Positions 1 through 64,000 of a DNA stretch of 64,000 nucleotides are shown here, piece by piece. Made by a program: the position numbers and the translations under genes. The stretch spans positions 1-64,000 of the forward strand of contig NW_020846333.1 of NCBI RefSeq assembly GCF_003704095.1, written 5' to 3'. The stretch is from Pocillopora damicornis. Its lineage: Eukaryota. A model generated the notes under the pieces. The model was not told the origin of the DNA. It saw only the letters and a program-made list of their open reading frames with translations, and did no database searches. The stretch's first letter is position 1, and each line of letters opens with the position of its first letter.

Positions 1-321
1 TTAGTATCTTCTGTCAACAGCAATTTTTGTTAGCACTTAATTAGTAGAAAGGCAGATCAAATCAAAAATAAGAGTATTTTCAAAAATTAACTGTCACAAT
101 ATATGTTCCTATGTTTGATGAATGTGGTAGTCAAAACTTATCTGTGAATATAAGCCATATCAAAAGACTTAAAACTTTAAAACAGTAGATGCAAGTAAAC
201 TGCTCTTTTACATCAACATTTAACACGATAATGATGACAATTATGAATAACCAAAACAAAACAAAACAAAAAAACTATATTGAGTTTTCTCCTCATGCTA
301 AAACAACAGATAATGATATTG

Positions 322-365
322 ATAATAATAATAATAATAATAATAACAACAACAATACTAATAAC
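322..365. repeat. (AAT)n/(AAC)n microsatellite
   Basis: ataataataataataataataataacaacaacaat. Confidence 0.85.
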
Positions 366-1245
366 AGAAAATTGATTAAAAAAAAGACAAAACAAAACAA
401 AGAAAAACACTAACAAACATTGAGAAATTTAAAAAAATATATTTTCTTAATCACTTCTGGCTATCTGTGAAATTCAATATGACATCCCTCCTTCAAAACA
501 TACATACACTGTGCATTACTTGAAATTATATAATAAGGTGAATTATGCTGTATTTTGATTGGCTCTTGCTCATGGTTCATGATTTACTGGAGAACAGACG
601 CATAGATGACCTAACCATTAAAAAACTTTTGCTTTGTTTTAATATAAAACCAATAGATTTTATGTTACTGTGAATCTGCACAGTAATAGATCGCAGATGA
701 CATCAGAAGGTGGTGGGAACATAAGTGACACACTACCCTGCACCTCATATGCCACTTTCCTGTCTTCACCAGATTTTGACATCATCTGTGATATATTTCT
801 GAATAGATGTACATCTTCACAGATGGAGGCCAAAAAAGAATGCTCTTTAATTTATTAATGTAGTGTAAAAACAAACCTAATAACAACTGGTAATCAGAGA
901 ATGGCAAATACAATAACAAAGGACCCAGAATTCAACATAAGTAAACAACCTAAACTACAGGATTAACTAAGCCCTGATTGGTTTTACATATACAGTCATG
1001 TTACATCTGATTGGTTGAGTGAGTATTACATCTGATTGGTTGAGTGAATGACACAAGTTTTGTAGACCACTCAAATCGATTCCTTTGTGCACTAAGTGAA
1101 AATTGCTCCAACACCCATCCAGAGAGAGAGGCACAAAATTACTGATGCAAAAGGCAGATTTACCAGTGACTACAAAATTGTATTTAAAGATAGCATGAGC
1201 TTGATTACATTTCACAATATACATGAACAAAAATTTTTGCAAAGT

Positions 1246-1436
1246 CTACTTCTTCTTAAGATTTTCAAATCTCCCAGTAAGATCATCAAAGTCTACATCT
1301 TCACTGCCGGCACTGTTTCCCCCTCGAATACTGTCAGGCAAGTTTGGTAAATTTGTAGGTACTGCAAGAAGGTCTGGGAAACTGGAGCCTGATGAAGGGT
1401 GTGGTGCACTGGTGGGAGCAGGAGGCTGATGACGAG
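1246..1436 (-). CDS. IST1: Terminal coding exon of an IST1 homolog (ESCRT-III-associated), part of a 5'-truncated and possibly non-functional copy
   Basis: Translation ends ...SFPDLLAVPTNLP...GSEDVDFDDLTGRFENLKKK*, matching the IST1 C-terminal MIM2/MIM1 region (human ...DIDFDDLSRRFEELKKKT). Minus-strand acceptor ttctttcattttag ends at 1437; TAG at 1246-1248. Confidence 0.85.
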
Positions 1437-1558
1437 CTAAAATGAAAGAAGCCATGTCATTATTTTCTCAATATATCCCATAGAAAACAATAATGACGTT
1501 GTACCTATTTAACTTCCAAAATCTAATAACGAATTTTCCCTTCTACAATCACATAACT

Positions 1559-2050
1559 ACAGTTGAAGCTGTATTAAGCAGCACTGTATAATGTGCCCAT
1601 CCTGTATTAGCTGGTCAGCTTTTAAAGTCCGAACCCCCCCTCCTCATCCCTTTGATTGTTGGAATTTTAACCTCTATTAGACAGTCATGGTCACCCTTAA
1701 CTGAGTCTTAATGGCCTGTTTGTATTGTCTTCCACATGCATTAAACAATCCCTTAAAGTGCAAACGCTGAAGTAAAACTAAGAGTAATCTCTCAAGTAAA
1801 ATCTAATCCATGTTTATCCCCCAAATCAATGTTTAAAGCGTTCTATGCAAGTTTTTGTGCACAAAGTGGTCAGTTATAATATAAAATGTGGTTTATTATT
1901 ATCATCATTATTATTATTATTATTATTTTAATTAATTTTTTATTTTTTTAATACATCTATTCTGTGAAACCTGTATTGAGCAGTCAACCTGTATTATGTG
2001 GTCACCTCACCATTCCCTGTGGGTGACTGCATAATAAGGGTTCTACTACA
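1559..2050. mobile_element. Decayed non-autonomous DNA element (Tc1/mariner-like MITE) in the IST1 intron
   Basis: Imperfect inverted termini: tacagttgaagctgtattaagcag ... ctgcataataagggttctactaca. The subterminal motif ctgtatta recurs inside. Confidence 0.45.
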
Positions 2051-2162
2051 CTCAATATTTTCTTGTAACTTTAATGAGAAATTAGGAGTCAGTCATTATT
2101 AGAGGTTTAAGGGTTAACTCCTTAGCTAAACAGTAAAAGAAACCAACACTGTCAACACGTAC

Positions 2163-2234
2163 CTGGTGGGGAGGGGGCAGTATTCTGGTTGTTAAGAGGG
2201 CCCCCAGAGTAGGGCAGGAGGGTGGGACATTTCC
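2163..2234 (-). CDS. IST1: Penultimate IST1 exon (Pro-rich, 72 nt), internally deleted relative to the copy at 31386-31508
   Basis: Bounded by ...cacaacag| and |gtacgt on the minus strand. The frame that joins the last exon reads ...PYSGGPLNNQNTAPSPP. Confidence 0.6.
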
Positions 2235-2499
2235 CTGTTGTGTGAAAAAATGGCCATGTGAATATTACAATTTTCATATTTGACAAATTATAACAAATTA
2301 TCTTGTAAATGTTGTGTGGTATTTTGAGTGCCTCTATTTCCCCAGTTGCATGACTGAGTACTATGCCTATGCTATGTTACCCCATCTTATGGTGAAAACC
2401 TCCAAAAGCGCTTACCATCAATATCAATCATAACAACCATATTTTGACTGGAGGCTCTAACAATGTTTCTTCCTCTAAACACGAGCACTACAGTCAATA

Positions 2500-2690
2500 T
2501 CAACCCTTTCACTCCCATGAATGACCGAGGCAGAATTTCTTCTTGCAATATCAACACAACATCAAGCAGACAAGTGATGAGATGAAAGGAAAATATGAGT
2601 TGATCCAATACCAAATTCTCTTAACTAACAATAAGAGTTGTATGACAGTAAGGAGAATTACTAAATGAGATCCTGGGGTAAGAGGGTTAA
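2500..2690. mobile_element. TTAA-type (piggyBac-like) MITE; paralogous copy at ~31775-31953
   Basis: Termini (t)caacccttt ... agagggttaa, about 190 bp, related to the elements at 56332 and 57472. Confidence 0.6.
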
Positions 2691-4192
2691 AGTACATCAT
2701 GTAATATTGCACTAGGTGCCTTTTTTGTGTTCCAGAATTGCATGGCACAGAAACAAAGTGAAAAAGGCTGCATTTACAGCCCTGAGGAATTCTCTCATTT
2801 TCAACAAATTTTTTCCTAATGCAATTGCACAATGCTGCATTAAGAGCAAAAGCTCCTGATCAATGAGCCACTTGGCTCCAATACATACTTAACCTTTTCC
2901 TCGTTCAACGGGAATTCATCACATTTGAGTTATGGCAAGTATCTTCTTACTCCTATCACTGATGGGTACACCATGACTGCGAGCAATCTCGATCAAAAAA
3001 TTTTCCACTCACACCTTTGGTGGAGGTCTAGGATCAAGTTTCAGGATGAGCTACAAATAAAAGAAATTTCACAGAAAAATGTTTCAGATTTGAAACCTTT
3101 CATGGTGGCAAAACTATATACATGGAACACCTGCGACCAGTGAAACTTATTGTTTATTTGCAGATTTTAGACAGCTGTAGACTTCATTTATCTTAGACTA
3201 GAGCAGGAACAGGATTCCAAAAACTTCATTACTGATATTATCAATTGAAGTGTTACTTCATGATTAACCAATTATATTAAATGCCATAAAACCCTTTACA
3301 TTATCACTCTGTACCCATGTTATGTATCATTTGAATGACATAGTCAAAAGATTGATACCAAAAAAATAAGGTTACTGATAATGTGCTCTGATTCCAGAAC
3401 TGATAGTATATTGGACTTTATATAATTCCAAAAAAAAGCAATGTGTGCACAACCATATATATGATGACATTTCACACTGGACACCCATCCATTCTCCACA
3501 CTTTTTCTTGAATCAAGAGATATCTGTAGTTTTCAGCTAGAGTACTCTGTCTGGTAAATATCTCATTTTTTGTTCTGGATAACAATCTTTCATAGTTTAA
3601 AGCCAGTCACTCTTCTTCAGTGAAGAAATTTTTTCCTTTTTTAAATTTTCTGGTTTAAAGAAACGAGATAAAATTCAGTATAAAGAAACCTACTGTGAAA
3701 AGCTATCAGTAATTTTCAAATTACAGTCAAGTTAACACTCACTCTTTGATTCACTGTGCTATTGGCATTGATTGCAGCTTCATGTACAAAATGTTTGCCA
3801 TATTCAGTCTTAGCTAGTCAGAGATCTGCATGAAATGACAAATTAAAACCAATAATAAAATTAAATTCATTGAATAATAATTGGCAAATTATTCAAAAAT
3901 AACTTTCAAGACCTAAATACATTTGAACAATGTTTGCATCATTCTGCTTTGATTAATTTATAAATCAATTTCACTTTTATTCATGAATACAAAATATTGT
4001 CCTAATGACTACCATTGTAACTCTTTATTCAATCATCATGATCATTTTTGTAATAATTATAATACAGTAATTTGATTTTTCCTTTTTAAATGCTGTGCAT
4101 CCATCTTAGTGATATTGACTTTATGTGAGTCTTAGAGGATTGAGGCAAAACAGTCACTACAATAAATTTGGGAATTGAGATATGTCCAGAAA

Positions 4193-4340
4193 TGCATGCA
4201 GTAATAAAAATTACTATAGTAAAAATTTGCAAAAATCATCAAATCCATGAACATTCACTCAGCTTGACAAAATCTATGGACATTAATTCACTTGGTTCTA
4301 CAAAATTTCGTGAAATCTGCTACTTTCGTGACTGCATGCA
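4193..4340. mobile_element. Small inverted-repeat element with TGCATGCAGT...ACTGCATGCA termini; copy at ~33219-33358
   Basis: Terminal inverted repeats visible in both duplicated copies. Confidence 0.5.
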
Positions 4341-4569
4341 TGTTCTTTCTTCCTTTCAGCCTGGACTGGGGGTTTTCCCATAAAGTGCAAAGCTACATAT
4401 GAAGGGGTAGCTTCCAATTAAGTGTTATAAAAGTTCTCTTGGAATCAAATGATTGGGTGAGATTATCAAAGCACAAAGGGTTAAAGTTGTGTGGTTTTGG
4501 ACAATCAACTATTTTTCAAAATTCTGATTTTTAAAATTGAAAATCTTCCATTGGGAAAGCATTTTCTGT

Positions 4570-5448
4570 GAATCTTTTTCCGTTTCACCCTGAGGCAAAT
4601 AACTGAGATGTAAGTCTCCAGCTCATTTCTTCCAATAGTTGCTTCCAAATCGAACAGAGCAGCGGCTGTATGTCCACAATTACCCCATAAGCGTTATAAA
4701 AAGAAATAAAATGACAGGTCACTAATCTCCTATACCTTAAAGAGTCAGTTTATTCGTACAGAAACCCAAAATATCAAACAAAATTGGAAAACCATTAGCT
4801 CGTTCGCTTGTACAGAAAATTGAAAAAATACAGCACACACATGTGACTTTAGCCCGCCTTTACAAGCACAGTAAGCATAGGAAATGCTTCCAATATTTCT
4901 AAGCACGACAAAGCCCCAGTAGAATTCTTTCCATCTTCGGTTTTAGATCTTTCATTTAATTTCACTTTGAACTGGAAATAGCAGTATCCAGTCTGTTTAC
5001 CGGTCCCCATCGTGACCATCATCAATTATATCATAGTACTTCAGATCCTTCACATGCCCGTCAACAAACAAGCGAAAACCCTCAGGACTTTTATACGACC
5101 GTAAACAGTCTTCATCGTAACCATCTTTTCCAACCAGATAATGGTAAATATCGGAAAATCTGAAGTCTGGAATACCAGTGAACTCATGAATCCAAAACTT
5201 ATGAGAAAGTGGATGGGAAAGTAATTTTCCTCTTAGCAATGTTGTTGTCGAATTAATCAACTCGTCGCGCTCCAGTGTTTCCTTCTCAAGTTTTGGAATT
5301 TTTACACCGCCGCATTCTTGCAAAGCTCTAATAGTTCGGCCCTTTTTCTACTCTTACCGATTAAAGAAATCTGAAAAACCCTTTCTTTTTAAAACTTGTG
5401 TAGTTCTGGAACTTTCATATTTGTGAAGAGGGCATCATTTGTTGCCAT
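4570..5448 (-). mobile_element. Decayed, frameshifted transposon accessory ORF with a SWIM zinc finger (resembles the N-terminal half of YqaJ-nuclease proteins of ISL2EU/Kolobok-type DNA transposons)
   Basis: Pieces across frames: MATNDALFTNMKVPELHKF..., FSDIYHYLV...LRSYKSPEGFRLFVDGHV, FVVLRNIGSISYAYCACKGG, then after a likely decayed intron CGHTAAALFDLEAT (CxC...CxH). Several frameshifts. Confidence 0.65.
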
Positions 5449-5520
5449 GTTCCCCCCAGCCTCGACTTGATGTTAGTTACCAGACCTTCTCGCCAATTCT
5501 CGCCCACATGGTCAACACTG

Positions 5521-6266
5521 ATGGAGTCGCTTTNNNNNNNNNNNNNNNNNNNNNNNNNNNNNNNNNNNNNNNNNNNNNNNNNNNNNNNNNNNNNNNNNNN
5601 NNNNNNNNNNNNNNNNNNNNNNNNNNNNNNNNNNNNNNNNNNNNNNNNNNNNNNNNNNNNNNNNNNNNNNNNNNNNNNNNNNNNNNNNNNNNNNNNNNNN
5701 NNNNNNNNNNNNNNNNNNNNNNNNNNNNNNNNNNNNNNNNNNNNNNNNNNNNNNNNNNNNNNNNNNNNNNNNNNNNNNNNNNNNNNNNNNNNNNNNNNNN
5801 NNNNNNNNNNNNNNNNNNNNNNNNNNNNNNNNNNNNNNNNNNNNNNNNNNNNNNNNNNNNNNNNNNNNNNNNNNNNNNNNNNNNNNNNNNNNNNNNNNNN
5901 NNNNNNNNNNNNNNNNNNNNNNNNNNNNNNNNNNNNNNNNNNNNNNNNNAAGTTTGCATTTGTCAAATTTGCATAGTCACGGATCATCAAAACCACAAAG
6001 TTGATCTTCTCGACAAAGCAGCACACGAGGAGAAGCATAACATCATGTCGGGTGCTAAATTGATCAAGAAAATGGAAAGCGAGCTCCGGAATCTCATTAA
6101 GCAGTTTGAAGAAACCATTTCTGAGCTGGATAGCAATATGGCAACGGCTAAGCGAAGCGTCAGGAAAGCAGCTGAATAAGTGATCGCAGATATTCGAGAG
6201 CGCGAGCGAGAGGCGTTACAATCCCTCGAGGCAACACGCGTTTCGAGACTCCATAAAATTAACTCG
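5521..6266 (+). pseudogene. Class B TRIM-NHL copy with a premature stop; interrupted by gap 5534-5949 and truncated by gap 6267
   Basis: ATG GAG TCG CTT start as in other class B copies. B-box2 end and coiled coil follow the gap. In-frame TAA at 6177-6179 where paralogs have CAA/GAA. Confidence 0.8.
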
Positions 6267-6366
6267 NNNNNNNNNNNNNNNNNNNNNNNNNNNNNNNNNN
6301 NNNNNNNNNNNNNNNNNNNNNNNNNNNNNNNNNNNNNNNNNNNNNNNNNNNNNNNNNNNNNNNNNN

Positions 6367-7276
6367 CCAGGTTTTCCGCAAACTGAGCTGCTTGGTTCAT
6401 TTGTTTCACCAAGAATTCCACTTCCTGTTTAGCCGAGTTAATTTTAGAGAGTCTCGACACGTGTGTTACCTCGATGGATTCCAATGCCTCTCGCTCGCGC
6501 TCTCGAATATCTGCGATCATTTGTTCAGCTGATTGCTTGACACGTAGCTTAGCCGTTACCATATTGCTTTTTAGCTTAGAAATGGTTTCTTCAAACTGCT
6601 TTATGACTTCCCGGAGCTCACTTTCCATTTCCTTGATCAATTTAGCGTCCGACATGATGTTATCCTTTTCCTCGTGTGCTGCTTTGTCGAGCCCAACAAC
6701 TTTATGGTTTTCATGATCCGTGACTATGCAAATTTGACAAATGCAAACTTGACACTGCGAGCAAAAAAACCGTGCAATTTCTCTTTCGTGGAACTGTTGA
6801 GAACAAAACGGTTGTCGCCTTAACAATGCTTCGTAATCTTCTGTTTTGAAGTCTTGAAGTGGCGTGACTTTGTGTCCTTGAAAAGATTTCTTGAGCACTT
6901 CATGTGCGTTAAAACAACCAGGGCACATGAATCGTCCGCAATCGAAGCAGTAGTACATCTGAGAGTTGTTTGCACCGCATTGACAACAATTAATGCTACT
7001 TGCATCATCAGTCTGTCGAACAGCGAGAAGACTCAACAAATTGTTATGAAAAAAGCTGTTGGGCAAACGGTCGAAGCGATTTCCTTCTGATAAATCGATC
7101 GCTGCCTGACACTCGGGACATCGGAATTTTCCCTTTTTCTGGCTCACTCTTGCATGTTTCGCCAAACATTCACAGCAAAACGTGTGAAGACATGATATAG
7201 TTTTAGGCTCGGTGTAGGTATCGAGGCAAATCGAACAAGTAAGTTGTTTCTTGAGATTTACCAAAAGCGATTCCAT
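6367..7276 (-). CDS. Class B TRIM-NHL, N-terminal part (RING, B-box1, B-box2, coiled coil); 3' part lost in gap
   Basis: C3HC4 RING CSIC..CLHTFCCEC..CPEC; B-box1 CCQC..YCFDCGRFMCPGCFNAH; B-box2 CSQQFH..FCSQCQVCICQICIVTDH. Open to the gap. Confidence 0.9.
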
Positions 7277-7346
7277 CAGTATTGACAATAATTAAAAACG
7301 ATATATGTAAGCGACGTTCAAAATTGAATGATCAGTTTATTTCAGA

Positions 7347-7396
7347 TTCCTGGAAAACAGAACAAAGTCCGTTTCAGCTGGTTGCCTGTAGCCAAT
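7347..7396 (-). promoter_or_regulatory. Class B promoter: GAS palindrome TTCCTGGAA (7347-7355) and CCAAT box (7392-7396)
   Basis: Direct motif match 70-120 bp upstream of ATG 7276; homologous GAS at 46258-46266. Confidence 0.6.
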
Positions 7397-8114
7397 CACC
7401 TTCCTAAGCTCAGTTAAGCCTCTGTAACGTTATATTGTCTATCTGAAATGAGTCTTAACCTGTTGTCTGAGAGCTTTATTTTTGGAAAGTCTGCAAAAAT
7501 GGTCAAGGTTAACAANNNNNNNNNNNNNNNNNNNNNNNNNNNNNNNNNNNNNNNNNNNNNNNNNNNNNNNNNNNNNNNNNNNNNNNNNNNNNNNNNNNNN
7601 NNNNNNNNNNNNNNNCTTTGTTTTATCATTTAAACTTAATCCCCTGTCATTACTGAGTGGAATATGTTTAAAAAATATGTTTCAAGGCGACAGATAAACA
7701 GGTATAAGTCACAAACTGAAAAGGTCAACTAATATATTGAATGTCATCACTGAAGTCCTGACAGATTTCCGTTCTGCTTTCTCGGAAATCTATATATAGT
7801 CGTACAAAGTAGCTTTATGGTTTTTCAAAAGAAAACTATTTATTTTCTGTTTTCAATGAATAATGTCTTCAAAACCATAGGCGTTTTGATATCTGTGCGT
7901 TCAAAGATCTCTGGCAATGACTAAACCGAGGATATAGACTTCAAATAAGACAGATGAGAAATATAATCAAATGTCTCGCCAGAGGAATGCAAACCACAAT
8001 GCAAATTATTGTTTCGGTTTCCAGCTGACGACGTTGTTATCAACCAAATTTCCTTTCATGCGAGAAAGGGTTGCCACTGACGACAGAATAAATAAGTCTA
8101 AGTTGTAGAATCCG

Positions 8115-8171
8115 ATTGGCCAGAGGAAGTCAGTTGTCGTGGACTTTGTGCTGTTTTCTCGGAAACTGAAA
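8115..8171 (+). promoter_or_regulatory. Class A promoter cassette: inverted CCAAT, ETS core GAGGAAGT, overlapping GAS (TTCTCGGAA 8156-8164) and ISRE-like GAAACTGAAA (8162-8171)
   Basis: Direct motif match, about 85-140 bp upstream of the ATG, conserved in paralogous promoters. Confidence 0.65.
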
Positions 8172-8254
8172 TAGTATCCCCTCGTTTCAGTGTTTTGACA
8201 GGGATCGTCGCTTGAATATCGAATGAGTTTAGTACAGTTTAACTGACGATCGTC

Positions 8255-9000
8255 ATGGATCCTCTCTTTAAGAATCTCAAGAAACAAGTTACTTGCTCAA
8301 TTTGTCTCGATACCTACACCGAACCCAAAACCATATCATGTCTTCACACATTTTGTTGCGAGTGTTTAGAGAGACATGCAAGAGTGAGCCAGAGACAAGG
8401 GAAATTCAGATGCCCCGAGTGCCAGGCAGAAATCAATTTACCAGAAGGAAATCGGTTCGACCGTTTGCCTAACAGCTTTTTCCACAAAAGTCTGTTAGGT
8501 GTCATTGAGGCGGAAGATCGCCAAGCCATTCCGAGGCAGCAACAGGGGACTTGCTCGCAGCATACGGAAGAAAGAGTACGTTATTACTGCTCCTCGTGTG
8601 AGGTGTATGTTTGTCCGATTTGCGTCACCGAAGACCACAGAGGCCATGCGTTTGACGTGCTTGAAAAAGCAGTGCAAGAGGGAAAGAAAAGCATAATGTC
8701 TGCTGTCGAGACCATCAAGGAAAAGGCAAACTTGTTTGGAGCAGAGCTAAGAAAATTAGAGGAAACTTCAGAGGATGTGGAAATGATTATCGCGATCGCT
8801 AAACAAGAAGTGTCGGAGGCAGCTGAACACGTGATCACAAAGACGCGACAACAAGAAAAACAGCTTTTAGAGTCCTTAGAAATGACGCGTAGGAAGAGAA
8901 TAGAGCAAATCAACTCGGCTAAACAAGAACTGGAATCTCTAATAAAAATAATAAACCGAGCAGCTGAATTTGCGGAGAATCTGGTGCAGAGAAGATCAGA
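8255..9000 (+). CDS. Class A TRIM-NHL, N-terminal part (RING, single B-box, coiled coil); truncated by gap
   Basis: RING plus CSQH..YYCSSCEVYVCPICVTEDH B-box; open to gap 9001. Confidence 0.9.
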
Positions 9001-10196
9001 NNNNNNNNNNNNNNNNNNNNNNNNNNNNNNNNNNNNNNNNNNNNNNNNNNNNNNNNNNNNNNNNNNNNNNNNNNNNNNNNNNNNNNNNNNNNNNNNNNNN
9101 AAAGTGATAGTGCCGGATATTTAAACGCGGACCGCTGTTTTTGATCGTCAATTGATTTTGAAAGTTCCTCATGATCATCTGTGAGTTTTTCTTTTAGTGC
9201 TAGACATGAGCCTTTTCAACAATTGAGGTTTAGGTGATATTATCTGCTTGACTGAAGATTGATTATTGAGAACGCAGTTTGAATTAATAACTGTTAAACT
9301 TTGTTTTAATAACCGGTTACATGAAGTGTGAAATGATATGTATGTTGGCAAAATTGAAGTGAGCGGGACAATAGATCTATAATTTGCAGCGTCGCTTTTT
9401 TATCAGTATTATTTCTTTTTTTGTGATAACGAACACCATACGATCAGACATAATTAGAATTCAAACATTTTGTCGACCTTTTTTAACCTAACTCTAATAA
9501 TTGCTCTTATTTAAATTCTCCATCCTTAACATTTCTCAATTATCTGTGTTCTCTGTGTTCTTACTAAAAGAGGATCCTTTTTCCTCTCCTCGCTCTTACC
9601 TTTTTGGTGTTAACCTTCAAAGGAACGCTCTCATTTCGAAGTTCCTTCTGCTTAACGGCAGTTCATGGTGTCGATAAAATATCACTACATTCTGTTGATT
9701 CAGTTCTAATTGTTTAAAGGACAAGATCACTCCAAAAATCGTGTACTTTTTTAACCAGCAGCAGAAAGTTTACACCAAGTCAAGGTCTAAACCCATTTTT
9801 TCAGCTTCCAAAATCACTTCAATCCCTATGAAAACTTATACCGCAAAATTCCTCACGCGCACCGCCATTTTGAATAGCTAATCATCCGCGCGGGATAAAT
9901 ACATTTCATTTGGTATGCGCCTACACAGGATACCTTTCTTTATCTGAGAATAAGACACTGGACTGTTTTGGCCTTAAAAGTATCATTAGAAGATGATTTT
10001 CTTTAAGGAGGTTTGTGACATATGTCTTGTCCAGATCTATTTCGTTAGCATCTCGAATCAATAGACACGAGTGAGCCTGGGTAAGCAACTACAATGTCTT
10101 TTAACAGAAACGTCACGCCGAGATACACACAGTGAGGTTACGATTCACCTTGACATGACCAAAGCACTTTGATCAACTTGGCGTGGAAACTTGAAA

Positions 10197-10433
10197 CTCG
10201 GAAGGCCAGTAACAACATAGCCAGAATTGCAACGCACTGGACACCTGAAGGCAAGCGAAGCAGAGGGCGCCCGAAAACAACTTGGCGCAGGACAGTAGAG
10301 AAGAGACTAAGGGGGCTCAATTACAGCTGGAGCACCATTGAAAAACTGGCTTAAGACAGAGAGGGTTGGAAGGATTTCGTTGCTGCCCTATGTGCCACAC
10401 ACAGGCGTGATGGGTAGTAAGTAAGTAAGTAAG
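10197..10433 (+). mobile_element. 3' end of an RTE-clade non-LTR retrotransposon with a (GTAA)n tail
   Basis: HWTPEGKRSRGRPKTTWRRTVEK..WSTIEKLA*DREGWKDFVAALCAT is the typical RTE ORF C-terminus, followed by gtagtaagtaagtaagtaag. Confidence 0.8.
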
Positions 10434-11858
10434 TTATTGTTATACCTTTTTCCTCATTAGGAAGGGTAATGTAATCAAGAGATGAAAAAAACCGCTACAT
10501 TTATTCGTCAAACTTTTCTTTTTTTTTTTTCTTCCAAAAATTATATCCTATCACGAAAGTAGTGCTCGAAAGAACAAAAATGCGAACTTTTCCGGTCATG
10601 TGTTTCCGACAAAAAGTGATCCATCAAACCATTTTTGCAGGATTAAAAAAAGCTCCTTAGGTTTGCAATGCGTGCAAGAGCTGTCATTGTTGTGGCACGT
10701 GCGATTCACAACGTTTAAAAACCAATCCTGTAAAACTCGCTTCTTCCACGGGATGAGTATCGAGTTCGCTGAGAAATCAGGAACGTGAGAAATCTTTAAG
10801 CAAGTTTATGCGGGAAAAAAAATTAAATCGCTGCAGTTTAGCCGATAACAGGTATAGAAACTTTTAAACAATAGAGAAAACCATGTTCAAATCTGTAAGG
10901 ATTCATCTGAGGTACGGAGTTTTGTTGCCTCAGCTCTGTTGTCCTGATGGCGAATTATTGTTAGAAAATAAATGAACTCGACATAACTTTTCTTTTAATT
11001 TCAAGGGGAAACCAAGGTACTAATGATTTAGCAATTTTTTTAAAATGTTTCCCACTGAATTTTTAAATAACTTTATCTCAAAACTAATCATTCATAACAA
11101 CAAATTGTACATAACTTTTAAGTCTTATTTATTAAATGCATTCCCAATTTGTCTCGCCTCGTTATGTGGAACAAAACCTAAGACTATTTTTTTCAAAACA
11201 GCTTAGAGCTAACACTTCAGTTTAGTTAGAAAATCATTAAACACCTCTAATTATGACGTAATTACCCAGTAGATGTCCATTTTTAAAAACAGTTGTCACC
11301 TTACTTCTTGTGCTTGTTAAACACTTATGCATGTGAAATTATGCAATCATAAATTGTTCTTGAATTAAAGCTTAATTAACAATGTATTTTCTTAGAAAAC
11401 ACTTAATAAATCTATTCTAAACAATCAATGGTTATAAAAAGCAGCACATGGTCTTAACGTTTTCCACCTATATATTCTCAGCCTATAAAAAAAGTCAAAC
11501 TTGTTACATGTTTCTATACAGCATGTAGTTTTTCTACTACCCTTAAAGTTCTTGCTCTAAATTATTCAAATTGCTACTGACAATGCGCAGAAATTCTTCG
11601 AACTTAAAGAAAAACTTAAGATCGGAGAAAAAAAATTAAAGAGGATATTAATAAACCGAGAAGAAACATGGATGGCTAAGTGGTGAGGGATGGAGAAGAT
11701 TAAAACGGCTTGGAACTGACGAACTTGAAAGACCTGGGCTAATTACTTCGGGTCAAAAGGTTTTGGTCTCTAAGAGTAATTGTGAGTCTTGATATAATCG
11801 CTATCAGTTCTTCCAGTGACAAAACAACATTAAAAATAAAACAAAACACAGGTAAGGC

Positions 11859-12184
11859 TCAAGGTGCTTTTGTTATCTCCACAGGCTTAGATAAATGAGT
11901 GATACTTTTGCCGGTGAAGCGACCATCTAAAGAAAACTGCTGAACCTGGTTATTGCCAAAGTCACATACTAAAAGAATATTGGAGCTGTCTACAAGCAAA
12001 TCATACAGCGTTTGAAATTTTCCATCTTGATACCCTTCTTTGCCAAACTTGTATAAGAATGTTCCTGACTGATCAAAAGCTTTTATGCGGTGGTGGCCTG
12101 CATCAGTTACGAGAAACATGTTTTTGTAAGGAATGCAGCAGGTTGGCCATAAAAGTTTCTCTGGGCCTTTGTCTCCAAATGTGA
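11859..12184 (-). pseudogene. TRIM-NHL 3' fragment (NHL blades 4-6) with a deletion removing the normal C-terminus; 5' part in gap
   Basis: Ends ...ITKAP* instead of ...ITKAPDGRILVTSxxxKKVYILK*. About 100 bp is deleted through the normal stop into the 3' flank. Confidence 0.65.
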
Positions 12185-13047
12185 NNNNNNNNNNNNNNNN
12201 NNNNNNNNNNNNNNNNNNNNNNNNNNNNNNNNNNNNNNNNNNNNNNNNNNNNNNNNNNNNNNNNNNNNNNNNNNNNNNNNNNNNTTCTAATTTTTCTCGT
12301 TTTATTATCTGCAACAAAACCTGGGACTATTTTTCAAATCAGTTTAAAGCTAACACTTCAGCTTAGTTAGAAAATCAATAAGCACCTATAATTATGACAT
12401 AATTACCCAGTAGATGCCCATTATTAGAAACAGTTGTCACCTTATTTCTTGTGCTTGTTTATTACTCATACATGTGAAATTATGCAATCGTAAATTGTTC
12501 TTGAATTAAAGCTTACTTAAAGATATATTTTCTTAGATTGAAAAACCTGCACTTAATCTGTCCTGACCAATCAGTGATTGCCAAAAGCAGCACATGGTCT
12601 TAACGTGTTCTACTTATATATTCTCAGCCTATAAAATAGTCGAAGTCGTTGAATGTTTATATACAGCATGTAGTTTTTCTGTTACACTACATATTTTTGA
12701 GGATTCTCTCTCAATTTCTTACTTTAGATTATTCAAATCGCTGTCGACGATGCACAGAAATACCTTGACCTTAAAAAAAAAACCAAATAAAACTTCAGAT
12801 CAGAGAAATAGCTATTAAAGAGGATATTAATAAACCAAGAAGAAACATGGATGGCCAAGTGACGACGGATGGAGAAGATTAAAGCGGCTTGAACTACTTC
12901 AAGTCAAAAGGTTTTTGTCTCCAAGTGTAATTGTAAGTCTTGATATTATCTAAGAGTTCTTCCAGACAAATGATAAAACAGTATTAAAAGTAAAACAAAA
13001 CACAGGTAAGGAGTGGTTTAAGAAGCAAAGTTCACTTTTGAAAGAGT

Positions 13048-14025
13048 CTATTTCAAAATGTACACTTTTTTCTGATCATGGCTAGTAACAAGAATACGCC
13101 CGTCTGGTGCTTTTGTTATCGCCATAGGCTTAGATAATCGAGTGATACTTTTGCCGGTGAAGCGACCGTCTAAAGAAAACTTTTGAACTCGGTAATTGTC
13201 AGTGTCACATACTAGAAGATTATTGGAGCTGTCTACAAGTAAACCACGCGGCAAGTTAAATTGTCCATCTTGATTCCCTTTTTTGCCAAACTTGTATAAG
13301 AATGTTCCTGACTGATCAAAAGCTTTTATGCAGTGCTTTTCTTTATCAGATACGAGAAACATGTTTTTGTGAAGAACGCAGCAGCTTGGACCATGAAGTT
13401 TCTCTGGACCTTTGTCTCCAAATGTGAAAATAGACTCTCCTTCCTTTGACATTACCTGTATCCTATTATTTTCTCTCTCGGTTACAATAATACGCTCTAC
13501 ATCATCCACAGTAACGTCTACTGGATTACCTAACTCTCCTTTCTCTTTACCGAATTTTCCAAAACTTTTCACCACAGTTCCTGTCTGAATATTAAGTCGT
13601 TGTATTCTGCAATTCCCTAGGTCTGCAATTAGGACTTCGTTGTCATTAAAAAACGAAATGCCACGAGGGTACTGAAACTGTCCTGTATTGCTACCCTCGC
13701 CTCCAGTTTTTCTCAAACAGTTGCCATCTTTATCAAAAACATAAACACAGTGGCCAAAGTTATCTGTCACAACTATCTGGCCTTCTGTATTCACAGCAAT
13801 GCCATATAACCGTTCAAACTTGTCCCCTGGAAAGAGCTTTAACTTCAACTCACTGATCACAAAAAGTTCACGTTCTTTAACCTGCACAGTCATGGGACAG
13901 GTCGGTAGTTTATCGCCATTAATCTTCACTTCAATGTTGTAGGCCCCTGGTACTTTGGGAGTAAACTTCAACCTAAGATTGCCATTTTCTTTCTCTTCAA
14001 CAATCACGTCTGTAATATCCTTGAC
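13048..14025 (-). CDS. TRIM-NHL C-terminal half (class B-type filamin end plus six NHL repeats); 5' part in gap
   Basis: IVEEKENGNLRLKFTPKVPGAY filamin motif; six NHL blades ending KKVYILK*. Confidence 0.9.
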   Translation of the reverse strand, partial: VKDITDVIVEEKENGNLRLKFTPKVPGAYNIEVKINGDKLPTCPMTVQVKERELFVISELKLKLFPGDKFERLYGIAVNTEGQIVVTDNFGHCVYVFDKDGNCLRKTGGEGSNTGQFQYPRGISFFNDNEVLIADLGNCRIQRLNIQTGTVVKSFGKFGKEKGELGNPVDVTVDDVERIIVTERENNRIQVMSKEGESIFTFGDKGPEKLHGPSCCVLHKNMFLVSDKEKHCIKAFDQSGTFLYKFGKKGNQDGQFNLPRGLLVDSSNNLLVCDTDNYRVQKFSLDGRFTGKSITRLSKPMAITKAPDGRILVTSHDQKKVYILK

Positions 14026-14125
14026 NNNNNNNNNNNNNNNNNNNNNNNNNNNNNNNNNNNNNNNNNNNNNNNNNNNNNNNNNNNNNNNNNNNNNNNNNNN
14101 NNNNNNNNNNNNNNNNNNNNNNNNN

Positions 14126-15367
14126 TTCCGATGCCCCGAGTGTCAGGCAGAAATCGATTTACCACAAGGAAATTGCTTCGACCGCTTGCCTAGCAGCTTT
14201 TTCCACAAAAGTCTGTTAGGTGTCCTTCTTGAAGCGGAAGATTGCGAAGCCATTGCGAGTCAACAACTGGACACTTGCTCGCAACATACGGAAGAAAGAG
14301 TACGATATTACTGCTCCTCGTGTGAAGCGTGTATTTGTCCGATTTGCGTCACCGAAGACCACCGAGGCCATGCGTTTGAAATGCTTGAAAAAGCAATGCA
14401 AGAGGATAAGAAAAACATTATGTCGACTGTCGAGACCATCAAGGAAAAGGTAAACTTGTTTCGAGCACAGTTAGAAAAAACATCAGAGGATGTGGAAATG
14501 ATTATTGCAATCGCTAAACAGGAAGTGTCGGAGGCAACTGAAGACGTGATCACAAAGACGAGACAGCAAGAAAAACAGCTCTTAGAGTCCTTAGAATAGA
14601 ACGAATGCCACACGTAAAAAAAGAATAGAACGAATCAACTCGGCTAAACAAGAACTGGAATCTCTAATAAAAAAAATTAACCAAGCAGCTGAATTTGCGG
14701 AGAGTCTGGTGCAACGAAGATCAGCTGTGGATATCATACAGAACAAAAACAAATTGAGGCAGAAACTTGAAGAGCTTCGTAGAGTTGAAGTTCCAAAACA
14801 TCGCCAGGCTACATTTGTCAAATTTACTGCCGCATCGCAACACAACTTTAAACTGGGTTCTATTCAGGTCTCCGAGAAGCCGGCAATCGCAGCTAAATCA
14901 ACTCTAGAAGGACTGGATCAAACTTTTCAAGTTGGTGTAGAAGCAAAGTTTACGTTGTGCCCACGGACATCTGGCGAGAGATGAGTGACCACGCTGATCT
15001 CAAAGATGAAGTCGAATTGCTAATAACATCCGCCAAAGATGTGACGAATGTGACTCTTGATGAGAAATATGACGGTAACGTTAGGCTGAAGTTTATTCCC
15101 AAAGTACCTGGGGCCTACAGCACTGAGGTGAAGATTAATGGCGATAAACTACCAACCTGTCCTATCACTGTGCAGGTTAAAGAACGTGAACTTGTCGTGG
15201 TCGGTGAGTTGAAGTTAAAGTTCTTTCCAGGGCACACGCTTGAACGGTTATATGGAGTTGTTGTGAATACAGAAGGCCAGATAGTTGTGACAGATAACCT
15301 TGGCAACTGTGTATATGTTTTTGATAAAGATGGCAACTGTATGAGAAAAATCGGAAGCAAGCGTAGC
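14126..15367 (+). pseudogene. Class A TRIM-NHL pseudogene (frameshifted), flanked by gaps
   Basis: Small insertion with stop at ~14597 (ttagaatagaacgaat) and a 1-bp deletion at ~14975 split the homology over three frames. Confidence 0.85.
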
Positions 15368-15467
15368 NNNNNNNNNNNNNNNNNNNNNNNNNNNNNNNNN
15401 NNNNNNNNNNNNNNNNNNNNNNNNNNNNNNNNNNNNNNNNNNNNNNNNNNNNNNNNNNNNNNNNNNN

Positions 15468-17167
15468 TACAAGTAAACCACGCGGCGGGTTAAATTGTCC
15501 ATCTTGACTCCCTTCTTTGCCGAACTTGTATAAGAATGTTCCTGACTGATCAAAAGCTTTTATGCAGTGGTTGCCCAAATCAGATACGAGAAACATGTTT
15601 TTGTAAAGAGTGCAGCAGCTTGGCCATAAAAGTTTTTCTGGGCCTTTGTCTCCAAATGTGAAAATAGATTCCCCCTCCTTTGACATCACCTGTATCCTAT
15701 GATTGCCCCACTCGGTTACAACAATGCGTTCGTCATCATCCACAGTAACGTCTATTGGCCTATCAAACTCTCCTTTTTCTCTGCCTTCTTTTCCAAAACT
15801 TTTCACAACAGTTCCTGTCTGAATATTAAGTTGTTGTATTCTGCAATTGCCTGAGTCTGCAATTAGGACTTCGTCGTCATTTAAAAACGAAATGCTATCA
15901 GGAGAAAGAAATTGTCCTGTATTGCTACCCTCGCTTCCAATTGTTCTCAAATGGTTGCCATCTTTATCAAAGACATATAAACAGTCGCCAAAGTCATCTG
16001 TCACAACTATCTGGCCTTCTGTATTCACAGCAATTCCACATAACCATCTAAGCGTGTCCCTAGGAAAGAGCTTTAGCTCCAACTCACCGACCACAACAAG
16101 TTCACGTTCTTTTACCTGCACAATCATTGGACAGGTCGGTAGTTTATCGCCATTAATCTTCACTTCAATGCTGTAGGCTCCAGGTACTTTGGGAGTAAAC
16201 TTTAGGCTAACATTTCCGTCGTACTCCTCATCAACAGTCACGTTTGTCACATCTTCGGCGGGTTTTAGTAGCAATTCGACTTGATCTTTGAGATCATCGT
16301 GGTCACTCATCTCCCCTCCAGATGTCCGTGGGCACAACGTAAACTTTGCTTCTACACCAGCCTGAAAAGTTTGATATAGTCCTTCTAAAGTTGATTTAGC
16401 TGCGATTGGCGGCTTCTCGGAGACTTGAATAGAACCCAGTTTAAAGTTGTGTTGCGATGCGGCGGTAAATTTGACAAATGTAGCCTGGCGATGTTTTGGA
16501 ACTTCAACTCCATGAAACTCTTCAAGTTTCTCCCTCAATTTGTTTTTGTTCTGTAGGATGTCTGCAGCTGATCTTCTCTGCACCAGGTTTTCCGCAAAGT
16601 CGGCTGCTTCATTCATTTGTTTTACTAGAGATTCCAGTTCTTGTTTAGCCGAGTTGATTCGCTTTATTCTCCTCCTACGCGTCATTTCTAAAGACTCTAA
16701 GAGCTGTTTTTCTTGTTGTCGCGTCTTTGTGATTATACGTTCCGTTGCCTCCGACACTTCTTGTTTAGCGATTGCAATAATCATTTCCACATCCTCTGAT
16801 GTTTTCTCTAATTTTCTTAACTCTGCTCGAAACAAGTCTGCCTTTTCCTTGATGGTCTCGACGGTCGACATGATGTTTTTCTTCTCCTCTTGCACTGCTT
16901 TTTCAAGCAAGTCAAACGCATGGCCTCGGTGGTTTTCGGTGACGCAAACTGGACAAACACTCGCCTCACACGTAGAGCAGTAATATCGCAGTCTTTCTTC
17001 CGTATGTTGCAAGCAAGTCTCCTGTTGTTGCCTCGAAATGGCCTGGCAATCTTCCGCTTCAAGGACACCTAACAGACTTTTGTGAAAAAAGCTGTTGGGC
17101 AAAAGGTCGAAGCGATTTCCCTCTGGTAAATCGATTTCTGCCTGACACTCGGGGCATCGGAATTTCC
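15468..17167 (-). CDS. Class A TRIM-NHL, both ends lost in gaps; visible part uninterrupted
   Basis: Open frame from KFRCPEC through B-box, coiled coil and filamin to NHL blade 5 (GQFNPPRGLLV). Confidence 0.9.
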
Positions 17168-17267
17168 NNNNNNNNNNNNNNNNNNNNNNNNNNNNNNNNN
17201 NNNNNNNNNNNNNNNNNNNNNNNNNNNNNNNNNNNNNNNNNNNNNNNNNNNNNNNNNNNNNNNNNNN

Positions 17268-17490
17268 CCGCACGTCTCAAGGGCACAACGCCTTCCTTTA
17301 GCCCAGTGCACTGACCACTAGACTACCGGACAAAGCCGTGGCGTTGGCGTGCCCGCGGTACAGTTGACCACGCATGTTAAAAGTAGCACCTTGTACGGTC
17401 GTACGGTCGTACATCCAAATTTTTTCGGCTTTATGGGTTACTACTATTTTGTATAATTATGGGGCCACACTCTGCGAGCTCCACTATAAA
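17268..17490. mobile_element. Interspersed repeat end containing a tRNA-derived SINE-like head on the minus strand
   Basis: Minus strand reads GGTAGTCTAGTGGTCAGTGCACTGG (A-box-like) ... GTTGTGCCCTTGAG. Also a gtacggtc mini-repeat. Sequence is absent from paralogous flanks. Confidence 0.4.
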
Positions 17491-20470
17491 TGACATTTTG
17501 AAATAAAGTTATGTAAAAAATTCATTGGATACATTGTTTTACTAGCAGCTTGGTTTCCCTGGAAAATAAAAAAAGTCATGGCGAGTTCATTTATAGTCTA
17601 ACTATAATCGGCCATCAGGAACCGGAGCTGAGGCAACAAAACTCCATACCTCTTCACGGGACAAAACAGGGATAAGCAGTAGTGGTGAAGAGTCATTAGT
17701 GTTGTAAGATAAACCCTCACACTATTTTGAGAAATGCACTATTTAAAAATTTCTATATCCATAATCGGCTAAACGGTAGCGATTTCATGTTCATATGAAC
17801 TCGCTTACAGATTTCCCGGTACATGTCCCTGATTGCCTAGCGAACTTGACACTCATCCCGAGGAGGAAGCGAGTTCTCAGGGTTGGGTTTTAAACGATGT
17901 GAATGGCATGTACCACAACAATCACAGCTCTTGCACGTACGTATTGCAGACCTTAATCCTGCAACAATGGTTTTATGGATCACTCTTTGCTGGAATCACA
18001 TGACTAGAGAGGTTTGCATTTTTGTTCTTACGAGCACTACTTTCATTCTACGACATAATTTTTGTAAAAAAGAAAAAATAAGAAAAGTTTTGACAAGTAA
18101 ATGTAGCGGTTTTTTCATCTCTTGGTAATATTACCCTTCCTAGTGAAAAAAAAATGATAACAATAAAGCAATAGAAAATAAACAAATAAATTCATTGATG
18201 AGTTTAAAAAAAAAAATTTCGAATAAACAAATAAATAAAACGTGAATGAAAATAACTGTCGACCCATTTCTTCCACTAAACCATCAGAAACACCGGCGAA
18301 TTGTTGAGTAATTGAATATTTTATACAAAACCAAATGGAACAAACTACATAAAGTGCTTATTGAACGGGTTAACACGATGGTAAATCAGAACTCACCTCA
18401 AATATTTCAATTTTTGCCTGCTTCATTTGGATATTACATAATTTGTCAACGTTTAAATATACATGAATCACTATTGCGGACCTATTTCTGTTGCAAACCT
18501 TTGGGTCAGTTTAGACAAATGGGAAGTATCCATGGTTAAGACAAGAGAGGATGATCCTCTTTTGATTAAGAGGAATATATCCCGGGCAATTTTTTGTTTC
18601 TTGAGATGAACGTCGAATTTATGAAACTGTAACGAGTTCGCTTTCATATAAATTTACCCCTTTGCCGCCTTTAACGGGAAGCGAAATAAACAAGCGGCAT
18701 GTGGCTAATTTGCATAAATCAGCTAGTGTGCCTTCCTGTCTGACCTGAAGATTGAAGTACAAACTTCACAATTTCCGGTGTTATCATGGCCAATTTACAT
18801 TATCAACTCAGTTGACAAGAACAAATCATTTTGACACTCTGTCCATTATTAAAATTATCAAGAAGGATTTCCATTTTTAACTGAAAAGAATAAATTGAAG
18901 TTTTTGTCTTGCTTTTTTCTTAAAGAACCTTGACGATTCGACAGTTCATAAAATTCGAGGATATTGAGAAGCATGTGTTAAAAAAAAAGTTTGAAGCCAA
19001 CGGATAAACAGTTGCATGTCACAAACGGAGGAGGTCATGGCAGATTTCCGTTTTGTTTTCTCGGAAATCTAAATATAGCCTTTAAAAGCAGCTTTCTAGT
19101 TTTTCAAAAGAAAATACTCAATTTTCTGTTTACCTCGAACGATTTCCTAAAAAACATTAGCGTCTTGTCTGCACTCTCAAAGTTCACTGAGAATAACTAA
19201 TTAAAGATAGACTCCATATAAGGAAGACGTAAAGTATGGTCGAATGTCTCGCCACAAGAAAGCAAAAAAACTAATTTCGGTCTCAGTTAACGTTGATAAA
19301 GAAGTTGACAAATTCCCTTTCATGGGCGAGAGAGGGGGTAGGGAGAGAAGAAATGACCATATTTTGAAGAAATACGAAGGCCAACACATTTCTAAAATGA
19401 GCCTTATATACACGTTTTGTGATTTTCAGATAATTGTCGCTCCTCATTTTAAAATTTTCCTCCCAAAACGCCCGAAGCTTTCCCTCCAGTTAAAATCCAT
19501 GAATTCTTTCATCCTCTATTAACGATAACACTCCAAGGACGGATTTGCAGTTTTTAAAAATAAAGCTATTAGACAACAATAATTCAACTCAGATAAAAAG
19601 TCTAACCTTACAACGAAGACAACTGAGCCAAGGAAAGTGACAGGCCAGAAATAGATCCAATTAAATGAACATTGCCTTATTTTCTAGGAATCTGAAGCAG
19701 AGGCCAACTGTTTGAATTTTTGTAAGTATTATCCACCCTTATGTGGAGTTACATGCAAAAATTTCTTCCTCGAAATGCGCATCGATAACAGTCTGAGAAC
19801 TAAGAAGGAAAATCGCACCACAAGATTGTCCGTCAAAGTGACAGACGTTCCTTTATCCTGAGCAGAAGTTATCATTTGAGTAAACACACGAGTTGTTTGC
19901 TGGTCAATGTTGTTAGTCTCGTTTTGGGTTTCGTTCCATCAAACATTCGACTAATTTAACTGGCGATTAGCGGGTTTTCGTTTTTTTCGGAGAAGTGCAA
20001 CATCAACGTTAAAAGCTGCGACCGAGTGGCGGAGAGTATAACAGGGAAAATTGAAAATACTTGATCGCAGGTTACTTTTCGAGGGACAAACAATTCTTTC
20101 ACTGATCATCCTGATAATGACCTGTGCTCAGGTTACGAAACATCAGTAACTACTATTGCTAACAGTTCCCCACGGATAAACTCACTCGACACGATCCTCT
20201 GTTACGCTCGAGTTCGAATGAGCAACAACAAGAAAAAACAAACAAGCAAAAAGCTGTTGTACATACTGGACTGGTGCCATTACTTTTTCCCTTCAATTCA
20301 TGACCACTTAGGCGAAGGTTGATTCGACAGTTCAAAAACAGCCTCTTACTGCGTTTTTCCAAATCACACTTTGTAACATTTATGCCTTTAATCGCTTTTA
20401 TCGAGGCTTCATCACAGATAACAACGTCTTTTTTATCATTACAAAAAGGTCACTTAAGTCCTGAAGTGCA

Positions 20471-20527
20471 ATTGGCTAGAAGAAGTCAGTTGTCATAGAC
20501 TTTGCGCTGTTTTCTCGGAAACTGAAA
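20471..20527 (+). promoter_or_regulatory. Class A promoter: ATTGG, GAS TTCTCGGAA (20512-20520) and ISRE-like GAAACTGAAA (20518-20527)
   Basis: Direct motif match about 100 bp upstream of ATG 20619. Confidence 0.65.
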
Positions 20528-20618
20528 TAATATCTCTGATTTCGTATGAGTGTTTTGACTAAGCTCGTCGCTTTAATATTGGTAACACATCAGTTAACTA
20601 CAGTTTAACGCGATCGTC

Positions 20619-22646
20619 ATGAATCCTCTCGTAAAGAACCTCACGAAACAACTTACTTGCTCGATTTGTCTCGATACCTATACCGAGCCCAAAACTATAT
20701 CATGTCTTCACACATTTTGCTGTGAGTGTTTAGAGAGACATGCAAGAGTGAGCCAGAGACAAGGGAAATTCAGATGCCCCGAGTGTCAGGCAGAAATCGA
20801 TTTACCACAAGGAAATCGCTTTGACCGTTTGCCTAACAGCTTTTTTCACAAAAGTCTGTTAGGTGTCCTTGAAGCGGAAGATCGTGAAGCCATTCCGAGG
20901 GAACAACAGGACACTTGCTCGCAACATACGGAAGAAAGAGTACGATATTACTGCTCCTCGTGTAAGGTGTGTATTTGTCCGATTTGCGTCACCGAAGACC
21001 ACCGAGGCCATGCGTTTGATGTGCTTGAAAAAGCAGTGCAAGAGGAGAAGAAAAACATCGTGTCGACTGTCCAGACCATCAAGGAAAAGGCAAACTTGTT
21101 TCGAGCAGAGTTAAGAAAATTAGAGGAAACATCAGAGGATGTGGAAATGATTATCGCGATCGCAAAACAAGAAGTGTCGGAGGCAACTGAACACGTGATC
21201 ACAAAGACGCGACAACAAGAAAAACAGCTTTTAGAGTCCTTAGAAGTGATTCGTAGGAAAAGACTAGAGCGAGTTAACTCGGCTAAACAAGAACTGGAAT
21301 CTCTGGTAAAAATGCTCCAAGGAGCTGAATTTGCGGAGGATCTGGTGCAAAGAGGATCAACTGTGGATATCATACAAAACAAAAACAAATTGAGACAGAA
21401 ACTTGAAGAGCTTCGTGGAGTTGAAGTTCCAAAACATCGCCAGGCTACATTTGTCAAATTTACCGCCGCATCGCAACACAACTTTAAACTGGGCTCTATT
21501 CAAGTCTCTGAGAAGCCGGTTATCGCAGCTAAATCAACTTTAGAAGGATTAGATCAAACTTTTCAGGTCGGTGAAGAAGGAAAGTTTACTTTGTGCCCAC
21601 GGACATCCGAAGGAGAGATGAGTGACTACGCTGACCTCAAAGATCAAGTCGAATTGCTGATAACACCTGCCAAAGATGTTACAAACGTGACTGTTAATGA
21701 GAAATATGACGGAAATTTTGGGCTAGAATTTACTCCCAAAGTACCTGGGGCCTACAGCATTGAAGTAAAGATTAATGGAGATAAACTACCGACCTGTCCC
21801 ACGATTGTGCAGGTTAAAGAACGTGAACTTGTTGTGGTTGGTGAGTTGAAGTTAAAGCTCTTTCCAGGGGACAAACTTGAACGTTTATATGGAGTTGCTG
21901 TGAATACAGATGGCCAGATAGTTGTGACAGATAACCGTGGTAAATGTGTATATGTTTTTGATAAAGATGGCAACTGTATGAGAAAAATTGGAAGCAAGCG
22001 TAGCTATACAGGACAGTTTCAGTTTCCCAATGGCATTTCGTTTTTAAATAACAACGAAGTCCTTATTGCAGACTCGAGCAATTGCAGAATACAACGACTT
22101 AATATTCAGACAGAAGCTATAGTGGCGAGTCTAGGAAGAAAAGGTAGAGAAAAAGGAGAGTTTGGCATGCCTATAAACGTTACTGTGGATGATAAAGAAC
22201 GCATTGTTGTAACTGAGTGGGACAATCATAGGATACAGGTGATGTCAAAGGAGGGAGAGTCTATTTTCACATTCGGCGACGACGGCCCAGAGAAACTCCA
22301 TTATCCAAGTTGCTGCCTTCCATACAAAAACGTGTTTCTCGTGACTGATGCAGGCAACCACTGCATAAAAGCTTTTGATCAGTCAGGAATATTCCTATAC
22401 AAGTTTGGCAAAAGAGGGTATCAAGATGGACAATTTAAAACGCCGAATGGTTTGCTTGTAGACAGCTCTAATAATCTTCTAGTATGTGACTCTGGCAATA
22501 ATCGAGTTCAACAGTTTTCTTTAGACGGCCGCTTCACCGGCAAAAGTATCACTCGTTTATCAGACCCCACTTCGATAACAAAAGCACCAGACGGAGGTAT
22601 TCTTGTTACTAGCTTTGATGAGAAAAAAGTGTACATTTTGAAATAG
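20619..22646 (+). CDS. Intact class A TRIM-NHL E3 ubiquitin ligase (RING-Bbox-CC-filamin-6xNHL), 675 aa, single coding exon
   Basis: Complete ATG-to-TAG ORF with all domain motifs recognisable. Confidence 0.95.
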   Translation: MNPLVKNLTKQLTCSICLDTYTEPKTISCLHTFCCECLERHARVSQRQGKFRCPECQAEIDLPQGNRFDRLPNSFFHKSLLGVLEAEDREAIPREQQDTCSQHTEERVRYYCSSCKVCICPICVTEDHRGHAFDVLEKAVQEEKKNIVSTVQTIKEKANLFRAELRKLEETSEDVEMIIAIAKQEVSEATEHVITKTRQQEKQLLESLEVIRRKRLERVNSAKQELESLVKMLQGAEFAEDLVQRGSTVDIIQNKNKLRQKLEELRGVEVPKHRQATFVKFTAASQHNFKLGSIQVSEKPVIAAKSTLEGLDQTFQVGEEGKFTLCPRTSEGEMSDYADLKDQVELLITPAKDVTNVTVNEKYDGNFGLEFTPKVPGAYSIEVKINGDKLPTCPTIVQVKERELVVVGELKLKLFPGDKLERLYGVAVNTDGQIVVTDNRGKCVYVFDKDGNCMRKIGSKRSYTGQFQFPNGISFLNNNEVLIADSSNCRIQRLNIQTEAIVASLGRKGREKGEFGMPINVTVDDKERIVVTEWDNHRIQVMSKEGESIFTFGDDGPEKLHYPSCCLPYKNVFLVTDAGNHCIKAFDQSGIFLYKFGKRGYQDGQFKTPNGLLVDSSNNLLVCDSGNNRVQQFSLDGRFTGKSITRLSDPTSITKAPDGGILVTSFDEKKVYILK

Positions 22647-25600
22647 ACTTTTTCAAAAGTGAACTTTACTTCTTGAGCCGCTCCTTACCTGTGTTTTGTT
22701 TAATTTTTTAATGCTGTTTTATCACTTGTCTAGAAGAAGTCTTAGCAATAATATTAAGACTTACAATTACTCTTAGAGACAAAAACCCTTTGACTTGAAG
22801 TAATTAGGCCAGGTCTTTCAAGTTCGTCAGTTCCAAGCCGTTTTAATCTGCTCCATTTCTCGTCACTTGGCCATTCATGTTTCTTCTCGGTTTATTAATA
22901 TTCTCCTTAATGGCTTTTTCTTCAATCTAAGGTTGTGTTTTTGTTTTTTCTTTAAGTTCGAGGTATTTTTGCGCATATTCGGTAGCGATTTAAATAATCT
23001 AGACCAAGAAATTTAACGGCGATTCCTGAAAGAATTGCTAATATAGCAGAAAAACTACATATAGAAAAACTACATGCTGTATAGAAAAATTTAACAAGTT
23101 TAACTTTTTTCTCAGACTGAGAATATATAGCTGGAAAACGTTAAGACCATGTGCTCCTTTTTGCAATCATTGATTGGTCAGGATAGATTAAGTTCGGGTT
23201 TTTCAATCTAAGAAAATATATTTTTTATTAAAATTTAATTCAAGAACAATTTATGATTGCATAATTTCACATGTATAAGTAATCAACAAGCATAAGAAGG
23301 AAGGTGACAACTGTTTTTAAAAATGGGCATCTACTGGGTAATTACGTCATAATTAGAGGTGGCTACTGATTTTCTAACTAAGCTTTTTCTAACTAAGTGT
23401 TCTCAAGACAGTTTTGAAAAATAGTCTTAGATTTTGTTCCATATAACAAGGCGAGACAAATTAAGAATGCATGAATAAATGAGACTCAAGCGTTATTTCA
23501 ATTTTTTTGTTATGAATGATTAGAAAATAACTTCCAGTATTAAAAGGAAATATCATTTTAAAATAAAGTTATTTGAAAAATTAACGCGGAAATATCATTT
23601 CAAAACTTGCAAAATCATCAATACCTTGGTTTCCCTGGAAAAAGAAAGGCTATGTCGAGTTTCTAGTGTAACTATAATTGGCTATCAGGAGACCGGAGCC
23701 GAGGAACAAAATTCCAAACCGCCATATAGGACAAAAGCAGGGATAAGGTTTGTTCGTGAATAGTCACTAGCGTTGTAAGATTTACCGTCACAAATTTGAA
23801 AATATCGTTCAAATCGGAAGCGATTTTATGTCCATATAGACTCGCTTAGAGATTTCTCATTACATGTCCCTGCAGCTGATTGCCCAGCGAACTTGACATT
23901 CACCCCGTGGAAGGAGCGAGTTCACGGGGTTAGGTTTTAAACGTTGAGAATCGCATGCGGCACAACAATCACAGCTCTTGCACGTATTGCAAACCTAATA
24001 GGACGCTTTTCTTATAATCCTGCAACAATGGTTTGTTGGATCACTCTTCAGTGCTGGAATCACGTGACCAGAAAGGTTTGCATTTTTGTTTTTTCCAGCA
24101 CTACTTTCATCGTAGGATATAATTTTTGGAAGAGAGAAAAAAAAAGTTTTTACAGATAAATGTAGCGGTTTTTTCATCTCTTGATAATATTTACCCTTCC
24201 TAGTAAGGAAAAATGCATAACAATAAAGCAATAAAAAATAAACCAATGAATTTATCAAGAAGTTTTTAAAAAATGTCGAATAAGGAAATAAATAAAACGT
24301 GAATGAAGATAACTGTCGTCCCTTTTCTTCCACTAAACCATCAGAAACGCAGGCGCATTGTTCAGTTATTGAATCTTTTGTACAAAACTAAATGAAACAA
24401 ACAAAATAAAGTGCTTATGGAATGGTGAACACGATGGTAAGTCAGAACTAACCTCAAATATATCACTTTTTGCCTGCGTCATTTGGTTATTACATAATCT
24501 GTCTACGTTTACAAATATGTAATATGAATCTCTATTGCAGACCTATTTCTGCTGCAAACCTTTGGGTTCGTTTAGACAAATGGGAAGTATTCATAGTTAA
24601 GACAAGAGAGGATGATCCTGTTTTGGTTGAGAGGAATATATCCCAGGTAAGTTTTTTGTTTCTTGAGATGAACGTCGAATGTATGAAACTGTGACGATTT
24701 AGTTTTCATATAAACTCACCCCTTTCCCGCCTCTAACGGGAAGTGAAAGGGCAAGTGGCTAATTTGCATAAATCAGCTTGCGTGCCATCCTGTCTAACCT
24801 GAAGATTGAAGTACAAACTCTAATCCGCTCACGATTTCCGGTGTTATCATGACCAATTTACAATATCAACTCATTTAACAAGAACAAATTATTTTGACAC
24901 TCCATTAAAATTATCAAGTAGGATTTCCATTTTTAACTGAAAAGAATAATTTGAAGCTTTTGTCTTGCTTTTTTCTTAAAGAACCCTAATGATTCGACAG
25001 TTGATCAAATTCTAGGATATTGAAAAGCATGCGTTAAAAAAACGATAAACAGATAAACAGTCTCATATCACAAACGGAAGAGGTCATGGCAGATTTCCGT
25101 TCTATTTTCTCGGAAATCTAAATATAGGCTTAAAAAGCAGCTTTCTAGTTTTTTCAAAAGAAAATAATTCATTTCCTGTTTACTGTATCTGAACGATTTT
25201 CTCAAAGACATTACCGCCTTATCTTCACATTTAAAGTTCTCTGCGAATGACTAGTCCATACAAGATAGACTCCATATAAGATAGAAGGGAAATAGAGTCG
25301 AATGTCTTTCCATGAAAAGCGAAAAACAAATTTTGGTCCCAGTTGATGAAGACGTTGTGAGACAAATTCCCTTTCTTGCTTTCATGAACGAGAGAGGGTT
25401 GCCACTGACGAAGGAAGGAGGGGAGGGGTGGGGAGAGAAGGAACACATTTCTAAAATGAGCTGTTTATACGCGTTTTGCGGTTTTCAGACCTTTCTCGTT
25501 CCTCATCTAAATATTTTCCTCCCATAACGCTTCAAGGCTTTCCCTCCAGCTACAATTCATGAATTCTTTCGTTACAACGAAGTCAACTCAGTCAAGGAAC

Positions 25601-25694
25601 GTGACTGGCCAGAAATAGATCCAAATAAATGAAAAATTTCTTTTTTTCTAGGAATCTGAAGCAAAGGCGAAGTGTTTAAATTGTTTGTAAGGAT
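22647..25694 (+). repeat. Conserved intergenic part of the tandem duplication unit (3' flank plus next upstream region), recurring around most copies
   Basis: Alignable by eye with 10430-13047(-), 17490-20600, 25795-27380(-), 36503-40480, 50018-52470, 54555-56300, 60145-61100 and 63059-64000. Confidence 0.85.
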
Positions 25695-27380
25695 NNNNNN
25701 NNNNNNNNNNNNNNNNNNNNNNNNNNNNNNNNNNNNNNNNNNNNNNNNNNNNNNNNNNNNNNNNNNNNNNNNNNNNNNNNNNNNNNNNNNNNNNCTTTAT
25801 AAATTCATTTGTTTATTTTCTAATGCTTTATTGTTTTGCATTTTTCCTTACTAGGAAGGGTAAATATTATCAAGAGATGAAAAAAAAACCGCTACATTTA
25901 TCTGTAAAAACTTTTTTTTTTCTCTCTTCCAAAAATTATATCGTACGATGAAAGTAGTGCTCGAAAAAATAAAAATGCAAACCTTTCTGGTCACGTGATT
26001 CCAGCACTGAAGAGTGATCCAACAAACCATTGTTGCAGGATTATAAGAAAAGCGTCTTATTAGGTTTGCAATACGTGCAAGAGCTGTGATTGTTGTGCCG
26101 CATGCGATTCTCAACGTTTAAAACCAAACCCCGTGAACTCGCTCCTTCCACGGGGTGAATGTCAAGTTCGCTGGGCAATCAGCTGCAGGGACATGTAATG
26201 AGAAATCTCTAAGCGAGTCTATATGGACATAAAATCGCTTCCGATTTGGACGATATTTTTAAATTTGTGACGGTAAATCTTACAACGCTAGTGACTATTC
26301 ACTACCAGACCTAATCCCTGCTTTTGTCCCATATAGTGGTTTGGAATTTTTTTCCCTCGGCTCCGGTTTCCTGATAGCCAATTATAGTTACACTAGAAAC
26401 TCGACATAGCCTTTTTTTTCCACGGAAACCAAGGTATTGATGATTTTGCGAGTTTTGAAATGATATTTCCGCGTTAATTTTTCAAATAACTTTATTTTTA
26501 AATGTTATTTTCTTTTAAAACTGGAAGTTATTTTCTAATCATTCATAACAAAAAATTAGAACTTTTGAGTCTCATTTATTCAATGCATTCCTAATTTGTC
26601 TCGCCTTGTTATATGGAACAAAATCTAAGACTATTTTTCAAAACAGTCTTAAGAACACTTAAGCTTAGTTAGAAAATCAGTAACCACCTCTAATTATGAC
26701 GTAATTACCCAGTCGATGCCCATTTTTAAAAACAGTTGTCACCTTCCTTGTTGATTATTTATACATGTGAAATTATGCAATCATAAATTGTTCTTAAATT
26801 AAATTTTAATCAAAAATATATTTTCTTAGATTGAAAAACCCGGACTTTATCTATCCTGTCCAATAAATGATTGCAAAAAGCAGCACATGGTCTTAACGTT
26901 TTCCAGCTATATATTCTCAGTCTGTGAAAAAAGTCAAACTTGTTAAATGTTTCTATACAGCAGGTAGTTTTTCTGTTATATTAGCAATTTTTTTAAGGAC
27001 TCGCCGTTAAATTTCTTGGTCTAGATTATTATTCAAATCACTACCGACGATGCGCAAAAATACCTTGAACTTAAAGAAAAAACAAAAACAAAGCCTTCAG
27101 ATCGGAGAAAAAACAATTAAAGAGGATATTAATAAACCGAGAAGAAACATGGATGGCCAAGTGGTGAGGGATGGAGAAGATTAAAACGGCTTGAAACTGA
27201 CGAACTTGAAAGACCTGGGCTAATTACTTCAAGTCAAAAGGTTTTTGTCTCCAAGTGTAATTGTAAGTCTTGATATTATTGCTGAGAGTTCTTCCAGACA
27301 AGTGATAAAACAGTACTAAAAATAAAAAAAAGACACAAGTAAGGAGCGGCTCAAGAAGCAAAATTCACTTTTGAATAAGT

Positions 27381-29319
27381 CTATTTCAAAGTGTACAATT
27401 TTTTCTCATCATAGCTAGTAACAAGAATACGCCCGTCTGGTGCTTTTGTTATCGCCATAGGCTGAGATAAACGGGTGATACTTTTGCCGGTGAAGCGACC
27501 GTCTAAAGAAAACTGCTGAACTCGGTTATTGCCAAAGTCACATACTAAAAGATTATCGGAGCTGTCTACAAGCAAACCACGCGGCCGGTTAAATTGTCCA
27601 TCTTGATTCCCTTGTTTGCCGAACTTGTATAAGAATGTTCCTAACTGATCAAAAGCTTTTATGCAGTGGTTGCTTGTATCAGATACGAGAAACACGTTTT
27701 TATAAAGAGTGCAGCAGGTTGGACCAAGCAGTTTCTCTGAGCCTTTGTCTCCAAATGTGAAAATAGACTCTCCTTCCTCTGACATCACCTGTATCCTACC
27801 ATTCCTATGCTCGGTTACAACAATGCGTTCTTCATCATTCACAGTAACGTCTATTGGCCTGCCAAACTCTCCTTTTTCTCTGCCTTTTTTCCCAAAACTT
27901 TTAACAACAGTTCCTGTGTTAATATCAAGTCGCTGTATTCTATCATTGATATTATCTGCAATTAGGACTTCGTTGTCATTTAAAAACAAAATGCCATCAG
28001 GGAACTGAAATTGTCCTGTACTGCTACCTCGGCCTCCAATTTTCTTCAAACAGTTACCATCTTTATCAAACACATAAACACAGTGGCCATTGTTATCTGT
28101 CACAACTATCTGGCCTTCTGTATTCACAGAAATTCCATACAACCCTTTAAGCGTGTCGCCTGAAAAGAGCTTTAACTTCAACTCCCTGACCACAACAAGT
28201 TCACGTTCTTTTACTTGCATAGTCATGGGACAGGTCGGTAGTTTATCGCCGTTAATCTTCACCTCAAAACTATAGGCGCCAGGTACTTTGGGAGTAAACT
28301 TCAGTCTAAGATTGCCGTCTTCTTTCTCTTCAACATTCACGTCTGTAACATCTTTGACGGGTTTAATCAGCAGTTCAACTCGACCCTTGAGATCCGCCTG
28401 GTTACTTATCTCTTCTCCAGGTGTCTTTGGACATAACGTAAACTGTGCTTCTACACCAGCCTGGAAAGTTTGATCCAGTCCTTCTAAAGTTGATTTAGCN
28501 NNNNNNNNNNNNNNNNNNNNNNNNNNNNNNNNNNNNNNNNNNNNNNNNNNNNNNNNNNNNNNNNNNNNNNNNNNNNNNNNNNNNNNNNNNNNNNNNNNNN
28601 NNNNNNNNNNNNNNNNNNNNNNNNNNNNNNNNNNNNNNNNNNNNNNNNNNNNNNNNNNNNNNNNNNNNNNNNNNNNNNNNNNNNNNNNNNNNNNNNNNNN
28701 NNNNNNNNNNNNNNNNNNNNNNNNNNNNNNNNNNNNNNNNNNNNNNNNNNNNNNNNNNNNNNNNNNNNNNNNNNNNNNNNNNNNNNNNNNNNNNNNNNNN
28801 NNNNNNNNNNNNNNNNNNNNNNNNNNNNNNNNNNNNNNNNNNNNNNNNNNNNNNNNNNNNNNNNNNNNNNNNNNNNNNNNNNNNNNNNNNNNNNNNNNNN
28901 NNNNNNNNNNNNNNNNNNNNNNNNNNNNNNNNNNNNNNNNNNNNNNNNNNNNNNNNNNNNNNNNNNNNNNNNNNNNNNNNNNNNNNNNNNNNNNNNNNNN
29001 NNNNNNNNNNNNNNNNNNNNNNNNNNNNNNNNNNNNNNNNNNNNNNNNNNNNNNNNNNNNNNNNNNNNNNNNNNNNNNNNNNNNNNNNNNNNNNNNNNNN
29101 NNNNNNNNNNNNNNNNNNNNNNNNNNNNNNNNNNNNNNNNNNNNNNNNNNNNNNNNNNNNNNNNNNNNNNNNNNNNNNNNNTTGACACTGCGAGCAAAAA
29201 AACCGTGTAATTTCTCTCTCGTGGAACTCTTGAGAGCAAAACGGTTGTCGCTTTAATAATGCTTCGTAATCTTCTACTTTGAAGTCTTGAAGTGGCGTGA
29301 CTTTGTGTCCTTGAAAAGA
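27381..29319 (-). CDS. Class B TRIM-NHL; middle in gap 28500-29181, 5' end in gap 29320
   Basis: 29182-29319 encodes the B-box1/B-box2 linker (FQGHKVTPLQDFKVEDYEALLKRQPFCSQEFH). 27381-28499 encodes filamin plus six NHL repeats with a normal stop. Confidence 0.85.
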
Positions 29320-29419
29320 NNNNNNNNNNNNNNNNNNNNNNNNNNNNNNNNNNNNNNNNNNNNNNNNNNNNNNNNNNNNNNNNNNNNNNNNNNNNNNNNN
29401 NNNNNNNNNNNNNNNNNNN

Positions 29420-30800
29420 AATTAACTCGGCTAAACAGGAAGTGGAATCCTTAGTAAAACAAATGAACCAAGCCGCTCAATTTGCGGAAATTCTGGTAGA
29501 AAGAAGCTCAAGCTCGGATATTATGCAGAAGAAAGAAACTTTAAAGACCAAATTTGAAGAGCTTCTGCGAGTTGAAGTTCCAAAACATCAGCAGACGACA
29601 TTCATTAAATTCACTGCGACATCTCAAAAGGACTTAAAACTGGGTTTTATTGAAGTCACTGAGGGCACCGCAAAGGCAGCTAAATCAACTTTAGAAGGAC
29701 TGGAGAAATCCTTCCAGGCTGGAGTTGAAGCAGAGTTTACATTTTGTCCAAAGACATCTAGAGGAGAAATGAGTAACCAGGCTGATCTTAAAAGTCGAGT
29801 TGAATTGCTGATTAAACCCGTCAGGGATGCGGTGAGAGACGTAACTGTTGAAGAGAAAGAAGACGGCAATCTAAGATTGAAGTTTACTCCCAATGAACCT
29901 GGGGCCTACAGCATTGAGGTGAAGATTAATGGCGATAAACTACCAACCTGTCCCACGACTGTGCAGGTTAAAGAACGTGAACTTGTTGTGGTCAATGAGT
30001 TGATGTTAGAGCTCTTTACAGGGGACACGTTTGAATGGTTATATGGAATTGCTGTGAATACAGAAGGCCAGATAGTTGTGACAGATAACTTTGGCAACTG
30101 TGTTTATGTCTTTGACATAAATGGCAATTGTGTGAGAAAAATGGGAAGCAAGGGTACCAGCACAGGACAATTTCAGTACCCTAATGGCATATCGTTTTTA
30201 AATGACAACGAAGTCCTTATTGCAGACTACGGCAATTGCAGGATACAACGACTTAATATTCAGACTGGAACTGTGGTGAAAAGCTTTGGAAAAAAAGGCA
30301 CGGAAAAAGGAGAGTTCGACAGACCAATAGACGTTATTGTGGATGATCAAAAGCGCATTGTTGTAATCGAGTGGGGCAATGGTAGGATACAGGTGATGTC
30401 AAAGGATGGACAGTCTATTTTTACATTTGGAGACAAAGGCCCAGGGAAACTTGATGGTCCAACCTGCTGTATTCTTTGCGAAAACATGTTTCTCGTATCT
30501 GATGAAGGTAACCACTGCATAAAAGCGTTTGATCAGACAGGAACATTGTTATACCAGTTTGGCAAACAAGGGTATCAAGATGGACAATTAAAAGCGCCCT
30601 ATGGTTTGCTTGTAGACAGCTCCAATAATCTTCTGTTATGTGACTCTGGCAATAACCGAGTTCAACAGTTTTCTTTGGACGGTCGCTTCACCGGCAAAAG
30701 TATCACTCGTTTATCTTCTCCTGTGGCGATAACAAAAGCGCCAGACGGACGTATTCTTGTTACTAGCCATAATGAGAAAAAAGTGTACATTTTGAAATAG
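29420..30800 (+). CDS. Class B TRIM-NHL, C-terminal two thirds; 5' part in gap
   Basis: Open frame from coiled-coil end through filamin and six NHL repeats to KKVYILK*. Confidence 0.9.
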
Positions 30801-31385
30801 ACTTTTNNNNNNNNNNNNNNNNNNNNNNNNNNNNNNNNNNNNNNNNNNNNNNNNNNNNNNNNNNNNNNNNNNNNNNNNNNNNNNNNNNNNNNNNNNNNNN
30901 NNNNNNTTAAGAGAATTTGATATTAATTCAAACACCCTCTAGCAAATAATTTTGCCCTTTTGATATCATTTCCTTGTGGGACAATTGCTCCTGATTTTAT
31001 TTAAAAAAAAAAGCAGCATGCTGAACAATTGTAAGGGGCTAGGGCATGCAATGTACCCTTACAAAATCAGGGGCAAGTTAGAATAGTCCATTTAACAATT
31101 GTGTGCCTGGTTTCCAAGTCTTTGAACAGGAGCAAGGCAAAGGTGACCTCGTTATGTTACAAATGTTGCTCTTTTTTCAAATGTAAATTACTTTGGTATC
31201 ATGGTAACTAGATATTGGTCTCTGTCACAAGACGGTCACCTTCAGCCTCACTCCAAATCATTAAGGCTTGGCAACTAAGTACACAACTGTAATGTGATTT
31301 ATACTTGCAAAACTGAAGAGAAATACCAAGTTTTAAAAGGTCATCTAGCTAAACATTACAAGAAACCAACATTGTTAATGCATAC

Positions 31386-31508
31386 CTGGTGGTGAAGGGG
31401 AAGCATTGTGGTTGTTAAGAGGGCCCCCAGGGTAGGGGGTAGCTTTTTTTCTGAAGGATAACTCGTTGGTACATCTGGCCGACCAGAGGGGTAGGGTGGG
31501 AGATTTCC
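31386..31508 (-). pseudogene. IST1: Second IST1 copy, penultimate-type exon (123 nt; apparent frameshift at an A7 run)
   Basis: Homologous to 2163-2234 with AG/GT boundaries. Starts GNLPPYPSGRPDVPTSYPSEK and continues ATPYPGGPLNNHNASPSPP in a different frame. Confidence 0.6.
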
Positions 31509-32163
31509 CTGTTGAGTAAAAAAGATGCAGCCATGTTAATATTATCATTTTCAAATTTGACAAATTGTAACAAATTACTTTGTTAATGTTATGTGATATT
31601 TTGAGTGCCTCTCTTCATTTGCATGACTGAGTACTATGCCTTAAAATATTACCCCATCTTAAGGTGAAAACCTCCAAAAGTGCTTACCATCAATATCAGT
31701 CATAACAACTATATTTAGACTGGAGGCTCCAACAATGTTTCTTCCTCTAAAAACAAGTGCTAAGGGCAATATTATTACCCTTTCACTCATGTGAATGACG
31801 AAGACAGAATTTCTCATTGCAATATCATGACATCAAGCAAACAAGTGATGAGATGAAATAAGTTGATCCAATACCAAATTCTCTGAACTAAAATCTTAAG
31901 AGTTGTATGACAGTAAGGAGAATTACTAAATGAGATCCTGGGTGAAAGGGTTATAGGGCATCATGCAATATTGCACTAAGTGCCTTTAATGTGTTGCAGA
32001 ATTGCATAGCACAGAAACAAAAATGAAAAAGGCATTACAGCCCTGAAGGGTTCTCTCATTTTGAACAACTTTTTATAACCCCACACCAAAATTAAGAGTG
32101 ACTAGTCTTCCTCATGTTAAGTTAAATGTACATCTATGCAGTTATGGTGGAACAATGACTTAC

Positions 32164-32358
32164 ATGTATTGGTGGTGGGTATGCTGCATATCCCATGTTA
32201 CCTCCTGTCATGGGTCGAATACCAGGCCTGTTAGAGCCTGCTCCATAGCCCTCAAATCCAATGTGACCTCCTCCACTGCTAGAACCTTCTCCACTACTAG
32301 AACCTCCTCCACTAGGTGGCCTTGGCTTGATGTCATCATCTGGAGGTATCTGAGCTTC
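32164..32358 (-). CDS. IST1: IST1 internal exon (Gly/Pro-rich linker, 65 codons) of the second copy
   Basis: tcaatag| EAQIPPDDDIKPRPPSGGGSSSGEGSSSGGGHIGFEG...YAAYPPPIH |gtaagt, phase 0-0. Resembles the low-complexity IST1 linker (human EAPPG..DDVKKGGPGRGGSGG). Not present in the ORF track. Confidence 0.6.
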
Positions 32359-32489
32359 CTATTGAAGATTTTACCAATTATTAATGTGATGTTTCACTTG
32401 TGCCACAATCATTCAATAATGATTCATTAGCCCAGGTATGGATTCCCATCCAGGGTGAGTGGTATGATGTCAGTAGCATGGATAGGGGC

Positions 32490-32595
32490 ATAGCTAGTGG
32501 CATTGGCTAGTGGCATTCATTTAGCTAATTGCATGAGCTAATTGATGGTGGCATAAGCTGATTGCACCAGGCTAGTGGCATAAGCTAGTTGCTAT
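32490..32595. repeat. Degenerate ~13-bp minisatellite (gctagtggcataa)
   Basis: Repeated gctagtggcat / gctaattgcat / gctagttgct units. Confidence 0.55.
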
Positions 32596-33699
32596 CTTTT
32601 TTTTCTGGATAGCAATCTGTCGTAGTTTAAACCCACACTCTTATTCACCGAGCAATTTTTTATTTTATTTATATGGTCTAAAGACACAAGTTAAAATTCA
32701 GTGTCAATAAACCTACAATGTAAAAGCTATCAGGAATTGTCTTACAGTCAAGTTAACACTCACTCTTTGATTCACTGTGCTATTGGCATTGATTGCAGCT
32801 TCATGTCCAAACTCTTAGCCATAATTCAGTCCAAGGTGGTCAGAGATCTGCATGAAATGACAAAAAACAAAGATATTAAACCAGTTGAATAATAATTTGC
32901 AAATTATTCAAAAAGAACTTTCAAGACCTAAATATAATGTTTGCATCGTTCTGCCTTGTATAATTTATAAATCAATTTTATTAATAAATAATTATCCAAT
33001 AATACATATGTTGTCCTTGACTACCACTGTAACTCTTTATTCAGTCATCATCATTATTGTTAGTAATAATTATTTATAATACTTAATGCTAATTTAACTT
33101 TTTTTCTTTTTAAATGTTGTGCATCCATCTCAGTGATATATTGACATTATGTGGGTCAAAGAGAATTTGAGACAAAACTATCACTGCAATAAATTTGGGA
33201 ACTGAGATGTGTCCAGAAATGTATGCAGTAACAAAAATGGTGAAAGCTTGCTAAAATTGTCAAATCCAGGAAAATTCACTCAGTTTGACAAAAATGAATG
33301 AACATTCACTTTGTTTAACGAAATTTCATGAAATCTGCTATTTTTGTTACTGCATGCATTTCTAGACAAAAATGGGCAGTTGGGAGGGAAAAAGGGAACA
33401 TGTTATCCAAATTCAAACATCTTAAGATTTAGGATTTACAGAGGTTTGCATCTGTGCTATATACTATACAAGAAAATAATTTAAATTCAATCTATCAATC
33501 TAGATTCTGCAAAACTGTTGAAGGGGCTTGTATTTAGCACTAAAAGGAAGAAAAACTCACACAGATGATCATGAGGAGAATTTGAAGTCAATTGATCATC
33601 CAAAACAGCCCTCCGCGTTTAAATATTGGACACCATCAGTTTTCTACACATATTTCAATTCTCACAGCTTTCAATTTGAAACTTGATAACTTAATTCTT

Positions 33700-33850
33700 C
33701 TCTAATTTCTTTTAAAAACTTGTGTAGCTCTGGAACCTTCATATTTTTGAAGAGGGCATTATTCGCTGCCATGTTTCCCCTCAGCCTCAACTTGATGTTA
33801 AAATTGGTTACCAGACTTTCTCGCACAAACAATTCGAAACTGCCCACATA
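33700..33850 (-). mobile_element. 5' remnant of the same SWIM-type transposon ORF seen at 4570-5448
   Basis: MAANNALFKNMKVPELHKFLKE; DNA aligns with 5385-5500. Confidence 0.6.
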
Positions 33851-33877
33851 CATTGTTTCTAACTATTGTCAATACCG

Positions 33878-35290
33878 ATGGAGTCGCTTTTGGTAAATCT
33901 CAGGAAACAAGTTACTTGTTCCATTTGCCTCGATACCTACACCGAGCCCAAAACTATATCATGTCTTCACACGTTTTGCTGTGAATGTCTAGAGAAACAT
34001 GCAAAAGTGAGCCAGAAACAGGGAAAATTCCGATGCCCCGAGTGTCAGGCAGCGATCGATTTACCAGAAGGAAATCGCTTCGACCGTTTGCCTAACAGCT
34101 TTTTCCATAAAAGTTTGTTGAGTCTTCTCGCTGTTCGACAAAGTGGCAAGGCAAGTAGCATTACTTGCTATCAATGCAGCGCAACCAACCCTCAGATGTA
34201 CTACTGCTTCGATTGTGGACGATTCATGTGCCCTGATTGTTTCAACGCACATGAAGTGCTCAAGAAGTCTTTTCAAGGACATAAAGTCACGCCAGTTCAA
34301 GACTTCAAAGCAGAAGATTACGAAGCATTGTTGAGGCGGCAACCGTTTTGTTCTCAAGAATTCCACGAGAGAGAAATTACACGGTTTTTTTGCTCGCAGT
34401 GTAAGGTTTGCATTTGTCCAATTTGCATAGTCACGGATCATCAAAACCACAAAGTTGTTCTTCTCGACAAAGCAGCCCACGAGGAAAAGAATAACATCAT
34501 GTCGGGCGCAAAATTGATCAAGAATATGGAAAGCGAGCTCCAGGAAGTCATTAGGCAGTTTGAAGAAACCATTTCTAAGCTGGAAAGTAATATGGCAACG
34601 GCTAAGCGAAGCGTCAAGCAAGCAGCTGAACAAATGATCGCAAGTATTCGAGAGCGCGAGCGAGAGGCGTTGGAATCCCTGGAGGCAACACGCGTGTCGA
34701 GACTCCATATAATTAACTCGGCTAAACGGGAAGTGCAATCCTTAGTAAAACAAATTAACCAAGCAGCTCAGTTTGCAGAAAATCTGGTGCAGAGAACCTC
34801 AAGCTCGGTTATTATGCAGAACAAAGAAACTTTAAAGACCAAATTTGAAGAGCTTCTGCGAGTTGAAGTTCCAAAACATCAGCAGACGTCATTCGTCAAA
34901 TTCACTGCTGCATCTGAAAAGTATTTAAAACTGGGTTTTATTGAAGTCACTGACGACACCGCAAAGGCTGCTAAATCAACAATAGAAGGATTAGATAAAA
35001 CTTTGCAGGCTGGTGTGGAAGCAGAGTTTACGTTATATCCAAAGACATCTAGAGGAGAGATGAGTAACGAGGCTAATCTTAAAGGTCGTGTCGAACTGTT
35101 AATTAAACCCGTCAAGGATGTTAGAAACGTGGTTGTCGAAGAGAAAGAAGACGGCAATCTTGGATTGAAGTTTACTCCCAAAGCACCTGGCACCTATAGC
35201 ATTGAGGTGAAGATTGATGGCGATAAACTGCCGCACTGTCCCATGACTGTGCAGGTAGAAGAACTTGAACCTTTTGAACTGTTTGACTAA
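33878..35290 (+). CDS. Class B TRIM truncated after the filamin domain (RING-B1-B2-CC-filamin, ~470 aa); NHL remnant out of frame at 35290-35627
   Basis: A deletion of NHL blade 1 at ~35270-35280 shifts the frame to a stop at 35288-35290. Blades 2-4 remain readable downstream up to the gap. Confidence 0.85.
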   Translation: MESLLVNLRKQVTCSICLDTYTEPKTISCLHTFCCECLEKHAKVSQKQGKFRCPECQAAIDLPEGNRFDRLPNSFFHKSLLSLLAVRQSGKASSITCYQCSATNPQMYYCFDCGRFMCPDCFNAHEVLKKSFQGHKVTPVQDFKAEDYEALLRRQPFCSQEFHEREITRFFCSQCKVCICPICIVTDHQNHKVVLLDKAAHEEKNNIMSGAKLIKNMESELQEVIRQFEETISKLESNMATAKRSVKQAAEQMIASIREREREALESLEATRVSRLHIINSAKREVQSLVKQINQAAQFAENLVQRTSSSVIMQNKETLKTKFEELLRVEVPKHQQTSFVKFTAASEKYLKLGFIEVTDDTAKAAKSTIEGLDKTLQAGVEAEFTLYPKTSRGEMSNEANLKGRVELLIKPVKDVRNVVVEEKEDGNLGLKFTPKAPGTYSIEVKIDGDKLPHCPMTVQVEELEPFELFD

Positions 35291-37859
35291 AAGTGGAGGC
35301 GAGGGTAGCAATACGGGACAATTTCAGTACCCTGATGGCATTTCGTTTTTAAATGACAACGAAGTCCTAATTGCAGACTTAAAGAATTGCAGAATACAAC
35401 GACTTAATATTCAGACAGGAACTGTAGTGAAAAGTTTTGGAAAATTCGGTAAAGAAAAAGGAAAGCTAGGAAATCCAGTAGACGTTACCGTCGACGATGA
35501 AGGGCGCGTTGTTGTAACCGAGTGGGGCAATAATAGGATACAGGTGATGTCAGACGAGGGACAGTCTATTTTCACATTTGGAGACAAAGGCCCAGAGAAA
35601 CTCTGTAGGCCAACCTGCTGCATTCCTNNNNNNNNNNNNNNNNNNNNNNNNNNNNNNNNNNNNNNNNNNNNNNNNNNNNNNNNNNNNNNNNNNNNNNNNN
35701 NNNNNNNNNNNNNNNNNNNNNNNNNNNTTGAGAGTATCATATTACGTTGCCACAATTCAGTCCGAGAGAGATGGTAGTGATACACATTTATGCCAAGTAT
35801 GAGAAAAATCCCTCGCAAAATGGCTAAGTTATTCTCAATTTTGTGAAAAATATGGGTTAAAGGCAGGGTGACCCAGNNNNNNNNNNNNNNNNNNNNNNNN
35901 NNNNNNNNNNNNNNNNNNNNNNNNNNNNNNNNNNNNNNNNNNNNNNNNNNNNNNNNNNNNNNNNNNNNNNNNNNNNNNNNNNNNNNNNNNNNNNNNNNNN
36001 NNNNNNNNNNNNNNNNNNNNNNNNNNNNNNNNNNNNNNNNNNNNNNNNNNNNNNNNNNNNNNNNNNNNNNNNNNNNNNNNNNNNNNNNNNNNNNNNNNNN
36101 NNNNNNNNNNNNNNNNNNNNNNNNNNNNNNNNNNNNNNNNNNNNNNNNNNNNNNNNNNNNNNNNNNNNNNNNNNNNNNNNNNNNNNNNNNNNNNNNNNNN
36201 NNNNNNNNNNNNNNNNNNNNNNNNNNNNNNNNNNNNNNNNNNNNNNNNNNNNNNNNNNNNNNNNNNNNNNNNNNNNNNNNNNNNNNNNNNNNNNNNNNNN
36301 NNNNNNNNNNNNNNNNNNNNNNNNNNNNNNNNNNNNNNNNNNNNNNNNNNNNNNNNNNNNNNNNNNNNNNNNNNNNNNNNNNNNNNNNNNNNNNNNNNNN
36401 NNNNNNNNNNNNNNNNNNNNNNNNNNNNNNNNNNNNNNNNNNNNNNNNNNNNNNNNNNNNNNNNNNNNNNNNNNNNNNNNNNNNNNNNNNNNNNNNNNNN
36501 NNTTTTTTAAGAAAATATATCTTTAATTAAGCTTTAATTCAAGAACGATTTATGACTGCAAAATTTCACATGTATAAGTAGTCAAGAAGCGCAAGAGGTA
36601 AGGTGACAACCGTTTTTAAAAATGGTCATCTACTGGGTAATTACGTCATAATTAGAGGTGGTTACTGATTTTCTAACTAAGCTTAAGTGTTAGCTCTAAA
36701 CCATTTTGAAAAATACTGCTAGATTTGGTTCTATATAATAAGGCGTGAAAAACTAGGAATGCATTGAATAAATGAGACTTAAAAGTTATTTCCAGTTTGT
36801 TGTTATGAATGATTAGGAAGTGATTTCCAGTTTTAAATATAAATAAAATTTCGAGATAAAGTTATTTCAGATAATTGGCTATCAGGAAACCGAAGCTGAG
36901 GCAATAAAACTCTTACCCCTTTTCTCCTCAAGCGACAAAAACTGGGATAAGCTTTGGTATAGTGAAGAGTCACTAGCTTCATAATTTTTAACCCTTGCAG
37001 ACTTGAACACATTTTTCTTTTTATTCAAATGTATCAAAACCCGTAATCACCAAAATTGCAAAAACTTATTCCTATATAAACTCGCTAGAAGATTTTTGAT
37101 CACATAAACCCTTGAAACTTTTAAGATTGCAATAAATCTCGCTACAAGGGGCCCCTTAGGCGAGTATGTTTTGTAGCCTTTATCTTTTGCAAATTATGCG
37201 TAGCACATATGCATGTGTATAAGACGAAACTTGAAAGAAACAGTTCTCTTGCGTATTATCACATGATCTACACTGGAAAAACCAAATTAAACCTAAGGTC
37301 TATTCTTCAATGGGTCGAGATTTGATGGAAGTCCTGGCCGTAAACATTATACTTTTATTTCAGTAAAACGTACATTCATCACAGGCGCAAATTTTGGAAA
37401 GAGAAGTTTCAGAGAGGAAACGTCGCAGTTATTTTCTTCTCCTAGTAAAATTTACCCTTCCTAGTGAGGAAAAGACATAACGATAAACCAATAGAAAATA
37501 AACAAATAAATTTATCAACAAATAAAAAATCTGTCAAGTAAACAAATAAAAAATCTGTCAAGTAAACAAATAAATAAAACGTGATTGGAAATAATTGTCG
37601 TCCCATTTCTGCCACTAAACCATCAGCAACGTAGGTGCATTGTTCAGTAATTAAATCATTTGTACAAAACTAAATGGGACAAACTAATTTAAGTGCTTAT
37701 TGAACGATTAACACGATGGAAAATCAGAAATCACCGCAAATAATTCACTTTTTGCCTGCTTCATTTGATGCTCACATAATTTGTCTCCGTTTACAAATAT
37801 ACATGAATTACTATTGCGGACCTATTTCTGTAGGAAATCTCTGGGTCAGTTTGGACAAA

Positions 37860-38755
37860 TAATCTTGTTTTTAATATATTAAAGTTCACACGGCAACCAG
37901 GTGGACAATTAGACATGGTTTGGTGCTACTCTGGTTTACAGATTTAATAAATGTAACCGAAGAAGTTACAATTCATAGACCCAACGTTTCGGCACTCCTG
38001 TCTAGTGCCTTCATCAAAGGTGATCTAAACGCTGCAACAAGAGGTCCTTATATATGATCACTAATTAGCTGCCTTTTTTTCTGACGAGGAGTAAATAGGC
38101 GTCAAGAAGCAAGCCGCCATCGTCACGATTTAAAGAAGTGTGGGCGGAGTTAACATGCTAAGCCTCCAAACAAAGGCGCTGGTGGTAACGCAGATTAGAG
38201 GTGATAATTTTAGAATTATCCCACCCAATTGTATGGTCAGTTAGGCATGTGTACTCCGATAAAGCTGAATCTTCCTTTTTGCGAAAGAAAACCGCTTTTT
38301 GATGCTCTTTCAAACGTGTACCAAACTGACGTTGGTCTGTCCGATGTATTCGTTGTCACAGTCATTGCAAGGAATAACATAAATGGCGTCGGTTCGTTGT
38401 TCTTTCGTGACAAGATCCTTAAGTTTAGCGAAAATATGCCACAAAGTCTGAAAAGGTTTTTGAGCAACTTTAACGTTGTGGCTATTCAAAATTCTCTTGA
38501 TGGGTTCTGCAACACCCTGAATGTAAGGAATAACAGCAAAACCAGTCGCTGGCTCCCTTTCATCAAGAGTGTTACTAGTTGTAACTGGTCTTTGGCAGTT
38601 ACGGAGGAAGGTTTTTGTCTAGCCATTTGCCATTTGATGAAGGTACTAGACAGGAGTGTCGAAACATTTGGTCTGTGAATGGTAACTTCTTCGGTTAGAT
38701 TCATTAAATCTTTAAACCAGAGTAGCATGAAGCTATGTCTGCCAGGCTTGTCTTG
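37860..38755 (-). mobile_element. Penelope-like retroelement fragment (GIY-YIG endonuclease) bracketed by inverted pseudo-LTR segments
   Basis: Minus strand, with frameshifts: IPYIQGVAEPIKRIL..DAIYVIPCNDCDNEYIGQT..FGTRLKEHQK..ENSALSEH..GWDNSKII..RLCLEA. Inverted repeat 37924-38018 / 38633-38727. Interrupts the conserved intergenic unit. Confidence 0.85.
37975..38020 (-). ncRNA. Minimal hammerhead-ribozyme-like motif of the Penelope-like repeat; more degenerate inverted copy at ~38633-38675 (+)
   Basis: Minus strand: TTGATGA-A-GGCACT-agacagg-AGTGCC-GAAA-CGTT, i.e. core boxes around a perfect 6-bp stem II. The C3 position is T. Confidence 0.55.
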
Positions 38756-39920
38756 ATTAAGACAAGAGAGGATGATCCTCTTTTGGTTGAAAGGAATATA
38801 CCCCTTGGCAATTTTTGTTTGTTGAGATGAACGTGGGATGCATAAAACTGTGATGAGTTTGTTTTCATATAACCATTTAATGATTCGACAATTAAACAAA
38901 TTCTAGGATATTGAAAAGCATATGTTAAAAAATAGAAATAGTCTTTAAAAACAGCTTTCGAGTTTTTCAAAAGAAAATAATTCATTTTCTATTTACCGTA
39001 TCTGAACGATTTCCTCAAAAACATTAGCGTCTTGTCTGCACTTTAAAAGCTCTCTGGGAATGACTAATCCAAGACAGACTCCTTATAAGATAGATGGGAA
39101 AGATAGTCGAATGTCTCGCCACAAGAAAGCAAAAAACAAGTTGTCGTTTCTCATCTAAATTTTTTCCACCCATAGGGCCCCCGAAGCTTTCCCTTCAGAA
39201 ATCCATGACTTCTTGATCCGCTATTAACATCAACACTCAAACGAGGGACTAACAATTTCTAAAAACAAAGCTGTCCGACAGCTATTAATCACCTCAGTAA
39301 AAAACAGCAGATAAAAGTCTACAGTTACAACTACGTCAACTGAGCCAAGGAACGTGATAGGCCAGAAAAAGATCCAATTAAATGAATATTGTCTTGTTTT
39401 CTAGGAATTTGAAATAAAGGCCAAGTGTTTAAATTGTTTGTAAGTATTATCCATCCTTATGTGGAGTTACATGCAAAATTTCTTCCTCGAAATGCGCACC
39501 GATAATAGTCTGAGAACTTAAAGGAAAATCTCAGCACAATATTGTCCGTGAAAGTGACAGACGTTCCTTTATCCTAAGCAGAAGTTATTCTTTGAGTAAA
39601 TAGACGAGTTGTTTGCCAATCAAATGTTATTAGTCTGATTTTGGCTTTCGTTCTATCAAACATTCTATAATTTAACCAGCGATCGGCGGGTCTTCTTTAT
39701 TTTTCTGAGAAGCGCAACATGAACGTTGGAAGCTGCGACCGAGTGGCGGAGAGTATAACAAGGAAAACTGAAAATAATTTATCGCAAGTTACCTTTCGAG
39801 AGACAAACAACTCTTCAACGGATCATCCGGACCTGCACTCAGGTTATTAAACATCAGTAACTTCTATTGCCAACAGATCCCCACGGATAAACTCACTCGA
39901 CACAATCCTTTGTTACTCTC

Positions 39921-40021
39921 TACCCTTCGTGTAGCCGTACCCTTCCCCCCCTCCCCCCATGGTAAAACGGAAGCCTCCGTTTCACCTTGGCGGGGGGAGG
40001 GTACGGCCACAGGTAGGCTTA
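39921..40021. mobile_element. 101-bp palindromic MITE with an 8-bp target-site duplication (hAT-like)
   Basis: TTACTCTC at 39913-39920 and 40022-40029. Long internal hairpin gtagccgtaccct..ggtaaaacgga-agcc-tccgtttcacc..agggtacggccac. Empty paralogous site at ~20200. Confidence 0.75.
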
Positions 40022-40484
40022 TTACTCTCGAGCTCAACTGAGCAACAACAACGAAAAAAACAAATAATTAGGGAAACAAAAAAATTGTCCCACATACTGG
40101 ACTAGTGCCATTGCTTTTTCCCCTTAACTCATGAACATTTGGGCGAAGGTTGATTCGACATTTCATTTTAATTATACGATCAATTTAATTTATCATAAAA
40201 TCACACTTTGTTACATTTATTGTTTTAATCGCTTTCATCTGAAAGCACCTTAAGTTACCCATTTAACGACTGTCTTAGAATGAAGGTTATACCTCAGACA
40301 ACAAAGTCTGTTCATCATTACGTCCCAAGGAAAGGTTAGCTAAGCCCTCGTATTTGATTGGCCAAAAGACGTCTGTTGTGTCTGTGTTGTTTTCTCGGAA
40401 ACAGAGAAATATCTCTGATTTCGTATGGGTGTTTTGACAGGGCTTGAATAATGAATACGTTTCTTACAGTTTAAGGCGATCGTT

Positions 40485-41430
40485 ATGAATCCTCCCTTTA
40501 CGAGTCTCAAGAAACAAGTTACTTGCTCGATTTGTCTCGATACCTACACTGAGCCCAAAGCTATATCATGTTTTCACACAAGAGTGAACCAGAAACAAGG
40601 TAAATTCCGATGCCCCGATTGTCAGGCAGAAATAGATTTACCAGAAAGAAAATCGCTTCGATCGTTTGCTGAACAGCTTTTTTCACTAAAGTCTCTTAGG
40701 GCTCCTTGAAGCGCAAGATCGCGATGCCATTCCAAGGCAACAACAGGACACTTGCTCGCAACATTCGAAAGAAAGAGTACAATATTACTGCTCCTCGTGT
40801 GAGGTGTGTATTTTTTCCAATTTGCGTCATGGAAGACCACCGAGGCCATGCATTTGATGTGCTTGAAAAAGCAGTGCAAAAGGAGAAGAAAAACATCTTA
40901 TCGGCTGTCGAGACCATCAAGGAAAGGGCAAACTTGTTTGGAGCAGAGTTGAAATAATTAGAGAAAACATCAGTGGATGTGGAATTGTTTATCGCAATCG
41001 CTAAACAAGAGGTGTCGGAGGCAACTGAACACGTGATCACAATGACGCGACAAGAAGAAAACAACTCTCGGAGTCTTTAGAAATGACGCGTAGGAAGAGA
41101 ATAGAGCGAATCGACTCGGCTAAACAAGAAATGGAATCTCTGATGAATAAAATTAACCAAACGTCTGAATTTGCGGAGAATCTGGTGCAGAGAAGATCAG
41201 CTGTGGATATCATGCACAACAAAAAACAAATTGAAACTTGAAGAGCTTCTTGGAGTCGAAGTTCCAAAACATCGCCAGACTACATTTATCAAATTTATCG
41301 CCGCATTGCAACACAACTTTAAACAAGGTTCTATACAAGTCTCCGAGAAGCCGACAATCGCAGCCAAATCAAGTCTAGAAGGACTGGATCAAACTTTTCA
41401 GATTGGGGCACAAGCAAAGTTTACGTTATT
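40485..41430 (+). pseudogene. Class A TRIM pseudogene, 3'-truncated in the filamin region
   Basis: RING lacks FCCECLERHA; several frameshifts; TAA at ~40955; homology breaks at ~41430 and joins intergenic-unit sequence without an N-gap. Confidence 0.9.
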
Positions 41431-43596
41431 TTTAGCAAATAAACAAGAATTACTATTGCGGACCTATCTCTACAGAGAAACTTCTAGTCAGTTCAGACAA
41501 ATGGGAAGTATCCATAATTAATATGAATATATCAGTGGACATTTTTTTTTGTTGAGATAAAGATCCAGCGCAAGAAAATTTAAAGATTTCGTAGTTCGTT
41601 TTTAACTCTCCACTCGCTCCATACCCCTCCCCTCCTCTCCCCCTCCCCCCCCTCTCCCCCTCTCCCCGATTTCTCGCGAAAAAAGTGCGAGCGAAACGGG
41701 AAGGGAAATAAACAAGCGACAAGTGGCTTATTTGCATAAATTAGCTCGCGTGCCTTGCTGCATGACCTGAAGATACAAAATACTCTCATTCCCTCACGAT
41801 TACTGATGTTGTTGAACAACATACTCTATTCAATAATAAAAGCTACAGCACTTACAACAAATAAGAAATAATTCAAACTGTCCGTTCATGTTTGATCATC
41901 TCACCTCGATTAGCAATTGTCGATTTTATTATAGTGACGGCGTTACGTTTCGATGATAACTCTGTCCATTAAGATTAAAACTATTAAGTATGATTTACAT
42001 CGTCAACTGTTACGAGTAAATTGAAGTATCGTCTGTTATTTCTTTAACCTTCGATTCACTTGTTGCTTCCCAGTTCTACAAATTGTATCTCGCTTTAAGA
42101 GCCTTAATGATTCGACAGTCAATCAAATTCCAGGATATTGAAAGGAATATGTTTAAAAAATAAGTTACATGGCGACAGATAAGCAGTTGTAAGTAACAAA
42201 CTGAAGAGGTCAACTAACCTATTGAATTTGGTCAGTCAAGTCATGACAGATTTCACTCTGTTTTCTCGGAAATTTATATATAGTCGTAAAAAGCAGCTTC
42301 AAGGTTTTTCAAAATAAAACTATTTATTTTCTGTTTTCAGTCACTGATGTCCTCAAAACCATAAGCGTTTAGATATCTGTGCTTTCAAAGATCTCTGGGA
42401 ATGACTAAACCGAGGACAACCTCCTAATAAGATAGATGAGAAATACAGTCCAATGTCTCGCCAGAGGAATGTGAATCACGAATTATTATGTCGGTCTCAG
42501 CTAATGACGTTGTTGTCAGTCAAATTTCTTTTCGTGCGAGAAGGGGTTGCCACTGACGACGGAATAACTGAGAAAACACGAGGAAAGGGAAGAGGAGGGA
42601 AGGAGGCATTGATTACATTTTAAAGAACTATAAAGGCCTAATCTCGTACCTAGATCCTCCCGATTGTAACTGTAACTGTAACTGAAACCGCTTTGCCGTG
42701 ATAAAGGCTAAAAGATTTGTAAAATGAATCCGTTACGAACGTTTTGTGCTTTTTTAGAATCTTTACGTTTCTCATTTAAATCTTTCCCTCTTGTGAGGTA
42801 CCGAAGTTTACCCTTCAGTTTAAATCCATGAATTCTTTCATCCTTTACCCAACGGCAGATTTTCAAAAATTTTAAGCCTCTTAGCAAGACAACTGTAAAG
42901 TCACTTCAATCATTTCGCAATAGATAAACAGTCTAACTTCATAGAGGTCAACGGAGCCAAGAAGTGACAGCCTAAGCAACAAAGTAGTTGACGGCTGACT
43001 TTGTTCTGTTTTCTAGGAATCTAAAACAAAGTCGGTTTGTTTGAACGTTTTTACGCACTGCCCATCCTTTTGATAAGCTACAGGCAATTTAACATTTCTT
43101 CCTCGCACTCCTTCAAATGCCCATCGACGACAGCCTCGAGAAGAACAATCTCACCATAAGATTTGCAGTCTTACTGTGAAACGATTGAGTTGTACAAACT
43201 TCTGAGTGGGAGTGGCCCTTAAAACAACTGTTGTCCGTGACAATGTCAAACCACTAGAATAACTTAATTTCGTTCTATAACAAATCTCGTACACGAAACC
43301 TCGTTTGCTACGTTTTTCCAAATCCCATTTAGTCAAATTCCTAGCTGTCTATAATTGCTTTTATTTCAAGCAACTTTAATTAAGCTAAGTTTAGTTGTCT
43401 AAAATCGAGGCTTCATCCAGACAACAACGTATTTTTATCATTACAAAAGGGCCAGCTAAGTCCTGAAATGCAATTGGCTAGAGGAAGTCAGCTGTCATAG
43501 ACTTTGTGCTAATTTTTCTCGGAATTCGTATGAGTGTTTAAACAGGGCTCGTCGCTCTAATAACACATCAATTAACGACAGTTTAAGGCGATCGTC

Positions 43597-45624
43597 ATGA
43601 ATCCTCTTGCGAAGAACCTCAAGAAACAACTTACTTGCTCGATTTGTCTCGATACCTACAATGAACCTAAAACTATATCATGTCTTCACACATTTTGCAG
43701 TGAGTGTTTAGAGACACATGCAAGAGTGAACCAGAGACAAGGAAAATTCCGATGCCCCGAGTGTCAGGTAGAAATCGATTTACCGCAAGGAAATCGCTTC
43801 GACCTTTTGCCTAACGCCTTTTTTCAAAAAAGTCTGTTAGGTTTCCTTGAAGCGGAAGATCAACAGGCCGTTCCGAGGCAACAACAGGAGACTTGCTCGC
43901 AACATACAGAAGAAAGAGTACGATATTACTGCTCCTCGTGTGAAGCATGTATTTGTCCTATTTGCGTTGCGGAAGACCATCGAGGCCATGCGTTTAACGT
44001 GCTTGAAAAAGCAGTGCAAGAGGAGAAGAAAAACATTATGTTGACTGTCGAGACCATCAAGGAAAAAGCAAACTTGTTTCGAGCAGAGTTAATAAAATTA
44101 GAAAAAGCATCAGAGGATGTGGAAATGATTATCGCAATCGCTAAACAAGAAGTGTCGGAGGCAACTGCACACGTGATCACAAAGACGCGACAACAAGAAA
44201 AGAAACTTTTAGAGTCCTTAGAAATGACACGTAGGAGGAGACTAGAGCGAGTTAACTCGGCTAAACAAGAACTGAAATCTCTGGTAAAACAAATGAACCA
44301 AGCAGCTGAACTTGGGGAGAATCTTATACAAGGATCAACTGCGGATATCATACAGAACAAAAAGAAATTGAGGCAGAAACTTGAAGAGCTTCGTGGAGTT
44401 GAAGTTCCAAAACATCGCCAGGCTACATTTGTCAAATTTACCGCCGCAACGCAACACAACTTTAAACTGGGTTCTATTCAAATCTCCGAGAAGCCGGATA
44501 TCGCAGCTAAATTAACTCTTGAAGGACTGGATCAAACTTTTCAAGCTGGTGTAGAAGCAAAGTTTACATTGTGCTCAGGGACATCTGGAGGAGAGATGGG
44601 TGACTACGCCGATCTCAAAGATCAAGTCGAATTGCTAATAAAACCCGCCAAAGACGTGACAAACGTGACTGTTGATGAGGAATACGATGGAAATGTTAGC
44701 CTGAAATTTACTCCCAAAGTACCTGGGGCCTACAGCATTGTAGTGAAGATCAATGGCGATAAACTGCCGACCTGTCCAATGACTGTGCAGGTAAAGGAAC
44801 GTGAACTTGTTGTGGTCGGTGGGTTGAAGTTAAAGCTCTCCCCAAGGGACTCGCTGGAATGGTTATATGGAATTGCTGTGAATACAGAAGGCCAGATAGT
44901 TGCCACAGATAACTTTAGCCACTGTGTTTATCTCTTTGACAAAAATGGCAACTGTTTGACAACGATTGGAAGCAAGGGTAGCAATACAGGACAATTTCAG
45001 TGCCCTGATGGCATTTCGTTTTTAAATGACAACGAAGTCCTGATTGCAGACTCAGGCAATTGCAGAATACAACGACTTAATATTCAGACAGGAACTGTTG
45101 TGAAAAGTTTTGGACAAGAAGGCAGAGGAAAAGGAGAGTTTGGCTGGCCAAGAGACGTTACTGTGAATGATGGAGAACGAATTGTTGTAACCGAGTATGG
45201 CAATGGTAGGATACAGGTGATGTCAAAGGAAGGAGAGTCTATTTTCACATTTGGAGACAAATGCCCAGAGAAACTCCATCATCCAAACTGTTGCATTCTT
45301 CACAAAAACATGTTTCTCGTATCTGATGCAAGTAACCATTGCATCAAAGCTTTTGATCAAACAGGAACATTCTTATACAAGTTTGGCAAACAAGGGAATC
45401 AAGATGGACAGTTTAAAACGCCGCGTGGTTTGCTTGTAGACAGCTCCAATAATCTTCTAGTATGTGACATTGGCAATAAGCGAGTTCAGCAGTTTTCTTT
45501 AGATGGTCACTTCATAGGCAGTAGTATCACTTGTTTAACTAGTCCTACGACGATGACAAAAGCACCAGACGGGCGCATTCTTGTTATTAGCTGTGAAGAG
45601 AAAAAAGTGTACATTTTGAAATAG
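43597..45624 (+). CDS. Intact class A TRIM-NHL, 675 aa
   Basis: Complete ORF with all domains. Confidence 0.95.
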   Translation: MNPLAKNLKKQLTCSICLDTYNEPKTISCLHTFCSECLETHARVNQRQGKFRCPECQVEIDLPQGNRFDLLPNAFFQKSLLGFLEAEDQQAVPRQQQETCSQHTEERVRYYCSSCEACICPICVAEDHRGHAFNVLEKAVQEEKKNIMLTVETIKEKANLFRAELIKLEKASEDVEMIIAIAKQEVSEATAHVITKTRQQEKKLLESLEMTRRRRLERVNSAKQELKSLVKQMNQAAELGENLIQGSTADIIQNKKKLRQKLEELRGVEVPKHRQATFVKFTAATQHNFKLGSIQISEKPDIAAKLTLEGLDQTFQAGVEAKFTLCSGTSGGEMGDYADLKDQVELLIKPAKDVTNVTVDEEYDGNVSLKFTPKVPGAYSIVVKINGDKLPTCPMTVQVKERELVVVGGLKLKLSPRDSLEWLYGIAVNTEGQIVATDNFSHCVYLFDKNGNCLTTIGSKGSNTGQFQCPDGISFLNDNEVLIADSGNCRIQRLNIQTGTVVKSFGQEGRGKGEFGWPRDVTVNDGERIVVTEYGNGRIQVMSKEGESIFTFGDKCPEKLHHPNCCILHKNMFLVSDASNHCIKAFDQTGTFLYKFGKQGNQDGQFKTPRGLLVDSSNNLLVCDIGNKRVQQFSLDGHFIGSSITCLTSPTTMTKAPDGRILVISCEEKKVYILK

Positions 45625-46327
45625 ACTTTTNNNNNNNNNNNNNNNNNNNNNNNNNNNNNNNNNNNNNNNNNNNNNNNNNNNNNNNNNNNNNNNNNNNNNN
45701 NNNNNNNNNNNNNNNNNNNNNNNNNNNNNNATAATAATAATAATAATAAAGCGGCACTGTAAATTATAGATCTACTAACCTGCTCACTTCAATTTTTCTG
45801 ACATATATTTCATTTCACACTTCATGTAGCCGGTTATTAAAACAAAGTTTACCACCCATTCATTCAAACTGCGTTTTCGGTAAACAATCTTAAGTCAAGC
45901 AGAAAATATCACCTAAACCTCAAGATTCAGCGACACTGTTGAAAGGGCTCATGTTTAGCACTAAAAGGAAGAAAAACTTACAGATAATCCTGAGGAATTT
46001 TTAAAGTCAATTGGTCATCAAAAACGGTAGTCCGCTTTTAAATATCCCACACTAGTTTTCAACATATATTTTGATATCGTAGCTTTCGATTTAAAACTTG
46101 TCAGCCTTGACCATTTTTGCAGACTGTCCAAAAAGAAAATTTTTAGACAATAAGTCAAAACTCATATCAGAAAAACTGTAAAACGTTACAGAGGCTCAAC
46201 TGAGCTTATGATCGTGACTGGCTACGGACAAGCAGCTGAAACGGACTTTGTTCTGTTTTCTAGGAATCTTCTTCGTTCAACTTCGCGCGTCGCTTACGTA
46301 TGTCATTTGTACTTATTGTCGATACTG

Positions 46328-46700
46328 ATGGAGCCGCTGAAGAAACAAGTTACTTGTTCGATTTGCTTCGATACCTACACAGAGCCCAAAACTATATCAT
46401 GTCTTCACACGTTTTGCTGTGAGTGTTTGGAGAAACATGTAAGAGTGAGCCAGAAAAAGGGAAAATTTCGATGCCCCGAGTGTCAGGCAGTGATCGATTT
46501 ACCAGATGGAAATCGCTTCGACCGTTTGCCTAACAGTTTTTTCCATAAGAGGTCATTGAATCGCGCTGTTCGACAGGGTGGTGCGGCGAGTATAGCTTTA
46601 CTTGTTATCAATGCAGCGTAACCAATCCCCAGATGTAATACTGCTTCGACTGCGAACGATTCATGGGCCCTGATTGTTTCAACGCACATGAAGTGCTCAT
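46328..46700 (+). pseudogene. Class B TRIM 5' fragment (RING plus broken B-box1)
   Basis: MEPLKKQVTCSICFDTY...; frameshift and stops at ~46590-46640; joins intergenic sequence at ~46700 without a gap. Confidence 0.85.
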
Positions 46701-47806
46701 GGAGTAAATGTAGTGGTTTTTCCATCTCTTCTATATTTGCCTTTACTACAGAGAAACTGAGTCGAAGATGAGGCAATATATAAATGATTTAATAAATGAA
46801 TCAAAAATGATAAAAAATAGTTCTTATTTATCTCTTCCCTTCTTCCACCCCCCCTTCCCCCCCCTCCCTTCCCCCCCCCCTCCCCGGCTCACCCCCATCC
46901 CTCTCTCCTGATTTCTCACGAACAAAGTGCGAGCGAAAGGGAAGCATAATAAACAAGCGACATGCGGCTGATTTGCATAAATTAACTAGCGTGCCTTGCT
47001 GCATGACCTGAAGATATAAAAATTTGGATTCCCAGTCGCTCACGATTACCGATGTTGTTAAGTAACATACTCTATTCAATAACAAAAGCGAAAGCGTTTA
47101 CAATAAATAAAAAATTCATTCAAACTGTCCGTGCATGTTTGATAATCTCACCCTATGTGGCAATTGTCGATTTTCGTAACGTGACGCGATTCGTTTCGAT
47201 AATAACTCCGTCCATTACGATTAAAACTATCAAGTTTGATTTCCATCGTCAACTACAACGAGTAAATTGAAGAGGTCAACTAATATATTGAATGTGATCT
47301 CTGAGGTCATGACAGATGTCCGTTCTGCTTTCTCGGAAATCTAAATATAGTCGTAAAAAGTAGCTTGATGGTTTTTCAAAAGAAAACTATTTATTTTCTG
47401 TTTTCAATGAATGATGTCTTCAAAACCAAAAGCGTTTAGATATATGTGTTTTCAAAGATCTCTGGGAATGGCTAAACCGAGGAGATATAAGATAGATGAG
47501 AACTTTAGTCGAATGTCTCGCCGGAGGAATGCAAATTACGAATTATTATTTCGGTCTCAGCTGGTAACGTTGTTGCCAGCCAAATTTCCTTTCATGGGAG
47601 AAGGGGTTGCCACTGACAACGGAATAACTTAGTCTAAGTTCTGGAATGCGATTGGCCAGAAGAAGTCAGTTGTCATGAATTTGAGCAATTTTTATTGCAA
47701 ACTGATTGTATTGTAGTGTCTAGTCTGTTAAATCATATATACAAGTGTCTTAACAGGGCTCGTCGCTGAAAAACGGATCAGTTTACAACAGTTTAAGGCG
47801 TTAGTC

Positions 47807-50017
47807 ATGAATTCTCTCCCTAAGAATCTCAAGAAACAAGTTACTTGTTCGATTTGCTTCGATACCTACGCAGAGCCCAAAACTATATCATGTCTTCACA
47901 CGTTTTGCTGTGAGTGTTTGGAGAAACATGTAAGAGTGAGCCAGAAAAAGGGAAAATTTCGATGCCCCGAGTGTCAGGCAGTGATCGATTTACCAGATGG
48001 AAATCGCTTCGACCGTTTGCCTACCAGCTTTTTCCATAAGAGTTTATTGAATCTTCTGGCTGTTCGAAAGGGTGGTGCGGCAAGTAGCTTTACCTGTTTT
48101 CAATGCAGTGCAACCAACCCCCAGATGTACTACTGCTTCGACTGCGAACGATTCATGTGCCCTGATTGTTTCAACGCACATGAATTGCTCAAGAAGTCTT
48201 TTCAAGGACACAAAGTCACACCAGTTCAAGACTTCAAAACAGAAGATTACGAAGCATTGTTAAAGAGACAACCGTTTTGTTCTCGGCAGTTCCACGAGAG
48301 AGAAATTACACGGTTCTTTTGCTCGCAGTGTCAAGTTTGCATTTGTCAAATTTGCATAGTCACGGATCATCAAAACCACAAAGTTGTTGTGCTCGACAAA
48401 ATAGCACACGAGGAAAAGGATAACATGATGTCGGGCGCTAAATTGATCAAGAAAATGGAAAACAAGCTCCGTGAAGTCATTAAGCAGTTTAAAGAAACCA
48501 TTTCGAAGCTGGAAAGCAATATGGAAACGGCTAAGCGAAGCGTCAAGCAAGCAGCTGAGGAAATGATCGCAGATATTCGAGAGCGCGAGCGAGAGGCGTT
48601 GGAATCCCTCGAGGAAACACGCGCGTCGAGACTCCATAAAATTAACTCGGCTAAACAGGAAGTGGAATCCTTAGTAAAACAAATGAACCAAGCAGCTCAG
48701 TTTGCGGAAAATCTAGTGCAGGGAACCTCAAGCTCGGATATTATGCAGAACAAAGAAACTATAAGGACCAAATTTGAAGAGCTTCTGCGAGTTGAAGTTC
48801 CAAAACATCAGCAGACGACATTCATTAAATTCACTGCAGCATCTCACAAGGACTTGAAACTGGGTTTCATTGAAGTCACTGAAGACGCAGCAAAGGCAGC
48901 TAAATCAACTTTAGACGGACTGGATCAAACTTTCCAGGCTGGAGTAGAAGCAGAGTTTACGTTATATCCAAAGAAATCTGGAGATGAGATGAGTAACCAG
49001 GCTGATCTTAAAAGTCGAGTTGAATTGCTGGTTAAACCCGTCAAGGATGTTACAGACGTGATTGTCGAAGAGAAAGAGGACGGCAATCTTGCATTGAAGT
49101 TTACTCCCAAAGTACCTGGCGCCTATAGCATTGAGGTGAAGATTAATGGCGATAAACTATCGACCCGTCCCATGACTGTGCAGGTAAAAGAACGTGAAAT
49201 TGTTGTGGTCGGTGAGTTGAAGTTAAAGCTCTTTAAAGGGAACACTCTTGAACGGTTATTTGGAGTTGCTGTGAATACAGAAGGCCAGATAGTTGTAACA
49301 GATAACTTTGGCCACTGTGTTTATGTCTTTGACAACAATGGCAACTGTTTGAGAAAAAGTAGAGGCGAGGGTAGCAATACAGGACAATTTCAGTACCCTA
49401 ATGGCATTTCGTTTTTTAATGACAACGAAGTCCTGATTGCAGACTCAGGAAATTGCAGAATACAACGACTTAATATTCAGACAGGAACCGTGGTCAAAAG
49501 TTTTGGAAAAAGAGGCAGGGGAAAAGGAGAGTTTGGCAGGCCATTAGACGTTACTGTGGATGATAAAGAACGCATTGTTGTAACCGAGTGGGACAATAAT
49601 AGGATACAGGTGATGTCAAAGGAGGGGGAATCTATTTTCACATTTGGAGACAAAGGCCCAGAGAAACTTTTATGGCCAACCTGCTGCATTCTTTACCAAA
49701 ACAGGTTTCTCGTATCCGATACAGGCAACCACTGCATAAAAGCTTTTGATCAGTCAGGAACATTGTTATACAAATTTGGCAAAAAAGGGAATCAAGATGG
49801 ACAATTTAACTGGCCGTATGGTTTGCTTGTAGACAGCTCCGATAATCTTCTAGTATGTGACTCTGGCAACAACCGAGTTCAGCAGTTTTCTTTAGACGGT
49901 CGCTTCACCGGCAAAAGCATCATTCGTTTATCTAATGTTACAGCGATGTTAACAGCACCAGACAGGCGTATTCTTGTTACTAGCCATGATGAGAAAAAGG
50001 TGTACATTTTAAAATAG
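47807..50017 (+). CDS. Intact class B TRIM-NHL (RING-B1-B2-CC-filamin-6xNHL), 736 aa
   Basis: Complete ORF with two B-boxes. Confidence 0.95.
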   Translation: MNSLPKNLKKQVTCSICFDTYAEPKTISCLHTFCCECLEKHVRVSQKKGKFRCPECQAVIDLPDGNRFDRLPTSFFHKSLLNLLAVRKGGAASSFTCFQCSATNPQMYYCFDCERFMCPDCFNAHELLKKSFQGHKVTPVQDFKTEDYEALLKRQPFCSRQFHEREITRFFCSQCQVCICQICIVTDHQNHKVVVLDKIAHEEKDNMMSGAKLIKKMENKLREVIKQFKETISKLESNMETAKRSVKQAAEEMIADIREREREALESLEETRASRLHKINSAKQEVESLVKQMNQAAQFAENLVQGTSSSDIMQNKETIRTKFEELLRVEVPKHQQTTFIKFTAASHKDLKLGFIEVTEDAAKAAKSTLDGLDQTFQAGVEAEFTLYPKKSGDEMSNQADLKSRVELLVKPVKDVTDVIVEEKEDGNLALKFTPKVPGAYSIEVKINGDKLSTRPMTVQVKEREIVVVGELKLKLFKGNTLERLFGVAVNTEGQIVVTDNFGHCVYVFDNNGNCLRKSRGEGSNTGQFQYPNGISFFNDNEVLIADSGNCRIQRLNIQTGTVVKSFGKRGRGKGEFGRPLDVTVDDKERIVVTEWDNNRIQVMSKEGESIFTFGDKGPEKLLWPTCCILYQNRFLVSDTGNHCIKAFDQSGTLLYKFGKKGNQDGQFNWPYGLLVDSSDNLLVCDSGNNRVQQFSLDGRFTGKSIIRLSNVTAMLTAPDRRILVTSHDEKKVYILK

Positions 50018-52335
50018 ACACTCTCAAAAGTGAACTCAAGTTTGCTTCTCGAGCCGCTCCTTGCCTGTGATTTGCTTCATTTTGATGCTGTTTCATCATT
50101 TGTCTGGAAAAAGTCTTGGCGATAATATCAAGACTTACAATTCTACTTGGAGACAAAAACCTTTTGACTTGAAGTACTTAGCCCAGGTCTTTCAAGCTCG
50201 TCAGTTTCAAGCCGTCTTAATCTCTTTTATTAAGTTCTTTATCAATCGTTTTTTCTCCGATCTAAAGTTTTGTTTATTTTCTTTAAGGTCAAGGTATCGC
50301 TGCAATTTGAATAATCTACTCCAAGAGATTTAACAACAAGTCCTCAAAAATGAGTAAGGGGAGCAGTAAAACTGCTTGGTGTATCGAAAAATTCGACAAA
50401 TTTGACTTTTTTTATAGCCTGAGAATATATATCTGGAAAACTTCAAGACCATGTGCTGCTTTTTGCAGTCATTGATTAGTCAGGATAGATTAACTGCAGG
50501 TTTTTCAATCTAAGAAAATGTATCTTTAATGAAGCTTTAATTCAAGAGCAATTTATGGCTGCATAATTTCACATGTATAAGTAATCAACAAGCACAAGAG
50601 GTAAGGTGACAATTGTGTTAAAAAATGAGCATCTACCGAGTAGTAAGGTCATAACTAGAGGTGGTTTCTAAGTAAGCTTAAGTGTTAGCTCTAATCTGTT
50701 TTGTAAAATGGTCTTAGGTTGAATAAATGAGATTTATTTCCAACTTTTTGTTTTTGAAAGTAACTTCCAGTTTCAAATATAAATTACATTTTGAATAAAG
50801 TTATTTACAAAATTCAGAGGGAAACATCACATTAACAATTGGTTTCCCTGGAAAATAAAAATTAAAAAAAAAAAGTTTATGTCGTGTTCATTTATAGTCT
50901 AGCTATAATTGGCCATCAGGAAACCGCAACTGAGGCAACTAAACTGCATAATTCTTCATGCGACAAAAACAGGGATAAACTGTGGCAGTGAATAGTCATT
51001 AGCGTTGTAAGATTAACCCTCACAGATTTGAACATTTTCTTTTTTGCACTATTTAAAAGTTTCCATACGCGTAATCGGCTAGACTGTAGCGATTTCACTC
51101 TCATATAAACCCGCATAAAGACTTCTCAGTACTTGTCCCTGATTGCTCAGCGAACTTGACACTCATCTCGTGGAAGAAGCAAGTTTACAAGGTTGGTTTT
51201 TAATCGTTGTGAATCCCATTTGCCACAACAATCACAGCTCTTGCACGTATTGCAGACCTAAAAAGCTTTTCTTATTCCTGCAACAATGGTTTGATGGATC
51301 ACTCTTTGCCGGAATCACATGACCAAAGTTTGTATTTTGTTCTTTCGAGCACTACTGTCATCGTAAGATATAATTTTTAGAAATAAAAGAAAAAAAAGGG
51401 AAGTTTTAACGAGTAAATGTAGTGCTTTTTCCATCTCTTCTGTGTTTGCCCTTACCACAAAGAAAATGACGTAAAGATAAGGCAATAAATAAATGAATCA
51501 ACAAATAAATCAGAAGGGATGAAAAAGGAATTGTTTTTTATCTCTTCCCTTTTTCCACACCACCTTCCCCTTCCCCGTCCTGATTTCTCGCGAACAAAGT
51601 GCGAGCGAAACGGGAAGCGAAATAAACAAGCGACATATGACTAATTTGCATGAATTAGCTGGCGTGCCTTGATGCATGACTTTGAATTCTCCTTCCCTCA
51701 CGATTGCCGATGTTGTTGAACAACATACCCTATTCAATAACAAATGCTACAACACTTACAACAAATAACAAATAATTCAAACGGTCCGTGGATATTTGAT
51801 TAGCAATTGTCGATTTACGTAACGTGATGGCGTTTCGTTTCGACAATAACTGTTTATTAAAACTATTAGTTGTTAGCTATGATTTCCATCATCCACTAAA
51901 ACGAGTAAATTGAAGTAAACAGATGCAGTTATAAGTCACAAACTGAAGAGGTCGACAAATCTATCCAATTAAAGTGATCAGTAAAGTCATGACAGATTTC
52001 CGTTCTGCTCTCTCAGAAGTCTAGCTATGGTCGTAAAAAGTAGCTTCATGGTTTTCTAAAAGAAAACTATTGATTTTCTGTTTTCAATGAATTGTGTCTT
52101 CAAAACCATAAGCGTTAAGATATCTGTGTTTTCAAAGATCTCTGGCAATGACTAAGCCGAGGATATAAACTTCAAGTAAGACAGATGAGAAATATAGTCG
52201 AATGTCTCGTCAAAGAGATGCAAATCACGAATTATTATTTCGGTTTCAGCTGATGACGTTCTTGTCAGCCAAATTTCCTTTTCTGCGAGAAGGGGTTGTC
52301 ACTGACGAAGGAATGCGTCTAAATTCTGAAATGCG

Positions 52336-52392
52336 ATTGGTCAGAGGAAGTCAGCCGTGATGGACTTTGTACTGTTTTCTTGGAAACTGAAA
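52336..52392 (+). promoter_or_regulatory. Class A promoter: ATTGG, GAGGAAGT, GAS TTCTTGGAA (52377-52385), ISRE-like GAAACTGAAA (52383-52392)
   Basis: Direct motif match. Confidence 0.6.
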
Positions 52393-52477
52393 TAGTAGCT
52401 GATATTTCGTAGAAATGTTTTGAAAGGGCTCGTCACTTGAAAAACGAACCAGTTTACTACAGTTTAAGGTGATCATC

Positions 52478-54554
52478 ATGAATCCTCTCTTGAAGAGTCT
52501 CAAGAAACAAGTTACTTGCTCGATTTGTCTCGATACCTACACCGAGCCTAAAACTATATCATGTCTTCATACATTTTGCTGTAGGTGTTTAGAGAGACGT
52601 GCAAGAGTGAGCCAGAGACAATGGAAATTCAGATGCCCCGAGTGTCAGGCAGAAATCGATTTACCGCAAGGAAATCGCTTCGACCGTTTGCCCAAAAGCT
52701 TTTTTTCACAAAAGTCTGTTAGGTGTCCTTGAAGCGGAAGATCGCCAAGCCATACCGAGGCAACAACAGGAAACTTGCTCGCAGCATACGGAAGAAAGAG
52801 TACGATATTACTGCTCTTCGTGTGAGGCGTGTATTTGTCCAATTTGCGTCACCGAAGACCACCGAGGCCATGCGTTTGATGTGCTTGAAAAAGCAGTGCA
52901 AGGGGAGAAGAAAAACATCGTGTCGACTGTCCAGACCATCAAGGAAAAGGCAAACTTGTTTCGAGCAGAGTTAAGAAAATTAGAGAAAACATCAGAGGAT
53001 GTGGAAATGATTATCGCGATCGCTAAACAAGAAGTGTAGGAGGCAACTGAACACGTGATCACAAAGACGCGACAGCAAGAAAAACAGCTTTTTAGAGTCT
53101 CTAGAAATGACGCGTAGGAGGAGAATGGAACGAATCAACTCGGCTAAACAAGAACTGAAATCTCTAATAAAAAAAAATAACTAAGCAGCTGAAGTTGCGG
53201 AGAATCTGGTGCAGCGAAGATCAGCTGCGGATATCATACAGAACAAACACAAATTGAGGCAGAAACTTGAAGAGCTTCATGGAGTTGAACTTCCAAAACA
53301 TCACCGGGCTACATTTGTCAAATTTGCCGCTGCATCTCAACACAACTTTAAACTGGGTTTTGTTCAAGTCACCGAGAGGCCGGCAATCGCAGCTAAATCA
53401 ACTCTGGAAGGACTGGAGGAAACTTTTCAGGCTGGTGTAGAAGCAAAGTTTGCATTGTGCCCACGGACATCTGGAGGAGAGATAAGTGACTTCGCTGATC
53501 GCGAAGATCAAGTCGAATTACTAATAACACCCGCCAAAGATGTGACAAACGTGACTGTTAATGAGAAAGATGTGACAAACGTGACTGTTAATGAGAAATA
53601 TGACGGAAATGTTAGGCTGAAGTTTACACCCAAAGTACCTGGGGCCCACAGCGTTGAAGTGAGGATTGATGGCGATAAACTACCGACCTGTCCCATGACT
53701 GTGCAGGTAAAAGAACGTGAACTTGTTGTGGTCGGCGAGTTGAAGTTAAAGCTCTTTCAAGGGGACATGATTGAACGGTTAAGTGAAATAACTGTAAATA
53801 CAGAAGGCCAGATAGTTGTGACAGATACATTTGGCCACTATGTCTATGTCTTTGACAAAATGGCAACCGTTTGAGAAAAACTGGAGGCGAGGGTAGCAAT
53901 ACAGGACAATTTCATCCGTCTGAACGCATTTCGTTTTTAAATGACAACGAAGTCCTAATTGCAGATTGCGGAAATAGCAGAAGGGGGGAAGGGGAATACA
54001 ACGACTTTATTTTCAGACAGGAAAGGAACTGTAGTGAAAAGTTTTGGAAAATTCGGTAAAGAAAACGGAGAGCTAAATAATCCAGTAGGCGTTACTGTGG
54101 ATGATAAAGAACGCATTGTTGTGAGTGGGGAAATAATAGGATTCAGGTGATGTCGAAGGAAGGATAATCTATTTTTACATTTGGAGACAATAGCCGAGAG
54201 AAACTCCAATATCCAAACTGCTGCATTCTTAACAAAAACATGTTTCTCGTATCTGATGGAGGCAACCACTGCATCAAAGCTTTTGATAAGTCAGGAACAT
54301 TACTATACAAGTTTGGCAAAGAAGGGAATCAAGATGGGCAATTTACAACGCCGTATGATTTGCTTGCAGACAGCTCCAATAATCTCTTAGTATGTGATTC
54401 TGGGAATAACGGAGTTTAGCAGTTTTCTTTAGACGGTCGCTTCACCGGCAAAATTATCACTTGTTTATCTAAGCCTAAAGTGATAACAAAAACACCAGAC
54501 GGGCGTATTTTTGTTACTAGCCATAATGACAAAAAAGTGTATATTTTGAAATAG
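52478..54554 (+). pseudogene. Full-length class A TRIM-NHL pseudogene
   Basis: Poly-T frameshift at ~52700, TAG at 53037-53039, further indels and stops, and a 30-bp tandem duplication at 53536-53595. Confidence 0.92.
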
Positions 54555-56331
54555 ACTTTTTCAAAAGTGAACTTTGCTTCTTGAGCCGCTCCTTACCTGT
54601 ATTTTGTTTTGTCTTTAATGCTGTTTTATCACTTGTCTGGAAGAACTCTTAGCGATGATATCTTGACTTAAAATTACTCTTAGGGACAAAAACCTCTAGA
54701 CTAGAAGTAATTAGGCGAGGCATTTCTGTTAGGTGTCCTTGAAGCGGAAGATCGTTTAACGGCGAGTCCTCAGAAATGTCCAGTACATCAGAAAAACCAC
54801 AAAACTAAAAATTTGACTTTCTTTTTATGTTGAGAATATATAGCAGGAAAACGTTAAGACCATGTGCTGCTTTTTGTAATCATTTATTGGTCAGGATAGA
54901 TTGAGTCCGCTTTTTTTAAGCTTAGAAAATGTATCTATAATGACACTTAAATTCAAGAACAATTTATGATTGCATGATTTCACATGAATAAGTAATCAAC
55001 GAGCACAAGAACTAAGGTGACAACTGTTTTTAAAAACTAAGCTCAAGTGTTAGCTTAAAACTGTTTTGAAAAATAGTCTTAGGTTTTTTTCTATATAATT
55101 AGGCGAGACAAATTAGAAATGCATTGAATAAATGAGACTTAAAACTTATTTACAGTTTGTTGTCATGAATGATTAGAAAATAACTTCCGGTTTTGTATCT
55201 GGCTTTAAGACCCTTTTTTAATTGTCGCATCATTAAAATGATTCGACAATTAATCAAATTCTAGGATATTGAGAGGAATATGTTCAAAAAATAAGTTTCA
55301 AGGTGACAGATAAACAGTTGTAAGTCACAAACTGAAGAGGTCAACTAATCTATTGAATGTGATCAGTCAAGTCATGACAGATTTCCGCTCAGTTTTCTCG
55401 GAAATCTAACTATAGTCGTAAAAAGCAGCTTTAAGGTTTTTCAAAAGAAAACTATTTATTTTCTGTATTCAGTCACTGATGTCCTCAAAGCCACAAGCGT
55501 TTAGATATCTGTGCTTTCAAAGATCTCTGGGAATGACTAAACCGAGGACAACCTTCGAATAAAATAGATGAGAAACACAGTCGAATGTCTCGTCAGAGGA
55601 ATGCGAATCGCGAATCTCAGCTAATGACGTTGTTGTCAGTCAACTTTCCTTTCGTGCGAGAAAGGATTGCCACTGACGACGGAATAACTGAGAAAACACG
55701 AAGAAGGGCAAGAGGAGGGAAGGAGACATTGATCACATTTTAAAGAACTATGAAGGCCTTTCTCGTACCCAGATTCTACCGATTATAACTGTAACTGAAA
55801 CAGCTTGGCAGTGATGAAAGTTAAGAGTTGTAATATTGATCTTTTGCGCGCGTTTTGCGCTTTTTTTAGAATCTTTACATTTCTCATCTAAATCTTTCCC
55901 TCTCATGAGGCTCCAAAAATTTCCCTTCAGGTAAAATCCGTGAATTCTTTCTTCGTTTATCCAACGGCGAATTTTCAAACAGTAAATATCTTAGAAAGAC
56001 AACTGTAAATTCACTTCAGTCATTTCGCAATAGATAAACAGTCTGAAGTTGCAACAGAGGTCAACTGAGCCATGAAGTGACAGCTTTAATTATAAATAAG
56101 TTGACGGCTGACTTTGTTCTGTTTTCTAGGAATCTGAAACAAAGCCGGTTTGTTTGAATCTTTTTATGCGCTGCCCATCCTTTTGTAAAGCTACAGGGAA
56201 TTAAACATTTCTTCCTCGGACTCCTCCAACTGCACATCGATGACAGTCTAAGAACTAAGAAGAACAATCTCACCAAAAGATTTGCGGTCTTATTGTGAAA
56301 CGATTGAGTTACACAAACGTCCGGGTGGTCC

Positions 56332-56542
56332 TTAACCCTTTAATCCCTGAGAGCGATCAGCATCTAATTTCTCCTTTCAATATCACACATGAACCGATCA
56401 TCAATGTCATAAAAAAAAAGGAAAGGATAATTAACTGAAGAAACTATTGATTGTTAAACAAATTCTCCTTGCCAGCACATTTTGAAATGTATAGAGACCA
56501 GTATGGAGAATATGCATACTGATGTTAGGGTGTAAAGGGTTA
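56332..56542. mobile_element. TTAA-type (piggyBac-like) MITE
   Basis: ttaacccttt ... aaagggtta termini; empty paralogous site with a single TTAA at ~43219. Confidence 0.75.
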
Positions 56543-56795
56543 GAACGACTGTTGTCATACATTTCTTGGTAGCAATTTGCGTTGTTTGCCCAGCGGCGAT
56601 CCCAGAACCCTTTGCGCATAGCAGAGGGAGCCCCGATTACTGACAACTCATTCATTGGCCAGCGGGACTCAGTTGCGATGGACTTTGTGCTGTTTTCTTA
56701 GAAAGTGAATTAATATCTCTGTTTTCGTATACGTGTCTTGATAGGCCTCGTCGCTTGAAAAACGAATTAGTTTACTGCAGTTTAAGGCGATCGTC

Positions 56796-56915
56796 ATGGA
56801 TCCTCTCTTTAAGAATGTCAAGCAGCAAGTTACTTGCTCGATTTGTCTCGATACTTACACCCAACCTAAAACTATATCATGTCTTCACACATTTTGCTGT
56901 GAGTGTTTAGAGAGA
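56796..56915 (+). CDS. Class A TRIM-NHL 5' end (RING start); truncated by gap
   Basis: MDPLFKNVKQQVTCSICLDTYTQPKTISCLHTFCCECLER; preceded by GAS TTCTTAGAA (56695-56703) and GAAAGTGAA. Confidence 0.8.
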
Positions 56916-57471
56916 CNNNNNNNNNNNNNNNNNNNNNNNNNNNNNNNNNNNNNNNNNNNNNNNNNNNNNNNNNNNNNNNNNNNNNNNNNNNNNNNNNNNN
57001 NNNNNNNNNNNNNNNNTTTTTTAGAATCTTTACACGTTTCTCATTTAAATATTTCCCTCATGCAGCCACGAAGTTTTCTCTTCAGTTAAAATCCCCGAAC
57101 TCTTTCATCCTTTATCCAACGGTACATTTTCAAACATTTTAAGTCCCTTAGAAAGACAACTGTAAATTCAGTCAACCATTTCGCAGAAGATAAACAGTCT
57201 AACGTTACAACAGAGGTCAACTGAGCCATGAAGTGACAGCCTTAATTATAAATAAGTCGACGGCTGATTTTGTTCTGTTTTCTAGGAATCTGAAACAAAG
57301 CCGGTTTGTTTGAATGTTTTAATGCACTGCCCATCCTTTTCTAAAACTACAGGACTCCTCGAAATGCACATTGATGACAGTCTGAGAACCAAGAAGAACA
57401 ATCTCACCATGAGATTTGCGGACTTATTGTGAAACGACTGAGTTGTGCAAACTTCCGGGTAAGTGTGGTCC

Positions 57472-57680
57472 TTAACCCTTAATCTGTGAATGATCAGCAT
57501 CTGATTTCTCCTTTCAATATCACACATGAATCAAACATTACGGTCACGACAATAAAGAAAATGATAATTAACTAAAGAAACTATTGTTTGTTCAAAAAAT
57601 TCTCCTTGCCAGTACATTAGGAAATGTATAGAGAGCCGTATGAAGAATATTCGTATTGATGTTTAGGTGTAAAGGGTTAA
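57472..57680. mobile_element. TTAA-type MITE at the same paralogous site as 56332
   Basis: ttaaccctt ... aaagggttaa; matching flanks show the insertion predates the unit duplication. Confidence 0.75.
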
Positions 57681-57978
57681 AACGTCTGTTGTATGTGACA
57701 ATGACCAATGTTTCGTTACCCATTCTAGTGCAATTGGACTAAATTTCCTTTTATGATAGATCACTCGAAGATTGATTTGACCACTCACCATAAATATACG
57801 AAAAAAAGCCTCGTTTGTTGCATTGTCCAAATCACATTTATTGAAATTCTTGTCTTTAATTGCTTTTATTTGAAGCAACTTGAATTACCGAAAGTTTGGT
57901 TGTCTAAAATCGAGGTTTCATCTCTGTCAACATGGTCTTTTTATCATTACAAAAAGGTCAGCTAAGGCCTGGAATACG

Positions 57979-58035
57979 ATTGGCCAGAGGAAGTCAGCTG
58001 TCATGGACTTAATGCTGTTTTCTCGGAAACTGAAA
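57979..58035 (+). promoter_or_regulatory. Class A promoter: ATTGG, GAGGAAGT, GAS TTCTCGGAA (58020-58028), ISRE-like GAAACTGAAA (58026-58035)
   Basis: Direct motif match about 90-140 bp upstream of ATG 58120. Confidence 0.65.
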
Positions 58036-58119
58036 TAATATCTCAGATTTCGTATGAGTGTTTTGACAGGGCTCGTCGCTTGATTACGCATCAGTCAACT
58101 ACAATCTTAGGTGATCGTT

Positions 58120-60144
58120 ATGAATCCTCTCTTTAAGAATCTCAAGAAACAATTTACTTGCTCGATTTGTCTCAATGCTTACACCGAGCCCAAAACTATA
58201 TCATGCCTTCACACATTTTGCTGTAAGTGTTTAGAGACGCATGCAAGAGTGAGCCAGAGACAAGGGAAATTCCGATGCCCCGAGTGTCATGCAGAAATCG
58301 ATTTACCGCAAGGAAATCGCTTCGACCTTTTGCCTAACAGTATTTTTCACAAAAGTCTGTTAGGTGTCCTTGAAGCGGAAGATCGCCAAGCCACTCCAAG
58401 GCAACAACAAGAGACTTGCTCGCAACATACGGAAGAAAGACTACGATATTACTGCTCCTCGTGTGAGGCGTGTATTTGTCCAATTTGCGTCACTGAAGAC
58501 CACCGAGGCCATGCGTTTGACGTGCTTGAAAAAGCAGTGCAAGAGGAGAAAAAAAACATCCTGTCGACTGTCCAGACCATCAAGGAAAAGGCAAACTTGT
58601 TTCGAGCAGAGTTAAGTACACTAGAGAAAACATCAGAGGATGTGGAATTGTTTATCGCAATCGCTAAACAAGAAGTGTCGAAGGCAACTGAACACGTGAT
58701 CACAATGACGCGACAACAAGAAAAACAGCTCTTAGAATCCTTAGAAATGACGCGTAGGAGGAGAATAGAGCGAATCAACTCGGCTAAACAAGAACTTAAA
58801 TCTCTGGTAAAACAGATGAACCAAGCAGCTGAGTTTGCGGAGAATCTGGTGCAGAGAAGATCAGCTGCGGATATCATTCAGAACAAAAACGAGTTGAAAC
58901 TTGGAGATCTTCGTGGAGTCGAAGTTCCAAAACATCGCCAGGATATATTTGTCAAATTTACCGCTGCATCGCAACACAACTTTAAACTGGGTTCTATTCA
59001 AGTGTCTGAGAAGCCGGCAATCGCAGCTAAATCAACTCTGGAAGGACTGGGTCAAACTTTCCAGGTTGGTGTACAAGCAAAGTTGACGTTGTGCCCACGG
59101 ACATCTGGAGGAGAGATGAGTAACTGCGCTGATCTCAAAGATCAAGTGGAAATGCTGATAAAACCCGCCAAAGATGTGACAGACGTGATTGTTGATGAGG
59201 AATATGACGGAAAGGTTAGGCTGAAGTTTACTCCCAAAGTACGTGGGGCCTGCAACATTGAAGTGAGGATTAATGGCGATAAACTACCGACTTGTCCCAT
59301 GACTGTGTGGGTAAAAGAACGTGAACTCGTTGTGGCAGGTGAGTTGAAGTTAAAACTCTTTCCAGAGGACAAGCTTGAACGGTTATATGGAATTGCTGTG
59401 AATACAGAAGACCAGTTAGTTGTAACAGATAACTTAGGCCACTGTGTTTATGTTTTTGACAAAACTGGCAACCGTTTGAGAAAAACTGGAGGCGAGGGTA
59501 GCCATACAGGCCAATTAAAGTTCCCTAAGAGCATTTCGTTTTTAAATGACAACGAAGTCCTAATTGCAGACTCAAGCAATTGCAGAATACAACGACTTAA
59601 TATTCAGACAGGAACTGCAGTGAAAAGCTTTGGAAAAAAAGGCAGAGAAAAAGGAGAATTTGATAGGCCAATAGACGTTACTGTGGATGATGAAGAGCGC
59701 ATTGTTGTAACTGAGTGGGGCAATGGTAGGATACAGGTGATGTCAAAGGATGGTGAGTCTATTTTTACATTTGGAGACAGAGGCCCAGAGAAACTCTGTA
59801 GGCCAACCTGCTGCATTCCTTACAAAAACATGTTTCTCGTAACTGACGCAGGGAACCACTGTATAAAAGCTTTTCATCAGTCAGGAACATTCTTATACAA
59901 GTTTGGCAAAGAAGGGAATCAAGATGGACAATTTAACCTGCCGCGTGGTTTGCTTGTAGACAGCTCCAATAATCTTCTAGTATGTGACTTTGGCAATAAC
60001 CGAGTTCAACAGTTTGCTTTAGACGGTCGCTTCACCGGCAAAAGTATCACTCATTTATCTTATCCTGTGGCGATAACAAAAGCACAAGACGGGCTTATTC
60101 TTGTTACTAGCAATGATGAGAAAAAAGTGTATATTTTGAAATAG
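58120..60144 (+). CDS. Intact class A TRIM-NHL, 674 aa
   Basis: Complete ORF. True ATG placed at 58120 by homology; the ORF track starts at an upstream GTG. Confidence 0.95.
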   Translation: MNPLFKNLKKQFTCSICLNAYTEPKTISCLHTFCCKCLETHARVSQRQGKFRCPECHAEIDLPQGNRFDLLPNSIFHKSLLGVLEAEDRQATPRQQQETCSQHTEERLRYYCSSCEACICPICVTEDHRGHAFDVLEKAVQEEKKNILSTVQTIKEKANLFRAELSTLEKTSEDVELFIAIAKQEVSKATEHVITMTRQQEKQLLESLEMTRRRRIERINSAKQELKSLVKQMNQAAEFAENLVQRRSAADIIQNKNELKLGDLRGVEVPKHRQDIFVKFTAASQHNFKLGSIQVSEKPAIAAKSTLEGLGQTFQVGVQAKLTLCPRTSGGEMSNCADLKDQVEMLIKPAKDVTDVIVDEEYDGKVRLKFTPKVRGACNIEVRINGDKLPTCPMTVWVKERELVVAGELKLKLFPEDKLERLYGIAVNTEDQLVVTDNLGHCVYVFDKTGNRLRKTGGEGSHTGQLKFPKSISFLNDNEVLIADSSNCRIQRLNIQTGTAVKSFGKKGREKGEFDRPIDVTVDDEERIVVTEWGNGRIQVMSKDGESIFTFGDRGPEKLCRPTCCIPYKNMFLVTDAGNHCIKAFHQSGTFLYKFGKEGNQDGQFNLPRGLLVDSSNNLLVCDFGNNRVQQFALDGRFTGKSITHLSYPVAITKAQDGLILVTSNDEKKVYILK

Positions 60145-61511
60145 ACTCTTTCAAAAGTGAACTTCGCTTCTTGAGCCGTTCCTTTAACCTGTGTTTTGTT
60201 TTATGTTTTACGCTGTTTTATCACTTGTCTGGAAGAACTCTTAGCGATAATATCCACAAGACTTACAATTACTCTTAGATACGAATATTTCTTGACTCCA
60301 AGTAATTAGCCTTGGTCTTTCAAGTTCGCCAGTTTCAAGCCGTTTTAATCTCCCCCATCCTTCCTCACTTGGCCATCCATGTTTCTTCTCGGTTAATTAT
60401 TATCCTCTTTAATTGCTTTTTCTCCGATCTAAAGGCTTTGTTTTTTTTATTTAAGGTCAAGGTATTTCTCCGCATCATCAGTGGTGGTTTGAATAATCTA
60501 GACCACGAAATTTAAAATGTCTAGTTCAGCAGAACAACTACATGCTGTATAGAAACATTTAACAAATTTGACTTTTTTTATAGCCTGAGAATATATAGGT
60601 GGAAAACGTTAAGACCGAGTGCTGCTTTTTGCAGTCATTGATTGGTCAACTTTTTTTAAAAATGGGCATCTACTGGGTAATTATGTCATAATTAGAGGTG
60701 GTTACTGACTTTCCAACTAAGCTTAAGTGTTAGCTCTAAACTATTTAAACTATTTATTTTAAGAAATAGTCTCAGGTTTTCTTCTATGTAATAGGGCGAG
60801 AAAAATTAGAAATGCATTAAATAAATAAGACTTAAAAGTTAATTCCAGTTTGTTGTAAAGGATGATCATAAAATATGTTCCAGTTTTAAATATAAATAAC
60901 ATTTTTCAATAAAATTATTTGAAAAACTTTATTGGGAAACATCATTTCAAACTTACAAAATCATCTATATTTGCTCCCCTAGAAAATTAAAAAAAAAAAT
61001 TAAGTCTATGTCATTTATACTTTAAATATAATTGGCAAGCAGGAATGTAGTGTTTTTTCCATCTCTTTGGATGTTTTGAGATGCCAAAGCATTAAGTCAC
61101 CTTTAGCTCTTTCTTTAAGCAGGTAAAATTTTATATTGGCAAGTTAAAAACTAACTAAAAAAAAAAGAAAAAAAAAAAGAAAGAAACCAACAATAACGAG
61201 CAGAAACAAAAGAAAAAATGTGCCTAAATGTATTATTCATAGACATTTAGTTAGAGGGACTACATCCTTTAGTACCTTAGTGTCACTAGCTTATAATTTC
61301 TTCTCACAGTATCACTGTTACATCAAACAATAAGGTCATGAGAATAAAGGAAATGATCATCAGCCAAAGAAACTCTTGATTGTTAAGCAAATTCTCCTTG
61401 TTAGTAAGTTANNNNNNNNNNNNNNNNNNNNNNNNNNNNNNNNNNNNNNNNNNNNNNNNNNNNNNNNNNNNNNNNNNNNNNNNNNNNNNNNNNNNNNNNN
61501 NNNNNNNNNNN

Positions 61512-63058
61512 ACTTGTTTCGAGCAGAGTTAAGAAAATTAGAGAAAACATCAGAGGATGTGGAAAGGATCATCGCGATCGCTAAACAAGAAGTGTCGGAG
61601 GCAACTAAACACGTGATCACAAAGACGCGACAGCAAGAAAAGAAACTTTTAGAGTCCTTAGAAATGACACGTAGGAAGAGACTAGAGCGAGTTAACTCAG
61701 CTAAACAAGAACGTGAATCTCTGGTAAAACAAATAGAGCAAGCAGTTGAATTTGCGGAGAACCTGGTGCAGAAATCAGCTGCAAATATCATACAGAACAA
61801 AAACAAATTAAGGCAGAAACTTGAAGAGCTTCGTGGAGTTGAAGTTCCAAAACATCGCCAGGCTATATTTGTCAAATTTACTGCCGCATCGCAACACAAC
61901 TTTAAACTGGGATCTATTCAGGTCTTCGAGAAGCCGGCAATCGTAGCCAAATCAACCATCGAAGGACTGAATCAAACTTTTCAGGCTAATGTACAGGCAA
62001 AGTTAACGTTGTGCCCACGGACATCTGGAGGAGAGATGAGTGACTACCCTGAAGATCAAGTCGAATTCCTCGTAACACCCGCCAAAGATGTGACAAACGT
62101 GACTGTTGATGAGGAATATGACGGAAATGTTAGGCTGAACTTTACTCCCAAAGTACCTGGGGCCTACAACATTGAAGTGAAGATTAATGGCGATAAACTA
62201 CCGCCCTGTCCCATGACTGTGCAGGTAAAAGAACGTGAACTTGTCGTGGTCGGTGAGTTGAAGTTAAAGCTCTTTCCGGGGGACAAGCTTAGAGGGTTAT
62301 TTGAAATTGCTGTGAATACAGAAGGCCAGATAGTTGTGACAGATAACCTTGGCAACTGTGTTTATGTCTTTGACAAAAATGGCAACTGTTTGAGAAAAAT
62401 TGGAGGCAGGGGTAGTAACAAAGGATTATTTCAGCACCCCGTTGGCATTTCGTTTTTAAATGACAACGAGGTCCTTATTTCAGACTTCACAAATTGCAAA
62501 ATACTACAACTAAATATTCAGACAGGAACTGTGGTGAAAAGTTTTGGAAAATTCGGTAAAGAAAAAGGAGAGCTAACTAATCCAGTATACGTTACTGTGG
62601 ATGATGAAGAGCGCATTGTTGTAACCGAGAGTAGCAATCATAGGATACAGGTGATGTCAAAGGAAGGAAGATCTATTTTTACATTTGGAGACAAAGGCCC
62701 AGAGAAACTTGCACGGCCAACCTGCTGCATTTTTCACAAAAATATGTTTCTCGTATCTGATACAAGCAACCACTGCATAAAAGCTTTTGATCTGTCAGGA
62801 ACATTCTTATACAAGTTTGGCGAACAAGGGGATCAACATGGACAATTTCGAAGGCCGCGTGGTTTGCTTGTAGACAGCTCCAATAATCTTCTAGTATGTG
62901 ACACTGAAAATAAACGAGTTCAGCAGTTTTCTTTAGACGGTCGCTTCACCGGCAAATGTATCACTCCTTTACCTAAGCCTATGGCAATAACAAAAGCACC
63001 AGACGGGCGTATTCTTGTTACTAGCCATGATCAGAAAAAAGTGTACATTTTGAAATAG
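61512..63058 (+). CDS. Class A TRIM-NHL, coiled coil to C-terminus; 5' part in gap
   Basis: Open frame to KKVYILK*. Confidence 0.9.
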
Positions 63059-64000
63059 ACTTTTTCAAAAGTGAACTTTGCTTCTTGAGCCGCTGCTTAC
63101 CGGTGGTTTGTTTTATTTTTAATGCTGTTTTATCACTTGTCAGGAAGAACTCTTAGCGATAATATCTAGACTTACAATTACTCTTAGAGACAAAAACCTT
63201 TTGACTTGAAGTAATCAGCCCAGGTCTTGCAAGTTCGTCAATCTTGAGCCGTTTTAATCTTCTCCATCCCTCGCCTCTTGCCCATCCATGTATCTTAATT
63301 GATTGGTCAGGATAGATTAAGTGCGGGTATTTCAATCTAAGAAAATCTATCTTTAATGAAGCATTAATTCAAGAACAATTTATGATTGCATAATCTCACA
63401 TGTTTTTTAAAATGGGCATCTACTAGGTAATTATGTCATAGTTAGAGGTGGCTACTGACTTTCCAATTAAGCTTATTTGTTAGTTCTAAACTGTTTTGAA
63501 AAATAGTCTTGCGTTTTATTCCATACTACAAAGCGAGACAAATTAGGAATGCATTGAATAAGTAAGACTTAAAAGTTATTTTCTGTTTGTTGTAATGAAT
63601 GATTAGAAAATAAGTTTCAGTGTTAAATATAAATAACATTTTGCAATAAAGTTATTTAAAAAATTCACTCGGAAACATCCTTTCAAAAATTTCAAAATCA
63701 TCAGTACCTTGGTTTCACTGGAAAATAAAAAAAGGTTATGTCCAGTTTATTTATACTTTTAAAAAAATTGGCTATCAGGAATGTAGCATTTTTTTCATCT
63801 CTTTAGATGTTTTGAGATGTGAAAGCTTTAAGTCACTTTCTGAAGCCTTTTCTATAGGCAGGTAAAATTTTTAATTGCTTTGGCAAGCTAAAAAGGAACT
63901 AAAATAACAAAACAAACCAACAACAACAAGCAAAAACAAAAAATAAATAAATGTGCCTAAATGTATTATCCATAAACATTTATTTACAGGGGCTACATCT

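Follow-up and report, generated by a model that had tools for sequence, protein, structure and literature searches.

A tandem array of single-exon TRIM-NHL genes with a diversified propeller face in the coral Pocillopora damicornis

TRIM-NHL proteins are low-copy developmental regulators, and the known diversifying TRIM arrays come from vertebrates and use the B30.2 domain. Large, lineage-specific families are also found among the F-box and MATH-BTB adaptors of nematodes and plants, with positive selection on the substrate-binding domain and conservation of the ligase-docking part; these expansions have been interpreted as aimed at foreign proteins. The coral literature that we searched offers passing counts, such as the 107 NHL-containing genes of the Acropora digitifera genome, some with Filamin and B-box (PMC3640398), and the expanded NHL and B-box orthogroups of merulinids (PMC11639872), together with Ka/Ks values above 1 for single NHL or TRIM71-like orthogroups (PMC7783167, PMC9145168). 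Tandem arrays, selection on the propeller face and the upstream element reported below are undescribed there.

The locus considered here occupies most of a 64,000-nucleotide stretch (hereafter, the window) on a short-read, gapped scaffold of a 234-Mb scleractinian assembly. Its genes share the domain order of TRIM-NHL class VII or subfamily C (LIN-41/TRIM71, TRIM2, TRIM3, TRIM32/Thin, Brat and Mei-P26). Unlike the class VII genes of model animals, however, their coding sequences consist of a single exon and the genes are arranged in tandem; at least 100 loci are present in the coral genome as compared with four to five genes in model animals, and ligand-contact positions that are conserved in class VII are hypervariable in the coral copies. 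The vertebrate TRIM5/6/22/34 cluster, fish finTRIMs and bloodthirsty-like TRIMs evolve by tandem birth and death with pseudogenes, as does the coral array; the first-pass annotation had likened the locus to such systems, and the likeness holds in that we find a tandem multigene array, pseudogenes and a lineage-specific expansion. In all of these families, as in the coral, the RING/B-box/coiled-coil module (its coiled coil putative in the coral) is conserved, and positive selection is focused on loops at the surface of the C-terminal domain responsible for recognition. This domain is B30.2/PRY-SPRY in the vertebrate genes and an NHL propeller in the coral, a cnidarian host without interferon. 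The F-box and MATH-BTB proteins are cullin-ligase adaptor subunits of unrelated fold, whereas the coral copies would, to judge from their architecture, be single-chain RING ligases.

Searches with tblastn located 20 TRIM pieces of one RING/B-box/coiled-coil/Filamin/NHL family between positions 5952 and 63058 of the window (Table 1), close to the initial estimate of about 19 intronless copies or fragments in 58 kb; the coding sequences lack introns, and RNA contigs are collinear with the genome over the TRIM copies that they cover. Four ORFs are intact, six pieces are true pseudogenes, and about nine are open, gap-cut pieces. The initial description of mixed intact genes and pseudogenes is therefore correct for the first two groups but not for about nine 'fragments', in which the reading frame stays open and ends exactly at an N gap; these are assembly truncations, and their status as pseudogenes is not established. 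Because no coding piece in the window is shown to continue in frame across a gap, the copy number of the array is uncertain. For instance, the two pieces flanking gap 6267-6366 are not continuous across it, since the first is inverted relative to its neighbour and their protein coordinates overlap, and the right flank of gap 9001-9100, which cuts copy L, is devoid of TRIM sequence. The sole compatible pair across the 682-N gap comprises copy H and the B-box1 fragment, both on the minus strand, which may belong together. A Pfam scan of 10 of the 17 non-TRIM ORFs (at least 90 aa) in the window returned no match, and no tRNAs or Rfam families were found in the window; its three tandem repeats are trivial.

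Table 1. TRIM pieces and conserved upstream elements in the window (window coordinates).
Feature	Position	Strand	Remarks
Coiled-coil fragment, aa 177-281 of 736-aa type	5952-6266	+	open, gaps both sides; tblastn 81% identity
Copy K: RING, B-box1, B-box2, partial coiled coil (aa 1-303)	6368-7276	-	open, gap-cut
Copy L: RING, B-box, partial coiled coil (aa 1-248, one-B-box type)	8255-8998	+	open
NHL fragment	11862-12182	-	pseudogene: premature stop ~17 codons before normal end; upstream end at gap
Copy I: Filamin end and full NHL (aa 412-736)	13051-14025	-	open, gap-cut
Copy M	14126-15367	+	pseudogene: two frameshifts (tblastn frames 2, 3, 2 in succession); gaps at both ends
Copy E: aa 50 to 614 of 675-aa type	15468-17165	-	open, gaps at both ends
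Copy A: intact 675-aa gene; RING, one B-box, coiled coil, Filamin, NHL	20619-22646	+	
Copy H: Filamin and NHL (aa 365-736)	27384-28499	-	open, cut by 682-N gap
B-box1 fragment (aa 131-176)	29182-29319	-	flanked by two gaps
Copy G: coiled-coil end, Filamin, NHL (aa 279-736)	29421-30800	+	open, gap-cut
Copy J: 474-aa ORF (RING, two B-boxes, coiled coil, Filamin), then NHL remnant	33878-35624	+	pseudogene: aa 465-513 deleted, with frame change and stop
Old pseudogene, ~50% identity	40485-41431	+	scattered across several frames
Copy B: intact 675-aa gene	43597-45624	+	
RING and B-box1 fragment	46316-46704	+	pseudogene: frameshift; end not at gap; also in scaffold L013
Copy C: intact 736-aa gene, two B-boxes	47807-50017	+	Filamin-NHL part modelled; 95% identical counterpart in scaffold L013
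Full-length pseudogene	52478-54551	+	several frameshifts and stops
First 40 codons of one copy	56796-56915	+	cut by gap 56917-57016
Inverted CCAAT box GATTGGCCA	~57960-57972	+	~150 nt before ATG of copy D; coordinate estimated from alignment
Conserved block TGTTTTCTCGGAA, GAS-like TTCN3GAA	58016-58028	+	~100 nt before ATG of copy D
Copy D: intact 674-aa gene, ATG at 58120	58120-60144	+	polyA RNA contigs ~58099 to ~60700
Copy F: aa 160 of 675-aa type to stop	61514-63058	+	open; gap 61412-61511; RNA contigs cover

The state of the assembly raises the question of whether haplotigs and collapsed repeats inflate the count, with loop variability reflecting relaxed constraint in decaying copies. The window contains 17 gaps, 13 of which adjoin TRIM coding sequence, repetitive and heterozygous content is reported to be missing from the assembly (PMC6208414), six of the pieces are true pseudogenes, and the confidence interval of the NG86 estimate at variable sites includes 1 (see below). 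However, copies are 86-93% (mostly 86-90%) identical in nucleotide sequence, and the 7-14% difference between pieces is far above allelic divergence; haplotigs were ruled out at an identity of at most 93%. An independent Tara metagenome scaffold (L013) is collinear with positions 45731-56916 at 96.7-98% identity and shows the same order over about 11 kb of the array; it also extends beyond the window's gap at 45631-45730. Furthermore, four copies are intact, at least two loci are transcribed, the same genes display purifying selection on non-loop NHL sites and in all other domains, and a model with positive selection fits the NHL data far better than the nearly neutral one. An artefactual or neutral origin of the pattern is thus largely refuted, and we consider it highly improbable.

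Pfam identified a RING, B-box sequence (one stretch or two), Filamin and NHL repeats within a single open frame in every long ORF. The N-terminal C3HC4 RING is matched by PF00097 and PF13445 in copies A, B, C, D, J and K, and its Cys/His zinc ligands are aligned and retained in all seven copies possessing an N-terminus. PF00643 (B-box) matches a single stretch in copies A, B, D and E, whereas copies C, J and K have two such stretches; both subtypes are thus present in the array. Over the coiled-coil region, Pfam matches are sub-threshold only (PML_CC, 18.4 bits, and TRIM_CC, 17.5 bits, in copy C). The C-terminal part matches PF00630 (Filamin) and PF01436 (NHL); no copy has a Pfam match to SPRY (B30.2/PRY-SPRY), the C-terminal domain being NHL. 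The AF2 model of the Filamin-NHL part of copy C (pLDDT 92.6) has 23 propeller strands, and its top Foldseek match is the filamin-NHL of Lin41 (6fpt; E = 2e-27), followed by Thin, TRIM2/3 and Brat. The copies are class-VII TRIM genes that encode, in one exon, a RING, either one B-box or two, a probable coiled coil, Filamin and a six-bladed NHL propeller. Their products begin directly with the RING and, lacking a signal peptide or membrane anchor, are taken to be cytosolic.

Domains of these proteins are conserved to different extents. The RING ranks first, with a pairwise identity of 82% (range 74-92%) and a dN/dS of 0.22, as compared with 0.33-0.37 for B-box2, coiled coil and Filamin and 0.54 for NHL. 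The RING had been described as nearly invariant, which its identity contradicts, even though every zinc ligand is retained and dN/dS reaches its minimum in this domain. The hypervariability of NHL loops noted in the same description is real but restricted to some 30 positions, located in loops B-C and D-A; over its full length, the NHL domain is 77% identical. Amino acid identity is lower in the coiled coil (66%) and B-box2 (64%), and NHL was therefore rejected as the most divergent domain; the greater divergence of B-box2 and coiled coil is due in part to the coexistence of one- and two-B-box subtypes.

Nonsynonymous divergence is concentrated on one face of the propeller. In top-face loops, the classes of which were set beforehand from the structural model, dN is 0.246 versus 0.083 elsewhere. 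At 38 variable sites, defined on homologues from outside the genome under study, dN/dS in the window is 1.27 (NG86; CI 0.84-2.06, which spans 1, so that this value alone is not above 1) versus 0.34 at other sites; the respective values for a second array, on contig C629, are 1.09 and 0.42. Models M1a and M2a were compared with code of our own, in which branch lengths kept the proportions estimated under M0; this yielded 2dlnL of 80.6 for the window NHL, with 12% of sites at omega 4.4, and 34.8 for the C629 NHL. When NHL thirds were analyzed each on its own tree, 2dlnL was 20.5, 26.6 and 30.0, whereas the controls gave 0.0 (coiled coil and Filamin), 0.05 (Filamin), 0.0 (B-box2 and coiled coil) and 7.3 (RING, owed to a single site). 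Recombination occurs among the paralogs, with dS unequal between domains (in one ortholog pair, 0.25 for Filamin versus 0.035 for NHL), and can inflate the signal of site tests; controls without signal and the results for separate NHL thirds make an artefact less likely.

The B-C or D-A loops hold 22 of the 28 selected sites that were classified on the model (Fisher p = 1.8e-8). These sites share the within-blade register (numbering offset verified) with the LIN-41 RNA contacts R564, R581, R611, K628 and D629, and the face that varies in the coral copies is the one by which LIN-41 and Brat bind RNA (PMC5908797). A conserved basic RNA pocket of the LIN-41 type is not found in the copies, the positions homologous to the LIN-41 contacts being the hypervariable ones. 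Given that net charge at the selected sites spans -5 to +7 across copies, a common RNA-binding mode is doubtful. The variable propeller postulated from the first reading is supported, with positive selection concentrated on the C-terminal NHL face, not on a B30.2 domain.

Comparison of 1:1 counterparts between individuals provides a different perspective. Across four pairs, which make for an underpowered arms-race test, selected sites differ at 8 of 124 positions versus 34 of 972 elsewhere, that is, they evolve about twice as fast as the others, with none of 31 differing in copies C and G; for copy C and its Tara counterpart, omega is 0.25 with zero change at selected sites. Because the rate at selected sites is only about twofold between individuals, divergence between paralogs is demonstrated, but an ongoing arms race is not. 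The existence of a stable 1:1 counterpart of each paralog in other individuals is compatible with endogenous post-transcriptional or proteostatic regulators, paralogs of which were subfunctionalized to different host mRNAs or proteins, in the manner of LIN-41, Brat and TRIM2/3/32, through one-off neofunctionalization instead of conflict. Consistently, the nearest solved relatives are all developmental or neuronal and bind RNA or host proteins, ordinary polyA libraries show expression without a stated challenge, and developmental regulation is described for a TRIM71-like gene of coral (PMC12924552). This reading has to contend with the same kind of selection in two separate arrays and with the combination of at least 100 loci, many pseudogenes and lineage-specific expansions, which is the pattern of conflict families and unusual for housekeeping regulators; we consider it unlikely, albeit worth weighing.

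With respect to relatives, the NHL domain matches Thin (E = 4e-43), TRIM71, TRIM3 and TRIM2, and the RING matches TRIM3, TRIM2 and TRIM56; 1:1 orthology with LIN-41/TRIM71 or any other of these proteins was rejected, Thin, TRIM71, TRIM3 and TRIM2 being about equally close. ENA proteins are the only sequences that cluster with the copies of the window; those of Oculina and P. meandrina lie outside the clade, and the expansion is specific to the Pocillopora lineage. Genome-wide, at least 100 NHL matches at E ≤ 1e-20 are spread over more than 40 contigs; the window array is one among several in a genome with at least 100 NHL-coding loci. A possible link to symbiosis, whereby the repertoire would recognize molecules produced by Symbiodiniaceae or other resident microbes and modulate how these are accommodated within cells, is suggested by a scleractinian-restricted NHL gene of Acropora that has Ka/Ks above 1 and is reported to be upregulated only on infection with native symbionts (PMC7783167), as well as by some coral families with expanded NHL and B-box orthogroups (PMC11639872). 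However, the Acropora gene may lie outside the window clade, and the cytosolic placement of the coral proteins does not favor this scenario, which appears decidedly improbable.

We are highly confident that the window carries a real, expressed cluster of about 20 single-exon TRIM-NHL genes and gene pieces, with site-specific positive selection on one propeller face. The complete account, a young tandem array with a diversified propeller face that serves as a recognition repertoire, is in our estimation somewhat more probable than its negation. In this account, the array evolves through duplication, pseudogene decay and gene conversion; the predicted ubiquitin-ligase module is kept by purifying selection, and about 30 B-C/D-A loop residues, in every blade and on one face, have been pushed apart among paralogs by positive selection. 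Each paralog would act as a cytosolic E3 ligase dimerizing via the coiled coil, with the NHL face binding a different ligand, RNA or protein, and the array would represent a set of recognition specificities coupled to ubiquitination. Genetic conflict would be the likeliest selective agent, the opponents being non-self or selfish elements (for example, viruses, transposons, microbes or symbionts). We favor the view of the paralogs as a repertoire of E3 ligases coupled to recognition, for which defence is a plausible though unproven role; we judge the case for and against a part of the array in conflict or defence to be evenly balanced, and the proteins might be called innate-immune sensors or restriction factors by analogy. 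The conserved ligase module, the selected recognition face and the tandem birth-and-death process amount to the evolutionary logic of vertebrate TRIM arrays, implemented in a reef-building coral on an NHL propeller. Should the ligands prove foreign, cnidarian immunity would gain a large, as yet unstudied class of receptors, and the loci would be candidates for explaining why corals vary in disease or symbiosis. Whether or not it serves immunity, the array offers a natural experiment in which about 30 positions re-specify an NHL binding surface, informing on RNA and protein recognition by this fold.

The first-pass annotation had made its reading contingent on expression of the intact copies, and intact copy D is indeed present in steady-state RNA: polyA RNA contigs from four studies, at an identity of at least 99%, cover copy D and piece F, with intergenic bins close to zero. 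These contigs give no transcription start; an RNA island at 57300-57700 and an acceptor-like YAG, some 15 nt ahead of the ATG, are compatible with a 5'-UTR intron.

The upstream alignment of three arrays displays two conservation peaks, namely the GAS-like element TTCTCGGAA and the inverted CCAAT box. In 9 of the 11 5' regions of the window, the former precedes the ATG by 58-107 nt, and it is also present in the arrays on contigs C629 and C155; 13-mers identical to that of copy D occur proximally at 8152, 20508 and 40388 and in distal modules at 19054 and 42259. The genome contains 39 occurrences of the GAS-like 13-mer, at least 10 of them at TRIM loci, versus 18 of the reversed control. An ISRE-like motif (GAAACTGAAA) or ISRE (GAAANNGAAA) was detected in four of the 11 upstream regions (copies A, D and L and the pseudogene at 52478) and is absent from those of arrays C629 and C155. 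Of the GAS/ISRE-like promoters proposed at first, the GAS-like half is accordingly conserved, whereas the ISRE-like half is restricted to these four regions. In the most specific version of the recognition-repertoire account, dozens of TRIM ligases, each reading a different foreign RNA shape or protein via LIN-41-type loop positions, would be transcribed from a shared STAT-type element and form an NHL-based intracellular layer of innate defence in an early-branching animal, with an evolutionary origin separate from that of the vertebrate B30.2 TRIMs; this version is quite unlikely. A six-frame search gave no match to STAT_bind or STAT_alpha, domains that are probably split by introns, so that their absence is not implied. 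ETS-type (CGGAA) or other factors are equally possible candidate binders of the GAS-like element, and the genome contains four IRF-domain loci.

The genome searched comprises 234,350,878 bases in 4,393 contigs, among which the window lies on contig C2968. Using the four complete open reading frames (ORFs) as tblastn queries, we found 20 pieces of one TRIM-NHL family between positions 5952 and 63058, so that the approximately 19 copies or fragments reported in the first-pass annotation are right as a count of pieces. Pfam identifies RING (PF00097, PF13445), B-box (PF00643), Filamin (PF00630) and NHL (PF01436) domains within single open frames, with two B-boxes in the 736-aa type and one in the 675-aa type. 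The mixture of intact genes and pseudogenes claimed at that stage holds for the four complete ORFs and for six pieces broken within continuous sequence, but not for the remaining pieces, about nine, which are open frames terminating exactly at a run of N.

Complete and broken TRIM-NHL copies in the window
Feature	Coordinates	Description
A	20619-22646	complete ORF
B	43597-45624	complete ORF
C	47807-50017	complete ORF
D	58120-60144	complete ORF
M	14126-15367	two frameshifts
J	33878-35624	aa 465-513 deleted plus a stop, giving a 474-aa ORF without NHL
	40485-41431	pseudogene
	46316-46704	pseudogene
	52478-54551	pseudogene
	11862-12182	piece with premature stop

According to its authors, the P. 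damicornis Dovetail/HiRise assembly lacks repetitive and heterozygous content (PMC6208414). The window contains 17 runs of N, 13 of which adjoin TRIM coding sequence. No in-frame continuation was found across any of the gaps abutting TRIM coding sequence; most flanks have opposite orientation, overlapping protein coordinates or a far side that is not TRIM. The sole compatible pair, copy H (27384-28499, minus strand) and a B-box piece (29182-29319, minus strand), lies across a 682-N gap that would have to conceal approximately 564 nt. Given this lack of continuity, the scaffold does not reveal how many genes there truly are or how the pieces divide between genes and pseudogenes. Haplotigs were ruled out, the closest pair of copies sharing 93% nucleotide identity and most pairs 86-90%. 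An independent Tara Pacific metagenome scaffold of 12.3 kb (L013) is collinear with positions 45731-56916 at 96.7-98% identity, and carries a RING fragment, copy C, a pseudogene and the start of the next copy in the same order. The array as observed is substantially right, beyond chance, and the explanation of the locus as an artefact or junk appears very improbable.

Several minor features of the locus are worth recording. The 474-aa frame of copy J (33878-35290) encodes a RING, two B-boxes, a coiled coil and a Filamin domain and no NHL, an architecture resembling that of TRIM45; instead of a dead gene, J may represent a decoy or a shortened form. The Filamin region of the pseudogene at 52478 contains a 30-nt tandem duplication (53536-53602; 2.2 copies, 97% match). 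A short interspersed repeat occurs at 61300-61411 and near 57495-57700, with 1,377 first-look candidates genome-wide (40 scored copies on as many contigs, 83-94% identity) and an RNA contig depth of 2,500-7,200 versus 20-200 on the TRIM genes; lying at the edge of the gap at 61412-61511, it may have caused the assembly break. Pfam searches with 10 of the 17 non-TRIM window ORFs of at least 90 aa gave no matches, and no tRNAs or Rfam families were found in the window.

The domains of the family differ in their constraint, as measured by pairwise amino acid identity and Nei-Gojobori dN/dS. The RING, described earlier as nearly invariant, is indeed the most constrained domain, although it is not invariant; similarly, the variation claimed for the NHL loops is real and periodic, although other domains diverge more than the complete NHL.

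Domain conservation and site-model tests (M1a versus M2a)
Region	Amino acid identity	dN/dS	2dlnL	Sites
RING	82% (74-92%)	0.22	7.3	single site, residue 5
B-box2	64%	0.33
Coiled coil	66%	0.37
Filamin (alone, control)	73%	0.35	0.05
B-box2 + coiled coil (control)			0.0
Coiled coil + Filamin (control)			0.0
NHL, window	77%	0.54	80.6 (p ~3e-18)	12% of sites, omega 4.4
NHL first third, own tree			20.5
NHL middle third, own tree			26.6
NHL last third, own tree			30.0
NHL, C629 array			34.8	4.6% of sites, omega 7.5

NHL variation is strictly periodic and present in every blade: in the F-x-x-P-x-G loop it affects the two positions that precede the conserved Pro and the one that follows it, and in the D-x-x-N-x-R loop the residues after the conserved Asp, each position taking as many as six states across nine copies. 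In an AlphaFold2 model of the Filamin-NHL part of copy C (aa 360-736, alignment of 69 sequences, mean pLDDT 92.6), the variable positions fall in the D-A and B-C loops, which are predicted from the four-stranded antiparallel blade topology to lie on one face. With the loop classes fixed beforehand from the model, dN was 0.246 in the B-C and D-A loops versus 0.083 elsewhere (omega 0.72 versus 0.39). To avoid circularity, we also defined 38 variable columns solely on homologues belonging to other genomes; 30 of the columns sit in these loops. Omega at the 38 columns was 1.27 (CI 0.84-2.06) versus 0.34 for the rest among the window copies, and 1.09 versus 0.42 in the separate six-copy array on contig C629.

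Site models were fitted with our own GY94/F3x4 likelihood implementation, in which M0-fitted branch lengths were subsequently scaled. In the window NHL, 31 sites had a posterior above 0.5 under M2a; of the 28 located in classified strands or loops of the model, 22 are in B-C or D-A loops (Fisher p=1.8e-8). The NHL alignment is free of indels, and alignment error is therefore of no concern. The paralogs do recombine, as indicated by a dS of 0.24 in the NHL versus 0.38-0.66 in the N-terminal domains, by a star-like NHL tree and by a tract in copy C: compared with its Tara counterpart, dS is 0.25 in the Filamin domain (48884-49168) versus 0.035-0.04 in the coiled coil and NHL on either side, suggesting a conversion tract that looks derived from another paralog. 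The clean controls and the tests on separate thirds nevertheless argue that the selection signal, obtained with our own implementation on recombining paralogs, is not a recombination artefact. Collectively, the evolutionary claim of the first-pass annotation, namely a variable recognition propeller joined to a conserved ligase module and evolving by birth and death, finds support in tests that include internal controls.

In zebrafish LIN41, the RNA stem-loop is held by Arg564, Arg581, Arg611, Lys628 and Asp629 (Kumari et al., PMC5908797). At an offset of 415, these contacts correspond to positions 149, 166, 196, 213 and 214 of the 6fpt chain, where the alignment reads R, R, R, K and D, verifying the offset. 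The contacts comprise the residue that immediately precedes the conserved Pro and the two residues that follow the conserved Asp, a register shared by the selected sites (for example, 530, 547/548, 595/596, 622/623, 639 and 669); selection thus acts on the homologue of a known ligand-binding surface. The selected sites are richer in aromatic (19.6% versus 9.0%) and basic (18.9% versus 12.0%) residues, and their net charge ranges from -5 to +7 between copies, so that the ligands may be RNA, protein or both. Foldseek returned the zebrafish Lin41 filamin-NHL as the best match (E 2e-27), followed by Thin, TRIM71, TRIM2, TRIM3 and Brat. In sequence comparisons, Thin (4e-43), TRIM71, TRIM3 and TRIM2 are roughly equally close to the NHL, and TRIM3, TRIM2 and TRIM56 are closest to the RING. 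Taken together, sequence and model place the family in TRIM class VII, as the orthologue of no single vertebrate or fly gene. That its members serve as endogenous regulators seems unlikely, though worth weighing.

At E ≤ 1e-20, NHL matches in the genome number at least 100 and are spread over more than 40 contigs; many of them are full-length single open frames. In model animals, TRIM-NHL genes number four or five. For corals, large NHL gene counts have been noted only incidentally: 107 such genes in Acropora digitifera (PMC3640398), expanded NHL and B-box orthogroups in merulinids (PMC11639872), and Ka/Ks above 1 for single NHL or TRIM71-like orthogroups (PMC7783167, PMC9145168). In the literature searched, we found no description of tandem arrays, of selection at the propeller ligand face or of a shared upstream element.

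The window copies form their own clade (NHL identity 74-81%); the next arrays are those on contigs C155 (63%), C629 (60%) and C60 (~48%). The closest named protein relatives, from the stony corals Oculina patagonica and Pocillopora meandrina, share approximately 67% identity and are placed in other clades of the Filamin-NHL tree, where the window copies group only with ENA proteins (up to 95% identity). This tree contains four clean 1:1 pairs (C-P0001, H-P0010, G-P0013 and I-P0005) and several members of the window clade that have no counterpart in the window. These sequences show lineage-specific birth and death. Across the four pairs, selected sites differ at 8/124 positions versus 34/972 elsewhere, a ratio of approximately 2, with the H pair contributing most of the selected-site differences (6/31). 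Copy C is separated from its Tara counterpart by 37 residue differences, with an overall omega of 0.25 and no change at any selected site. Between paralogs, 74% of selected sites differ versus 16% elsewhere. These comparisons show strongly diverged paralogs with stable identities, and are too few to speak to a continuing arms race. In another coral, a 327-kb contig (ENA ERZ25067556) carries three TRIM-NHL paralogs spaced 30-90 kb apart; clustering is therefore not peculiar to this assembly. On that contig, fragments of an ERAP1_C-type aminopeptidase precede each of the three paralogs (L012, L014 and L015), and duplication there seems to have involved a larger segment, aminopeptidase gene included; a LINE-type reverse transcriptase ORF follows one TRIM-NHL copy.

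Thirteen RNA runs from at least four studies contained 28-61% of the sampled words of positions 57100-63099. Contigs of four polyA/oligo-dT/cDNA libraries (four studies) are collinear on copy D from ~58099 to ~60700, and also span the gap-cut copy F between the gap edge and the end of the stretch. The D contigs from two of the four runs, X1 and X5, carry 0-3 mismatches per 190-470 nt, a divergence much smaller than that of any paralog. The intergenic bin 57100-57299 had zero coverage in all four runs and 57700-58099 near zero in three, a contrast with the genic signal that indicates transcripts rather than contaminating DNA. No intron-like joint within any coding sequence was found among the RNA contig joints; those listed link D to F at homologous positions and are therefore paralog chimeras. 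The edge of RNA coverage lies ~70-80 nt downstream of the GAS-like block, though contigs cannot give the start site, and a covered island lies at 57300-57700. A conserved pyrimidine-rich tract ending in ACAG (TTTACTACAG) precedes the ATG by ~15 nt in most copies (for example, 20600-20604 and 47788-47792). It resembles a splice acceptor, and a non-coding first exon with a 5'-UTR intron is possible.

Approximately 170 nt before the ATG are homologous among most copies. An alignment of 14 upstream regions from three arrays displays two conservation peaks: GATTGGCCA, an inverted CCAAT box at ~-150, and CTGTTTTCTCGGAA, containing the GAS consensus TTCN3GAA. In 9 of 11 window 5' regions, this palindrome sits 58-107 nt upstream of the ATG; it is also present in both C629 regions examined and in two of three from C155, the third being broken by one base. 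It is lost in copy C, and the upstream region of J is non-homologous. Exact matches to the 13-mer TGTTTTCTCGGAA number 39 genome-wide versus 18 for the reversed control; six of the 39 are in the window, three directly before TRIM start codons on C629 and one on C2644, a contig that also bears TRIM-NHL pieces. Of the GAS/ISRE-like promoters proposed initially, the GAS-like element is thus real and looks constrained, but the ISRE-like GAAACTGAAA directly follows the palindrome only in A, D, L and the pseudogene at 52478. CGGAA is also an ETS core. The genome holds four IRF-domain loci; a six-frame search of it did not find STAT domains, which does not show that they are absent. Nematostella possesses a single STAT and five IRFs (PMC8713801).

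An immune role would rest on this one conserved GAS-like motif and on analogy. The closest functional analogy is with the TRIM5 and finTRIM arrays, a likeness in mode of evolution, not descent; the coral array lacks their defining B30.2 domain and does not belong with them. Loci associated with herpesvirus survival in oysters include TRIM genes (PMC9437489). We consider a role of some kind in conflict or defence to be marginally probable; that the array manages symbiosis appears improbable.

A second repeated upstream module, carrying TGTTTTCTCGGAA followed by TATATAG, contains two of the six window occurrences of this 13-mer (19054-19066 and 42259-42271). The module lies 1.3-1.5 kb upstream of A and B, and just 160-550 nt before C, L and the pseudogene at 52478. 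Homologous segments occur at 7651-8091, 47264-47632, 51919-52314 and 55237-56213. The module could be an alternative distal promoter or a remnant of lost copies.

Follow-up and report, generated by a model that had tools for sequence, protein, structure and literature searches.

A constrained GAS-like palindrome, with a local ISRE-like extension, at the predicted transcription starts of coral TRIM-NHL genes

The TRIM-NHL array and its promoter cassette

The window, the whole 64,000-nt stretch of Pocillopora damicornis DNA analysed here, contains a tandem array of duplicated genes with RING, B-box, coiled-coil, Filamin and NHL domains. Based on Pfam matches, the genes downstream of the motif described below carry the domain set of TRIM-NHL E3 ligases, and their relatives in Pocillopora, Stylophora and Oculina are named TRIM3-like, TRIM71-like or TRIM45-like. 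Assembly gaps at 9001, 14026, 15368 and 17168 each interrupt a TRIM gene and bring together fragments from different copies or strands, and the order of copies between 9 and 17.3 kb is therefore not established. No motif instance spans a gap; every one reads without gap-crossing sequence.

The original prediction was that a 16-mer fusing a STAT-type GAS palindrome to an IRF-type ISRE lies about 100 bp upstream of the class A genes of this array. All of the listed sites were present: TTCTCGGAAACTGAAA is exact at 8156, 20512 and 58020 and has a one-base variant, TTCTTGGAAACTGAAA, at 52377, placing it 99–107 bp ahead of four TRIM-NHL start codons. The further variant at 56695 was also recovered, as was the palindrome at each position where it had been said to survive alone (40392, 43516, 46258 and, ahead of a minus-strand gene, 7347); besides the four composite starts, five more gene starts retain the palindrome alone. 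Distances from motif sites to the ATGs of the array genes range from 58 to 107 bp. The inverted CCAAT and ETS-like GAGGAAGT described upstream of the 8156 site are both there; four of the eight class A copies keep the latter intact, and deeper paralogues lack it. Allowing up to three mismatches, the 16-mer has 19 matches in the window compared to 1.5 expected, a number reached by none of 100 shuffles, while the bare TTCNNNGAA is weakly enriched over the whole window (44 vs 34 expected).

The motif, which lies 50–107 nt before the ATG, is part of a rigid cassette. In 30 of 31 cases a TATA-like box is found 27–32 nt upstream of it, a fixed distance as in initiator-type elements; the alternative to this box is an inverted CCAAT at −41/−42 from the motif (34) and TGACG at −20 (31). 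Given the rigid TATA-like or CCAAT/TGACG spacing, the motif is therefore placed at or within ~15 nt of the predicted transcription start, which it appears to overlap rather than precede. The RNA evidence consists of assembled contigs, which cannot show transcription starts: contigs from four RNA runs cover ~20600–23400 over g20619, and one poly(A) RNA contig spans 20471–20534, that is, the motif and 41 nt 5' of it. At least some transcripts of the g20619 region may start further upstream than the motif. Transcript-derived contigs were also sought among the cluster members, all of which were metagenomic DNA.

Table 1. Promoter cassettes, palindrome sites and intact genes in the window
Feature	Position	Strand	Details
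Class A proximal cassette of g8255	8115-8171	+	inverted CCAAT 8115-8119, GAGGAAGT 8123-8130, motif 8156-8171; ATG 8255; gene cut by gap at 9001
Class A cassette of g20619	20471-20527	+	CCAAT 20471-20475, motif 20512-20527, 107 bp before ATG
Class A cassette of g52478	52336-52392	+	TTCTTGGAAACTGAAA; downstream gene frameshifted
Class A cassette of g58120	57979-58035	+	ATG 58120
Palindrome kept, ISRE half decayed (TTCTCGGAAACAGAGA)	40392-40407	+	upstream of gene fragment at 40485
Palindrome kept, ISRE half removed by ~20 bp deletion	43516-43524	+	upstream of g43597
TTCTAGGAA	46258-46266	+	upstream of 82-aa gene fragment at 46316
TTCTTAGAAAGTGAAT	56695-56710	+	upstream of g56796, cut by gap at 56917
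TTCCAGGAATCTGAAA	7340-7355	-	79 bp upstream of minus-strand gene, ATG 7276
Homologous position, palindrome lost (TTATTGCAA)	47691-47699	+	g47807; same loss in P. verrucosa orthologue
Distal extra cassette type 1, TTCTAGGAATCTGAAG	19682-19697	+	GTAAGT ~45 nt downstream; sister copies 25646, 39399, 43011, 56124, 57280
Distal extra cassette type 2, TTCTCGGAAATCTAAATATAG	19058-19066	+	sister copies 7779, 25107, 42263, 47330, 55395
g20619, TRIM-NHL gene	20619-22646	+	intact, intronless, 675 aa; RING, B-box, Filamin, NHL
g58120	58120-60144	+	intact, 674 aa
g43597	43597-45624	+	intact
g47807	47807-50017	+	intact, palindrome lost

Constraint on the palindrome across paralogues and corals

GAS elements of vertebrates and Drosophila are STAT sites of the form TTCN3GAA, with TTCYNRGAA as the STAT5 type. 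Of 59 TRIM-NHL gene starts in this genome, 31 have TTCN3GAA between −130 and −30 relative to the ATG (shuffle mean 1.75), and spacings N1, N2, N4 and N5 occur in 1, 2, 0 and 0 of the same starts. Homologous loci in metagenomes of other corals carry the palindrome in this interval in 56 of 71 cases (shuffle mean 2.4; other spacings 1–3), so that enrichment in both sets is restricted to the 3-nt spacing of GAS. DNA identity to this genome was at most 76% at the two other-coral loci tested, with similarity ending at the ATG. Both Oculina patagonica genes examined (2/2) carry TTCTCAGAA, at −63 and −68, in DNA 5' of the ATG that is otherwise unalignable. The dominant form of the TTCN3GAA palindrome is TTCTCGGAA, which accounts for 16 of 35 proximal sites here and 39 of 56 in other corals; distant TRIM subfamilies have inverted versions, TTCCGAGAA and TTCCAAGAA, between about −60 and −110.

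Conservation over 22 window copies, in an alignment anchored on the motif, peaks on GTT-TTCT-N-GGAA, a short T-run preceding the palindrome in the constrained core. All palindrome positions are conserved at 0.91 or above except position 4, at 0.5, the pattern of constrained half-sites around a free dyad base. It had been claimed that the spacer varies while TTC and GAA stay fixed; this is borne out for the central base, which is highly variable, but the spacer as a whole is not free, since positions 3 (T) and 5 (G) are ~91% conserved. The spacers TTG and TCA are CpG-decay products of TCG. Selection on the promoter-proximal TTCN3GAA half, also part of the prediction, is upheld by its retention over paralogues of 30–70% amino-acid identity and over coral genera while flanks diverge; among these are paralogues 48–70% identical over the N-terminal 140 residues, whose flanks are unalignable. 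The palindrome thus outlasts its flanks in deep paralogues and other corals, but this does not extend to recent class A duplicates, in which promoter identity (0.70–0.88) is no higher than that of 4-fold sites (0.70–0.86). Within the genus footprinting had no power: promoters from P. verrucosa and Tara Pacific share ~98% identity with the window, and conservation there carries no weight because Pocillopora species differ by 1–2% in these promoters. Judged from these alignments, the GAS-like half TTCYNRGAA is deeply constrained, a real selected promoter element of TRIM-NHL genes.

The ISRE half and the genome-wide distribution of the motif

The ISRE/IRF-E core GAAANNGAAA is present at 8161, 20517, 52382 and 58025, and the exact GAAACTGAAA directly abuts the palindrome in the four window copies and their Pocillopora orthologues. 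Both TTCN3GAA and GAAANNGAAA are exact in these four copies (5 matches vs 0.33 expected). Outside the Pocillopora class A subcluster, the only place where GAAACTGAAA is found, loci read GGAATCTCAAA, GGAATCACAAA or GGAAACTAAAA instead. Conservation of this half, as originally proposed, was not observed: none of the 56 other-coral sites, neither of the two Oculina sites and no paralogue outside class A carries GAAANNGAAA, and four of the eight class A copies (g40485, g43597, g47807 and g56796) have lost the ISRE half by decay or deletion. The core arises only when position 9 of a degenerate extension is A and position 12 is G. We infer that the ISRE half is a locally occurring variant: the extension W-C-W-N-A-A-A is under loose constraint, and the ISRE half is one of its states and not a conserved IRF site. 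Its resemblance to an ISRE is probably incidental. Neither retention of both halves nor sharing by unrelated induced genes, the marks of a composite GAS/ISRE element, was found; the palindrome alone is retained.

A genome-wide search for the 16-mer returned 51 sites compared to 12 in the control. Ten of these belong to an interspersed repeat, TTCTCGAAAACTGAAA, and 4 lie in the window; the 26 further loci retrieved matched neither TRIM genes nor the promoter block, and a recognisable ORF within 1.5 kb was lacking at the 10 of these that were examined. The exact 16-mer occurs three times outside the window, at no point adjoining a recognisable gene. With at most one mismatch, TTTTCTCGGAATCTC has 62 sites (control 45), intact copies being almost only on TRIM contigs. 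The motif is not widespread among the promoters of the genome, as a general core-promoter element would be, and the STAT/IRF regulon that had been suggested is not visible beyond the TRIM family, the extended motif being almost confined to TRIM loci.

Candidate factors and competing readings

The same genome encodes a STAT protein with a DNA-binding domain: STAT_alpha, STAT_bind, STAT_linker (38.9 bits) and SH2 exons are collinear on one contig (G000:C1014, minus strand). Recovering this gene took a relaxed threshold and exon-by-exon Pfam scanning; the STAT_bind family search at default threshold was empty because the domain is split by introns. Four loci with IRF DNA-binding domains are also present (117–129 bits). 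STAT may tentatively be named as the best single candidate for binding the motif. A GAS that overlaps the start, keeps one orientation and has asymmetrically conserved flanks is unusual for a STAT site. ETS, NF-kB, HSF (2-nt spacing), E2F, ZNF143, TCT initiator and 5'-TOP elements were rejected by eye for poor fit to the conserved letters, and the literature search yielded no account of this motif, nor any of coral TRIM-NHL promoters.

On balance we favour the view that coral TRIM-NHL (TRIM2/3/45/71-like) genes have an old promoter element specific to the family, and that the 16-mer is the form it takes locally, in Pocillopora class A; that the motif is a functional family-wide cis-element is very likely. 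Its constrained core is the palindrome TTCTCGGAA and the preceding T-run; each gene duplication has carried the palindrome with it, and purifying selection has maintained it. It could serve as the site where a dimeric, sequence-specific factor docks and gates initiation across the family, a role for which the single coral STAT is the best individual candidate. Counting against this explanation are the near-restriction of the extended motif to TRIM genes, the loss of the palindrome in the intact g47807 and its P. verrucosa orthologue, the features unusual for a STAT site, the poly(A) contig reaching 5' of the motif, the 4-fold-like identity of recent class A promoters, and the lack of change in cGAMP-induced genes on STAT and IRF knockdown in Nematostella (PMC8713801). 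That a STAT-type palindrome at the transcription start is an ancient stony-coral switch co-regulating the whole TRIM-NHL repertoire, an interferon-free counterpart of TRIM induction through a single STAT, seems to us unlikely.

The main competitor, possible but doubtful, is a start-overlapping core-promoter (initiator-type) or mRNA 5'-UTR element used by the basal machinery or a non-STAT factor, with a coincidental likeness to GAS. It would account for the rigid 27–32 nt from TATA-like boxes, the constant orientation, the asymmetric conservation into the upstream T-run and downstream WCWNAAA, the inclusion of the motif in an RNA contig, and the GTAAGT ~45 nt after distal copies, as expected of short first exons. 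However, a general core element should be common genome-wide and this one is nearly TRIM-only; the constrained letters are exactly two STAT half-sites with a free dyad base, N3 alone is enriched among spacings, and distant TRIM subfamilies carry the inverted forms. Joint binding of a true composite GAS+ISRE by STAT and IRF, marking an interferon-independent antiviral regulon, is quite improbable. Four copies do match both consensus sequences exactly and are kept in Pocillopora relatives (P. verrucosa, Tara contigs), STAT and four IRFs are encoded, and IRF/STAT antiviral axes operate in other invertebrates, but within-genus identity is weightless here, the core is missing from the other-coral sites, Oculina and every non-class-A paralogue, half of the class A copies have lost it, and exact 16-mers elsewhere adjoin no recognisable gene. 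Finally, the repeated 16-mer might have no function and reflect recent tandem duplication and gene conversion of promoters with their genes: class A promoters resemble one another no more closely than their synonymous sites do, the duplicated unit is a whole 190-bp block extending beyond the motif, and pseudogenised copies retain it. Persistence of the palindrome and box spacing amid unalignable flanks in paralogues, other coral genera and Oculina contradicts this for the palindrome and makes it highly improbable overall, though it is viable for the ISRE half alone.

The coral motif shares with vertebrate and Drosophila GAS its half-sites, 3-nt spacing and free central base, and it is promoter-proximal in immune-type TRIM genes of a genome encoding STAT; it differs in coinciding with the predicted start, in the rigidity of its cassette, in its single orientation and in its co-conserved flanks. 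The likeness to the ISRE/IRF-E of interferon-stimulated genes is confined to the exact GAAACTGAAA of four window copies and the presence of IRF genes, in a core that other corals and paralogues do not conserve. Initiator-type elements likewise stand a fixed ~28–30 nt from a TATA-like box, but the coral sequence departs from the Inr/TCT consensus and is limited to one gene family. Vertebrate interferon-inducible TRIM clusters, such as the TRIM5/6/22/34 cluster and the fish finTRIMs, are tandemly expanded. Like them, the coral array consists of tandem RING/B-box E3 ligases in which each duplicate inherits a promoter module and many copies are pseudogenised, but the coral genes are intronless, their C-terminal module is Filamin+NHL and not B30.2/SPRY, and the promoter module they share combines the palindrome with either CCAAT/TGACG or TATA. 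To our knowledge, corals have no interferon. The concept of interferon-less animals using IRF and STAT in induced defence is represented by the shrimp STING-IRF-Vago-JAK/STAT antiviral axis (10.1101/2022.12.18.520954), the oyster cGAS/STING-TBK1-IRF axis (PMC8218723) and the 2'3'-cGAMP response of Nematostella, which has one STAT and five IRFs (PMC8713801). No cis-element linking STAT/IRF to targets is known to have been defined in cnidarians.

Antiviral-like responses can be induced in cnidarians, which possess STAT and IRF genes, and knockdowns of single STAT or IRF genes in Nematostella were uninformative, leaving cGAMP-induced genes unchanged with no measurable effect (PMC8713801). The 9-bp palindrome, conserved over coral genera, keeps the same position in dozens of promoters within a single expanded gene family of putative immune function, and g47807 offers a natural loss-of-motif control; the palindrome is thus a concrete and cheap test object for coral STAT binding. 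Binding by STAT would make the element the anchor of a pre-bilaterian STAT regulon; otherwise, the element would define a new family-specific promoter element.

A gapped tandem array of TRIM-NHL genes

The window, part of a Pocillopora (stony coral) genome, contains a tandem array of intronless genes with RING, B-box, coiled coil, Filamin and NHL repeats, a TRIM2/3/71-like architecture. The closest proteins were found in Tara Pacific coral metagenomes (99% identity), and further related proteins, named TRIM3-like or TRIM71-like, belong to P. verrucosa, P. damicornis and Stylophora pistillata. Eleven gene 5' ends were located by tblastn and are named here by the position of their ATG. Four of them, g20619, g43597, g47807 and g58120, lead into intact genes, the rest being frameshifted, fragmentary or cut by gaps. 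Each of the gaps at 9001, 14026, 15368 and 17168 cuts a TRIM-NHL gene, and beyond it the sequence comes from a different copy, frequently on the opposite strand, so the two sides are not continuous. For the copy order between 9 and 17.3 kb (window 9001-17267) the scaffold offers no more than a guess, and the assembly lacks at least three promoters in this gapped region. All motif instances and their ATGs lie inside gap-free sequence; the gap at 7516 is 160 nt beyond the minus-strand motif site, and that at 25695 begins 34 nt past a distal copy at 25646.

The motif is a 16-mer in which a GAS-like palindrome, TTCN3GAA, adjoins an ISRE-like half. On re-check, all coordinates of the original prediction were correct: exact copies of the 16-mer stand at 8156, 20512 and 58020 and a copy with one change at 52377, and all four are found 99-107 bp ahead of the ATG, preceded by the inverted CCAAT, as had been described for a placement about 100 bp upstream of the class A genes (the Pocillopora subcluster). 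The palindrome is present without its ISRE half at 40392, 43516, 46258 and 56695, and at 7347 ahead of the minus-strand gene. The ETS-like GAGGAAGT that had been placed upstream survives unchanged in only half of the class A copies and is missing from deeper paralogues. Two window gene starts lack the palindrome: g33878, the promoter of which is divergent, and the intact 736-aa g47807 (window 47691-50017), in which TTATTGCAA replaces it at the homologous position. The orthologue of the latter in P. verrucosa (L048:5179-7589) shows the identical loss, and g47807 is a natural loss-of-motif control.

Coordinates of genes, distal cassette copies and candidate factor loci
Feature	Contig	Coordinates	Strand or content
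Eleven gene 5' ends (ATG, tblastn)	window	7276, 8255, 20619, 33878, 40485, 43597, 46316, 47807, 52478, 56796, 58120	7276 on minus strand
Twelve extra distal cassette copies	window	19682, 25646, 39399, 43011, 56124, 57280; 7779, 19058, 25107, 42263, 47330, 55395	
Multi-exon STAT gene	G000:C1014 (this genome)	61598-66857	minus strand; collinear STAT_alpha, STAT_bind, STAT_linker and SH2 pieces
Four IRF DNA-binding-domain loci	C2500, C580, C1462, C1173	185153, 80421, 98398, 164965 (respectively)	

Constraint on the palindrome

A promoter block of ~190 bp, duplicated with every gene, includes the motif. Among the four intact genes, promoter identity (0.70-0.88) equals that at four-fold degenerate sites (0.70-0.86), and conservation of the 16-mer within the window therefore cannot be taken as a sign of constraint; the stretch GGACTTTGTGCTGTT and the CCAAT box have been retained there just as well. 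In the genome searched (234 Mb, 4393 contigs), the N-terminal part of the window's TRIM-NHL proteins has at least 89 matches. For a survey of paralogues, 500-bp upstream regions were taken at 71 gene starts, blind to the motif, and 59 of these were usable. TTCN3GAA was found at -130 to -30 in 31 of these 59, compared to a shuffle mean of 1.75, while spacings of 1, 2, 4 and 5 nt gave 1, 2, 0 and 0 in the same starts. In many paralogues with 48-70% identity over the N-terminal 140 residues, TTCTCGGAATCTCAAA stands exactly 50 nt before the ATG between flanks that are otherwise unrelated; downstream, the motif continues as …GGAAACTGAAA in class A and as …GGAATCTCAAA in the -50 family. Paralogues are not independent samples, a dependence that the divergent flanks and the control with other spacings mitigate.

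The palindrome was also recovered at -35 to -79 in 56 of 71 usable TRIM-NHL loci, out of 80 fetched from other-coral metagenomes (shuffle mean 2.4; other spacings 1-3). Two of these loci, when tested, had at most 76% DNA identity to this genome, with similarity ending at the ATG, and the nearest named proteins are those of Oculina (75-78%). Oculina patagonica itself carries TTCTCAGAA at -63 and -68 of two neighbouring genes.

A motif-anchored alignment of 22 window copies placed the conservation maximum on GTT-TTCT-N-GGAA; such profiles are biased toward the motif letters, a bias from which the ATG-anchored promoter counts are free. The spacer had been described as variable between fixed TTC and GAA. 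Its central base is indeed the sole free position of the palindrome, the frequent variants TTG and TCA being CpG-decay products of TCG, but the rest of the spacer is constrained, giving the pattern TTCYNRGAA. The proposed selection on TTCN3GAA is borne out by its retention in deep paralogues, other corals and Oculina and by enrichment at the 3-nt spacing only. One expanded family carries, at fixed spacing in its core or proximal promoters, a palindrome that is under constraint and conserved across coral genera.

Cassette architecture and transcription start

The spacing of the cassette, the motif with its neighbouring boxes, was surveyed in 93 promoters. A TATA-like box begins 27-32 nt upstream of the motif in 30 of 31 cases; the alternative neighbours are an inverted CCAAT at -41/-42 (34 cases) and TGACG at -20 (31 cases). 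As the distance from TATA to start is usually ~30 nt, the transcription start is predicted to coincide with the motif. Four independent RNA runs yielded contigs over g20619 from ~20600 to 23400, and one poly(A) contig spans 20471-20534, motif included, though contigs cannot show starts. The motif is certainly near the transcription start, and possibly overlaps it or lies inside the 5' UTR.

In the other corals (L125-L204, and L205:9800-10000 and 19610-19810), a sharply conserved CRE-like TGACGTTAAT lies 20 nt before the palindrome; this site is degenerate in Pocillopora class A copies (GTCATGGAC). At window 22829-23169, in the g20619 3' UTR, a joint common to the four RNA runs has 57 other letters in place of 339 bases; this is probably an indel that distinguishes another allele or strain from the assembly.

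The distal cassettes lie 480-940 bp ahead of genes and may serve as alternative promoters or non-coding first exons. In some, TATAAATA occurs at -33, and in some GTAAGT follows ~45 nt downstream, suggestive of a short first exon.

Candidate binding factors and the reach of the motif

A dimeric, sequence-specific factor probably binds the palindrome and would control initiation. STAT is a possible binder, which we put forward tentatively: the half-sites match exactly, enrichment is confined to the 3-nt spacing, the dyad base is free, the genome encodes a STAT gene, and STAT is known to target TRIM genes in vertebrates. However, the motif sits at the predicted start, occurs in a single orientation with co-conserved asymmetric flanks, and is restricted to one gene family. 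We consider it equally likely that another factor occupies the palindrome, and that the motif is a core-promoter or 5'-UTR element seems rather unlikely.

A composite STAT and IRF model, applicable to class A only, appears improbable. The original prediction read the two halves as one composite element; conservation does not extend to the ISRE half. GAAACTGAAA is limited to Pocillopora class A, where the half is decayed in g40485, g47807 and g56796 and deleted in g43597, and GAAANNGAAA was found in none of the 56 other-coral sites. Outside class A the extension reads GGAATCTCAAA, GGAATCACAAA, GGAATCTGAAA, GGAAACTAAAA or GGAAACTAAGA, a loosely constrained W-C-W-N-A-A-A from which the ISRE consensus arises only with A at position 9 and G at position 12.

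IRF and STAT antiviral axes have been described in shrimp (10.1101/2022.12.18.520954) and oyster (PMC8218723), and in Nematostella, with one STAT and five IRFs, knockdown left cGAMP-induced genes unaltered (PMC8713801). Our literature search found no description of the palindrome element or of coral TRIM-NHL promoters.

The exact 16-mer occurs three times in the genome outside the window, and no TRIM gene or recognisable ORF was found near these sites; ten one-mismatch matches are an interspersed repeat. TTCTCGAAAACTGAAA lies within an interspersed repeat with conserved flanks, unrelated to TRIM genes (C548:186946, C574:999, C1129:63683, C1681:3129, C1890:30854 and others; loci L010, L011, L018, L024, L027, L029 and L030). 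A lone TTCGCGGAAACTGAAA at G000:C325:131352 (L008) stands 15 nt ahead of an ATG that has a GTGAGG donor after it, and may mark the promoter of an unrelated gene. Genome-wide, the extended family motif shows hardly any enrichment (62 vs 45 in the control), with intact copies almost only on TRIM-bearing contigs, and the wider STAT/IRF regulon that had been proposed was not visible in this annotation-independent motif search. We would class the element as a new promoter-proximal GAS-like element, a candidate member of the GAS family, and the "regulon", as far as seen without annotation, is the gene family itself, spread through duplication.

Follow-up and report, generated by a model that had tools for sequence, protein, structure and literature searches.

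Diversifying selection on the top face of the NHL propeller in a tandem array of coral TRIM-NHL genes, a possible recognition repertoire

NHL domains are conserved RNA- or protein-binding modules found in developmental regulators. In a 64,000-nucleotide stretch of the Pocillopora damicornis genome (contig NW_020846333.1, positions 1 to 64,000; hereafter the window), a preliminary description had noticed copies of an NHL β-propeller with nearly constant strands and bottom loops but with radically changing top-face loops, a pattern read as diversifying selection on ligand specificity. This raises the question of whether such selection can be recovered with codon models, whether its sites lie on one face of the fold, and what that face may recognize. 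The joint explanation favored here, with a probability of about 0.8, is an array of expressed intronless TRIM-NHL genes showing top-face diversification and NHL exchange, and inferred to form a recognition repertoire.

Gene copies, domains and expression

Intronless genes encoding RING, B-box, a putative coiled coil, filamin and NHL are arrayed in tandem along the window, together with several fragments and pseudogenes; the array is one among many of its kind, and at least 97 NHL-encoding loci can be found genome-wide. At least nine loci, 73-80% identical, are present in the window and fall into two subfamilies, T1 with one B-box and T2 with two. The nine copies announced are eight complete NHL domains and one (15468-16127) that an assembly gap truncates after blade 5. 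The copies used for analysis are the following:

20619-22646, plus strand (c21k): complete intronless TRIM-NHL open reading frame, 675 aa, T1; NHL 21801-22643
13048-14025, minus strand: T2; end of filamin and complete NHL 13051-13893; N-terminal part lost in gap 14026-14125
15468-17165, minus strand: T1, residues 50-614; NHL blades 1-5 at 15468-16127; blade 6 in gap 15368-15467, RING start in gap 17168-17267
27381-28499, minus strand: T2, residues 304-675; complete NHL 27384-28226; truncated by gap 28500-29181
29421-30800, plus strand: T2, residues 219-675; complete NHL 29955-30797; truncated by gap 29320-29419
43597-45624, plus strand: complete, 675 aa, T1; NHL 44779-45621
47807-50017, plus strand (c49k): complete, 736 aa, T2, two B-boxes; NHL 49172-50014
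58120-60144, plus strand: complete, 674 aa counted from ATG 58120, T1; NHL 59299-60141
61514-63058, plus strand: T1, residues 160-675; complete NHL 62213-63055; truncated by gap 61412-61511

Four further stretches were excluded from the selection tests, the pseudogene from all of them:

52478-54551, plus strand: T1-like pseudogene, frameshifts, 7 stop codons in the NHL part
33866-35627, plus strand: T2-type copy, frame change near 35280, NHL ending at gap 35628-35727
11862-12182, minus strand: NHL fragment, blades 4-6, one TGA, adjoining gap 12185-12284
14126-15367, plus strand: T1-type fragment, residues 51-462, in three frames

The last fragment is flanked by two gaps and lies on the strand opposite to both of its neighbors. 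These two gaps (14026-14125 and 15368-15467) each divide parts of different genes on opposite strands, so that the sequence is not continuous across them. Gaps 17168-17267, 28500-29181 and 29320-29419 remove the N-terminal parts of three genes, and gap 25695-25794 is intergenic; no gap was spanned by any analysis and none was filled. Since the source assembly is a short-read assembly scaffolded with 100-N joins, the order and orientation of the copies are uncertain, as is some chimerism.

RING, B-box, filamin and NHL domains were all recovered with Pfam. The N-terminal C3HC4 RING (PF00097, 33-35 bits, cutoff 21; PF13445, 33-37 bits) has its Cys/His ligands visible in every full-length copy, and the B-box (PF00643) is found as one stretch in c21k (37.8 bits) and two in c49k (47.9 bits). 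The putative coiled coil reaches 17.5 bits in c49k (PF25600 TRIM_CC), under the cutoff of 30, and is followed by filamin/ABP280 (PF00630, 40.4 and 41.3 bits, cutoff 26.9) ahead of a C-terminal NHL (PF01436, 97.5 bits); no Pfam match to SPRY was obtained. The proteins begin directly with the RING and neither signal peptide nor membrane segment is evident, so they are taken to be cytosolic. From this domain order, the genes are assigned to the TRIM-NHL type (class VII TRIM) and are putative E3 ligases.

The AF2 model of the c21k NHL (pLDDT 93.7) displays 24 strands in six blades of four. Foldseek gave E-values of 2e-23 to 6d69 and 3e-22 to 6fq3, with TM scores of 0.85-0.88 to Thin, TRIM71/LIN-41 and TRIM2/3 and of 0.79-0.81 to Brat, the best match being Thin/TRIM32.

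Regarding expression, assembled polyA RNA-seq contigs from four studies tile 20616-23400 over c21k and none covers the 1 kb upstream, which is consistent with transcription of c21k, the contigs being matched at ≥95% identity, where near-identical relatives are not separable, and carrying no expression levels. About 95 nt before the ATG stands a composite motif combining TTCnnnGAA with GAAAnnGAAA:

20512-20527, plus strand: TTCTCGGAAACTGAAA

The paralogs have in common a promoter block, about 230 nt long, that includes the motif; identical or near-identical copies recur at 8156, 52377 and 58020, and 15 matches were counted vs 1.5 expected. It points to a candidate regulation of the array genes.

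Selected codons and the face on which they lie

No gap is needed to align the nine NHL domains, and their dS of about 0.24 is not saturated. Site models were run in our own implementation (GY94/F3x4, NEB posteriors) in place of PAML/HyPhy. M2a improves on M1a by 2ΔlnL = 84.4, placing about 11% of NHL codons in a class with ω ≈ 4.8 (ω2 = 4.8, p2 = 0.11), and the M7/M8 comparison in the same implementation also recovers positive selection (2ΔlnL = 98.6). Strong positive diversifying selection thus acts on about 20 NHL codons, two to four per blade. In c21k, where NHL residue n starts at window position 21801+3(n-1), the codons called by NEB under M2a and M8 are:

21882-22616, plus strand: span of the selected codons
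P>0.95: codons 28, 75, 92, 93, 140, 141, 143, 167, 168, 184, 214, 255
P>0.8: further codons 46, 66, 77, 205, 216, 231, 257, 272

No positive selection was detected in B-box, coiled coil or filamin (2ΔlnL 0.45 and 0.09 for the upstream domains of four genes, against 13.3 for their NHL). RING, B-box, coiled coil, filamin, propeller strands and bottom loops are under purifying selection.

The loop strings quoted in the preliminary description, xxPx in blades 2-6 and D/E-xx-N in blades 3 and 4, were all found in the translations, and the motifs called constant are intact or one to two residues off in each copy. Codons with P>0.95 make up 12 of 89 top-loop codons vs none of 46 bottom-loop and none of 138 strand codons (Fisher p = 8e-7), and all 12 belong to D-A or B-C loops. 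When the P>0.8 codons are added, every site is still in a D-A or B-C loop or at the residue that opens strand A in the AF2 model; each of the six blades contributes sites, and A-B and C-D loops contain none. Within each blade, they group around a conserved Pro where the D-A loop ends and, in the B-C loop, after a conserved Asp/Glu. By propeller topology, as judged from the strands of the AF2 model and the motif register with LIN-41, these loops would form the top face, and the variable sites hence map to one face of the model rather than being scattered, as had been proposed.

The same face is a binding surface in known relatives, the site being a top central groove in human TRIM-NHL structures (PMC9634614). 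In LIN-41, RNA is contacted by R564, R581, R611, K628, D629 and Y658 (PMC5908797), all six of which were mapped onto chain 6fpt_A with matching letters (6/6). They sit at the residue before the conserved Pro and at +1/+2 after the conserved Asp, in the same blades and register as the coral sites. The hot spots include the positions of R564, R581, R611, K628 and D629; the Y658 position is variable, with P of only about 0.5–0.6. The earlier statement that these positions form an RNA-binding surface therefore holds for LIN-41, on which it was checked, with five of six contacts at hot spots and a weak sixth. The equivalents of the basic pocket (28, 45/46, 75 and 92 for zebrafish LIN-41 R564, R581, R611 and K628) are hypervariable and mostly non-basic, with R/W/G at 28, Y/S/F/C/H at 75 and L/S/N/Y/F at 92. 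Hot-spot residues are aromatic-rich and roughly neutral overall (K/R 2-6 vs D/E 2-4 per copy). Orthology with LIN-41/TRIM71 was considered and rejected, the basic pocket not being conserved and at least 97 loci being present rather than a single-copy slow-evolving gene.

It can be asked whether the paralogs act in post-transcriptional regulation, as LIN-41, Brat and Mei-P26 do. Changes of the top face would then shift which RNA sequences or shapes are bound, the targets being endogenous, transposon or viral RNAs and not proteins. The coincidence of hot spots with LIN-41 RNA-contact positions (weakly for Y658), the RNA-binding NHL domains among the closest solved folds, and the rapid evolution of NHL RNA-binding modes described by Kumari et al. 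(PMC5908797) all favor this. However, LIN-41 relies mainly on Arg/Lys-backbone contacts, for which mostly aromatic, small or polar residues stand here. Thin/TRIM32 is a protein binder, and its being the best Foldseek match also counts against RNA regulation, which is possible but rather doubtful. Diversifying selection on ligand specificity is supported, with RNA as one conceivable ligand.

Replication, NHL exchange and the origin of the signal

In four other genomic clusters, M2a is likewise preferred to M1a with similar kinds of sites. Among 20 replicate sites, 13 coincide with those of the window (p = 6e-13) and none falls in a bottom loop. Column entropy in 120 independent database relatives amounts to 1.04 bits for top loops, 0.39 for strands and 0.42 for bottom loops, and top loops supply 25 of the 30 columns with the highest variability. 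When hot-spot codons are taken from calls in other clusters only, so that the estimate is not circular, the tree-free pairwise ω is 2.49 [1.77-3.45] at hot spots vs 0.43 at the remaining codons, although the interval includes 1 in two of the five sets. This agrees with the class estimates of ω ≈ 4.5-4.8, and the pooled values at the selected codons all exceed 1. Of the two outcomes that the preliminary description had named as refuting, ω at or below 1 and a scatter of sites over the structure, neither was observed. In clusters of ≥90% identity, which represent alleles or near orthologs, no polymorphism is seen at the hot spots, so that the diversification is one between paralogs and is not demonstrably ongoing.

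Recombination among the copies is significant (PHI p<0.001), and the tree of the NHL domains has a star-like shape (bootstraps 19-45). For T1 and T2, dS exceeds 1 in B-box and coiled coil and is 0.15-0.3 from residue ~379 onward, and subfamily monophyly is rejected for the NHL part by the AU test (p = 0.013); no long recent conversion tract was found among the array paralogs. The two subfamilies, anciently diverged in their N-terminal parts, have swapped NHL parts within the array. Such exchange would keep the scaffold alike across genes while re-sorting loop variants; because selected loop codons are combined with a constant scaffold, the paralogs would share one ubiquitin-ligase chassis and differ in the binding surface it carries.

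Gene conversion, recombination or chimeric assembly inflate the likelihood ratios of site models, and the signal might accordingly be an artefact of exchange among paralogs or of a chimeric or haplotig short-read assembly. The PHI result and the star-like tree speak for such an artefact, as do the many 100-N joins within the array and the high heterozygosity and missing repeats of the source genome (PMC6208414). Yet the likelihood ratio stays significant with a star tree (2ΔlnL = 120), three random trees (106-114) and three partitions on their own trees (20, 29 and 35.5, each significant). The window copies are not alleles, since pairwise dS is ≥ 0.15; the tree-free ω exceeds 1 when the sites are chosen from other clusters, variability in the 120 proteins from independent assemblies peaks at the same columns, and recombination alone cannot put a nonsynonymous excess on one face of a fold. 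An artefact is therefore very improbable.

Relaxed constraint after duplication, with neutral drift of exposed loops, carries a smaller chance still. In its favor, substitutions are generally tolerated in loops, pseudogenes and fragments occur in the array, and ω over whole top loops is below 1 (B-C 0.87, D-A 0.66, class-wide), though this is because these loops also contain invariant residues. Against drift, M8a with ω fixed at 1 is rejected in favor of M8 (2ΔlnL = 84.4, selected class ω ≈ 4.5), the cross-validated ω keeps a lower bound above 1, five independent clusters point to the same codons, and the bottom loops, equally exposed, have ω of 0.39 and no selected site.

Proposed role and comparison with known systems

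Ligand and role (immunity, an RNA target or a protein target) are inferred. The NHL top face may serve as a paralog-specific binding surface, with the RING–B-box–coiled-coil chassis acting as a predicted ubiquitin ligase, and the family may constitute a germline-encoded repertoire whose members are cytosolic recognition receptors or ligases akin to restriction factors. Such a repertoire would track fast-changing intracellular targets, for example proteins or RNAs of viruses, parasites, symbionts or transposons, the working analogy being TRIM5α and the fish finTRIMs with their B30.2 loops. By this analogy, the pattern is that expected of a germline-encoded recognition-receptor family. That reef corals deploy a repertoire of at least 100 TRIM-NHL ligases, with a variable top face diversified by positive selection and re-sorted by NHL exchange among paralogs, against viruses, intracellular parasites, symbionts or transposon products is plausible, at somewhat less than even odds; if true, it would be an unrecognised class of invertebrate intracellular immune receptor, based on NHL instead of SPRY, LRR or Ig. 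An allorecognition system governing colony fusion, with the variable face as polymorphic self/non-self determinant, is scarcely credible: corals do show histocompatibility of unknown genetic basis and such loci typically have diversifying selection on a binding surface, but these proteins are cytosolic with a RING start, and in clusters of ≥90% identity the hot spots lack the extreme allelic polymorphism that such determinants require.

In this very large coral family, strong diversifying selection has fallen repeatedly on the NHL binding face, and the family could therefore be a recognition repertoire such as vertebrates have on TRIM B30.2. About 20 candidate specificity-determining positions are defined, with natural variants ready for binding screens, so that coral antiviral defence, symbiont handling and NHL ligand specificity become open to experiment.

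Among the papers searchable, none describing this selection pattern on the NHL face was found, and the coral genome papers report innate-immune expansions without it. The nearest coral case, from Shinzato et al. 2020 (PMC7783167), is an NHL-domain gene restricted to scleractinians, which has pairwise Ka/Ks>1 in Acropora and is induced during larval symbiont uptake. It is likewise a fast-evolving coral NHL-domain gene, but a single orthogroup assessed by whole-gene pairwise Ka/Ks, without site or structure mapping or a link to TRIM arrays.

LIN-41/TRIM71, Brat, Mei-P26, TRIM2/3 and Thin/TRIM32 share the domain order seen here, including filamin and a six-bladed NHL (TM 0.79-0.88). These are developmental regulators, conserved and present in one or a few copies, whose surface is fixed and, for LIN-41, basic, whereas the coral genes are intronless, occupy at least 97 loci in tandem arrays and have contact positions with ω ≈ 4.8 that are not conserved as basic.

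Primate TRIM5α/TRIM22 and the fish finTRIM/bloodthirsty TRIMs, reportedly described by Sawyer in 2005 and van der Aa in 2009, also combine a RING–B-box–coiled-coil chassis, its coiled coil being putative in the coral genes, with a C-terminal recognition domain, in lineage-specific tandem expansions. In both cases, positive selection is confined to the surface loops of that domain. The vertebrate proteins differ in their B30.2/SPRY domain and demonstrated antiviral role, the coral genes carrying an NHL propeller and having a proposed role. Fungal NWD/HNWD proteins (HET-E/D/R), whose WD40 propellers are said to have been treated by Paoletti in 2007 and Chevanne in 2010, likewise show a few hypervariable positions per repeat on a β-propeller top face, and positive selection together with sequence exchange homogenising the scaffold. 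However, their WD40 repeats sit on STAND/NLR-type proteins and are shuffled within a gene, while the coral array has NHL repeats on a predicted E3 ligase and exchange between paralogous genes.

The TRIM-NHL gene array and its interruptions

The window corresponds to scaffold C2968, one of 4,393 pieces into which a 234-Mb genome is assembled. Nearly all of its long open reading frames belong to a single gene family, whose closest named matches are 'TRIM3-like' and 'TRIM71-like' proteins from Pocillopora damicornis, P. verrucosa, and Stylophora pistillata. The genes of this family are intronless and 675-736 codons long; their products carry a RING, a single or double B-box, a putative coiled coil, a filamin repeat, and six NHL repeats (Pfam). 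Four of them are complete, five further genes are interrupted by assembly gaps, and fragments or pseudogenes account for at least seven additional family pieces. Across the whole genome, NHL matches at E ≤ 1e-20 occur at 97 or more loci, mainly in other tandem arrays; such arrays can be found on contigs C629, C155, C60, C3386, C4149, C2671, C548, and C3119.

Complete genes and assembly gaps in the window
20619-22646: complete TRIM-NHL gene (c21k)
43597-45624: complete TRIM-NHL gene (c44k)
47807-50017: complete TRIM-NHL gene (c49k)
58120-60144: complete TRIM-NHL gene (c59k)
14026-14125: gap, parting different genes on opposite strands
15368-15467: gap, parting different genes on opposite strands and also taking blade 6 of the copy at 15468-17165 (c15k)
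17168-17267, 28500-29181, 29320-29419: gaps, with the N-terminal parts of three genes lost
25695-25794: intergenic gap

The sequence across the gaps 14026-14125 and 15368-15467 is discontinuous because the flanking pieces are different genes on opposite strands. All analyses were restricted to gap-free stretches, and no gap sequence was filled in. Between these two scaffold joins lies a 1.2-kb piece (14126-15367, forward strand) that covers residues 51-462 of a gene of the one-B-box type (T1) in three reading frames, both neighbours being on the opposite strand; this piece is a pseudogene or else a contig that was put in the wrong place or orientation.

Positive selection on one face of the NHL propeller

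The preliminary description had listed loop strings that differ between copies, all of which were found in the window translations, and had proposed that the top-face loops of the NHL propeller evolve under diversifying selection. The nine NHL domains of the window (eight complete, one with blades 1-5) align gap-free over 281 codons, so that alignment error is of no concern. They share 73-80% protein identity, with pairwise dN of ~0.13, dS of ~0.24, and a whole-domain ω of ~0.54; this dS is below saturation, a favourable range for estimating dN/dS. Codon likelihoods were computed with our own GY94/F3x4 implementation, branch lengths being fully optimised. For the nine copies, M0 gives ω = 0.69, and models with a selected class are strongly preferred (M1a vs M2a, 2ΔlnL = 84.4, p = 5e-19; M7 vs M8, 2ΔlnL = 98.6, p = 4e-22). 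The same holds against M8a, in which ω is fixed at 1 (2ΔlnL = 84.4, p = 4e-20), and dN/dS thus exceeds 1 at the selected codons, as had been proposed. The selected class comprises 11-12% of codons with ω = 4.5-4.8.

Selected NHL residues (residue n of c21k lies at window position 21801+3(n-1))
Posterior >0.95: 28, 75, 92, 93, 140, 141, 143, 167, 168, 184, 214, 255
Posterior >0.8, in addition: 46, 66, 77, 205, 216, 231, 257, 272

An AlphaFold2 model built from a 28-sequence alignment (pLDDT 93.7, pTM 0.91) has 24 strands in six four-stranded blades, blade 6 being closed by the N-terminal strand, which serves as its strand D. In Foldseek, the NHL domains of Thin/TRIM32, TRIM71/LIN-41, and TRIM2/3 match the model with TM scores of 0.85-0.88, and Brat scores 0.79-0.81. 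In such a four-stranded blade the D-A and B-C loops emerge on the same side, and A-B and C-D on the other; because strand D of blade 6 is supplied by the N-terminal strand, the A-B/C-D side is where the filamin domain is attached. In LIN-41, RNA is bound by the 'upper' surface, defined as the side opposite the filamin domain (Kumari et al., PMC5908797), and human TRIM-NHL domains have a binding groove on their top surface (Chaikuad et al., PMC9634614). Since filamin and the LIN-41 RNA surface lie on opposite sides, the D-A/B-C face of the modeled domains would be the known ligand-binding top face.

All 20 selected residues are located in D-A or B-C loops, or open strand A directly after the conserved Pro. 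The codons with a posterior above 0.95 lie on one face, as the preliminary description had anticipated (12/89 top-loop, 0/46 bottom-loop, and 0/138 strand codons; Fisher p = 8e-7). In motif register, most selected sites are Pro-2, Pro-1, and Pro+1 ('xxPx') or Asp+1, Asp+2, and Asp+4 ('D/E-xx-N'), which is the register of the two variable loop positions per blade noticed there. Codon site models found no positive selection in the B-box, coiled coil, or filamin: residues 50-394, which comprise these domains, give 2ΔlnL = 0.45 in the four genes with both halves, the NHL part of the same four genes gives 13.3, and the filamin domain alone gives 0.09 in eight genes.

The NHL tree of the window is star-like (bootstraps 19-45), and the PHI test detects recombination (p<0.001 over all sites and p = 0.004 with third positions). 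Because recombination can inflate site-model tests, several controls were run. The preference for selection persists on a star tree (2ΔlnL = 120), on three random topologies (106-114), and in three partitions each analysed on its own tree (20.0, 29.1, and 35.5, all significant). In a tree-free and non-circular test, in which codons called in other clusters were scored by pairwise Nei-Gojobori rates in the window set, dN is 0.61 at those codons against a domain dS of 0.245, hence ω = 2.49 [1.77-3.45]; ω is 0.43 at the window codons outside that set. Cross-validated in this way, the four other clusters have ω values of 1.85, 1.27, 2.04, and 1.26, two of the four intervals including 1. NG86 dS, which is higher in top loops (0.31-0.38 vs 0.20-0.24), raised the possibility that the hot spots lie in islands of old divergence shielded from homogenisation. 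This was ruled out: synonymous divergence at invariant-amino-acid codons is 0.191 beside hot spots vs 0.189 elsewhere (p = 0.48), and the top-loop excess is an artefact of how codons with several changes are counted.

Four clusters elsewhere in the genome were analysed independently, and M2a is preferred in each, with 2ΔlnL of 34.7 (C629), 13.7 (C60), 26.4 (C3386 with C4149), and 23.4 (C2671 with C548, which has only ~35% identity to the window genes). Positive selection recurs at the same NHL positions in these independent arrays, 13 of the replicates' 20 selected sites being in common with the window's 20 (hypergeometric p = 6e-13). The replicate sites comprise 15 in top loops, none in bottom loops, four at the residue after Pro, and one in strand 2D. 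In 120 database proteins with 75-99% identity to c21k, mostly from independent assemblies, top loops hold 25 of the 30 most variable columns and bottom loops hold none; these 30 columns include 19 of the window's 20 selected sites. One array subgroup with ~35% identity to the window genes carries a C-terminal '...NHRIQIFE' in place of '...KKVYILK', and selection is found there at the same positions.

Two N-terminal subfamilies and the nature of the diversity

Window genes by N-terminal type, and synonymous divergence between types
T1, one B-box: c21k, c44k, c59k, c15k, c62k
T2, two B-boxes: c49k, c30k, c27k, c13k
B-box and coiled coil: between-type dS above 1
Filamin: between-type dS about 0.5
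Residue ~379 onward (NHL): between-type dS 0.15-0.3, the within-type level

Both types are intermixed in one array (20619-63058, nine-gene alignment). They are anciently diverged up to the filamin (dS>1), yet their NHL parts are equally young (dS about 0.2). For the NHL part, the AU test rejects a grouping of T1 and T2 into clades of their own (ΔlnL 21.1, p = 0.013), which, together with the low between-type dS, indicates that the NHL part was exchanged between old subfamilies. Recent gene-conversion tracts were looked for, and the longest identical run for any copy pair is only 64-78 nt. Exchange among copies is therefore real, as evidenced by the PHI test, the AU test, and the dS profile, and it is not recent, since long identical tracts are lacking.

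Allelic hypervariability, of an MHC-like or allorecognition-like kind, was set aside. In database clusters at ≥90% identity, with 11-13 full-length members per cluster, members that are ~98% identical show 0, 1, and 4 hot-spot differences in three tight clusters, the fourth cluster being a mix of paralogs. As near-identical members differ little at the hot spots, the diversity lies between fixed paralogs rather than alleles in this small sample, which speaks for a putative repertoire of stable specificities rather than an allorecognition-type locus.

Transcription, ligands, and proposed role

Assembled contigs from polyA RNA-seq in four different studies tile 20616-23400 at ≥95% identity, with no contig cover in the 1 kb upstream of c21k and without any supported intron junction. 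Such cover is consistent with c21k, or relatives nearly identical to it, being transcribed as an unspliced coding exon, the contigs giving neither expression levels nor exact transcript ends. Within 19600-23400, cover begins no more than a few bases from the ATG (20619) and runs at least 750 nt beyond the stop codon, which suggests that the 5' UTR is very short or separately spliced and the 3' UTR long.

The ~230 nt preceding the ATG are conserved in most paralogs.

Copies of the promoter block
20369-20621
8005-8257
57870-58122
52228-52480
47557-47809

The block carries an inverted CCAAT box (ATTGGC) and a composite element, TTCTCGGAAACTGAAA, which combines TTCnnnGAA with GAAAnnGAAA (GAS-like plus ISRE-like) and has 15 matches in the window vs 1.5 expected; the c44k copy has lost it by deletion. 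Its two parts resemble STAT and IRF sites, and this putative element is a lead only, because duplication alone would explain the recurrence of the motif. The T2-type variant, TTCTAGGAATCTGAAR, has further copies at 19682, 25646, 43011, 56124, and 57280 (forward strand), located 0.6-1 kb upstream of T1 genes or intergenic. Short RING-only fragments (46316-46561 and 56796-56915) adjoin some of these copies. These look like remnants of truncated genes.

Regarding ligands, zebrafish LIN-41 contacts RNA through Arg564, Arg581, Arg611, Lys628, Asp629, and Tyr658 (PMC5908797). In chain 6fpt_A, with the index taken as residue minus 415, all six contact letters match. R564, R611, and Y658 directly precede the conserved Pro of blades 1-3, and R581 and K628/D629 are the first residues past the conserved Asp of blades 1-2. 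Matched by blade, the contacts correspond to window NHL positions 28, 45/46, 75, 92, 93, and 123, an equivalence established by motif register and the six-letter numbering check, not by coordinate superposition; phmmer local alignments to solved NHL structures slip by whole blades and were not used for residue mapping. Five of the six equivalent positions are called selected in the window or the replicates, position 123 having a posterior of ~0.5-0.6. Unlike the basic RNA pocket of LIN-41, these positions are not conserved as basic in the coral copies: they are mostly aromatic, small, or polar, and the 28 face positions per copy include 2-6 Lys/Arg and 2-4 Asp/Glu. Ligands of this face may thus be RNA, proteins, or other molecules.

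The genes of the window are part of a large TRIM-NHL family that is expressed and organised in tandem arrays, and positive selection in it acts on the predicted ligand-binding face of the propeller alone. That the ligand face of this array is under diversifying selection is considered probable (about 0.8). As predicted E3 ligases, these proteins would choose their substrate or target through the top face, and the family could form a recognition repertoire facing fast-changing intracellular targets; the more specific reading of the proteins as immune receptors is tentative. NHL-repeat and B-box orthogroup expansions have been reported in some corals (PMC11639872), one scleractinian NHL-domain gene has pairwise Ka/Ks>1 in Acropora (PMC7783167), and the top groove is diverse among four human TRIM-NHL proteins (PMC9634614). 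A search of open-access papers and bioRxiv found neither a description of coral TRIM-NHL arrays nor any paper on diversifying selection at individual sites of an NHL propeller. Among diversifying TRIM families, this cnidarian one would stand apart by its recognition domain: TRIM5α and finTRIM achieve recognition through B30.2 loops, whereas the coral family, as a proposed analogue, would do so through the face of its NHL propeller.
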